Made by a program: the position numbers and the translations under genes
NCBI GenBank assembly: GCA_963835625.1
Contig: CAWIGO010000001.1
Span: forward strand, 1-32,000
Source: an uncultured Verrucomicrobiae bacterium
GTDB lineage: Bacteria > Verrucomicrobiota > Verrucomicrobiia > Limisphaerales > UBA11358
Length of the DNA: 32,000 bases
Reading direction: 5' to 3'
The notes under the pieces: generated by a model
What the model was told of the DNA's origin: nothing
The model's input: the letters and a program-made list of their open reading frames with translations, nothing else
Databases searched by the model: none
In this document: piece by piece, positions 1 through 32,000 of the stretch
How the letters are laid out: every line of letters begins with the position of its first letter
How positions within the stretch are numbered: the stretch's first letter is position 1

Positions 1-1056
1 CGTTCACGCATCAAGCAATATCGCAAAGCCGTCGAAGCGGCGGCGGCGGGCAGGTTGGTGGAGTCATTCAAACGGCTCGACCAAATGGGGGCAATCGTTG
101 CGTGTGGCCTGGGTGAACAGGCCGACAAGCTGGCGGATGAATACCTCCGGCTGGCGGAGCAAAAGGCATCTGCCGTGGTGGTGTCGCAGACCTGGGTGGA
201 AGTCCACCGAGTCAATTCAAAGGTGCGCGATGCGCTTAAAGGTAAAGGATTGCTCGGCGCAAATGACGTGACGGTTCAGGCTTTGGAGAAACTGGATTTG
301 ACCAACGCGCAGAAACGCGATGAGCGATTCTATCCAAAGGATGCGGTGATTGTGTTCAACCAGAAGGTGCGCCAAGCCGCGCCGGGGGCAACGGGAAAGC
401 TGATGGGCATCGTCAAGGCCGGCGTGCTGGCCGAAGTGAATGGCCGTTGCGTCATGGTTTCAAACAAGGTGCTGGATAAAATCACCGTCAGCCTGCCGCG
501 TGACATTCCAGTGGCGGAAGGTGAGCGGCTGCATCTCAAAGCCAATCGCAAACTGGCTTCCGGTGCGCGTGTCACCAATGGCGAACTGGTGACGGTGAAA
601 TCCGTCCGCGCCAATGGCCGGATCGAACTGGCCGACGGCCGGGTTTTGGAAAAAAGTTTCCGCGAGTTCCTTCCCGGTTACGCCATTACGTCCTATGGCT
701 CGCAAGGTAAGACCGTGGATCATGTTCTTTTTTCGGATTCGACCATCAAGGCCGCAACCAATGCCCAGCAATGGTATGTCACCATTTCGCGCGGTCGGCG
801 CGGCATCCGCATTTTCACGCCGGATAAAATTCAACTGCGTGAAAACCTGGTTCGTTCCGGTCACAGGCCGCTGGCACTGGAATTGGCGCCTGGCTTTCGC
901 CCGCGCTACGGCAACCGGCTTTGGGACCGGCTGCATGGCTGTCTCCTCCGCTTCGGCCAGCGGGCCGCCGACACGTTTTGCCGTTTGAAAATATCCAGCC
1001 GTCGTCAACACCAACAAAAATATGAGCACAAAATTACCCGAATGTTACACCACTGA
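1..1056 (+). CDS. C-terminal part of a MobF/TraA/TrwC-type conjugative relaxase-helicase (5' partial)
   Basis: Frame 1 is open from base 1, with no stop before the first ATG at 55, so the gene begins upstream of the window. The motifs 'GYAITSYGSQGKTVDHVLF' and 'QQWYVTISRGRRGIRIFT' match the conserved helicase C-terminus of relaxase-helicases (GYAxTxHKSQGxTxD ... YVAxSRAR). This was recognised by eye. Confidence 0.7.
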   Translation, partial: RSRIKQYRKAVEAAAAGRLVESFKRLDQMGAIVACGLGEQADKLADEYLRLAEQKASAVVVSQTWVEVHRVNSKVRDALKGKGLLGANDVTVQALEKLDLTNAQKRDERFYPKDAVIVFNQKVRQAAPGATGKLMGIVKAGVLAEVNGRCVMVSNKVLDKITVSLPRDIPVAEGERLHLKANRKLASGARVTNGELVTVKSVRANGRIELADGRVLEKSFREFLPGYAITSYGSQGKTVDHVLFSDSTIKAATNAQQWYVTISRGRRGIRIFTPDKIQLRENLVRSGHRPLALELAPGFRPRYGNRLWDRLHGCLLRFGQRAADTFCRLKISSRRQHQQKYEHKITRMLHH

Positions 1057-1378
1057 ACCGCAGGCACGTTGTTTGCGCGTTGAAATTTCACCCGGACGCG
1101 CGCTCCTGCTGCCGCTGGATCAATTCGCGTTTGCCGAAATCACCAATGAAGACAAGGAGCAATTGCTTCATCTGTCATTTGCCTCGCATGAAGTCATGGT
1201 TCGCGGACGCGCGCTCCGGCGCATCGAAACCGCCCTTCACAAGCTGGAATTGTCGTTCTTGATGGCGTTGCCGGCGAAATATCATTCGCTGGTTCCCGAC
1301 GGCCAGCCCAAGATTCGGGAAATCGTGGTGGTGGAGAACAAGCCTGCTGACTCGCAGCCGCAGGCATCTCTAAATTAA
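1022..1378 (+). CDS. Hypothetical small protein (118 aa) downstream of the relaxase
   Basis: The ORF overlaps the relaxase 3' end by 35 nt in the same orientation. The amino-acid composition is protein-like. I recognised no motif. Confidence 0.45.
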   Translation: MSTKLPECYTTEPQARCLRVEISPGRALLLPLDQFAFAEITNEDKEQLLHLSFASHEVMVRGRALRRIETALHKLELSFLMALPAKYHSLVPDGQPKIREIVVVENKPADSQPQASLN

Positions 1379-1476
1379 ATTGCGTTCCATAACATCGGCG
1401 AAGGCAGGGCAAAAACTTGAAAGGAGACCCCACCTTCGATTTTACTGCGAAGGGGCATTTCATGAAGGCAGTCTAT

Positions 1477-4400
1477 TCACATTGGAGTAAGAAAATCGTC
1501 GCGCAGCTTGTATGCAGTGGAGGAGCCGGCGGCAACCATCTCGTCAAGAAGCTTCATTGCGGCCTGGCGGAGATCAGCTTCGACGCGTATGCGGCGATTG
1601 CCACCGTAAATAAGGCGGGTCAGAATAGTTTCGAGATAGAACACTGTAATCTCGGAAAGCAAAGCTGCCCCGCCTGTCATGGGCATTTTTGTTGCGAGGC
1701 TGATGAATGCGTCGGGGAGTGTTGGAGAGCCAATTTTTTCGAGGAAGTATGTGTATACCTCGAAACCTTTTTGGCTCGCCGGCATACGATCAAACAATCC
1801 GCGTATACGTTGTTCTTCGCCATGGAGTGGATTCCAGTCACGCGCCTCGCCCCAATTATCGCCAAGGAAAAGCTCCCGGAGAAGTTTGGCGGAATGTGAA
1901 TGTTCGTTGTCCGCTGAAGCCGGCAGGGAACTAGCCAAATAACCGTCTGCAAACCGCTGCCACAACATCCAGAAAGTCGTTGCCGGTGTTTGATCCCCTT
2001 GACGTATCACCAGCCATTTGACGACTTCTGCTGCTTTTTCCGGCAGATGGCTAGACACACTGAAGACCGGCTCCAAAATTTCATTTGCCTCCTGCGCCGG
2101 TTGGTTGAACGCGAATTGCACCAGCGGGTCCACGTAAAGGTGTTCCACCTGTGCGTCCAACTCCTGCTCATCGTCCGGTTTCTCAACCCGCGAATGACGC
2201 CGGTTATGGTCGGTTGTCCACCTGAGAACCAAAGCGGCTGTATTGCGTTTGAAAAATCCGCGCGCAAGCGGATCGGTAAATTGTGGACCGAAAACCGCGA
2301 GCAGATGCGGTGCAACCTGTCGTCCCGGCCAGCGCGTCAAATCAAGCTGGAGAATGGCATCGTCATTGCCCGTTTTGCGGTTTTCAACGAATTTACGCAA
2401 CCGCGTGAGCAGGTCGGCACGAAATTGAGCTTCGGTTGCCGCATCTTCGGTAGGCTTCCGCCGTCGTTCATTCCAAAATTGGTTTTGCTCGACCGCTTCC
2501 AGTATAAGCGCGTGAACACACGTCAGAGCGAGTGGCCGATCTGATTTCCACAAATAAGCCCCGATACCTTGCACGGCGTATTTCACGACTTCATCCACGG
2601 AATGAGTTATCGCTTTGGCGAGAGCTGGCAGCAGCCGAGCTTGAACATCGGGGGCGCATTGTTTTTCAAACAATGCAGGCAGAATGAAAGCTGCCGGGCG
2701 TGAGGCTTCCATGGCGTTTAGCGCCGCAATTTTGAATTGATCTGAAGTATCTGCATCCGCTTCAACCGAATCGCAGGTCATTATGGCGCACCATTCCTTT
2801 TCAGCGTCCGCTAATTCAACCCAATGATCCCGGATGCACACGGCGGCCACATAAGCCGGTCCGGCAAGTGCGATAGATGTCTGAACCTGGTCTGTTACTT
2901 TATTGATGGAAGCAAGCTGTGTTTGTGCCGCGTCAAGTTTTGCTTTCCATTGTTCTGGTTTGACGCCCTGTGCCGGCTGCCCCGCAAAGACCGACCGGCC
3001 CCATACGAACAAACTCGTCACCGCATCCCAGGTTTCCCGCTGCGGTTTTTTCGCATCAATCATTTCTTGAAGTTCGGGCGGCGGGGCTGAGGCTTGAATC
3101 AGCACGCGTCCATCTTCTGCTTCGCCCACTTCAACAAAATTTCGCGTATCCATTTGGTGCAGCCTGAACCGCCACACCTTGATCTCATCATCCTGTTCGT
3201 TTTCTTTTGGAAGTTCCGCTTTATACGCATCAAGCAGCGCCCAGACCTGATCGCGAAAACGCGACATTTGCAGCATCACGGCAAGGTATTCAAGATGCTG
3301 CGGGCGATGCGGCAAGCGGGCGGATTCAGTGCGCTCGTCATCATATAACTTCTTTTCAACGCCCAGCCATATTCCCGTATTCATGCGGCGAGCATTCATC
3401 GTTTCGTTTACGGAACGCTCCAAATCCGCCTTAAATAGATGCTTGCACGTCAGGACGGCAAATGCCGCGTCGCCGGCCTGGCTTGGGTAAGCTGTGGTCA
3501 CGCTGGCGACGACTGCTGTTACGGCGATATTGTTGCTTTGACTTAAAAGACGATTCAGTATTTCAGGCAAATCAGTTTCACCGCGAGCCGCTTTGTTGAG
3601 CAACCAACGTTCCAACGCCATGAGGGCACTTTTCAGAACGTCTGGGCCATGGGTGAAGTCTCGGTATAATTCCCATAAACGGCCGTCCCCAAACTGCATT
3701 TGGGTTTTGCCATCCGGCAACTGGATGGCTACGCGCATTGGGCCGTTTATGCCACGTCTTCGATTGGACGGATGTGCGTAAGCTTCGCATGAACGGTTGG
3801 CAAATTTCAAAATGAAATCGAGACCTCGCTGCGGGTGGTGCGAAAGGAATTTGAAAAATGGTCCATGATACGCGCTTGAGGGGTAGTCGTCCATTGATGA
3901 TCGGAAACCGAGTCCGAAAGCGTCATTCATCGTGTTCATGTCGTATCCAGACCCAACCGCGAGGGCCTGTTCTACAGAAAGATGCATGCCCAGCGTGTAT
4001 TCACCTACGCTGATCATCAAGTCGGGCATGTCGCGACAGAGGGCGTCGGAATAAAAATGATTGAACATGAGTTCAAGCAGTTCTTTGTAATCATGATGGC
4101 GCCTCTTGTCGTCCATCGCAGTCATGGCCATTTGCGTTAGCGTTGCTTTGGCGGCCAAAGGTATGATCAATAGGATTTTGAACAGCCGTTCGCGTCCATC
4201 ACGGACAGGAGAGCGCCATGACTTCACATTTGGCAACCAGTGCAGTGCCAATTTGGCGATGGATTCCGCACCTTTTGGATAACGCAAACCCCAGCGTGTC
4301 AATTGCACCCAATCCTCCATGAATCCAAGGACAAAAGGAAAATCTGCTTCGCCAAACTGCGGTATGGCTGACTCCATCAATTCAGCGGCCCCGGTCCAGC

Positions 4401-6537
4401 CATTTCCTCGGGGCAAGAAGACATCACCAGCACCCTCTATCCCAAACAACCGCCGTGGAATTGCCGCCCGACACGCAACACGCAGAATGTGGATAACCTG
4501 CCGCAGAAGTTTTGCGCCATCGGCAATCAAAAGCGTGGCATTCCGCCGCAAAAAGCCGTTCGCATCGGACGATTGAAGCACGCCCACGAGTGTGTCATCC
4601 CGCCAATGCGCAGCAATAGATGTATTTTGGATAACATCCAGAACCAGTGTGTCGGTCGTTTGCGGGGCTGTATCCAGCAATTCTGTCAGCCACTTCCGGT
4701 AGGCGCGCCGCAGGGCGGGATACGTTCCAACTTGAGCAAAAAGCACGGCCAGACGGCGCTCGCTGCGTTCAAATTCCGCGTCCAACCAATGCGCCAAAGC
4801 CCAATCTTCAAATACATCGTGCGCCGGAGCAAAATGGTCATCACCCGTCGTGGGGGTTGCCAGCAAACTGTCGCGGACGAGTCTGTGAAGCGCGCGCGCA
4901 TCAAGGTCCGTAGCCGAAACGAATGGCTTCATGGCCTTTGCACGGCGCAATGCCACTTCAACTAAAATCTCGCCACGCAACCGTGGCAGCCCAATCTGCT
5001 GGCCCTCGTCCGGGTGGCGAACAACATCCCGCCAAACTTTTTCCCGAAACGCGCGCTCATGCGATGGAAGCGGTTCTGTCGCTGGCCACTGCATTTGCAC
5101 GGCTTTATCCAACAAAAATGGTTTCTTGAGCATTCGGCGGAGCGCGTCACTCGACATCGGGCGTTGCATCGTGGGAAATTCAGCCGTCGCCTCGTCCAGT
5201 TCGGCGTCACTCAATTCAGGCACGAAGATGTCTGCGCAGGGTATGCCGACTTCGTTAAAAAGGGCGCTTCTCACGGTTTCTGCCGAGTAGTCCCGGCAGG
5301 TGATGAGCAATCTCCACGTGGGATCATTCTTGATGGCGCGAAGCAGGTCGAGAAAAGCCGCTCGTTGTTCGGCATCTTTTTCCATCAACCGTTCAAGGCT
5401 CTCAATCCACAGAATTTTTCGGCCATGCAACGCGGTTTGTGCGCGAAGGCCGTCAATAGTGAGTTCAAAACGTGCGAGAACTTCATTGATATGAGTGCCG
5501 GCGAGACTTTCAGCGCGAAACGCGAAGCCGACTGCGCCGATGGTGGCCAAAGAAAAACCCATTTTCGCAAGCACGGATTTTCCCGAACCCGCCTCGCCCG
5601 TCACAAACACGAGTGGATTATTTTCGATGAGGCGACAAAGCTGACCGAACAGTTCGCGCCGGGGAATCTCCATCTTTCCACCAATCGTGGTGCGAATTCC
5701 ATCAACGACTACGCGTGTATCCTCCAACAGGCGTAATGCACCAACCGGGTATCCACTGGCGTGGTTGTGCTGTTGCAACAACGGTTCGGGAAGTTTTTCT
5801 AGCGTATAGGACGAAGCCGTCCCTGTTCGAGTAGCGGCCAAGGTGCAGAGGGTGTTCCACGTTGCATCGGCGGCGGCTGTATTATTGTCACGGGCTGTAA
5901 TTGCGAGCAATGAGCGCATCATGGTCTCGATGAATCCATGTTCAACATTGAGATCACAATCCACCACATTGAAGCGGCATAAAAATCGCCAGATTTCTTC
6001 GTCCGTTAGTTGCGGTCCGCTTGAATCTCGCAGGATTGCTACAATATTATTGTAGTAATCAAGCGTGGGTTTTCCAAGATAACCGGGAATTTGCAGCCGT
6101 CGAACCATGTCAGCGGAATCAGTCGAGGCCAGCGCACAGTCGAGCAAAGTGCGCAGCCCCCTGACCAGTTTTGTAGAAAGGCTGCTCGTAATCAGTCCAA
6201 TCACGTCACGATTCTGATTGAATAGTGATGTGTTTCGGAAATCAGCAAAAGCGCGCCGTAACGTTTCGGCAGATTCCTCATCCTTTTCGCTCAAAACAAA
6301 CGCGCGTTTAATCTGAACGGCTGCCTTCCTGTTCAACCCCTTTTCATCAACCACCTCCAATAGAAGGTCGTCTGTTTTCCAACCTAGGTATTTGGTTTGG
6401 AAATGCACTACATTGACCGCGCCGGTTTCGAGGAAGAATGGCGCGCCGCCTGTGAGCAGGAGCGTCAAACAAGCTGCCCCGACTTTGAATTCAAAGTCCT
6501 GTCCAGATCCGCCTGTTGCTGATGGGCTGGTTATCAT
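1477..6537 (-). CDS. Avs-like antiviral STAND P-loop NTPase (1686 aa) with an Mrr/Cap4-like PD-(D/E)xK N-terminal domain and a long helical C-terminal region
   Basis: I trimmed ORF 1477..6969 to the ATG at 6537 (codon 145). The upstream 144 codons are Arg/Cys-rich and overlap repeat copy A. The N-terminus reads 'GQDFEFKVGAACLTLLLTG ... WKTDDLLLEV ... AAVQIKR', which fits a nuclease layout of FE helix, Asp, then QxK. Walker A is 'VTGEAGSGKSVLAK' and a Walker B-like 'KILWIESLERL' follows. About 1100 aa of helical sequence follow with no repeats I recognise. Confidence 0.7.
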   Translation of the reverse strand: MITSPSATGGSGQDFEFKVGAACLTLLLTGGAPFFLETGAVNVVHFQTKYLGWKTDDLLLEVVDEKGLNRKAAVQIKRAFVLSEKDEESAETLRRAFADFRNTSLFNQNRDVIGLITSSLSTKLVRGLRTLLDCALASTDSADMVRRLQIPGYLGKPTLDYYNNIVAILRDSSGPQLTDEEIWRFLCRFNVVDCDLNVEHGFIETMMRSLLAITARDNNTAAADATWNTLCTLAATRTGTASSYTLEKLPEPLLQQHNHASGYPVGALRLLEDTRVVVDGIRTTIGGKMEIPRRELFGQLCRLIENNPLVFVTGEAGSGKSVLAKMGFSLATIGAVGFAFRAESLAGTHINEVLARFELTIDGLRAQTALHGRKILWIESLERLMEKDAEQRAAFLDLLRAIKNDPTWRLLITCRDYSAETVRSALFNEVGIPCADIFVPELSDAELDEATAEFPTMQRPMSSDALRRMLKKPFLLDKAVQMQWPATEPLPSHERAFREKVWRDVVRHPDEGQQIGLPRLRGEILVEVALRRAKAMKPFVSATDLDARALHRLVRDSLLATPTTGDDHFAPAHDVFEDWALAHWLDAEFERSERRLAVLFAQVGTYPALRRAYRKWLTELLDTAPQTTDTLVLDVIQNTSIAAHWRDDTLVGVLQSSDANGFLRRNATLLIADGAKLLRQVIHILRVACRAAIPRRLFGIEGAGDVFLPRGNGWTGAAELMESAIPQFGEADFPFVLGFMEDWVQLTRWGLRYPKGAESIAKLALHWLPNVKSWRSPVRDGRERLFKILLIIPLAAKATLTQMAMTAMDDKRRHHDYKELLELMFNHFYSDALCRDMPDLMISVGEYTLGMHLSVEQALAVGSGYDMNTMNDAFGLGFRSSMDDYPSSAYHGPFFKFLSHHPQRGLDFILKFANRSCEAYAHPSNRRRGINGPMRVAIQLPDGKTQMQFGDGRLWELYRDFTHGPDVLKSALMALERWLLNKAARGETDLPEILNRLLSQSNNIAVTAVVASVTTAYPSQAGDAAFAVLTCKHLFKADLERSVNETMNARRMNTGIWLGVEKKLYDDERTESARLPHRPQHLEYLAVMLQMSRFRDQVWALLDAYKAELPKENEQDDEIKVWRFRLHQMDTRNFVEVGEAEDGRVLIQASAPPPELQEMIDAKKPQRETWDAVTSLFVWGRSVFAGQPAQGVKPEQWKAKLDAAQTQLASINKVTDQVQTSIALAGPAYVAAVCIRDHWVELADAEKEWCAIMTCDSVEADADTSDQFKIAALNAMEASRPAAFILPALFEKQCAPDVQARLLPALAKAITHSVDEVVKYAVQGIGAYLWKSDRPLALTCVHALILEAVEQNQFWNERRRKPTEDAATEAQFRADLLTRLRKFVENRKTGNDDAILQLDLTRWPGRQVAPHLLAVFGPQFTDPLARGFFKRNTAALVLRWTTDHNRRHSRVEKPDDEQELDAQVEHLYVDPLVQFAFNQPAQEANEILEPVFSVSSHLPEKAAEVVKWLVIRQGDQTPATTFWMLWQRFADGYLASSLPASADNEHSHSAKLLRELFLGDNWGEARDWNPLHGEEQRIRGLFDRMPASQKGFEVYTYFLEKIGSPTLPDAFISLATKMPMTGGAALLSEITVFYLETILTRLIYGGNRRIRVEADLRQAAMKLLDEMVAAGSSTAYKLRDDFLTPM

Positions 6538-6651
6538 TTCCACGCAAAACGAATTATTGCCTACAATTATTGTGCCGACGAATGAAAAATCAACAACGTG
6601 GTGACGCAAAATCGCACCTTGTAAAACCGTGAGCTGATCTTGCTTAAATTT

Positions 6652-6900
6652 GCTTCGGCCTGCGGTTTGGCGAACGGGAAAGTGGAGCACAGGCGGAGAG
6701 ACGAAGGAACGCAGCCGGAGCGAAACGACCGTCGCCGTGCCGCAGGCGGAAGCACGCCGAACATTCGATGCTATGCGGATGCGCGCTCGTGACGAGCGCG
6801 CGATTTGCGGAGTGGAGCGGGCGTCGTCGAGAGGGGGACAGGGACGACGGGCAGCCCGTGAAACGCAGCAAACCGCGCGTTGGTCACGGCGTAAACGGCA
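6652..6900. repeat. Copy A of a ~250-nt structured repeat family (candidate ncRNA or cis-regulatory element)
   Basis: It aligns in the same orientation with 25021-25270. By hand alignment there are 8 mismatches in the first 109 positions. The 3' half is diverged but carries compensatory changes in at least three helices (see findings). No reading frame is conserved between the copies. Confidence 0.6.
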
Positions 6901-7669
6901 ATTATGCTGTAGCCGGCTCTCATGTGAATATTTCCAAACAGACCAAAGTATTGACACCAGCATCACCATTTATGAATATGATCTACGCAATTACAGAAAC
7001 GTCGTGGATTACAGAACAGAGGCATTCAAAACGAAATTGAGCGATGCAGGGCGACACCTCGGTGTAACACCCAAGGACGTGGTGTCGCTCAAGCTCCGGG
7101 AGAATGTGAGTTCAAACGCCGAATATCGGGAGTTTTTCCGCGCGTTGGAGCATGAAGCTGGGTTTCAATGCACTCCAGTTGATGGCGATTTTCAAGGCAA
7201 AGGCTATCTTTTAGCCGATGGCAGCAGCCGAGTAATCATTGTCGAGCACGAAACCGGTTTGGAAATTCTTTATATTGCTGGTTCGATTGCGTCTTTGATC
7301 GGAATTTTACCGTTGATTGTTCAAGGCTGGCGTGCCTTTCGCGGTCATCACGCCGGGAGATGTGATTTTGACGACTGGGGTGTTGAGATTCGCCGAATAG
7401 ATGAGAAAGGACATCTTTCTGAAGACCATGTTCACGAAAGGTCTTTGTTCCACAATTCGCAATTCACAGCAAACACTTTTCTTGCAACATCAGCAGCGAA
7501 GACCATTGAATCCGAATTGCAGCAGCTTAAGGAGCAGATAAAAGCATTGAGTGGCCGTGTGGACACCCTTGAAGGAACAAATCCGGCCAAGGCCAAGAGC
7601 CGCAAATCCAGGATGAGCAAAAGGGGTTCGCAAAAAAGGATTCGCAGACCCCGATCTGATGCCGGCTGA
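6773..7669 (+). CDS. Hypothetical protein with one predicted TM helix and a coiled-coil, basic C-terminus; start codon unresolved
   Basis: The sequence is protein-like from about 6960 onward ('ITIYEYDLRNYRNVVDYRTEAFK...', TM-like 'GLEILYIAGSIASLIGILPLIVQGW', coiled-coil 'ELQQLKEQIKALSGRVDTLEG'). The only in-frame ATGs (6650, 6773, 6779) lie inside repeat copy A. The nearest in-frame alternative start is a GTG at 7004. Confidence 0.45.
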   Translation: MRMRARDERAICGVERASSRGGQGRRAARETQQTARWSRRKRQLCCSRLSCEYFQTDQSIDTSITIYEYDLRNYRNVVDYRTEAFKTKLSDAGRHLGVTPKDVVSLKLRENVSSNAEYREFFRALEHEAGFQCTPVDGDFQGKGYLLADGSSRVIIVEHETGLEILYIAGSIASLIGILPLIVQGWRAFRGHHAGRCDFDDWGVEIRRIDEKGHLSEDHVHERSLFHNSQFTANTFLATSAAKTIESELQQLKEQIKALSGRVDTLEGTNPAKAKSRKSRMSKRGSQKRIRRPRSDAG

Positions 7670-7679
7670 AATTGACGAG

Positions 7680-7775
7680 GCTTTGGTCTGCGGTCGGGGA
7701 TCGGGAGAAGTGGAACCCAAGTGGAAAACCGGCGAAGCAAGCTGAAGCCGCACTTGCGGAACGTGAATATGTCCA
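7680..7775. repeat. Copy C: truncated, diverged third copy of the repeat family, upstream of thyA
   Basis: 7680-7716 'gctttggtctgcggtcggggatcgggagaagtggaac' parallels the 5' core of A and B ('gcttcggtctgcggtttggtgaacgggaaagtggagc'). 7731-7745 'ggcgaagcaagctga' parallels B 'ggcggaagcaagccga'. 'gtgaatatgtcc' (7763-7774) parallels 'gtgaatatttcc' just after copy A (6924-6935). Confidence 0.45.
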
Positions 7776-7869
7776 GCCAGCGTCTCATGCTGGGCGAAAT
7801 AGCTTTGCGGACTGGTTTAATTTCGTGCTTTCACATTCTGACAATTCAAGTTAAATCACTGAGGTAGCG

Positions 7870-8664
7870 ATGGTTCAATACCTCCAGCTTCTGCGCCATG
7901 TAATGGAACACGGCAGGCCAAAGCCTGACCGCACCGGCACCGGCACATATTCTATTTTCGGCGCGCAGACGCGATTCCAGCTTTCGCAGGGATTCCCACT
8001 TCTCACCACAAAGAAAGTTCACCTCAAATCTATCATCTATGAATTGTTCTGGATGCTGCGTGGTGACACGAACGTCCGTTGGCTTCAAGAGCACGGCGTG
8101 ACCATCTGGGACGAATGGGCGGACAAAGATGGCAACCTTGGCCCAATTTACGGCGCGCAGTGGTGCAACTGGCGCACGCCTGATGGCCGTTCAATCAATC
8201 AAATTGATCAGGTTATCGAAGAAATCGAAAGCAACCCAGACAGCCGGAGGCTCATGGTAAGCGCGTGGAATGTGGGCGAACTTGAACAAATGTCCCTGCC
8301 ACCGTGCCATTGTTTATTTCAATTTTATGTGAGCGACGGCGAATTAAGCTGCCAGCTTTATCAACGAAGTGCAGACATTTTCATTGGTGTGCCGTTCAAC
8401 ATCGCCAGTTACGCGTTGCTTACAATGATGGTAGCGCAGGTTGCCGGACTGAAACCCGGCGCATTCGTTCATACGTTCGGCGACCTGCATCTTTACTTAA
8501 ATCATGTCGAGCAGGCAAAACTTCAACTCACTCGTCAGCCGCGCCCGCTGCCGACTATGAAACTCAATCCCGCCGTCAAGAATATCCACGACTTCAAGTT
8601 CCAAGATTTTGAATTAGCGGGTTATGACCCGCATCCTGCGATCAAGGCGCCGGTGGCGGTTTAG
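7870..8664 (+). CDS. thyA: Thymidylate synthase (canonical ThyA, 264 aa)
   Basis: The protein is collinear with E. coli ThyA along its full length: 'DRTGTGT', '[11 protein letters not shown]', catalytic Cys in '[10 protein letters not shown]', '[10 protein letters not shown]', '[14 protein letters not shown]'. A GAGG lies 6-9 nt upstream of the ATG. Confidence 0.95.
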
Positions 8665-8740
8665 GCTGTCGAATCGGGTTCGAATGGAATTCGCTCAAAA
8701 GAGGCAGCTTTTGTGCTGCACGACTTCCATCTCACTCCGC

Positions 8741-9925
8741 TTAGTTGGACCGAAAGGCCAAAACGACTTCTTCTTTAATCAGTCCCTTGTGGCCACACCG
8801 GTTGGGCGCAAGCATTCTGTCTTTGATAATATCAGTGAAAGAATCAAATAGTTTGAAGCCTCGCTCGACCAACATATCGCGCAGGATTTGCCATGTGCGG
8901 ATGCGCACTCCTCCGATAAGATTGTCTCCACAGACCAACACGAACGTGCCTTTGCGTTTTAGGCACTTTTTGATGATGTCAAACGCATTTCCCATATCGC
9001 GCAGGTAGTGGAGGACAATTGCCTCCGACCGAGGAGACTTTCGCGCCAGTTTTTTTATTTGAGGAATTCGCTCACGTTGGCGTCGGATTTGTTCGGCTGA
9101 AATGCCGGCGAGAAGATTGCCGCGTTCTGTGCCGATAAAACACTCTTGAAGTTCGCTGACTCGAAACGAGAGCAGCCCTTCGAGTAGATATAATTCGAGT
9201 TTGAAATTACGAAAGTAATCTTGAGCATTGATATACGGAGGCGACGTAATTACATGCGAGTGCTTTCCGATTAGACGTGGGATTGAAGTGTCACAAGTCA
9301 CATCAGCTAACAAAAAGCGACAATCATTTTTGTGGAAATCTGCCCCATAAACCTCGCCTAATTCTTTCAAAAGCATGTGAACCATCCGATACGGGTCGAA
9401 ATGTTTTCCTTTACGAGTGGAGATTGCCTTTTTTGAGATGAAAGGCTTCGGACTTCGCTGGTCGGCTTTAGAGCAAAGTCGAATTGATAAAGCAAAAGCG
9501 AGGAGCACGGCCTTCCCATCAATTGTATTGTGCAACTTAAGATTTTGACCGGCTGCTCGAAGGCGTTCATATTTTTCCAGCGTTGCCGAAGTGAACCAAT
9601 AATGTTTTGCTGGCCATTGAATGGGAAATGTCCGTTTTGTATTCCGGGCTGTTTGCACAAATTCATTTGCAAGTGCTGTTGCTTTCTCAACAGAAAATCC
9701 TGTGAGTTTAATTTCAGAGAGCAAGCCGGCCATCGGATTCAAATCGATCCCAGTCACTGAAAGACCGTTCCGACGACCGGCAACGAGCACCGCACCCGAC
9801 CCACAAAATGGATCTAAAATGCTCTTGGCATTAACTGCATAACGGCTCACAAGTTTGTCAGCAAGCCGTGACACCATCTTGGCTGGATACCTGTCGAGAC
9901 GCGTTGGTAAACGCATTTTCATCAT
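8741..9925 (-). CDS. SAM-dependent N6-adenine/N4-cytosine-type DNA methyltransferase (394 aa)
   Basis: Motif I 'ILDPFCGSGAVL' lies upstream of motif IV 'ITSPPYINAQDY'. I set the start at the ATG at 9925, which forms an ATGA overlap with the stop of the upstream gene (9922-9925). The longer ORF starting at 10024 would overlap that gene by 103 nt. Confidence 0.8.
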   Translation of the reverse strand: MMKMRLPTRLDRYPAKMVSRLADKLVSRYAVNAKSILDPFCGSGAVLVAGRRNGLSVTGIDLNPMAGLLSEIKLTGFSVEKATALANEFVQTARNTKRTFPIQWPAKHYWFTSATLEKYERLRAAGQNLKLHNTIDGKAVLLAFALSIRLCSKADQRSPKPFISKKAISTRKGKHFDPYRMVHMLLKELGEVYGADFHKNDCRFLLADVTCDTSIPRLIGKHSHVITSPPYINAQDYFRNFKLELYLLEGLLSFRVSELQECFIGTERGNLLAGISAEQIRRQRERIPQIKKLARKSPRSEAIVLHYLRDMGNAFDIIKKCLKRKGTFVLVCGDNLIGGVRIRTWQILRDMLVERGFKLFDSFTDIIKDRMLAPNRCGHKGLIKEEVVLAFRSN

Positions 9926-10866
9926 ACCTTCTTCAAAACCCAAGTTATACCGATGCCGTGTGAAAAGAATTCGTGATTGTGCCGGAGTGGGCTTGCATAA
10001 ACGATAGCTGGTGGGTCGTTGCATTCTCGAACGTAGGAATAAATTCCTAAAGTTTGCGGCTTTGTGCCAAGAGGACTGACAACTTTAGCGTGCAAGCTAC
10101 GTTTGTCTCTTTCTCCCAGAATCTGATCGAGTGCTTTACAAGTAGCCTCCGGATCAGTCGAATCAACTTTCGATATAGCTTCGTTGCCTACGAGACCTAT
10201 AAGATCAGCATTGAAGCGCTCTGTTCTGCCTGCCCACGAAGGCTGGTATGGCGGATATGGAATAACCAGCGTTGTCTGCATTGGCTGAACATGCTCATAA
10301 GTCGCGAGAACCCTGTCTCCCTCGTAACCAAGGAACAACACCAAATGCACCGGTCTGCTCAAGTCTGGACAGGCGGAAAACCCGGGGATTTGTTGAAATG
10401 ACGCGATCCCGAAGGATAGCGGAATAAATTGTGATACGTCATAATCCTCCGGGGCGGTGTAAACAACGCAAAGCTTGTCCCAATAACCCTCATCGTCCAG
10501 CCAGCGAAGCATCATGAGCAAGTGACGTTTTGTGAATACGGAAATGTCCAAGACAATTGCGTCACTCTTTCGCGATGCTAGAATCTCCTTAAGCTGATTC
10601 ATATTGTCACGGAGACTCATAACAGCATTGGATTCCGTAAATCGAAGCGTAGTTGCCGATACAGCGGCTGCACTTAGCACATCCAGCATTGCTTTATGAC
10701 GAATTTCACGCTTGGGATTAACATCGTCATAATGGAAAATCACAGCGCCGCTTGGCCTCCAGCCTGCCATTCTGGACACAAAACCTTCACATCGCGCTTC
10801 ATGACTTGAACAAGTCAGCAGCAATGCGCGTGCTGGCATCAAGCTTGGTGAAAACTGGGCTTTCAT
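9922..10866 (-). CDS. Hypothetical 314-aa protein with an alternating beta/alpha (Rossmann-like) pattern, possibly tandem CARF/SAVED-like
   Basis: Its ATG lies 13 nt after the TIR-ATPase stop, and an ATGA overlap joins it to the downstream methyltransferase. Two similar halves each run hydrophobic strand, small residues ... 'VLDISVFTKRH' / 'VVSPLGTKPQTLG'. The second resembles the CARF 'TGGTKPMS' signature. The fold assignment is speculative. Confidence 0.65.
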   Translation of the reverse strand: MKAQFSPSLMPARALLLTCSSHEARCEGFVSRMAGWRPSGAVIFHYDDVNPKREIRHKAMLDVLSAAAVSATTLRFTESNAVMSLRDNMNQLKEILASRKSDAIVLDISVFTKRHLLMMLRWLDDEGYWDKLCVVYTAPEDYDVSQFIPLSFGIASFQQIPGFSACPDLSRPVHLVLFLGYEGDRVLATYEHVQPMQTTLVIPYPPYQPSWAGRTERFNADLIGLVGNEAISKVDSTDPEATCKALDQILGERDKRSLHAKVVSPLGTKPQTLGIYSYVRECNDPPAIVYASPLRHNHEFFSHGIGITWVLKKV

Positions 10867-10879
10867 CTTGGTATGGTTC

Positions 10880-13135
10880 TTACAGCAAACCAGGCTGCTT
10901 ATCGTCCGAATGGGCTTTTGCCATCGTCGTCATGAGCTGCTTCTTTGCTTGCGCGCGCTGACCGGGTGAGAGAAGTTTCGCCAAATCATTACATTTAACT
11001 TTTGTGCGCCAGCGTTGGCGGGGGCTGATTTGTAGCACTGGTGCATAAACTCGCGAGATATTGAATTCAACTGGTTGTGGATCAGAACTATGCTTTGGCT
11101 TGAAACCAGGCCTTCCCTCTTTCGTTTGGAAAACTCCCTCCTTAGCACCGACCGTGAGAATGCGGCGAAGGTCGTCATAATTGGCTGAATCCAAATGTTC
11201 CGGATCGGCAATCGTCAATCGCGCTGCCTCCGGTTCACTCGTATGGTTCAAAAGTCTAAATCTAAGGCAATCACCTAAATCGAGCAGGAAGTATTTTAAG
11301 GTCTCTCCGTCAGCTTCAATATTCTTGCTCAGGGTGGTTAGATTGTGTTGGGACACAAAGTGGACTGCATCGGACTGTTTCTTTGGAGGCAAAACGAACT
11401 CATTCGTTGGCTGTTGCCCCGAACCATAAGTTAAGTGGTAAGCTACGCCGAGGAATTCTTGGAAATAGCGAATTACGCCAGAGCTTAAGAAAGCCAACTC
11501 ATTAAAACCGGAAAAATGTTTGGCTTTGTGCCGCCCTTTATTTCCATAAAGAACTCTGTAGATTGCGGTCTCACCATAATATGTCATTTTTTCCCGCTGC
11601 TTTTCGACTGGCCAGTTTTGAAACTGTTTGACACTCACTTTGCATAGCTTCGCAACAGAAGCAAGAAAAGCCTCCGCACCAACTTCCTCTGAAGTATCTG
11701 CCGGCAGAAGTTGTTGCATATTGCTAAATGGCAACTCTTCGTTCTTCAGAATGTTAGTAACAATATGGGTCAGAAGCTGGTTGTACGCACTTTGCTGTTC
11801 CTTGTCTTCGAGATCGTAAATCAGTGGAACGCGGGTATAATCGTGGATTTCTTGTAACTCTTGGCCTGTCATTGTGCCAGAGGTATCCGCAGTCCCAATC
11901 TTCTTCGCGATTTTTATGGATGCATCTGGGGAAGCTAACTTAACGTAACTGTTTACAATCCGTTGCTGATAAGGAAACAAATTTTCATACTCATCCAGCA
12001 ACGCCATGAATGTCGCGTTGGCGAACATCGGAATCAACTTCTTGACGAGCTTGATCGTTCGTTTCAACGCTTCCAGGTCAAAGGTTGCGATGGGAACGGA
12101 TACGTTTTCCTCATATATGAATTTTCGCCGTATAAATCCTGCGATCTTGAGGTGTATATTGGCCAACTTGCTGAGCAACTCGTCTAAATTTCTCGGCGCG
12201 TTTTGATCCGTGTCAAAGAGCGCCAAATAAGCGGCCTCTGCCAAAGCCTTCTCAGCATGTCCATCACAAGACAAGAGTTGCTGTTTGATGCAAAAATCGA
12301 TCTCTGAAAATAAACTTTCGAGGAGACAAATGATGATTTCTTGCGAACCAATATCAGTGATTTGAATAAAATCACGCTCGTTAGCGATTCTTGGATCACC
12401 GCAGGAGTTTGGAAGTCCTGCATTGCAAATTGCACCTCGACTGAGCTTTAGATAGAAACCAAATATTTTCTGGCCGCTGCCACTTGCTTTGTGCCGCGCA
12501 AGAAAATTGCGCGCTCGCAGAGACAGCAAGAGCATAGATTTTCCTGTTCCGCGCGAACCCTCTAGGAAGCACGGTTTCATTTCTTCAAGTGCGCCTGTCT
12601 TTTGCGCATCAGGCGGTGAGAATGTCTTAGCCAGCAGGTCGGGCCGGTCCTCAAAATATTCCGCGCGGACACGACGGAATGGATTGCTCGATTCTAATTT
12701 GAATGCTTCCAAAACCACCGAGGAGGCCGTTTTCCCTGATAAAATTGCGCCGCACAAATCTTCCAGTAGTTTTTTGTAGGAATTGGGGTCGGATACATTC
12801 AGTTTTCCAAACACTTTGTGGCCAAGCACTGGTGGAAGCGGCGAATCATCAAGTTTCACAACCATACAGACGCCACCCGACTGTTCGACTTCATTCCAGA
12901 CAGCCGAATAAATTTCGAGTTTCTGCCATTTGGCCTGCGGAGTGTTTTTGGAATAAAGAATGACAACAGTATGAGCGCCTGCGATACCGTCGTTCATGAA
13001 GCCAATTGCGTCCACACCCAACTTCAGTTCATTTGTATCGACTTTTGTTTCGTGGCTGGCATTGCGTAGGTCGCCTTCAAGTCGTTTTGCAATCTCGACA
13101 TCCGCACCAGCGTGTGAAATAAAAATATGTTTCAT
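10880..13135 (-). CDS. TIR domain fused to a P-loop ATPase (751 aa)
   Basis: The N-terminus 'MKHIFISHAGADVEIAKRLEGDL ... VVILYSKNTPQAKWQKLE' fits the bacterial TIR pattern, with the candidate catalytic Glu in WxxxE. Walker A is 'EGSRGTGKSMLL' and Walker B is 'FMALLDEYENL'. The start lies 7 nt downstream of the DUF499 gene stop. Confidence 0.8.
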   Translation of the reverse strand: MKHIFISHAGADVEIAKRLEGDLRNASHETKVDTNELKLGVDAIGFMNDGIAGAHTVVILYSKNTPQAKWQKLEIYSAVWNEVEQSGGVCMVVKLDDSPLPPVLGHKVFGKLNVSDPNSYKKLLEDLCGAILSGKTASSVVLEAFKLESSNPFRRVRAEYFEDRPDLLAKTFSPPDAQKTGALEEMKPCFLEGSRGTGKSMLLLSLRARNFLARHKASGSGQKIFGFYLKLSRGAICNAGLPNSCGDPRIANERDFIQITDIGSQEIIICLLESLFSEIDFCIKQQLLSCDGHAEKALAEAAYLALFDTDQNAPRNLDELLSKLANIHLKIAGFIRRKFIYEENVSVPIATFDLEALKRTIKLVKKLIPMFANATFMALLDEYENLFPYQQRIVNSYVKLASPDASIKIAKKIGTADTSGTMTGQELQEIHDYTRVPLIYDLEDKEQQSAYNQLLTHIVTNILKNEELPFSNMQQLLPADTSEEVGAEAFLASVAKLCKVSVKQFQNWPVEKQREKMTYYGETAIYRVLYGNKGRHKAKHFSGFNELAFLSSGVIRYFQEFLGVAYHLTYGSGQQPTNEFVLPPKKQSDAVHFVSQHNLTTLSKNIEADGETLKYFLLDLGDCLRFRLLNHTSEPEAARLTIADPEHLDSANYDDLRRILTVGAKEGVFQTKEGRPGFKPKHSSDPQPVEFNISRVYAPVLQISPRQRWRTKVKCNDLAKLLSPGQRAQAKKQLMTTMAKAHSDDKQPGLL

Positions 13136-13144
13136 GGCTGCCTT

Positions 13145-15928
13145 TTAGGAGCGTTGCCCGAGGTTGACATCATCATTCAAACCGAGTTCGCGCAACGCGG
13201 ATTTCGTTTCGTCGAGTTTCTGTTTGGAGACGCCGCCTTCGGGTAACACTTCAACTTTCACGGTTAATTTCAAGCCGCGCGCGGTTGCGAACTTGGAAAG
13301 AACTTTCGTGTAAAAGTTCATCCATTTCTGCGGCGGAATCTCGCCTGTCCACGTTAGGCCGGACGCGGTTGAAGACGCTGGGGATGTCGGGGGAATCAAG
13401 TCAACCGGCACGGCAGTGCCAGCGGCGGCTGGTATTGGCGCTGACGGAACTGGTGCGGTGGCAGATGCAGGCGACGAAGCCCGCGTTTTTAGATAAGTCT
13501 CTGCGGTTTCCTTGGTGACGATGAACATTTCCTCGGAGAATTCCACATCGGCGGTCATCAACGCCTGGTTGAAGGAAAACGGTTTGTAACCGTTAGCCGT
13601 TTTACCGACGTAACCGAGCAAACCATTACCAACTCCGCGCGAAATCGTGTCCCTCAACACGTCCGGGTTCGTCAAGCGCGGAAATTGTGGCGACGCGAAA
13701 AACGCATCACGCACGGATTTCGTTGACCATTCCTTGAATGCGGGCGGCCAGTTGCGAATTAGAAATGACGGACTGATGCCTTTTGTTTCCAAGTCGCCAT
13801 CGGAACTCAATCGGCCAACGATTAACGAAATTAAGTCTGTTGCCGCGCTGGAATGAACCAAGCCGAGATCAACGCGTTTCACGGTGTTGTCTTTGCCAAG
13901 CAACATCAAATTTTTGTAGGTGCGCCAGATGGTTTCCTTCAAGTCGCGCCGGGCTTTTTTGAGGTTTTCCGAAAGTTGATGAACCTGGGTTTCATCCAGT
14001 TTCAAATCATCGTCTTCAATGGCTTCCCATGCGAGCACCTTGCGAGCGTCTTCGCGCAATGTGTCCGGTGATTCCGGCACGCAAAAGATGACGGCGCTCT
14101 TGAAAGTGCGAGATGATGTGCCGTATTCGCGAATCATGTTTTCAATAAACGGCACTGTGGCTTTCTCGTCCTGCAACGACCGGTCGGGTGACAGCACGAC
14201 CAGCGTGACCGTTGGACGATCAGTAATCTGAATTGTCTTCTCCGCGAAATAAACACGCTCCAATCCGCTGCCTGCAGAAAAGACGTTTTGGATTTCCTCG
14301 CAAATGTGTTCTTCAACTTGCGCGGGCGGGATGGTCGCGCGCCGGTCGGCGAACCGCTTGTTGAGATTTTCTTTAAGGCTGAAATGATAGCGATTGCGTT
14401 CGACTGCAAGGTAGTAACATCCTTCGGTGAGCGCTTCCAACACCGTCTCGACGTTGCCGATGTCGAGTCCTGGTTCGGCCACGGCAAAACGAATTTCGGG
14501 CACGGTTGCGTCGGTCTTCGCCTGACCACCGTTCGACTCAAAGAAAATGGCCGTTATCGCTTTGCGATGCAGGCGAGCATCTTTGATTGTCTCCTGCGCC
14601 TCCGCGTCAAGCCGCGTTGCATGTGAATCGCGTTTGCCGCAAATATCGGTCGTCACCGCTCCTTCCAGTTTCGTTTCGCCCAACTGCTCAAAAGTTGCGG
14701 AGCGGAACATGGCGTCGTCAAGGGGAGCCGTGCCCAGCCCAATCATCGCATCCTTGTGCGCGCCCTTGAATCCTTCCTGATAGGCACGCGACACCCAAAG
14801 CGCGAGCAAACGCAAAATGCCACGGGTCTGCTGAAAACGTGGCAGCGCCTGCCACTTGCGCTCGAACACGGAAATGACTGCCGGATGAAACGGATATGTT
14901 GCGGTAAATGCCTCGCGCGCCCTGTCCGCGTTAAACTGGCTTGGCAATTGTTGCCGATGTTCGACAACCCAATCGGCGTATTCCGCACACGTTTCCAATG
15001 CTTCCTTGGGTAACATCACTTTGCCTTCGCTGGTCACGGCGCGCTCGTCCCACTCGAACAACCGGCGACGGATGATTTCGGAAATCTCCGTGTCGGATGA
15101 CATGACGATGGCCTTGCCAAGCCGGTCGAGCACTTTCTTGAATCGCTCGAAATCGGACTGGTCTTCCGCAGTCATTTCCAATTCCGACGCCGGAATGGAA
15201 ACGGCCAGCACGATGTTGTCTGTGCTGCGCGCCACTTCCGAAAGATTTTGCAGAAAATTGTAAAGCTGCGCGCCCAAACCGCCCCGGCGATTGCGGCTGA
15301 CGTAATTCATCAACTCGTCCATCAAGATGAGGCTCGGTTTGTCCTTCGGAAGAAATTGGCGGATGACTTCGCCGCCGGGCGCCTCTCCCTTTTTGTCGTG
15401 CTCGGCCACGATTGCGAAGGCTCGCTCCCCGCCAAGTTGAAACGCAATCTCACCCCAGGGCGTTTTGCGAAGCGGCGTGCCGTCTTTTCCGCCGCGCCCA
15501 CTGATGGAGTCGAACTCGGTGCCGACGAACACGGCAGCACTGGCCTTTGGCACACTCGCTACGCCCGCCTTGGAAAGTAATGTTGCCACGCCCGCCCACT
15601 TGTTTGCGGCAGGGCCGTGCTTTGCCAGATGGAAAAGCAGCGTGAGCGCGTGTGTCTTGCCGCCGCCAAATTGCGTCGAGAGATTGAAGATGGCGTTGGT
15701 TTCAGTTTTCTCGCCGGACAGACGGCGGATGACTTCGGAAGCGAGACTGGCGAGATTCTTGGTGAGATACGTGCGCTCGAAAAAACGTTCCGGCTTTTGA
15801 TAATCGGCAGGCGCTTTGCCTTCGCGAACCTGATCCAAATGCACGGCGAATTCAGACGCATCAAGCGGCTTGCCGTCGCGCAAGTCCTCGCGCGGAGTGA
15901 CAACTTTATACCAAGGTTTGAGAGGCAT
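13145..15928 (-). CDS. DUF499-family ATPase (927 aa; BrxC-related P-loop protein)
   Basis: The N-terminal signature is 'KPWYKVVTPREDLRDGKPLDASEFAVHLDQV ... FFERTYLTKNL ... STQFGGGKTHAL'. The ATG lies 3 nt after the DUF1156 methyltransferase stop (TAAGTTATG). Confidence 0.8.
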   Translation of the reverse strand: MPLKPWYKVVTPREDLRDGKPLDASEFAVHLDQVREGKAPADYQKPERFFERTYLTKNLASLASEVIRRLSGEKTETNAIFNLSTQFGGGKTHALTLLFHLAKHGPAANKWAGVATLLSKAGVASVPKASAAVFVGTEFDSISGRGGKDGTPLRKTPWGEIAFQLGGERAFAIVAEHDKKGEAPGGEVIRQFLPKDKPSLILMDELMNYVSRNRRGGLGAQLYNFLQNLSEVARSTDNIVLAVSIPASELEMTAEDQSDFERFKKVLDRLGKAIVMSSDTEISEIIRRRLFEWDERAVTSEGKVMLPKEALETCAEYADWVVEHRQQLPSQFNADRAREAFTATYPFHPAVISVFERKWQALPRFQQTRGILRLLALWVSRAYQEGFKGAHKDAMIGLGTAPLDDAMFRSATFEQLGETKLEGAVTTDICGKRDSHATRLDAEAQETIKDARLHRKAITAIFFESNGGQAKTDATVPEIRFAVAEPGLDIGNVETVLEALTEGCYYLAVERNRYHFSLKENLNKRFADRRATIPPAQVEEHICEEIQNVFSAGSGLERVYFAEKTIQITDRPTVTLVVLSPDRSLQDEKATVPFIENMIREYGTSSRTFKSAVIFCVPESPDTLREDARKVLAWEAIEDDDLKLDETQVHQLSENLKKARRDLKETIWRTYKNLMLLGKDNTVKRVDLGLVHSSAATDLISLIVGRLSSDGDLETKGISPSFLIRNWPPAFKEWSTKSVRDAFFASPQFPRLTNPDVLRDTISRGVGNGLLGYVGKTANGYKPFSFNQALMTADVEFSEEMFIVTKETAETYLKTRASSPASATAPVPSAPIPAAAGTAVPVDLIPPTSPASSTASGLTWTGEIPPQKWMNFYTKVLSKFATARGLKLTVKVEVLPEGGVSKQKLDETKSALRELGLNDDVNLGQRS

Positions 15929-15931
15929 AAC

Positions 15932-18900
15932 TTAAAATCCAAGTCCCTTCTTCCGCGCCAGAACACCGTCAACCCAGCGCTTTTCTTCGGTGTGCGAAGG
16001 ATACAAGGCCGAGAGCGCTTGCGCCAGTCTCCAAAACCGTTGATCCCGACCCGCGCCGTCTTCGACGATGAATCGTTTCAGCGCTTCGCTGCGTCCGGCG
16101 GCGAAAAGAATCATACTCTGGTGGATGCGGTCGAGGACGGTCTGACCTAACTTCTCAATGCGTCCTTCGATGGGTGTCGCCTCGGCGTCCGGGTCTTTGC
16201 CGCTGGCAATATCCGCTTCGCGGACGACCTGCCCCATCTCAATTTGCTGGCTGCGAGTCCTGCGCGCCTTGGTCTTGGGCAGATTTGATACCTCACGGCC
16301 GGTGAGATAGGCAGACCGCTCCGCCACCGGCAGCAGGCGAGCGGTTTCGCCAGAAATTTCAACGAGGCTGCTTAAATCTTCCAAATTTGCGCCGAGGCCC
16401 TGAGCGATTTTTCGCGCGGCGTCGTATTCGAGGACGAAGCCGGTCGTCTTTGATTTCTTCGCGCCACCTTCGGATTCCTCATCCACGTCTTCATCCTCGG
16501 CATCTTGGCCGGACCCGGCATCGGCTCCCGCGTTCAATGTCCAGAGCCACATGGCGGTGAGGCGGGCATCGGCCTCGAAGCCGGTGACGTCCGCATCTTT
16601 GAAGACCAAGGCCAGCGCTTCCTTGGCGACGGCGGCCCAGACTTGTTCCAGATATTCTTTGAGCGTGACGGTTTCGCCGCTGGCTTTTTCCACGCGCGAA
16701 TAGCGGGAGAAAATTTCCAGGGCCGGGCCGAGACAGGCGAAGATGGCATCCGCGCCGACAACGCCTTCTTCGGCCAGACGCGGCATCCATTCGTGAATTC
16801 GGACGGGCAACGCCTGCAACACGTCGCGCCAATCGCCGATTTCGTCCGTGCGCACCGAGCCGTCGGGATTTTCGCGCGGGCGACAGACGAGATGAATTGA
16901 AGAGGCAAGCACAGCGGAATCTTGTGCGCGTAGCCTTGAACCACATTCTGTGTCAATTGGCCAAGATGCTTGAACAATCCAACCGGCTTCGATTACGGCA
17001 TTAAGCATGGTTTCCCATGCGGCAGTCGTTTTGTGCGCAAAAACAATAACGCAAAGTCCTTGGGGCTGAGTGATTCGCCTTGCTTCCGATAGCGCTTTGA
17101 GCATCTGCGTTTCAAAGTGTTGCTTAGTTTTGTAAGCATACTTTGGATTTCGTTCAGCCAATTGAACCGCTTCTTCGCGCTTCGGCGAAAGTTCTTCTAC
17201 AAATAAATCACCGTGAATGCCGGCAAGTGCGCGTTTTAGCCAAACGTAAAAAAAGTCAGACAAGTCTGCGTAAGGAACAGCGTCATAATATGGCGGATCG
17301 GTAACGACAGCCTGAACAGAATCATCGGCAAGAGGATGTTTGGTTGCCGATGATTGGACAACAACGCCAGTGGTAGTCAAATTCGACAACATGGACTTAA
17401 TGACATGCTCCAAACGCTCAACCTGAATTATCCAGCCTCCACTAGAGTCACCGGTGACAACGCCTTCGGCAAAATCCCAAATAATTCCGATGGCTTGGCG
17501 ACCAAATAATTGCCGTGGACATTCGGCGACTGGTTCCCATCTACAAAGTGAATTTCCAAGGTCAGCTTGTTTACCGAGCATGAAAGCAAGGAGGGTCTGG
17601 ACTGCGGCAGCTAATTCGCGGTCTTCGGTTTTTGCGAGTTGTTGGCCAGCCTCACGAATGAGACGCACTAAAACCACCATCACTAACATCTGACGACTGG
17701 AGAAAAGCTGGCCCCATTGAGTGACATCCAGAAGTTGTATGTTGAATATGCTTCGTAAGTATGGAAGTTCCTCTTCTGGAATGAGCGTTGGCTGTCCGGT
17801 GTGTTGAGCCTTGAATTTGCCAAGACGAGTTTTTGCCGCGTTGAAAGCTTGGTAATCGGTTTTTGCAGCAAGCCGAAAAAGCCTTCCGGTATGGTCCGGG
17901 ACTTTGACCACGACTGCAAGAAGCGTGGCCGAATCAGCCCCGCCGTTCTTTCCTTTGAATTGGGCGCGGACTCTTTCGGCTGGAGTTGTGTAGCCGCAAC
18001 AGGGACATGTGGCGGAACTCCGTTTCAAAGTGCCATCGAATTGTGGGTCAGCAATTTTCTCGTTTTGATCATCCTGGTTCGCCCAACCGCCACGCTGCTT
18101 GATCAGAATTTTGAAATCCACGCGCTTCGCTTTTTTGTTCGGCACGAGTTGCAGCGCCACGGAACGGTTGGCTTTCTTGGCGAGCCAGAGGGAGCGGATG
18201 AGCGGCACTTCCGCGCCGCAGCCGGGGCCTTCGCATTGAATCGTCCGCGCCCAGAGATAGGCGATGGGCGTCGCGCCGTCCGCGTCCTTGGGATAGAACT
18301 CGGCCAGTTCCTTTTCGGCTTCGCGCTTGATCCATTCGCCCCATTTGCGGACTTCATCGGCAAGACGCTGGCCGTATTTGGGAATGTATTCGAGGACGAC
18401 CTTGTTGAGCAGCACCGGCACGGGATTGAGGTCGGACGCGAAGGCGTCGGCCCCCACGCGGAGCGCTTCCAACGGAATGGAGCCGCCGCCGGCAAACGGG
18501 TCCACGACGAGCGGGCGCGTGCCGGGCGCACCGCCCAGCGCCTCATGCGCCGCCTGCGTGAGCGCGCGGCTGGTGGCGAGAAATTCGGGCACGGTGGAGC
18601 TATCCCAATTGGCAAAGTCGGCGATGAAGTCGAGCAGCGCGCCGCGCAGTTCGGTCGTATCGTCGAACTTTTTTGGCTGCTGTCGCGCCGCCTCGAATCG
18701 CGCCCGGCTTTCCGCGCTCAAAAGATTCTGCCGCTCGTGCGTGGTCCATTGCAGCATCAGCTCGCGCGCCTGCTTGACGAAAGCCGGCGGACAGTTTTCA
18801 TCCGCCGGGTCCGGCCACAGCGCCGCGCATATCACCGCCCGACACGCCGCCAGCGGTCGCCTCGCCCACCAGATGTGCAGCGTGGAAATGTGCCCGTGCC

Positions 18901-18985
18901 GGATGGATTTCTCGCGCCGCGCGTGCGCAGAGATGCGCTTGATGGGCAGGTCAACTTCGATGAGGCGTTTGGGGTAAGCAGGCAT
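15932..18985 (-). CDS. DUF1156-family DNA methyltransferase (1017 aa) with an internal Zn-ribbon
   Basis: The N-terminal DUF1156 signature is '[43 protein letters not shown]'. Motif I is '[15 protein letters not shown]', a Cys pair 'CPCCGY' is present, and motif IV is '[23 protein letters not shown]'. The ATG abuts the GGCT stop (TAAATG). Confidence 0.85.
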   Translation of the reverse strand: [1017 protein letters not shown]

Positions 18986-19438
18986 TTACGCGATTTCAAT
19001 TTTTTCAAGTTCGGCGATGTAATCAGCCGGAAGTTTCCAAGCCTTCGCTCCATTGACCAGCATTGCTTTGTATTCAGCACTTGGCTTGGGGTTTGGGTCT
19101 TCTTTTTTTACAACGACGAATGTCAACGCCTTAATGCACTTGGCCTCGTCGCCTTCAGGACACACCTCCACCGAAATTGGTTTGTAGGCACGCACGGCGA
19201 CGCCCTCGGCCTTGTCCAACGCAGCGCGATCCTCCTCCTTGATTTGATAAACGACGCCCCAAACCGCGCCGTGCGATTCCGGGATGATGTCCGCCGCGCC
19301 GCATCGGTTGTTTGTCGAAAAGCGGGTGAAGGCGAGCCGGAAGCCTAGAAGCCGGGCGATGGACATGAATTGAGCGGACGGACAGCGTTTCCGCATCCGC
19401 GTTTCGTCCATGTTTGAACCGTAGGCGAAGTAGATCAT
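18986..19438 (-). CDS. Gamma-glutamylcyclotransferase / AIG2-like family protein (150 aa)
   Basis: The N-terminal 'IYFAYGSNMDETRMRKRCP' is the YGSL/YGSNM signature of GGCT/AIG2-like folds. 'GVVYQIKEED...LDKAEG' fits the family's catalytic-Glu region. Confidence 0.75.
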   Translation of the reverse strand: MIYFAYGSNMDETRMRKRCPSAQFMSIARLLGFRLAFTRFSTNNRCGAADIIPESHGAVWGVVYQIKEEDRAALDKAEGVAVRAYKPISVEVCPEGDEAKCIKALTFVVVKKEDPNPKPSAEYKAMLVNGAKAWKLPADYIAELEKIEIA

Positions 19439-19488
19439 ACGTTGTCTCGGATTACGTCGGTCTATTCTCCGGCATAGCGTTTAACCCG

Positions 19489-19531
19489 AATCGGTAGATT
19501 GGCCGAAAAAATCGGTAGATTATCGGTAGAT
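19489..19531. promoter_or_regulatory. Three direct copies of ATCGGTAGATT (iteron/operator-like) in the only intergenic gap of the eight-gene array
   Basis: There are exact 11-mers at 19489-19499, 19510-19520 and 19521-19531, giving start-to-start spacings of 21 and 11 bp. The last copy overlaps the stop codon of the DUF4062-wHTH gene. The block lies upstream of the GGCT gene on the minus strand. Confidence 0.5.
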
Positions 19532-21066
19532 TATTCACGGCTTTGTTTAAGGACATAACGGGCGTTTCTGCCACGGCCTTGTGACTTGATAAGGCCGATT
19601 TGCACCAAGGCAATCAAGTCGCGGCGAATAGTGTCATAAACCACATCCAGATTTTTGCGGCACCAGCCGCTGGTCACGAATCCCGTCTTCTGCACCTCAA
19701 CCATGATTTTCTTCTGGCGCTCGTTGAGTTGGGATTCAATGGCCGGTGTAATGAGGCCGGTTGCTCCCGCCGGAACCTTAAGCCGGTCGTAGTTGCCATC
19801 GGAACCGGGGAAGGTGACGACGAAATAGCCGTCCTGCTCGGCGTAGGTCGGAGATTCGAGGCCGTGATTGAGCATGGCGTCGCGCATTCGCGCAAAGCCG
19901 CTGCCGCGCTGTTCCATGAGCTTGAACGTGGCGAGGGTCTGGGCAATGACCGGGTTGCGCGAACAGGGCCGGTAATTGCCACGCCGCAATTTGGCGAGAG
20001 TCAACGGCGCGGGCGGGTAGCCGGGACTGGAGATCACGACCCGGTCTGTGAACACTTCAATCATGATTTTCCGGCTGGCATCCTCGTAATTACGATGTGC
20101 GACCGCATTGACGAGGGCTTCGCGCAGTGCGCGGGGCGGATATTCGTCGAGTGTGACGTTGTTGATGCCGACGACACGGGTCGGGTGAAAAGTGTGTTTA
20201 TCCACGAATTGCAGCGCCTGCTCGATAGCCACGACCAACGGCGCGTTGATGGTCAACTGGCCGCGAGGCTTGCCGGAAACTTTGGTGCCGGCGTAGGCGT
20301 CGGCGAGAATCGAGGCTTGGGGAAAATGGGCGGCTGGCGATTGGCCGAACAAAAGCAGTCCGGCCGCAGTCGCGTAGAACTCGCCTTTGGCCGTGTCACG
20401 CCAGAGCAGTCCGCGCGTGTGCATTGACGGGCAAACCGAATCCACCGAAACGCTCAATCCCGAACTTTCCACCACAAGGGAACCAAAACTGGAAACCTGA
20501 CTTGATTCCAACGAAGACCACGGAACACTTGGCAGCGGTTTTGATTCAAACGTGGAGGAGGCTTCGATTTGTTCGCGTCCGCCCGCAGATTCGTCCGCTG
20601 AAGGCTCGAATTCAAATTCGGTTTTGAGCAGGTTCAAAAGACCTCGCCGGAGTTCCGGCTTCAGGTCTTCGCGATCAATGAAGCGTTTGTAAGTGTGCTT
20701 ATGCTGCTTGATTTCATTGATGAACGCCCGCGTCGCATCCTTGCGTGCATCGTCGGCACCTTTGAGAAACACGAGGGTCGGCAGCTTGAGTTTTTGAGCG
20801 AGACGATATTCGTGATGCGTTGCTGAAACGTCCCCGTCAAGCTGGCCGTAATCGTTGAAGATGAGCAAAATGTATATCTGACAACTGCGGAGACATTCCA
20901 AGTAAGGTTTGTCGGCGGGTCGGGCGGGTGCCGGTTCCTTTTCCCACAAGACAGGGTCGCAATGCTGCATCAGAAATGGATCAGTGGTGATGAGCGACGC
21001 GATGGCGACACGCTCCGCCTCCAATTCCTTCTGCACGGAACTAACAAAGACACGCAATTTGCTCAT
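19531..21066 (-). CDS. DUF4062 N-terminal domain fused to a HATPase_c_4 ('RecG C-terminal'-like) domain and a C-terminal winged-helix (511 aa)
   Basis: 'MSKLRVFVSSVQKELEAER' is a DUF4062-type start. 'PRALREALVNAVAHRNYED' is the hallmark of the HATPase_c_4 / divergent AAA-Schlafen-like regulators. The C-terminal 'ERQKKIMVEVQKTGFVTSGWCRKNL...' is wHTH-like. An ATGA overlap joins it to the helicase stop (21063-21066). Confidence 0.7.
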   Translation of the reverse strand: MSKLRVFVSSVQKELEAERVAIASLITTDPFLMQHCDPVLWEKEPAPARPADKPYLECLRSCQIYILLIFNDYGQLDGDVSATHHEYRLAQKLKLPTLVFLKGADDARKDATRAFINEIKQHKHTYKRFIDREDLKPELRRGLLNLLKTEFEFEPSADESAGGREQIEASSTFESKPLPSVPWSSLESSQVSSFGSLVVESSGLSVSVDSVCPSMHTRGLLWRDTAKGEFYATAAGLLLFGQSPAAHFPQASILADAYAGTKVSGKPRGQLTINAPLVVAIEQALQFVDKHTFHPTRVVGINNVTLDEYPPRALREALVNAVAHRNYEDASRKIMIEVFTDRVVISSPGYPPAPLTLAKLRRGNYRPCSRNPVIAQTLATFKLMEQRGSGFARMRDAMLNHGLESPTYAEQDGYFVVTFPGSDGNYDRLKVPAGATGLITPAIESQLNERQKKIMVEVQKTGFVTSGWCRKNLDVVYDTIRRDLIALVQIGLIKSQGRGRNARYVLKQSRE

Positions 21067-24000
21067 GCCGCACCTCCAGTGCGATACGGTGTCGCATCTT
21101 CTTTCAATTCGACCGGATGTTTCACTGAATCTTGCCGCAACCGATAGTGCTCGACTTTAACAATGGGCTGCCAGTCCAACGTCGAGGGGTCGTTGAGAAT
21201 GTTCAACGACGGATTCGGCGTGCCACAATGGAAAACGACGTAGAGCCAGTAATCTTTGCGCAGGCGGCGGGCGGTGTTGTATTCGTTGGAGGTCAAGGCG
21301 ATGTCGCCGGTATGCGAGCGGCCTTTGACTTCAATGAACCGCACGTCTATGGCTGTTTTGGGGTCTTCGGGATGCAATTTGCGGGAGATGAGGTCAAAGC
21401 CGCGATTGTCTGCTTCCACGCTTTCCACGACGCGGCCCTGGGCATTCTCATGGGCGATGACGTGTTGCACGGCGATGCGTTCAATTTCCGGGTCCGTGAC
21501 CATCTCACGGATTTGCGGCGAGTTACGCTCCGGGTGCGGCAACACCCACGCCCGGCCGACGTGCTGGATTTCGCCAATCATGCACTCGGCTTCGCGGCGC
21601 AATTCCGCCGTGCGCTGCTCCAGCCGGCCATTCAGTTCGTCGAGCTTGTCCTCGACCTTCTTCATGTTGGCGGCCATCAAGGTTTCGTCACCGAACTGGC
21701 CCGACTCGTGGATTTCCGCCATGCGGAGATTTTGGCGGTGAATCAACTCGTTTAGGCTGATTTTAAGATGTTTTTCGATGGTCGCCGTCTCTTTTGACCG
21801 TTGTGCGGCGACTTCGGCCAGGAAAGGATTGAGGGCTGTGGTAACGAGGAATCGTTCGGCAGCAGTGCGGTCGGGCAACCCGTCGCCGTCGGGGACAGTC
21901 GTTTCCTTCGGCGCAAGGGCCAGATCGAGGAAGATGGTCGGCTGGCGGATGGTCATCGTGCCGCTGTGGTCGGCCTGCACAACAAAGATGCGGCGGTGAA
22001 GCTGGTTGTTTCTTCCGTCTTTGATGGACGCCGCAAACACGTCAAGCCGGTATGGATATGCCTGATGCAGATCGTAAAAAACCGAGCCGCGCAGCAAATC
22101 TTCGCGGACGTGCTCAGTCACGTCCTCGCGCACGGCCTCGAACAGCGGGTGACCGGGCGTGACCCATTCCAGCGTGGCATCCCGTTTCAGGTGCTCCTTG
22201 TCGAAGACAATGTTTTTGTATTCGCGACCTAATTTACCGAAACGAGGTTCGAGCCTTTCACCAACGGGCCAGAGCGTGCGCGGCACTTTTCCAAGTTTGT
22301 AAACGTGACCGCCTTCGCGGATTTCATTGGGATGAACGCCGACAATGGGCGCGGCTTGGATGAAAAAGTCCTCGATGACTTCCGGCACGAGGCGGCGTTC
22401 CTTGGCTTCGGCGGACTTACCGATGATAGCGGATAGATTCAGTTCGCGCTTAGCGAGTCCTTCCAACGTGGAATTGGTGATGCTCTCCAACCGCTTCGTG
22501 TCCACCTGCTCGACGATGCGCTGCTTGATGAGTTCCTCGTCCATCTGGTTGTGCGCATACATATCGCGAATCATTTTCTCCAACTGATTCGATGGGAACA
22601 CGTCGCCCAGGACATTGAATACTTTGCCGGTGCGCTTGGGGTCGAGGTCATCTTCGATGGCTTGAATGCGCTCAAACAGTTTGTGAAGCACGCGGCCTTC
22701 GCGCGTATTCGTCGAAACGAAATTGAAAATGAGACAATCCTTTTCCTGACCGTAACGGTGGATGCGGCCCATGCGCTGCTCCAGCCGCACAGGATTCCAC
22801 GGGATGTCATAATTGATCATCAACCAGCAGAATTGCAGATTGATGCCTTCGCCGGCGGCCTCGGTCGCCACGAGGACTTGGGCGGACTCGCGAAATTCGC
22901 GCTCGGCGAAAATGCGCGAGCCGGGCGTGTCGCGGTCCCCGATTTTCATACCGCCGTGAATCTGCGTTACGCTGAGTCCCCATTCGCGCAGTTTGCCGAG
23001 TGGCCGGCCGTCTTTGCCGTCGGCGCAAAGGAAGTCGAGCGTGTCCTTGTGCTCAGTGAAGATAAGCAACTTCATCTTCGGGTCGGCGAAGATGCCGTGC
23101 TGTTTGATGAGTTCGCGCAATCGGACAAGTTTTGATTCGACTTCGCGCTTTTCCAAATCCACCGCCTTTTGAATCAACTTGCCGAGTTCGGTGATTTCAT
23201 CGCGCAACGCCGCCGGGTCGTATGACGCGACCAGGTCTTCCAGTTCGGAAACGATTTCCTGCTGCTCTTCTTCCGGCAGATCTTCGTAGTCGTCGGGCAG
23301 GCGTTTATTGATTTGCGACTGACGAAACCCTTCGGGGTCGGCGAGAATGTGTTCGCGCTTGTCCTTCATGCGCTGAAGACTGCGGCGCACGGCGTAAATG
23401 CTCGATGCAAAGCGGCGTTGCAGCATCGCCATGGTGAAGGCAAGCGCACGGCCACGGGCGGAATCCTCGGACGCGGCTTTGATGGACTGGTCTTCTACGA
23501 ATCGCGTCAGGGCATCATAGAAATCGAGTTCGTCGAGATTGATCTTAAACTCGGTGGTGCGGACATGGCGTTTGGTGAACAGCGCCTTGACCATGCCGGT
23601 TTCCGGGTCGGGGAAAGAAACAAGTGCTTCTTTCACGCGGCGAAGGTAAAACGGTGCTTCCTGTTTCCGCATCGCTTCCTCCAAACTTTTCACGTCGCCA
23701 TAAACGTCACGGTCGAGTAATTCCAGAAACAGGCAGAAATTTTCCGGGTCGCCCTTGTGCGGCGTGGCGGTCATCAGCAAAAAGTGATCGGTCATCTGTG
23801 ACAGCGCCTCGCCCAATTGGTACGCGAGCGTCTTTTTGTCGCGACTGGCCGCGCTCATTTTGTGCGCCTCATCCACAATGATTAAATCCCACTGACTGCG
23901 AAGCAGGCTTTCCTTGGCGTCTTCGATGCGCGAGACCCACGAGACGGACGTGATGACCTGATTTTTATCCTGCCATGGATTCGAGCCGTAATTCGCCCGC

Positions 24001-24551
24001 AACACGTCGCTACGGATAATTTCAAAATTCTCGCGGAATTTGTCCTTCATTTCGCGCTGCCACTGAAACGAGAGATTGGCCGGCGTGATGATGAGCGTGC
24101 GTTTGACGAGGCCGCGTATCTTCAACTCTTTCAGGAGCAAACCGGCCATGATGGTTTTGCCTGCGCCGGGGTCGTCGGCCAGCAGGAAACGGATGCGCGG
24201 CAGCGCCATGAAATACTGATAAACCGCCTCAAGCTGATGCGGCAACGGGTCAACCCGCGCGATGGAGAGCGAAAAATAGGGGTCGTATTCAAATGCCAGC
24301 GCGAGCCGCATGGCTTCGATGGCGAGGCGGAATCGCAGCGGGTCGCCGTCAAAGGGTTCGGTGTCCGGCGTGGTTTCGAGTGTCGCCAACTGCTCTGGCG
24401 TGAGGACGGGTTCGTAAACGCGCGAAGTGTTCAGGCCCTTGGCGATGAGTTTCACCGCGTCGCCCATCGGAATGCAGACGATGATCTGAACCGGTTCTGG
24501 GAAAATCGGTCCGCGCAGAATTTTGTTGGGCTTCAGGTCTTCGGCTTTCAT
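21063..24551 (-). CDS. SNF2-family helicase with a C-terminal DUF3883 (restriction-endonuclease-like) domain (1162 aa)
   Basis: Motif I is 'LLADDPGAGKTIMAGLLLKEL' and motif II is 'LIIVDEAHKM'. Motif VI is 'QRMGRIHRYGQ'. The C-terminus 'DVRFIEVKGRSHTGDIALTSNEYNTARRLRKDYWLYVVF' fits DUF3883. Confidence 0.85.
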   Translation of the reverse strand: MKAEDLKPNKILRGPIFPEPVQIIVCIPMGDAVKLIAKGLNTSRVYEPVLTPEQLATLETTPDTEPFDGDPLRFRLAIEAMRLALAFEYDPYFSLSIARVDPLPHQLEAVYQYFMALPRIRFLLADDPGAGKTIMAGLLLKELKIRGLVKRTLIITPANLSFQWQREMKDKFRENFEIIRSDVLRANYGSNPWQDKNQVITSVSWVSRIEDAKESLLRSQWDLIIVDEAHKMSAASRDKKTLAYQLGEALSQMTDHFLLMTATPHKGDPENFCLFLELLDRDVYGDVKSLEEAMRKQEAPFYLRRVKEALVSFPDPETGMVKALFTKRHVRTTEFKINLDELDFYDALTRFVEDQSIKAASEDSARGRALAFTMAMLQRRFASSIYAVRRSLQRMKDKREHILADPEGFRQSQINKRLPDDYEDLPEEEQQEIVSELEDLVASYDPAALRDEITELGKLIQKAVDLEKREVESKLVRLRELIKQHGIFADPKMKLLIFTEHKDTLDFLCADGKDGRPLGKLREWGLSVTQIHGGMKIGDRDTPGSRIFAEREFRESAQVLVATEAAGEGINLQFCWLMINYDIPWNPVRLEQRMGRIHRYGQEKDCLIFNFVSTNTREGRVLHKLFERIQAIEDDLDPKRTGKVFNVLGDVFPSNQLEKMIRDMYAHNQMDEELIKQRIVEQVDTKRLESITNSTLEGLAKRELNLSAIIGKSAEAKERRLVPEVIEDFFIQAAPIVGVHPNEIREGGHVYKLGKVPRTLWPVGERLEPRFGKLGREYKNIVFDKEHLKRDATLEWVTPGHPLFEAVREDVTEHVREDLLRGSVFYDLHQAYPYRLDVFAASIKDGRNNQLHRRIFVVQADHSGTMTIRQPTIFLDLALAPKETTVPDGDGLPDRTAAERFLVTTALNPFLAEVAAQRSKETATIEKHLKISLNELIHRQNLRMAEIHESGQFGDETLMAANMKKVEDKLDELNGRLEQRTAELRREAECMIGEIQHVGRAWVLPHPERNSPQIREMVTDPEIERIAVQHVIAHENAQGRVVESVEADNRGFDLISRKLHPEDPKTAIDVRFIEVKGRSHTGDIALTSNEYNTARRLRKDYWLYVVFHCGTPNPSLNILNDPSTLDWQPIVKVEHYRLRQDSVKHPVELKEDATPYRTGGAA

Positions 24552-24623
24552 CCAGGATCTGCCTTTATGCTGTCCGTGATTCGCGCATGATGCACCCTTG
24601 GCGCGAAATCTGCACGGAGAAAT

Positions 24624-24836
24624 TTATTCGGCGAAGGCGCGATTGTCGGGCGAGCCGCCGAAGAGTTCGATTTTTCCGGTGAGGCACCTTGCCACTGTTC
24701 CGTCCGATTCCAACGGCGGCAACGCCATGCGGCGGAATCCCCGTTCGCAGTGAACCAGCACACATTCATGGGCGCGGAGATTTCGGAGTTGGTGCGGCTT
24801 GATTTTGTGTTCTTCGGTTTCGTCGTTGTAATTCAT
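24624..24836 (-). CDS. Hypothetical 70-aa ORF upstream of the helicase
   Basis: It has the same orientation as the array and ends 72 nt upstream of the helicase ATG. I have no confident motif. There is a vague resemblance to coupling-protein C-terminal tails. Confidence 0.3.
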   Translation of the reverse strand: MNYNDETEEHKIKPHQLRNLRAHECVLVHCERGFRRMALPPLESDGTVARCLTGKIELFGGSPDNRAFAE

Positions 24837-24857
24837 GCTGCTGTTTTCCAGCGGCGC

Positions 24858-24962
24858 TCAATTGTTCTTTCGCGCTCGTTCCAACTCATCTTGCAGCGCC
24901 CGTTCCTTGGCGAGTATGGAAAAAATCTCGGCGTCAGCGTCGGAGAATTGATTCTTCGCCAT
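24858..24962 (-). CDS. Possible 34-aa ORF (MAKNQFSDADAEIFSILAKERALQDELERARKNN) at the head of the array
   Basis: I translated it by hand from the minus strand. Its stop lies 21 nt before the ATG of the 70-aa ORF. The peptide is charged and helical. It falls below the ORF-track threshold. Confidence 0.2.
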   Translation of the reverse strand: MAKNQFSDADAEIFSILAKERALQDELERARKNN

Positions 24963-25020
24963 TCCGAGATACCGATAAAACAAAGTGAAGCGGCTACGTT
25001 GGTTCAAATAAGTTTTGCAA

Positions 25021-25270
25021 GGCTTCGGTCTGCGGTTTGGTGAACGGGAAAGTGGAGCGCAGGCGCAGAGACGCAGGAACGGAGCCGGAGCGGAACGACC
25101 GTCGCCGTGCCGCAGGCGGAAGCAAGCCGATCATTCGGCTAATACAGATGCCGCTCGTGACGAGCGCGCTTTTTGTGGAACGGAACCGGCGTGGTCGTGA
25201 GGGAGACAGGGCCGACCATCAGCCGGTGAAGTGAAGCAAGAAAGCGCGTTGGTCACGGCGAAAGACTGGC
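25021..25270. repeat. Copy B of the ~250-nt structured repeat family
   Basis: It aligns with 6652-6900 in direct orientation and shows compensatory substitutions in hairpins. It lies between the integrase 3' end (25279) and the first short ORF of the defence array (24962). Confidence 0.6.
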
Positions 25271-25278
25271 GTTGCCAT

Positions 25279-26433
25279 TTATTTGAGAATGTTTGGCAGC
25301 TTGTTCGCGGCTTGCCGCAACGTGTCGGTGGGAATGTGAGTGTATTGTTTGGACACGGTGGGCGAGTCGTGGCCGATAAATTCCCGCGTTATGGCGTCCG
25401 ATACACCAGCAGCTTTGAGCAGGGTGGTGGCCGTGTGCCGAAGCGAATGAAAACTGATTTCGCTTTGTTCGCGCGAAGTGTTGCGGCCTTTGCCGGTGCT
25501 GTGATGACTGCGTTCTTCGGCAAAGCCAGCAGCGACAAGAATCTTGTGAAACTGATTGCTCAAGTTCCCTGCGCGGCCTTGCCGCTGCACCGTGGCGTAG
25601 GCGTTTGGAAAAAGCGGCGCGTCAGGCACATCTGTGGCGGGCAATTTTCCAACGTAGTCAAGCAACGGCGCGGAGAGCGGTAGAAGCTGCCGCCTGCCGG
25701 TCTTGCCGGTGGTGAGACGGATTTCTTTCTGGGTGAGGTTAAGGTTCTTCCAAGTGAGCGTGGCGATGTCACCCAGCCGCTGGCCGGTATAGAGGCCAAA
25801 CAGAATCATGCCGCGCCATTCTTTATCCGCCAGCTCCATGAGCCGTTTCAGTTCGGGCAGTGTGAACGGCTGGCGTTCAAAATCTTTCCGTTGCTTCAAG
25901 ATGGTCACGCGCTCGGCGGGATTGTCGTCCATCAATCCTTCGCGGCGGGCGGCGGCGAAGGCGGAGCGGAGAACCTTCAACATCAAATTGGCCGAGCCGA
26001 CGGCAAGACGTTTCGCAGCGGCGTCGCGGAAACCGGCAACATCCGTTGGCGTGATTTTCTTGATGTCGGCGCTGGCCTTGTGCCCGATGTGTTCGAGAAA
26101 TTGGGTTATGACGCCGGTGTAGCGTTTGTGGGTGGCGTCATCAGCCTCCAGCGATTTGCGGTCGAGCCATGCCTTCAAAAAAGCGCGGGTGGACGAATTG
26201 GGCAACACTTCGGCATTGGCAAGCGCGTAAATGTCTGCGATAACTCTCCGCGCCCGCGATTCGATGAAACGACCGGCAACAGCTTCGCGGGAGGCATCCT
26301 CGTATTTGAGGGCGAGGCCCAAAGCCTTGCGCTTGTCAGGTGTGCCGGTGCTGCGTTGTGTGCGACGGCCATCGGGCAGGGTGTAGCACGCGAACCAGAA
26401 CGGCGAGCGGTCTTTTTTGCGGAGAGATGCCAT
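25279..26433 (-). CDS. Tyrosine recombinase / phage-type integrase (384 aa from the ATG at 26433)
   Basis: 'MASLRKKDRSPFWFACYTLPDGRRTQRSTG' is an integrase-type N-terminus. The catalytic region reads '...TGQRLGDI...', 'HSLRHTATTLL', 'IGHDSPTVSKQYTH' (R...HxxR...H...Y). It lies next to a tRNA fragment. Confidence 0.9.
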   Translation of the reverse strand: MASLRKKDRSPFWFACYTLPDGRRTQRSTGTPDKRKALGLALKYEDASREAVAGRFIESRARRVIADIYALANAEVLPNSSTRAFLKAWLDRKSLEADDATHKRYTGVITQFLEHIGHKASADIKKITPTDVAGFRDAAAKRLAVGSANLMLKVLRSAFAAARREGLMDDNPAERVTILKQRKDFERQPFTLPELKRLMELADKEWRGMILFGLYTGQRLGDIATLTWKNLNLTQKEIRLTTGKTGRRQLLPLSAPLLDYVGKLPATDVPDAPLFPNAYATVQRQGRAGNLSNQFHKILVAAGFAEERSHHSTGKGRNTSREQSEISFHSLRHTATTLLKAAGVSDAITREFIGHDSPTVSKQYTHIPTDTLRQAANKLPNILK

Positions 26434-26538
26434 ATTGTGCCTTTCGTATAATTCTAGTGGCAACAATAGTGGCAACGTCCGCTGATGTCAAGCGTGTTTC
26501 AATATGTCGGATTGTTAGGAAATAGTTAAATTTGTAGT

Positions 26539-26579
26539 GCGGAGTCGTATCGGGGGTTCGAATCCCCCTCTCTCCGCCA
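26539..26579 (+). other. 3' fragment of a tRNA-Ser-like gene (T-arm, acceptor 3' strand and CCA); putative att site and element boundary
   Basis: 'cgtatcGGGGGttcgaatCCCCCtctctccgCCA' closely matches the 3' end of class II tRNA-Ser; E. coli serine tRNAs end CGTATCGGGGGTTCGAATCCCCC...CGCCA. No complementary 5' acceptor strand (GGAGAGA) and no anticodon arm occur in the preceding 100 nt. Confidence 0.65.
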
Positions 26580-26592
26580 GTTCTTTTAAATA

Positions 26593-26621
26593 ACCCCATT
26601 AAATAAAGCATTTACTGGGGT
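26593..26621 (+). terminator. Weak hairpin after the tRNA fragment (accccа/tggggt stem), possibly the native tRNA terminator
   Basis: There is a 6-bp stem (26593-26598 with 26616-26621) and a 17-nt loop, followed by 'attactttt'. The loop is long and the U-tract is poor. Confidence 0.25.
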
Positions 26622-27495
26622 ATTACTTTTCTGCCAGAGTCGAAAATGTATGTAATGATGTATGTGTTGAACCCAAATCCTACACTGGTACTCAGCATTA
26701 TTCACTAAGCAAATCGGGCTTTTGCAGCCTGTCCGCCCCTCGCAACATCCCCTCCTTTTGTGTTATGAACCAGTGAACGAGACTCCGCGTCTCTGTCACG
26801 TCCCCAGTGCTTCTCAGCATTGGGGATTTTTCGTTTATAACCCTCCACCAAAAGGATTCACCATGTCCCCTCAAGCGGCTCATGATGGGGCAAGCGACGG
26901 GATCTTTTCATTTTCGGGCATCACGAGCCAAACGAATTTCAGGACGTAAGAGAGGAAGTGGAGTATATTGAAGTGGCTCTGATGGCAGATCGGTCTGTGC
27001 AGCTGGTTCCTCCGACTGTTCAGGTTTACGTCGGTTATCAGGGCCATGGGAATTAATCCACCGCAATGGCTGCTTCTTTTGCGTTATAAGTAGATGACCG
27101 GGCGATCATTTTTATCCAGTCTGTGTCCTCCACGAATCGGCTCGTAAACCTGATTGCTTACGGCATGTCCCCGCCCCACCGGGCAACTGACCTCAACCTC
27201 AAACCAAACCCTGGAGGCCCGGCCTTAACCGTCGGGGCTTTTGCTTTGTCGAAAGGAGCCCGATTGATCCACCAACAAAGATGATGCCAGCAGAATCGTC
27301 AAACTATTATCAAGTTAAATATTTTCGCTGCCAACCAATAGCGACCGATGCCATAACATTTATTTCAGAGAAAGTTTCAATCAATGGAGGTGGAAATGGT
27401 TCGTTCCGGCAGTCAAAACCTGCTTGCATTTGAATTCTTGCAATCGCCACGCAAACCGGGAAATTTATGGCCGTTCTAATTTGCCGGCGTTGCCC

Positions 27496-27867
27496 ATGAG
27501 GAAGAAAGCCAAATCAATCCGCGCCCCTTCGGTGCAACCCCGCTTCCGCCTTCTTTGTGGCGGCGACATCGCGCTGGGGCCCGGCAAGGCGGAGTTGCTC
27601 GCGCTGATCGGGCAGACCGGCTCCATCAACCAGGCGGCAAAACGGATGGGCATGTCCTATATGCGCGCGTGGTCGCTCGTCCAGACGATGAACCGATGCT
27701 TCAAGAAACCGCTCGTCATCGCCGCGCACGGCGGTGAAGGCGGCGGCGGTACGGAACTGACGGAAACCGGCTGCAAAGTCGTGGCTCTCTATCGGCAGAT
27801 GGAACAGGCGAGCCTGCGCGCGACCGCCGCCCACTGGAAACAATTGCGGCGGCTTCTGTGTGTTTGA
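27496..27867 (+). CDS. ModE-N-terminal-like winged-helix (LysR-type HTH) regulator
   Basis: 'LGPGKAELLALIGQTGSINQAAKRMGMSYMRAWSLVQTMN' matches the ModE/'molybdenum-pterin binding' HTH module. I set the start at the internal ATG 27496 (MRKKAKS...). Confidence 0.65.
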   Translation: MRKKAKSIRAPSVQPRFRLLCGGDIALGPGKAELLALIGQTGSINQAAKRMGMSYMRAWSLVQTMNRCFKKPLVIAAHGGEGGGGTELTETGCKVVALYRQMEQASLRATAAHWKQLRRLLCV

Positions 27868-27965
27868 CCACCCAGGGAAAGGATTCGCCCCGGCTCCGGA
27901 TCGGGCAATTTCAGGTCAGCGTTATATTTGACAAAATATAACGCATCTGGTGGAATTCGCGCCGG

Positions 27966-28685
27966 GTGAAAAACAAGTTTGTCGCAAAACCAGTTGCCCG
28001 CCGACGTGCGTTCACGCTCATCGAACTGCTGGTGGTCATCGCCAGCATCGCCATTCTTGCCGCAATGCTTTTGCCGGCGTTGGCGAAAGCCAGGGAAAAG
28101 ACGTGTTCCACCCAATGTGTTGGCAACCTGCGTCAGTGGGGACTGGCTTACGGGATGTATGCTGACGACAACAATGATTATCTGCCGAGGCGCGGTCAAG
28201 GTGTTCAAGTGCTTGCCCAGATTAACCGGCCAGATGATTGGTTCAACGCATTGCCCGTTTATTTTGGCCTCCTTGCTTTTCAAGTAATGGTCACGAATAA
28301 TGTGAAACCTGCCGCCCACACCCAATCCGTTTTCATTTGCCCGACCGCCGATGATCCGGGTGGAACTTATTTTTTGCCCTATGGAATGAACATGAATCTT
28401 TCGCCGTGGAACCTGCCGCTGGCCACAAAGTTCAGTGATGTGGTTCTACCGGCGTGCGTCGTTACGATGGCTGATGCTCCCGGCCCTTATGCTTCAACGT
28501 ATCCGTCCGTTCAGCCTTACAGCATCGTCGCGCGCCATGCCGCCCGGATCAATTTGCTGTTCCTTGCCGGTCAGGTGCAATCCTTCGCCGGTTCGTATGT
28601 GGGCTGCGGCGCGGGCGATCCCGGACTGGCCGATGTGCGCTGGCTCACCGGCACGGCCAGCGATGCCTCGGCCCACAATTATTGA
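27966..28685 (+). CDS. Prepilin-type N-terminal cleavage/methylation protein of the H-X9-DG (DUF1559-like) pseudopilin family
   Basis: '[33 protein letters not shown]' is a class III signal. The C-terminal '[14 protein letters not shown]' is an H-X9-(D/A)G variant. Confidence 0.85.
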
Positions 28686-28703
28686 TGAAAAGAGAAACCG
28701 CCC

Positions 28704-29555
28704 GTGAAAAATAAATCCCTGGTTTGTTTCGTCTTGCTTTCATTGCTGCTCGCGGCTTCATGCAGCCGTAAGAAGGTTGAAGCCCCCGTTGATACTGATG
28801 TCGTTCGCTGTGCGGTCATCGGCGGCATGACCATGACCGGTTTGTGGCCGGAGATTGCCAAAAGGTTTGAGGCGCAAACCGGTTATCGGGTTGAAGTCGT
28901 GGCGACCGGCCCGCGTCCCATCCTGGATGCCGCCATGCGCGCTGGAAAAGTGGATTTGCTCACGATGCACTCGGGCGACATCACCACCGATCTCGTGGCC
29001 GACGGATTTGGCGTCAATATGCGACCGTGGACACGCAACGAATTGTGCATTGTCGGCCCGCCGGACGACCCAGCACATATCCGGGGCATGACCAATGGCG
29101 CTGCCGCGCTTCGCAAAATCGCCGCGGCCAAGGCGCGCTTTGTGGATTTTCAGGGCATCGGCAGCCGCGAACTGGTGCATACCTTGTGGCGGCTCGCGGA
29201 CACCGAACCCAAGGGCGATTGGGTTCTCAAGGACGACACGATTTCCAAGTGGAACATCCTGCAATTCGCCCGCAGCAACAAGGCCTACGTGGTGGTCGGT
29301 TACATTCCGGCACAGACGGGCAAGATGCCTGCGGAAGGAATGGAAATTCTGGTCAAAGGCGACCCGATCATGCGGCGGCCGTTCATCGTCATAGAAACCA
29401 ATCCCAAGAAGTTCCCGCAGGCCAATTACGCCGGAGCACGGGCGTTGTCCGACTTCCTGCTTTCCGACCAGGTGCAGAATTTTCTACTCGAATTTGGCCG
29501 CCAGACCAATGGGCCGGGGCCGCTCTTTTTTCCGGTAGCAACCCCTCACGAATGA
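28704..29555 (+). CDS. TupA-like tungstate/molybdate-type periplasmic substrate-binding lipoprotein
   Basis: The lipobox is 'LLLAASC'. The protein is collinear by eye with TupA-type binding proteins ('GFGVNMRPWTRNELCIVGPPDDPAHIRG', 'ILVKGDPIMRRPFIVIETNPKKFPQANYAGA', 'PLFFP'). Confidence 0.7.
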   Translation: MKNKSLVCFVLLSLLLAASCSRKKVEAPVDTDVVRCAVIGGMTMTGLWPEIAKRFEAQTGYRVEVVATGPRPILDAAMRAGKVDLLTMHSGDITTDLVADGFGVNMRPWTRNELCIVGPPDDPAHIRGMTNGAAALRKIAAAKARFVDFQGIGSRELVHTLWRLADTEPKGDWVLKDDTISKWNILQFARSNKAYVVVGYIPAQTGKMPAEGMEILVKGDPIMRRPFIVIETNPKKFPQANYAGARALSDFLLSDQVQNFLLEFGRQTNGPGPLFFPVATPHE

Positions 29556-29587
29556 AACATTAAAAACAAACAGCAAAATTAAACACC

Positions 29588-30373
29588 ATGAAATACAGTT
29601 CATTGATCGCCGCAACCTGCGGCATAATTCTCGCCTTCCCCTTCGCCGGCAAGGCGGACACGTCATTCACCATCAACACCACCATCGCCGACGCGTTCCT
29701 CTCGGGTGCTTCGCCCGCCTTGAATTTTGGCAGCGCTGGCACTCTCGCCATAGCTCCGGCATCTTCAGCCAAAGGCGAATTTGACAGCGTGATCCTGTTC
29801 AACACCGCCGGCGCGGTCAGTCAGTTCAACACGACCTACGGCGCGGGAAATTGGACCATCACCGGTTTGACGTTATCGCTGGCCAGCAACTTCGGCACCC
29901 AAGGCGCGCAACCCAACAACGCCATCTTCAACACCATCAATGCTGGCAGCTTGGGCATTGATTGGCTGGCGAATGACAGTTGGGTGGAAGGCACGGGCGG
30001 CGGCAACGGCGCGCCGGGCTATCCCAACAACAACTCGGTAAGTTTTAATTCGATTTCCAATTTGCTCTCGCCCGGCTATGACTCGCTGGGCACTTATACC
30101 TACACCCCTCCGGGCAACAACGTTTACGCCAATTATTCACTGTCACTCGATGCCAACCTCGTGTCCGACGCCGCTGCCGGAGGAGCCGTTTCGCTTTATT
30201 TTTACGCGGCAGACAACCAGGTCAGTTACCTGTTCAATTCCAGGGAGTTTGCATCCAATCACCCCGAACTGACGGTCACGGCAGCGCCCGTTCCTGAGCC
30301 GGCCACAGCCGCATTGCTGGCTGTATCGCTCGGCGGATTTCTGTTTTCACGCAGACAGGGAAGAAAAAAATGA
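29588..30373 (+). CDS. Secreted PEP-CTERM-anchored protein with a DNRLRE-like N-terminal domain
   Basis: It has a signal peptide. The C-terminal 'VPEPATAALLAVSLGGFLFSRRQGRKK' is a PEP-CTERM sorting signal. It is a paralogue of the next gene. Confidence 0.85.
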   Translation: MKYSSLIAATCGIILAFPFAGKADTSFTINTTIADAFLSGASPALNFGSAGTLAIAPASSAKGEFDSVILFNTAGAVSQFNTTYGAGNWTITGLTLSLASNFGTQGAQPNNAIFNTINAGSLGIDWLANDSWVEGTGGGNGAPGYPNNNSVSFNSISNLLSPGYDSLGTYTYTPPGNNVYANYSLSLDANLVSDAAAGGAVSLYFYAADNQVSYLFNSREFASNHPELTVTAAPVPEPATAALLAVSLGGFLFSRRQGRKK

Positions 30374-31311
30374 GCCGACGCCGGGCAATCGTTTTTGCAA
30401 TCACGCTGCTGTGCCTTGGTTCGATATCAAAGGCGCAGGTTGTTTATACCGGCACGGATTACGCCGATGCTTTTCTCGCCACTGGTTCTCCTAACAACCC
30501 GGAAGGAGCCGACTTGACGGGGTTAAACTTTGGAGGAGCGGGCACACTGGTCGTCGCTCCGGCAGCATCGGTTAAAGGGGAATTTCAGAGCGTCATCAAG
30601 TTCAACCTTTCGAATGCAGTGGCGATGTTCAACACGAACTATGGCGCGGGCAACTGGACAATCACCAACATTTCGCTCGAATTGACCAGCAACTACGGCA
30701 CGAGCAATGTGCAGCCGAATAATGCAATCTTTCCGGTGATCAGCGGTGGTAATTTTGTCATCGAATGGCTGTCCAATGATGATTGGGTGGAAGGAACCGG
30801 CACGCCCAATCTGCCCACAACGGATGGAGTCACCTACGATTCACTTCCCGCCTTGCTGTCCGGCGCGCACGAAATCCTTTGCACAAACACCTATGTGCCG
30901 CCGGGCAACAATGTGCCGGTTACTTACACGTTGCCGCTCGACACAAACCTCGTGGCCGATGTGTCGGGCGGCGGCGACGTGACGTTTCTTTTCTATGCGG
31001 CAGACGACCAGATTGCATACTTGTTTAATTCTTACAGCTACGGACGCGGCAACGAGCCGCTGATTCATGTCACCGCCACACTCAACACGGTGCCGCTTAA
31101 AATTCTTTCCGGGTATTTTACCAATGGCCTCTTCCATTTGACCGCCCTTGGCGGAACGAACCTGCAATACCAGGTGCAAGCCAATTCCGATTTGACAACG
31201 ACCAACTGGCAAACAATTGGAATGGCGACAGCCGACAGATCAGGAATCATTCAGTTTGACGATACCACCGTTACGAACCAACCCCAACGCTTCTATCGGC
31301 TTTCCCGTTGA
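30370..31311 (+). CDS. Secreted paralogue of the preceding gene with a different C-terminal beta-rich domain ending ...QRFYRLSR
   Basis: An ATGA overlap with the upstream gene lies at 30370-30373. The shared domain reads 'GAGTLVVAPAASVKGEFQSVIKFN...YGAGNWTITNISLEL...DDWVEGTG'. Confidence 0.8.
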   Translation: MSRRRAIVFAITLLCLGSISKAQVVYTGTDYADAFLATGSPNNPEGADLTGLNFGGAGTLVVAPAASVKGEFQSVIKFNLSNAVAMFNTNYGAGNWTITNISLELTSNYGTSNVQPNNAIFPVISGGNFVIEWLSNDDWVEGTGTPNLPTTDGVTYDSLPALLSGAHEILCTNTYVPPGNNVPVTYTLPLDTNLVADVSGGGDVTFLFYAADDQIAYLFNSYSYGRGNEPLIHVTATLNTVPLKILSGYFTNGLFHLTALGGTNLQYQVQANSDLTTTNWQTIGMATADRSGIIQFDDTTVTNQPQRFYRLSR

Positions 31312-31347
31312 ACTTGCACAGTGAAAAACCAATAATTCAATATCGTC

Positions 31348-32000
31348 ATGCACGACCTAACGACATTTAATTGGACAATCTTGCTCGCCGCCGTCTTTGC
31401 GGTGGCGTTTTTTTATTCGTCGGTCGGCCACGGCGGCGCGACGGGCTATCTTGCCGTGCTGGCTTTGGTCGGGGTTGCCCCGGCTTCCGCGCGCGTGGCG
31501 GTGTTGATTGCCAACGTTCTGGTCGCCGGCATCGCGTGGTGGCGGTTTGGCTGGGCGGGACATTTCGACTGGCGTGTGCTGCTGTCATTCGCGGTCGTCT
31601 CGGCGCCGTGCGCGTGGCTGGGCAGCCGGGTCCACATCAGTCCGCAGGTCTATAAAATCGTCCTCGGCGTGGTGCTGACGGCGGCGGGACTGGTCCTGCT
31701 CCTGCGTTCGCGCTGGCAGACCGATAACGTGGTGCTGCATGAGTTTTTCCTGCCGCTGGCGCTGCTCATCGGCGCCGGGCTGGGGTTCCTGGCGGGACTG
31801 ACCGGCATCGGCGGCGGCGTTTTTTTAAGTCCGCTTCTCTATTTATTCCGCTGGGTGAAACCGAAAACCACCGGCGGCATCGCGGCGGGCTTCATCGTGC
31901 TCAACTCCATTGCCGGGCTTGCCGGCACGGGCTGGGAAAAAATCACGCACGCCGGGCCGCTGCTCTGGCTCACGCTGCCCGCTGTCATCGGCGCGCTGCT
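31348..32000 (+). CDS. TauE/SafE (DUF81) family membrane permease, 3' partial
   Basis: I translated it by hand from the ATG at 31348 and it stays open to the window end: 'MHDLTTFNWTILLAAVFAVAFFYSSVGHGGATGYLAVL...LAGLTGIGGGVFLSPLL...'. It is multi-TM with GxGGG-type motifs. It is absent from the ORF track because no stop occurs in the window. Confidence 0.8.
   Translation, partial: MHDLTTFNWTILLAAVFAVAFFYSSVGHGGATGYLAVLALVGVAPASARVAVLIANVLVAGIAWWRFGWAGHFDWRVLLSFAVVSAPCAWLGSRVHISPQVYKIVLGVVLTAAGLVLLLRSRWQTDNVVLHEFFLPLALLIGAGLGFLAGLTGIGGGVFLSPLLYLFRWVKPKTTGGIAAGFIVLNSIAGLAGTGWEKITHAGPLLWLTLPAVIGAL

Follow-up and report, generated by a model that had tools for sequence, protein, structure and literature searches.

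A conserved three-hairpin element downstream of the relaxase gene in Verrucomicrobiota mobilizable islands, a candidate single-stranded DNA signal

The 32,000-nt stretch of an uncultured Verrucomicrobiae bacterium analysed here (the window) contains two copies of a structured non-coding module of three hairpins, designated E, that belongs to the backbone of a family of tRNA-integrating integrative mobilizable elements found in Verrucomicrobiota. E is part of a mobile island and not a cellular RNA gene; selection for pairing is confined to its + strand (the sense strand of the relaxase gene trwC), and no relative of this new conserved element has been described. Its function is tentatively read as that of a strand-specific single-stranded DNA (ssDNA) signal, by analogy with the single-strand origin sso1 of ICEBs1.

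Copy A (6649–6894) and copy B (25019–25263), both on the + strand, were delimited by repeat search, MAFFT alignment and nhmmer. They are full-length direct repeats of a 245-nt element lying 18.4 kb apart, and MAFFT detected no A–B homology outside these limits, where the flanks are unrelated. A previous sequence-only reading of the window had aligned the two copies in the same orientation and counted 8 differences in their first 109 positions; the alignment was confirmed with the limits given above, and the count is exact. Identity between A and B is 85% overall, or 86, 94, 80, 78 and 74% by successive 50-nt bins, and the repeat search of the window returned the direct repeat pairs 6652–6767/25022–25137 (92% identity) and 6784–6871/25152–25239 (80% identity). 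Copy B is nearer to copies in other genomes (92.5% identity to that of locus L008; L numbers denote loci outside the window) than is copy A. As also claimed in the earlier reading, no reading frame is shared: B has stops in all six frames, and the frames that are open in A are closed in B, so that six-frame translation rules out a coding relic. E begins with GCTTCGG and ends with GGTCACGGCG; these ends form no inverted repeats and the flanks show no duplication, which excludes a MITE or IS end. The element is thus neither a degraded gene nor a MITE, the two possibilities that the sequence-only reading had named against itself. A template/variable repeat pair of a diversity-generating retroelement (DGR) was also ruled out, as the A–B differences, read from the alignment, are not adenine-specific.

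The two copies are no chance likeness; nhmmer finds ~80 more in other Verrucomicrobiota genomes and in metagenomes. An exact 23-mer scan covering one genome per species identified five Verrucomicrobiota/Limisphaerales metagenome-assembled genomes with full-length E, and a two-anchor pattern search yielded 86 metagenome loci, mostly from peat and bog samples, ~78 of which were recognised as E copies by nhmmer, nearly all of them full length. There are 59 distinct full-length E sequences. Distinct relatives from Verrucomicrobiota genomes and peat metagenomes thus number ~60, and every one of them adopts the three-hairpin fold described below. Pattern matches with shorter spacing (L009–L012, L023, L029 and others), considered as a divergent E subfamily, proved to be chance matches in coding DNA. 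Searches of the whole window against Rfam 15 (4227 models) gave nothing at the gathering threshold, and at an E-value of ≤10 copies A and B gave chance-level miRNA and snoRNA matches only. No intact tRNA or tmRNA was detected in the window by ARAGORN, and no match to E was found among PLSDB plasmids by blastn in distant mode. That the earlier reading recognised no riboswitch, RNase P, tmRNA or the like in the element is consistent with these results. E has in common with the uncharacterised mobile-element motifs of Rfam that it is structured, conserved, non-coding and confined to mobile DNA, and that sequence alone cannot decide between RNA and ssDNA; it differs in that none of the 4227 Rfam models matches it, even at an E-value of ≤10.

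Copies A and B share an architecture of two long hairpins, D1 (~105 nt) and D3 (~110 nt), with a small one, D2, between them. By RNA folding of the + strand, D1 spans ~6651–6754 in copy A and is followed by the small middle hairpin and by D3 at ~6783–6892; in copy B, D1, D2 and D3 occupy 25022–25123, 25125–25140 and 25152–25260. The RNA minimum free energy (MFE) of copy A is −123 kcal/mol on the + strand (z = −6.0) and −104 on the − strand (z = −4.7), and that of copy B is −120.9 kcal/mol (z = −6.35) and −88.7 (z = −2.9), respectively. This strand asymmetry appears with RNA parameters only; with DNA parameters, the two strands of copy B are equal (z = −3.57 and −3.59). The unpaired parts of E are highly conserved in sequence, and a purine-rich, (GGN)n-like stretch forms the D1 apex. 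Two natural short copies (L098 11528–11713, designated L098b, and L075 2921–3130) lack 35–50 nt of the D1 apex and retain the D1 basal stem, D2 and D3; such rare partial copies are ordinary deletion variants.

Among 56 aligned sequences, 93.8% of the cells in the consensus stems are paired, against 29–45% when partners are slid, and changes on both sides of a pair occur in 49 cells, against 15.5 in shuffled alignments, with 0 of 500 shuffles reaching 49; 14 pairs show double changes. Compensated pairs number 15 of 64 in a more diverse set of 14 sequences, including one in the long-range closing stem of D3, otherwise invariant, where a T-to-G change in L105 is offset by an A-to-C change in the distant GGTCACGG. 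At A4 columns 176–218, 38 sequences have a C-G pair, 12 have G-C and 2 have A-U. G-U swaps freely with A-U and G-C in 28 pairs, and G-U-type cells outnumber A-C-type cells by 280 to 84, indicating that the + strand is the folded strand under pairing selection. The covariation is real yet limited, because the E sequences are so alike. These figures (49 against 15.5 cells; 15 of 64 pairs) support the earlier claim of a conserved structure with compensatory changes, and two of the helices drawn then, cgtcgtc/gacgacg in A with its counterpart tggtcg/cgacca in B and the enclosing cggg/cccg with ccgg/ccgg, are genuine and reappear in other members of the family. The third proposed hairpin (6755–6770 in A, 25124–25139 in B) exists, but it contains a C-A mismatch in A, whose MFE fold adopts another local hairpin in its place. 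For the two remaining hairpins, gcgctcg-tga-cgagcgc and cgcc-gtgccgca-ggcg, other pairings have better support: in the family consensus both segments engage in long-range pairing, one closing D3 and the other forming the 3' arm of D1. For the gcgctcg segment it is the compensated change in L105 that favours the long-range pairing over the local hairpin. The gtgcc loop, described as invariant, varies within the family.

Both E copies lie inside one tRNA-integrated mobilizable island, of which the window holds the right-hand 26.5 kb. The window begins within the C-terminal part of a TrwC-type (MOBF) relaxase-helicase (1–1056, +), truncated by the window start and found by tblastn to be 81–87% identical to residues ~590–945 of relaxases with the Pfam domains TrwC and AAA_30. 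It is followed by the gene for a 118-aa protein, F5 (1022–1378, +), which has 512 homologues and no Pfam family, always follows trwC and is a marker of this island family. The first cargo gene, divergent from copy A, encodes an Avs4-type STAND NTPase (1477–6537, −; nSTAND match, Avs4 E-value 1e-147), the true start of which is probably near 6537, the further extent of its ORF, to 6969, being fortuitous. Just right of copy A, a good sigma-70-like site (6928–6901, −; TTCACA-16 nt-CATAAT, 10/12 matches) points leftward into A and would yield an antisense transcript through A towards the Avs4 gene. The second cargo region, between copies A and B (6947–24551, mixed strands), was annotated from Pfam and defence-system matches. 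On the + strand it encodes an unknown ORF (6947–7669) and the thymidylate synthase ThyA (7870–8664). On the − strand follow a type II methyltransferase (8741–10024), a CARF-like protein (9922–10866), a TIR and ORC/Cdc6-like protein (10880–13135), HmaC (13145–15928), HmaB (15932–18985), an AIG2/GGACT-like protein (18986–19438), a DUF4062/HATPase_c_4/HTH protein (19531–21066) and HmaA (21063–24551).

Between this cargo and copy B is a 53-aa remnant of the C terminus of a TrwB-type coupling protein (24681–24839, −; 70% identity to residues 435–486 of the L098 protein). On the other side of copy B, and convergent with it, lies a gene for a tyrosine integrase (25279–26475, −; Phage_integrase and SAM_5 domains), whose stop codon is ~16–20 nt from the 3' end of the element; an exact-protein look-up of this integrase returned no record. 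Next comes the 3' half of a tRNA-Ser-like sequence (26527–26580, +; GGGGGTTCGAATCCCCCTCTCTCCGCCA), comprising the T arm, the 3' strand of the acceptor stem and CCA and lacking the 5' half. It gave a partial match to the tmRNA/tRNA clan on the + strand and an antisense match to a plastid trnS-region model. This fragment is a probable att-site scar marking the island–chromosome junction, and an intact tRNA-Ser must lie past the left end of the window. Ordinary chromosomal genes are found beyond it; the placement of copies A and B in a single island follows from this order of features, ending in the tRNA fragment with chromosomal genes after it. Within this chromosomal flank, two repeat families at 29824–30801 (spacing 803 nt, 73–88% identical), located in ORFs 29588–30373 and 30370–31311, appear to be tandem paralogous genes.

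The genes recurring around E in the island family encode a coupling protein, p105, a ParA-like protein, p145, p84, TrwC and F5. In the backbone, genes for the coupling protein, the ParA-like protein and small proteins come first on one strand; TrwC, F5 and E follow in divergent orientation, and 3' of E there is usually an integrase and then the tRNA junction. In all 21 copies with a relaxase in reach, E is positioned 3' of trwC-F5 and on its strand; it is likewise downstream of F5 in 7 of 7 island types retrieved by F5 homologues alone, an unbiased test in that the F5-anchored retrieval made no reference to E. The distance from the F5 stop to the start of E is 20–28 nt in the simplest islands (L062, L072, L098, L105, L107); the other F5-anchored islands have inserted cargo between the two. 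E is not a stand-alone element: its place within a mobile island, 3' of the relaxase gene, is fixed. The integrase of L106 and a tRNA-Asn are located at the opposite end of the island, so that E goes with the relaxase module and not with the integrase; in L075, a mini-element without a relaxase, E is kept beside the p84-proximal oriT-like hairpin. E is alignable at bit scores of 165–270 between islands whose F5 proteins are only 41–72% identical. A gene for a PUR-like protein (Pfam PF04845, PurA), divergent from E, adjoins it in at least 15 loci (e.g., L084 4314–4682 and L104 10375–10746). PurA-family proteins bind both ssDNA and RNA, and the sequences that PUR proteins bind are of the kind found at the D1 apex; this neighbour together with the purine-rich D1 apex suggests a protein partner for E, whether E is DNA or RNA. 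A type I-G (I-U) CRISPR-Cas system (GSU0053, GSU0054, Cas3) adjoins E as cargo in L044 (1207–6962), and type I-G Cas cargo is also present in L043, L049, L060, L065, L069, L093 and L108, the last with Cas4-Cas1 and Cas2 in addition.

In ~25 loci an integrase gene of one of at least four unrelated lineages lies convergent at 7–100 nt from the 3' end of E, and beyond the integrases are tRNA genes for Cys (L025, L077), Met (L060), Leu (L036), Thr (L075) and Asn (L098). Because the integrases abut the 3' end of E in convergent orientation, it was first considered that E might be a chromosomal housekeeping RNA gene used as the island target, with the two copies as attL and attR. The 18.4-kb spacing of the direct repeats and the integrase adjoining one copy fit this explanation, as does the occurrence of one upstream flank with several different downstream flanks. 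It was dropped because the integrases separate E from the tRNAs or tRNA fragments, where the island ends, and because relaxase genes are upstream of E; in every case with enough context E is inside the island, by relaxase genes. The copies in the window are moreover full length and 85% identical, with no partial distal copy sharing an identical core, and E has no conserved chromosomal neighbourhood. Such a target gene is scarcely credible.

It is very improbable that E is instead a site for the adjacent tyrosine integrase, acting in integron-like cassette capture. The proximity of the integrases, the cargo between direct E copies and the capacity for single-strand folding would all suit such a site, and E resembles integron attC in being a folded single-stranded site with a tyrosine recombinase nearby and direct copies bounding cargo. 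The attC sites, however, are imperfect palindromes of 57–141 nt with low sequence conservation that serve one dedicated (IntI-type) integrase family. E is far longer at 245 nt, is near-invariant, and stands beside at least four integrase lineages, each targeting its own tRNA gene (Cys, Met, Leu, Thr, Asn, Ser). The L106 integrase at the opposite island end argues further against it, and homologous recombination suffices for the observed pattern.

This pattern is seen in the eight contigs in which two direct E copies flank cargo: the window, L036, L089, L040 + L025, L080 + L081, L056 + L070, L098 and L101. In L098, a short and a full E flank a DUF3368/UPF0175 toxin-antitoxin pair. L048 has the order U1-E-int, whereas L089 and the contig comprising L040 and L025 have U1-E-[13.6 kb of Wadjet-like and MmeI cargo]-E-int. 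Across these three, the flanks are 99.6–100% identical and the paired E copies are identical from position 21 onward. More generally, flank types are shuffled around E, one upstream flank occurring with several downstream flanks, and a four-gamete matrix is incompatible throughout E with no hotspot, so that E is a mosaic and a single recombination breakpoint or nick within it is rejected. Homologous recombination at E accounts for the cargo pattern without a dedicated recombinase. Conservation of E far exceeds that of the genes around it, which makes E a place where defence cargo can be swapped, duplicated or deleted by recombination; its role as a homologous-recombination hotspot is partly shown, and is regarded as a side effect. 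In the window, the coupling-protein remnant adjoining copy B indicates that the A–B interval came from a second island backbone. Copies A and B are thus the product of recombination or accretion of a second island module (thyA, Hma cargo and coupling-protein remnant) and not two genes, the second backbone having joined in and then been largely deleted, as evidenced by the remnant at 24681–24839.

The TrwC relaxase of R388 catalyses recombination between two oriT copies, and E could accordingly be imagined as an oriT or second relaxase site, at which TrwC-type recombination of two copies would create or delete cargo. Its linkage and fixed orientation relative to trwC, the direct copies that flank cargo and the presence/absence polymorphism bounded by E are in keeping with this. 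It is nonetheless improbable, as a better candidate exists at the usual place of a MOBF oriT, E being downstream of trwC-F5. Between the divergent p84 and trwC genes, 35–45 nt upstream of trwC, lies a conserved palindromic hairpin TTTGTGnnn...nnnCACAAA with compensatory stem changes (L098 ~7150–7190, L101, L104, L062, L075 2747–2775), which from its sequence is the likelier candidate for an oriT inverted repeat or an operator. In addition, the four-gamete matrix shows no single breakpoint in E, the partial E copies are explained by ordinary deletions, and no R388/F-like nick motif was seen on reading the sequence of E.

With respect to transcription, a sigma-70-like site was found in only 4 of 59 upstream flanks, at no fixed position, and a T-run in only 8 of 52 downstream flanks. 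A stand-alone bacterial sRNA gene, for which a conserved promoter and terminator were sought in these flanks, is rejected on these counts. A Bacteroidetes-type TAnnTTTG promoter, read from the flank alignment, occurs upstream of E in some flanks only and inconsistently. An intrinsic terminator at 25152–25166 with its T-run was likewise rejected; this hairpin is part of the D3 helix, as the T-run covaries with the A's in the opposite (3') arm. Across dozens of unrelated flanks, homology starts at the base of D1 and stops at the base of D3. The element had been described as a candidate novel structured RNA: a conserved, structured non-coding element it is, while its RNA nature is called into question by the promoter and T-run counts and by limits that coincide with the helix bases.

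The main alternative, only somewhat less probable than an ssDNA signal, is that E is a structured non-coding RNA of the island, made from the + strand as the processed 3' end of a trwC-F5 transcript or from non-canonical promoters. In such a case it might control transfer, the integrase (which is convergent, making antisense read-through possible) or the cargo, perhaps with the PUR-like protein. The very strong and strand-asymmetric fold obtained with RNA parameters (z = −6.35 against −2.9), the free exchange of G-U with A-U and G-C in 28 pairs and the high conservation of the unpaired parts, a trait of RNAs that make tertiary or protein contacts, are in favour of an RNA. So is the position of E 20–28 nt behind F5 in the simplest islands, where it would be co-transcribed, and PurA-family proteins bind RNA besides ssDNA. 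To be set against this, both a conserved promoter and a conserved terminator are missing; the genes upstream of both window copies are divergent, and no + strand promoter-like site was found at or within A or B; homology ends right at the helix bases; there is no Rfam relative; and the covariation is modest, the sequences being so similar. The more specific proposal that E represents a new class of large (~245 nt) structured RNA of mobilizable defence islands, one that would govern transfer or the expression of integrase or cargo together with the PUR-like protein, is judged unlikely, and a dedicated folded recombination site that captures defence cassettes is even less likely than that.

The relaxase-linked position of E in the island suits a cis-acting ssDNA element no less well than an RNA. 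Single-strand origins and initiation sites (sso/ssi) are non-coding stretches of 150–350 nt with hairpins on one strand, and E shares these properties together with an orientation fixed relative to the relaxase (21/21 and 7/7). The closest precedent, sso1 of ICEBs1, measures ~200 nt, has three stem-loops and follows the relaxase gene immediately; it functions in an orientation-specific manner, with structure counting for more than sequence (PMC4595007). E resembles both sso1 and the sso of rolling-circle plasmids (pTA1060, pBAA1) as a non-coding region of ~200–250 nt with three stem-loops on one strand, and resembles sso1 in particular in its fixed orientation and in that, within an integrative element, it comes directly 3' of the relaxase gene. 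There is no sequence similarity between E and these origins, the host phylum is different, and the relaxase is NicK in ICEBs1 and TrwC/MOBF in the E islands. E also differs from sso in its lack of RNA-polymerase-type hexamers, in its unusual sequence conservation and in being sometimes duplicated.

In the proposed mechanism, the island would be nicked and unwound for transfer or rolling-circle replication, allowing the + strand to fold into D1-D2-D3. The folded E would then be recognised by the host priming machinery (primase, PriA or RNA polymerase) and complementary-strand synthesis would begin, E serving as a single-strand origin (sso/ssi); the purine-rich D1 apex may be bound by the island PUR-like protein. 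Several observations weigh against an ssDNA signal. The G-U/G-T bias cannot separate RNA from ssDNA, and folding with DNA parameters is about equal on both strands (z = −3.57, −3.59). If transfer is R388/F-like, with the relaxase gene entering last, the − strand would be transferred, and not the strand on which E folds. E is more conserved in sequence than a structure-only origin requires, and the D1 apex is missing from two natural copies (L098b, L075). The stems of E are also without −35/−10-like hexamers, unlike Frpo and ssoA-type origins, and any priming at E would therefore be of another type.

Frpo ssDNA promoters of plasmid leading regions consist of long hairpins formed by one strand, frequently repeated in direct orientation, and need −35/−10 hexamers in the stem; their neighbours are defence-related, methyltransferase, toxin-antitoxin and ssDNA-binding genes for which the folding strand is the template (PMC11541004). 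Many of the genes adjoining E are oriented in the Frpo manner, with the folding strand as template. The E stems, in contrast, have no −35, −10 or UP-like elements, the orientation of the neighbours is not constant, and the cargo by E is defence where that by Frpo is anti-defence. An ssDNA promoter of the Frpo type or an ssoA was rejected on the ground that copies A and B contain no + strand sigma-70-like site.

Single-stranded origins and signals are, to our knowledge, hardly known outside Firmicutes and enterobacterial plasmids, and we know of none described for Verrucomicrobiota. With ~60 distinct sequences, E provides a precise and abundant candidate for an ssDNA signal, and it marks widespread mobilizable islands of peat-soil bacteria whose cargo includes Avs4, Hma, Wadjet-like, MmeI, type I-G Cas, toxin-antitoxin and TIR systems. 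It also exemplifies how an ultra-conserved non-coding segment can serve as an exchange junction for defence cargo. If E is an RNA, it would represent a new family of large RNAs confined to mobile elements. E is a good candidate to be the first origin-type ssDNA signal of Verrucomicrobiota; failing that, it is a candidate for a new mobile-element RNA.

What the first reader, a model, noticed from the sequence alone, without database searches (positions are those of the whole stretch)
8741..24962. Eight co-directional defence-type genes with almost no intergenic space: a composite 'super-operon'
The junctions on the minus strand are as follows. Helicase to DUF4062 protein is an ATGA overlap (21063-21066). 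GGCT to DUF1156 methyltransferase is TAAATG (18983-18988). Methyltransferase to DUF499 has a 3-nt spacer. DUF499 to TIR-ATPase has a 7-nt spacer. TIR-ATPase to the unknown has 13 nt. The unknown to methyltransferase 2 is an ATGA overlap. The only real gap is 92 nt (19439-19530) and it carries the three iterons. The array holds two methyltransferases, three or four NTPases and two TIR/TIR-like (DUF4062) domains. It goes beyond the helicase-methylase-ATPase core and may act as one integrated system rather than stacked independent ones.
Basis: partly seen in the sequence, partly recalled or inferred. Interest (0 to 1): 0.8.

Follow-up and report, generated by a model that had tools for sequence, protein, structure and literature searches.

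The report
Stacked defence modules in one operon
Eight tightly packed same-strand genes are real, but they are four separate anti-phage modules that occur apart in other genomes (an Hma system with two guest cassettes inside it, and a three-gene TIR system behind it), so this is a composite defence island, not one eight-gene machine.

Summary

1. hmaA, hmaB and hmaC form a canonical Hma system (DUF499-centred, BREX-related type 1).
2. The DUF4062/HATPase_c_4/wHTH gene sits between hmaA and hmaB in about a dozen or more of 80 related loci. Elsewhere it sits in Type I R-M systems or beside conjugation genes.
3. The GGCT gene fills a variable slot. Close relatives carry an OLD-type ATPase, an Abi_C protein or a PD-(D/E)XK nuclease there.
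4. TIR-ORC/Cdc6-like ATPase, tandem-CARF-like protein and methyltransferase form an autonomous cassette. It is found in 40 loci across many phyla, none with a co-directional, adjacent Hma. Its GC3 is 0.45-0.48, against 0.61-0.70 for the Hma block.

Gene embedding in Hma is already published (63-67% of Hma loci).

Two by-products deserve follow-up. The wHTH of the DUF4062 protein co-varies with the triple 11-bp repeat after its own stop codon. The triad belongs to a modular family of methyltransferase, ORC-like ATPase, CARF-like protein and a swappable effector that I could not find named anywhere.

The parts
21063..24551 (-). hmaA: SNF2 helicase with a C-terminal NOV_C (PD-(D/E)XK) nuclease. 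Restriction-type effector of the Hma / BREX-related type 1 system.
   Evidence: PADLOC HmaA E=6e-190 over residues 1-1107. Pfam SNF2-rel_dom, Helicase_C and NOV_C.
19531..21066 (-). Guest cassette 1, embedded in Hma: DUF4062 (TIR-like NADase domain) + HATPase_c_4 region + C-terminal winged HTH. Predicted single-gene abortive-infection module.
   Evidence: Pfam DUF4062 3.6e-16, HATPase_c_4 4.4e-24, HTH_DeoR 3.3e-4. PDB 3lmm match over residues 282-419. The gene occurs both between hmaA and hmaB and in non-Hma contexts. DUF4062 was shown to be an NADase in 2026 preprints.
19490..19532 (-). Triple 11-bp repeat (AATCTACCGAT at offsets 0, +11 and +32) starting in the stop codon of the DUF4062 gene. 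Predicted binding site of that protein's own wHTH.
   Evidence: The same architecture, with a different repeat sequence, occurs in 56 of 72 homologous loci scored. Repeat sequence co-varies with the recognition helix (Mantel r=0.53, 0 of 500 permutations). These are the only exact copies in the window.
18986..19438 (-). Guest cassette 2: small AIG2/GGACT-fold (gamma-glutamyl cyclotransferase-like) protein in a variable slot upstream of hmaB. Role unknown.
   Evidence: Pfam AIG2_2 1.4e-20. Homology to L068 and L079 breaks at 19487 and resumes at 18987/18971. Those loci carry OLD-type ATPase-TOPRIM or Abi_C genes in the slot. Homologues occur on plasmids and in phages.
15932..18985 (-). hmaB: DUF1156 N6-adenine DNA methyltransferase (DPPY motif). 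Self-marking component of Hma.
   Evidence: PADLOC HmaB 1.8e-122. Pfam DUF1156 2.2e-22. NCBIfam DUF1156_antiphage 2.5e-60, below its cut-off.
13145..15928 (-). hmaC: DUF499 AAA+ (ORC/Cdc6-clade) ATPase of Hma.
   Evidence: PADLOC HmaC 1.4e-128 over residues 1-830. Pfam DUF499.
10880..13135 (-). Triad gene 1: N-terminal TIR domain with the catalytic W-x-x-x-E motif (E74), fused to an ORC-CDC6-like AAA+ ATPase (Walker A GTGKS, Walker B DEYEN).
   Evidence: Pfam ORC-CDC6-like 1.3e-56 and TIR_2 7e-14. Alignment to bacterial TIR 7uxr places E74 on the conserved Glu. Invariant residues in A1.
9922..10866 (-). Triad gene 2: stand-alone protein of two CARF-like Rossmann domains and no effector domain. 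Predicted ligand sensor or regulator.
   Evidence: PADLOC CARF6 model 6.7e-27. AlphaFold2 model from an alignment, pLDDT 85.2 and pTM 0.88. Foldseek hits: Can1 6sce (prob 1.0, TMq 0.53), Cam1, Csx1-Crn2 and ring nucleases. No Pfam family.
8741..9925 (-). Triad gene 3: DNA methyltransferase of the N6_N4 family (FxGxG, then SPPY). Possibly N4-cytosine.
   Evidence: Pfam N6_N4_Mtase 9.7e-11. PADLOC MTase_II 1.2e-26. Conserved next to the other two genes in 40 loci.
8704..8719 (-). Terminator-like hairpin plus T-run just after the last gene. Likely end of the transcription unit.
   Evidence: Consensus scan. None is found at the internal junctions.
24627..24836 (-). Remnant (C-terminal 44 residues) of a type IV secretion coupling protein upstream of hmaA. 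Marks a degraded integrative/conjugative element.
   Evidence: tblastn: 59% identity to residues 447-490 of the intact coupling protein of L069, E=1e-13. Intact copies precede the DUF4062 gene in L069, L070, L073 and L133.
25279..26475 (-). Tyrosine integrase bordering the island, next to a tRNA-like 3' fragment at about 26540-26582 (+).
   Evidence: Pfam Phage_integrase 1.7e-18. The T-arm/acceptor/CCA-like sequence was read by eye. ARAGORN finds no complete tRNA.

Best explanation
The array is a composite defence island on a degraded integrative element. It holds four self-sufficient modules, packed so tightly that they are probably transcribed together.

(1) Host system, Hma (DUF499-centred BREX-related type 1). 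HmaB methylates self DNA. The HmaC ATPase scans or recognises DNA. The HmaA helicase-nuclease attacks unmodified invaders. This mechanism is inferred from published work.

(2) Guest gene in the known hmaA-hmaB insertion hotspot. It pairs a DUF4062 domain, of a family shown to be NADases, with a sensor/DNA-binding tail whose winged helix binds the three 11-bp repeats after its own stop codon. Binding is inferred from covariation. It would act as a single-gene abortive-infection module of the Swarozyc/Evangelion/NIR kind.

(3) Variable slot right after those repeats. Here it holds a GGCT-fold gene of unknown role.

(4) Autonomous cassette fused 9 nt behind hmaC. A methyltransferase marks self. 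An ORC/Cdc6-like ATPase detects unmarked or foreign DNA and switches on its fused TIR NADase. A tandem-CARF-like protein senses or regulates a nucleotide signal. All steps in (4) are inferred.

What the modules share is a transcript and a location, not a mechanism. Layering gives redundancy against phages that evade one layer.
For: Identity of the Hma core: PADLOC E-values of 1e-122 to 6e-190 for all three proteins, same strand, order A-B-C.

Embedding is a published property of Hma. 62.7% of 1,485 Hma systems carry embedded genes, and embedded genes in Hma, BREX, DISARM and Type I R-M share the host orientation in 96.7% of cases. A second study found insertions in 66.5% of Hma loci and described a hotspot between hmaA and hmaBC.

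The triad is independent.
- 40 loci from Verrucomicrobiota, Acidobacteriota, Planctomycetota, Nitrospirota, Latescibacterota, Spirochaetia, Betaproteobacteria and Methanoregula keep TIR-ORC, CARF-like and MTase in the same order.
- 39 of the 40 have no Hma-like gene within 10 kb.
- L007 is 78% identical in DNA across exactly 8743-13146 and has unrelated flanks, with fumarase upstream.
- GC3 drops from 0.63 in hmaC to 0.48 in TIR-ORC at the junction.
- Distant relatives keep the ORC-like and CARF-like pair but swap the effector (PRTase-CE in 12 loci, HD-CE in 7, an unknown 215-aa N-terminus in 4) and the methyltransferase chemistry (C5 in 8, N6 in 8).

The DUF4062 gene is independent.
- Of 80 related loci, about a dozen or more have hmaA directly upstream and/or hmaB downstream.
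- The others sit among HsdM/S/R, Eco57I-type methylases, helicases or T4SS coupling proteins.
- DUF4062 and HmaA identities are discordant: L072 86% vs 46%, L115 46% vs 70%.
- Its repeats persist where the next gene is convergent.

The GGCT slot is variable.

Co-transcription is plausible. Six of seven junctions are 13 nt or less, none carries a terminator-like site, and one such site follows the last gene.
Against: No expression or phenotype data exist, so co-transcription and activity are inferred.

The triad has only 9 nt upstream in this locus. It therefore depends on read-through from hmaC or on a promoter inside hmaC, which is a real regulatory coupling.

The DUF4062 gene recurs in the same position inside Hma systems that are only 31-46% identical. 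This could reflect a functional partnership with R-M-like hosts rather than mere hitch-hiking.

The catalytic residue of the DUF4062 domain could not be mapped with confidence. The alignment to KpSwz has E=0.1 and puts Gly103 opposite the probable catalytic Glu.

Synergy between layers cannot be excluded by comparative genomics.
Confidence: 0.78

Rival explanations
1. One integrated eight-gene system. All eight products cooperate in a single pathway with two methyltransferases, several NTPases and two TIR-type effectors.
For: Near-zero intergenic spacing and two ATGA overlaps. No internal terminator-like sites. All genes have defence-type domains.
Against: The modules assort independently. 39 of 40 triad loci lack Hma. 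No Hma locus recovered has the triad or GGCT. Close relatives replace GGCT with unrelated defence genes. Composition breaks sharply at the hmaC/TIR-ORC junction. Hma is defined and experimentally active as a three-gene or smaller unit.
Confidence: 0.04
2. Partial integration. The DUF4062-wHTH protein is a controller of its R-M-like host. By binding the triple repeat upstream of GGCT-hmaB-hmaC and the triad, it gates expression of the five downstream genes, much as C proteins or BrxR-type regulators do.
For: The wHTH and the repeat co-vary. The repeat sits in the only real gap, directly upstream of the methyltransferase side of Hma. The gene recurs between hmaA and hmaB and inside Type I R-M operons. 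In most loci the junction of repeats 1 and 2 forms a -10-like GATAAT (read).
Against: The repeats are equally conserved where the downstream gene is on the opposite strand: L069, L070, L076, L108, L137 and others. So they belong to the gene itself rather than to a downstream operon. No sigma-70-like promoter was scored on this strand. The N-terminal DUF4062 domain is an effector-type NADase in characterised relatives, not a typical regulator domain.
Confidence: 0.15
3. Decaying cargo. The array is a graveyard of inactive defence genes on a degraded mobile element, and the tight spacing is only a relic.
For: The element is degraded: a coupling-protein remnant and a tRNA-like fragment without a complete tRNA. 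In several other genomes the TIR-ORC gene is interrupted by insertions: L001, L005, L007, L028, L032.
Against: All eight ORFs here are intact and full length relative to their homologues. Catalytic and nucleotide-binding motifs are kept: TIR E74, Walker A/B, DPPY, SPPY. Near-identical copies occur in three independent metagenome contigs.
Confidence: 0.05

Closest known systems
Hma system (HmaA/B/C; also called DUF499-centred BREX-related type 1) with embedded defence cassettes
   Same: All three core proteins match strongly, in the canonical order and orientation. Extra genes nested between hmaA and hmaB in the same orientation are the published 'embedding' pattern.
   Different: The guests here (DUF4062-HATPase_c_4-wHTH and a GGCT-fold gene) match no PADLOC v2 candidate model as a system. 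A further three-gene system is fused 9 nt behind hmaC, outside the embedding positions described.
DUF4062/NIR NADase single-gene defences (Swarozyc, Evangelion, Vulcan; 2026 preprints)
   Same: An N-terminal DUF4062 domain followed by a variable auxiliary region. KpSwz also ends in an HTH/winged fold. Both are found on mobile elements.
   Different: The auxiliary region here is about 420 aa (a 3lmm-like HATPase_c_4 module plus wHTH). It appears to bind DNA repeats at its own locus rather than, or in addition to, a phage protein. Sequence similarity to KpSwz is marginal (E=0.1). NADase competence is untested.
BREX and Hma as methylation-based systems built on an ORC/Cdc6-clade ATPase
   Same: The triad also pairs a DNA methyltransferase with an ORC/Cdc6-like AAA+ ATPase and has no classical restriction endonuclease.
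   Different: It has no PglZ, helicase or nuclease. The output is a nucleotide-directed effector (TIR, or PRTase-CE / HD-CE in relatives). There is an obligatory tandem-CARF-like partner.
CARF sensors of type III CRISPR (Can1, Cam1, Csx1, ring nucleases) and TIR signalling systems (Thoeris)
   Same: Predicted fold of two CARF-like domains, as in Can1. The TIR domain keeps the catalytic Glu. A TIR-made nucleotide sensed by a Rossmann-type sensor is the logic of Thoeris.
   Different: There is no Cas10, cyclase or ThsA. The CARF-like protein carries no effector domain. Relatives lacking TIR still keep the CARF-like protein, so it cannot be only a TIR-signal receptor.

Membership tests
Hma / DUF499-centred BREX-related type 1 | SNF2 helicase with C-terminal NOV_C/PD-(D/E)XK nuclease (HmaA) | tested here: met
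   PADLOC HmaA 6e-190. Pfam SNF2-rel_dom, Helicase_C and NOV_C 9.3e-20.
Hma / DUF499-centred BREX-related type 1 | DUF1156 N6-methyltransferase (HmaB) and DUF499 AAA+ ATPase (HmaC) on the same strand, with at most three genes between hma genes | tested here: met
   PADLOC HmaB 1.8e-122 and HmaC 1.4e-128. Two genes lie between hmaA and hmaB and none between hmaB and hmaC.
Hma / DUF499-centred BREX-related type 1 | Anti-phage activity and self-methylation | not testable with these tools
   Needs phage assays and methylome sequencing.
Defence cassette embedded in a host defence system (guilt-by-embedding) | Nested between host genes in the same orientation, and also found outside that host | tested here: met
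   The DUF4062 gene occurs both in and out of Hma. GGCT homologues occur on plasmids and in phages. Relatives carry other defence genes in the same slot.
DUF4062/NIR NADase defences (Swarozyc / Evangelion) | N-terminal DUF4062 domain plus a variable auxiliary region in one protein | tested here: met
   Pfam DUF4062 3.6e-16 at residues 5-90. About 420 aa of auxiliary region follows.
DUF4062/NIR NADase defences (Swarozyc / Evangelion) | Catalytic glutamate (KpSwz E97, Vulcan E98) conserved | tested here: inconclusive
   The weak alignment (E=0.1) puts Gly103 opposite the probable catalytic Glu of KpSwz. An invariant H84-x-E86-Y87 lies nearby.
Methyltransferase + ORC-CDC6-like ATPase (PF24389) + tandem-CARF-like + effector (no published name found) | PF24389 ATPase directly followed by the CARF-like gene, with a DNA methyltransferase and one effector (fused or separate) in the same operon | tested here: met
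   Window. The pattern recurs in 40 close and about 20 distant loci.
Thoeris | TIR protein (ThsB) plus a ThsA-type SLOG/Macro sensor-effector | tested here: not met
   No ThsA-like protein. PADLOC gives no Thoeris hit for any of the eight proteins.
Type III CRISPR CARF ancillary proteins | CARF fold | tested here: met
   Foldseek probability 1.0 to Can1, Cam1 and Csx1-Crn2. PADLOC CARF6 6.7e-27.
Type III CRISPR CARF ancillary proteins | Linked Cas10/cOA synthase and a fused effector domain | tested here: not met
   No cas-type domain in any window ORF examined. The protein is 314 aa and consists of CARF-like domains only.
BREX | PglZ phosphatase and a PglX-type methyltransferase with BrxC | tested here: not met
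   No PglZ. Only weak BrxC/PglX similarity for HmaC and HmaB.

The most novel reading that the evidence does not exclude
Two readings remain open.

(a) The triad belongs to an uncharacterised, widespread class of epigenetic abortive-infection systems. A methyltransferase marks self. An ORC/Cdc6-like ATPase reads the mark. A tandem-CARF-like protein gates a swappable nucleotide-destroying effector (TIR, PRTase or HD). This would link R-M-style self-marking to NAD+/nucleotide depletion.

(b) The embedded DUF4062 NADase is held at, or controlled through, three co-evolving DNA sites at its own 3' end. That would be a sensor tethered to its own locus, which has not been described for this family.

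Either could also make the fused operon behave as a regulated unit in this organism.
Probability: 0.35. Interest if true: 0.7.

Novelty: new member of a known kind. Interest (0 to 1): 0.38.

Why it matters
As a claimed eight-gene super-system it does not hold up. It is one more case of the documented habit of Hma, and of defence islands generally, of collecting other defence cassettes.

Its value is as a map of module boundaries.
- It gives exact limits for an autonomous TIR-ORC/CARF-like/methyltransferase cassette (8743-13146). PADLOC v2 and NCBIfam do not call this cassette as a system.
- It marks a GGCT-fold gene as a guilt-by-embedding candidate.
- It exposes a protein-DNA recognition code between a winged helix and a triple repeat. 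That code could be tested directly and might explain how a DUF4062 NADase is controlled.

Tried and rejected
- Exact-sequence look-ups of the window's DUF4062 protein and of the 273-aa form of the CARF-like protein found no contig. The three contigs found for the 314-aa form are the same locus at 97.7-99.5% identity and add no new context.
- Single-sequence AlphaFold of the CARF-like protein was useless (pLDDT 39.6). It was repeated with a 50-sequence alignment.
- A sequence profile of the CARF-like protein against the PDB gave nothing.
- Literature searches for CARF6, PRTase-CE/HD-CE, and TIR + ORC/Cdc6 + CARF + methylase found no description of the triad. Two papers likely to hold the origin of those names are not in the library. 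I therefore cannot say the family was never described computationally. The consecutive Pfam names PF24389-PF24391 suggest it was.
- Rfam and ARAGORN found no RNA gene.
- I considered the repeats as an operator for the downstream Hma genes and down-weighted this, because the repeats persist before convergent genes.
- I considered the 220-bp direct repeats as att sites of one element and could not make that fit, because the integrase lies outside them and thyA lies inside them.
- Mapping the DUF4062 catalytic residue through KpSwz was inconclusive.
Full report
**Observation.** The window carries eight consecutive minus-strand ORFs between 8741 and 24551.
- Junctions read from the sequence are -4, 92, 0, 3, 9, 13 and -4 nt.
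- The last gene most likely starts at the ATG at 9925, behind GAAGAAGG. The longest ORF starts at 10024.
- The 92-nt gap holds three exact AATCTACCGAT copies at 19490-19532, the only exact copies in the window.
- A consensus scan finds no terminator-like site at any junction and one directly after the last gene at 8719-8704. It finds no sigma-70-like promoter on this strand.
- The packing is real and operon-like. It is also normal for operons.

**What the genes are.** Pfam and PADLOC give the following.
- 21063-24551: HmaA, an SNF2 helicase with a NOV_C nuclease (PADLOC 6e-190).
- 19531-21066: DUF4062 + HATPase_c_4 + DeoR-like HTH.
- 18986-19438: an AIG2/GGACT-fold protein.
- 15932-18985: HmaB, a DUF1156 methyltransferase with a DPPY motif (1.8e-122).
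- 13145-15928: HmaC, DUF499 (1.4e-128).
- 10880-13135: TIR_2 + ORC-CDC6-like (PF24389, 1.3e-56).
- 9922-10866: no Pfam family, but PADLOC's CARF6 models match (6.7e-27).
- 8741-9925: an N6_N4 methyltransferase with SPPY.
- NCBIfam names none of the triad proteins, the DUF4062 protein or GGCT.

**The core is an ordinary Hma system with guests.**
- Hma was defined as helicase, methylase and ATPase.
- Payne et al. report that 931 of 1,485 Hma systems (62.7%) carry embedded genes. Across Hma, BREX, DISARM and Type I R-M, embedded genes share the host orientation in 96.7% of cases. They argue that embedded genes are mostly other defence systems (bioRxiv 10.1101/2024.01.29.577857).
- Liu et al. found insertions in 66.5% of Hma loci and a hotspot between hmaA and hmaBC. 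They showed HmaA alone defends through its nuclease domain (PMC11232893).
- A 2026 survey reclassifies Hma as the DUF499-centred BREX-related type 1 system (PMC12839542).
- Two genes between hmaA and hmaB therefore fit the known pattern.

**The triad is autonomous.** I aligned homologues of the TIR-ORC protein, scanned one genome per species and searched all 67 loci with all eight window proteins.
- Forty loci keep TIR-ORC, the CARF-like gene and the methyltransferase in the same order and with tight spacing.
- They come from Verrucomicrobiota, Acidobacteriota, Planctomycetota, Nitrospirota, Latescibacterota, Spirochaetia, Betaproteobacteria and Methanoregula.
- Thirty-nine have no Hma-like gene within 10 kb. 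The exception, L018, has distant HmaA/HmaB-like genes (26-27% identity) on the opposite strand.
- Neighbours differ from locus to locus: BrxL (L013), a PglX-type methylase overlapping the start (L035), HsdR (L019), other methylases, and also fumarase, FtsK, a subtilase and an FAD oxidase.
- At DNA level, L007 (78% identity) matches the window over exactly 8743-13146, from the stop of the methyltransferase to 11 nt before the TIR-ORC start. Its flanks are unrelated.
- GC3 is 0.45-0.48 in the three triad genes. It is 0.61-0.70 in hmaC through hmaA and 0.67-0.69 in the integrase and the two right-flank genes measured.
- None of the 80 loci retrieved through the DUF4062 gene has the triad. That includes every locus with hmaC and the close relative L079, which is 82% identical in DNA across hmaC-hmaB and 99% across the DUF4062 3' half.

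**What the triad looks like.**
- An AlphaFold2 model of the 314-aa protein, built from a 50-sequence alignment, is confident (pLDDT 85.2, pTM 0.88).
- Foldseek places it with CARF proteins: Can1, which has two CARF domains in one chain (probability 1.0, TMq 0.53), then Cam1, Csx1-Crn2 and ring nucleases.
- A profile search of 1.84 billion representatives finds 601 relatives at E<=1e-10. Nearly all full-length ones are stand-alone proteins of 310-340 aa.
- The TIR domain keeps the W-x-x-x-E catalytic motif (E74, invariant in the family). The ATPase keeps Walker A and B.
- More distant loci keep the ORC-like and CARF-like pair. They replace the fused TIR by a separate PRTase-CE (12 loci) or HD-CE (7 loci) gene, or by an unknown 215-aa N-terminal domain.
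- Those loci pair the core with a C5 (8 loci) or N6 (8 loci) methyltransferase.
- A constant core, interchangeable nucleotide-directed effectors and methyltransferases of any chemistry fit a self-marking abortive-infection system best. The ATPase would read modification state and the effector would deplete NAD+ or nucleotides. This mechanism is inference.
- The CARF-like protein persists where no TIR is present, so it is not simply a receptor for a TIR product.
- I found no paper describing the system. The consecutive Pfam names PF24389-PF24391 suggest it has been noticed computationally.

**The DUF4062 gene is a frequent guest, not an Hma component.** Homologues are abundant. I scanned metagenome contigs with their alignment and searched the 80 loci with all window proteins.
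- hmaA lies directly upstream, often with the same 4-nt overlap, and/or hmaB lies downstream in L068, L072, L077, L086, L109, L115, L117, L130, L131, L142 and L144. Fragments occur in several short contigs.
- Most loci with enough flank have no Hma.
- Pfam scans of 87 co-directional neighbours in non-Hma loci show N6_Mtase/HsdM_N, Methylase_S, HSDR_N, Eco57I, ResIII/SNF2 and T4SS coupling proteins.
- Identities are discordant with the host: L072 has 86% for this protein and 46% for HmaA, while L115 has 46% and 70%.
- Three 2026 preprints show DUF4062 (NIR) domains are TIR-like NADases. They act as effectors of single-gene defences with variable sensor tails: Swarozyc, Evangelion and Vulcan.
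- The window protein fits that pattern with a long tail related to PDB 3lmm plus a winged helix.
- Whether its catalytic residue is intact could not be settled.

**The iterons.** Right after the stop codon of this gene, nearly every homologous locus has the same layout: two tandem 11-bp copies, a spacer of about 10 nt, and a third copy. The repeat sequence differs between loci.
- The sequence tracks the recognition-helix region of the C-terminal winged helix. Examples: TACCGA with VVYDTIRRDL, (A/G)TCCGA with VV(R/K)DTAHRDL, GTCAGA with ITRDTAxRDF, TATCAC with VAYQTVYRDL, and CATCGA with VVYNTAYRDL.
- Over 56 loci the repeat-helix correlation is Mantel r=0.53, with 0 of 500 permutations reaching it. 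Spearman is 0.51, against 0.18 for the rest of the protein.
- blastn shows the same thing. Homologues of 51-57% identity that share the window's repeat align through the gene's 3' end to 19487. The 86%-identical L072 has another repeat and loses homology at 19655.
- The protein therefore almost certainly binds its own 3' flank.
- The repeats persist where the next gene is convergent: L069, L070, L076, L108, L137. I read them as part of this cassette rather than as an operator for Hma. A local regulatory effect on GGCT-hmaB is not excluded.

**The GGCT slot.** Homology between the window and its closest relatives stops just after the third repeat (19487) and resumes at the hmaB start (18987 or 18971).
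- In that slot L068 has an ABC/OLD-type ATPase-TOPRIM gene, L079 an Abi_C protein, and L077 a PD-(D/E)XK_3 nuclease plus an unknown.
- GGCT is absent from all 80 loci.
- Its homologues lie on rhizobial plasmids (next to an orphan methyltransferase in pMJ700743b), in Bacillus phages, and upstream of a C5-MTase/HD-CE/ORC/CARF-like cluster in Mesorhizobium (L052).
- It is a guilt-by-embedding candidate with no assignable role.

**Setting.** The array lies on a degraded integrative element.
- A 70-codon ORF at 24627-24836 is the C-terminal remnant of a T4SS coupling protein.
- A tyrosine integrase lies at 25279-26475.
- A tRNA-like 3' fragment lies near 26540-26582. No complete tRNA is found.
- A 1,830-aa STAND NTPase lies to the left.
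- A 220-bp direct repeat brackets 6872-25021.

**Verdict.** The tight, co-directional, probably co-transcribed array is confirmed. The proposal that it is one integrated system is contradicted by independent assortment of its parts, by composition, and by the published behaviour of Hma. The best description is a layered operon of four autonomous modules. The unit is ordinary in kind. The interesting leads are the un-named methyltransferase/ORC-like/CARF-like/effector family and the winged-helix/repeat recognition code.

Noticed in passing
window 19490-19532 (-); L068-L146, just after the DUF4062 gene stop: A triple 11-bp repeat (offsets 0, +11, +32) follows the stop codon in nearly all homologous loci. 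Its sequence co-varies with the recognition helix of the protein's C-terminal winged helix (Mantel r=0.53, 0 of 500 permutations).
   Followed up: yes
L074, L075, L077, L081, L088, L108, L141, L142, L144, 30-60 nt after the first repeat set: A second triple-repeat set with a different sequence follows the first. It may be a fossil of an earlier C-terminus/repeat swap, or a site for another protein.
   Followed up: no
window 6652-6871 and 25022-25239: A direct repeat of about 220 bp (80-92% identity) lies 18.4 kb apart. It brackets thyA, the triad, Hma and the coupling-protein remnant. The integrase lies just outside the right copy. Its role (recombination scar, duplicated leader) is unresolved.
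   Followed up: partly
window about 26540-26582 (+): A T-arm/acceptor/CCA-like sequence (GGGGGTTCGAATCCCCCTCTCTCCGCCA) lies next to the integrase start. ARAGORN and Rfam find no complete tRNA or tmRNA in the window. It is likely an att-site fragment.
   Followed up: partly
window 24627-24836 (-): A 70-codon ORF is the C-terminal remnant of a type IV secretion coupling protein (59% identity to the intact gene of L069). Intact copies directly precede the DUF4062 gene in L069, L070, L073 and L133.
   Followed up: yes
window 1477-6969 (-): A 1,830-aa ORF with a novel-STAND NTPase domain (nSTAND1) is probably another defence gene of the island. Its annotated start overlaps the left 220-bp repeat, so the true start may be further downstream.
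   Followed up: no
window 17000-17800 (inside hmaB): The central part of hmaB has 47.6% GC, against 58-62% in the rest of the gene. HmaB is only 59-68% identical in relatives whose HmaA, HmaC and DUF4062 proteins are 90-99% identical. This suggests exchange of the target-recognition region.
   Followed up: partly
L001, L005, L007, L028, L032 (insertions); L031 (deletion): In several genomes the TIR-ORC gene or the triad is interrupted by 0.9-2.7-kb insertions carrying an opposite-strand ORF. In L031 a deletion joins the TIR end to the methyltransferase. Recurrent inactivation hints at a fitness cost.
   Followed up: no
L052 7205-12767: In Mesorhizobium erdmanii a GGCT homologue (40% identity) lies directly upstream of, and co-directional with, a C5-methyltransferase/HD-CE/ORC-like/CARF-like cluster. 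This is a second link between GGCT and this kind of system.
   Followed up: partly
L013 and L035, upstream of the triad: The triad sits immediately behind BREX genes: BrxL in Planctomicrobium sp. SH661, and a PglX-type methylase overlapping the TIR-ORC start in a Spirochaetia MAG. Landing behind an R-M-like system is therefore recurrent with different hosts.
   Followed up: partly
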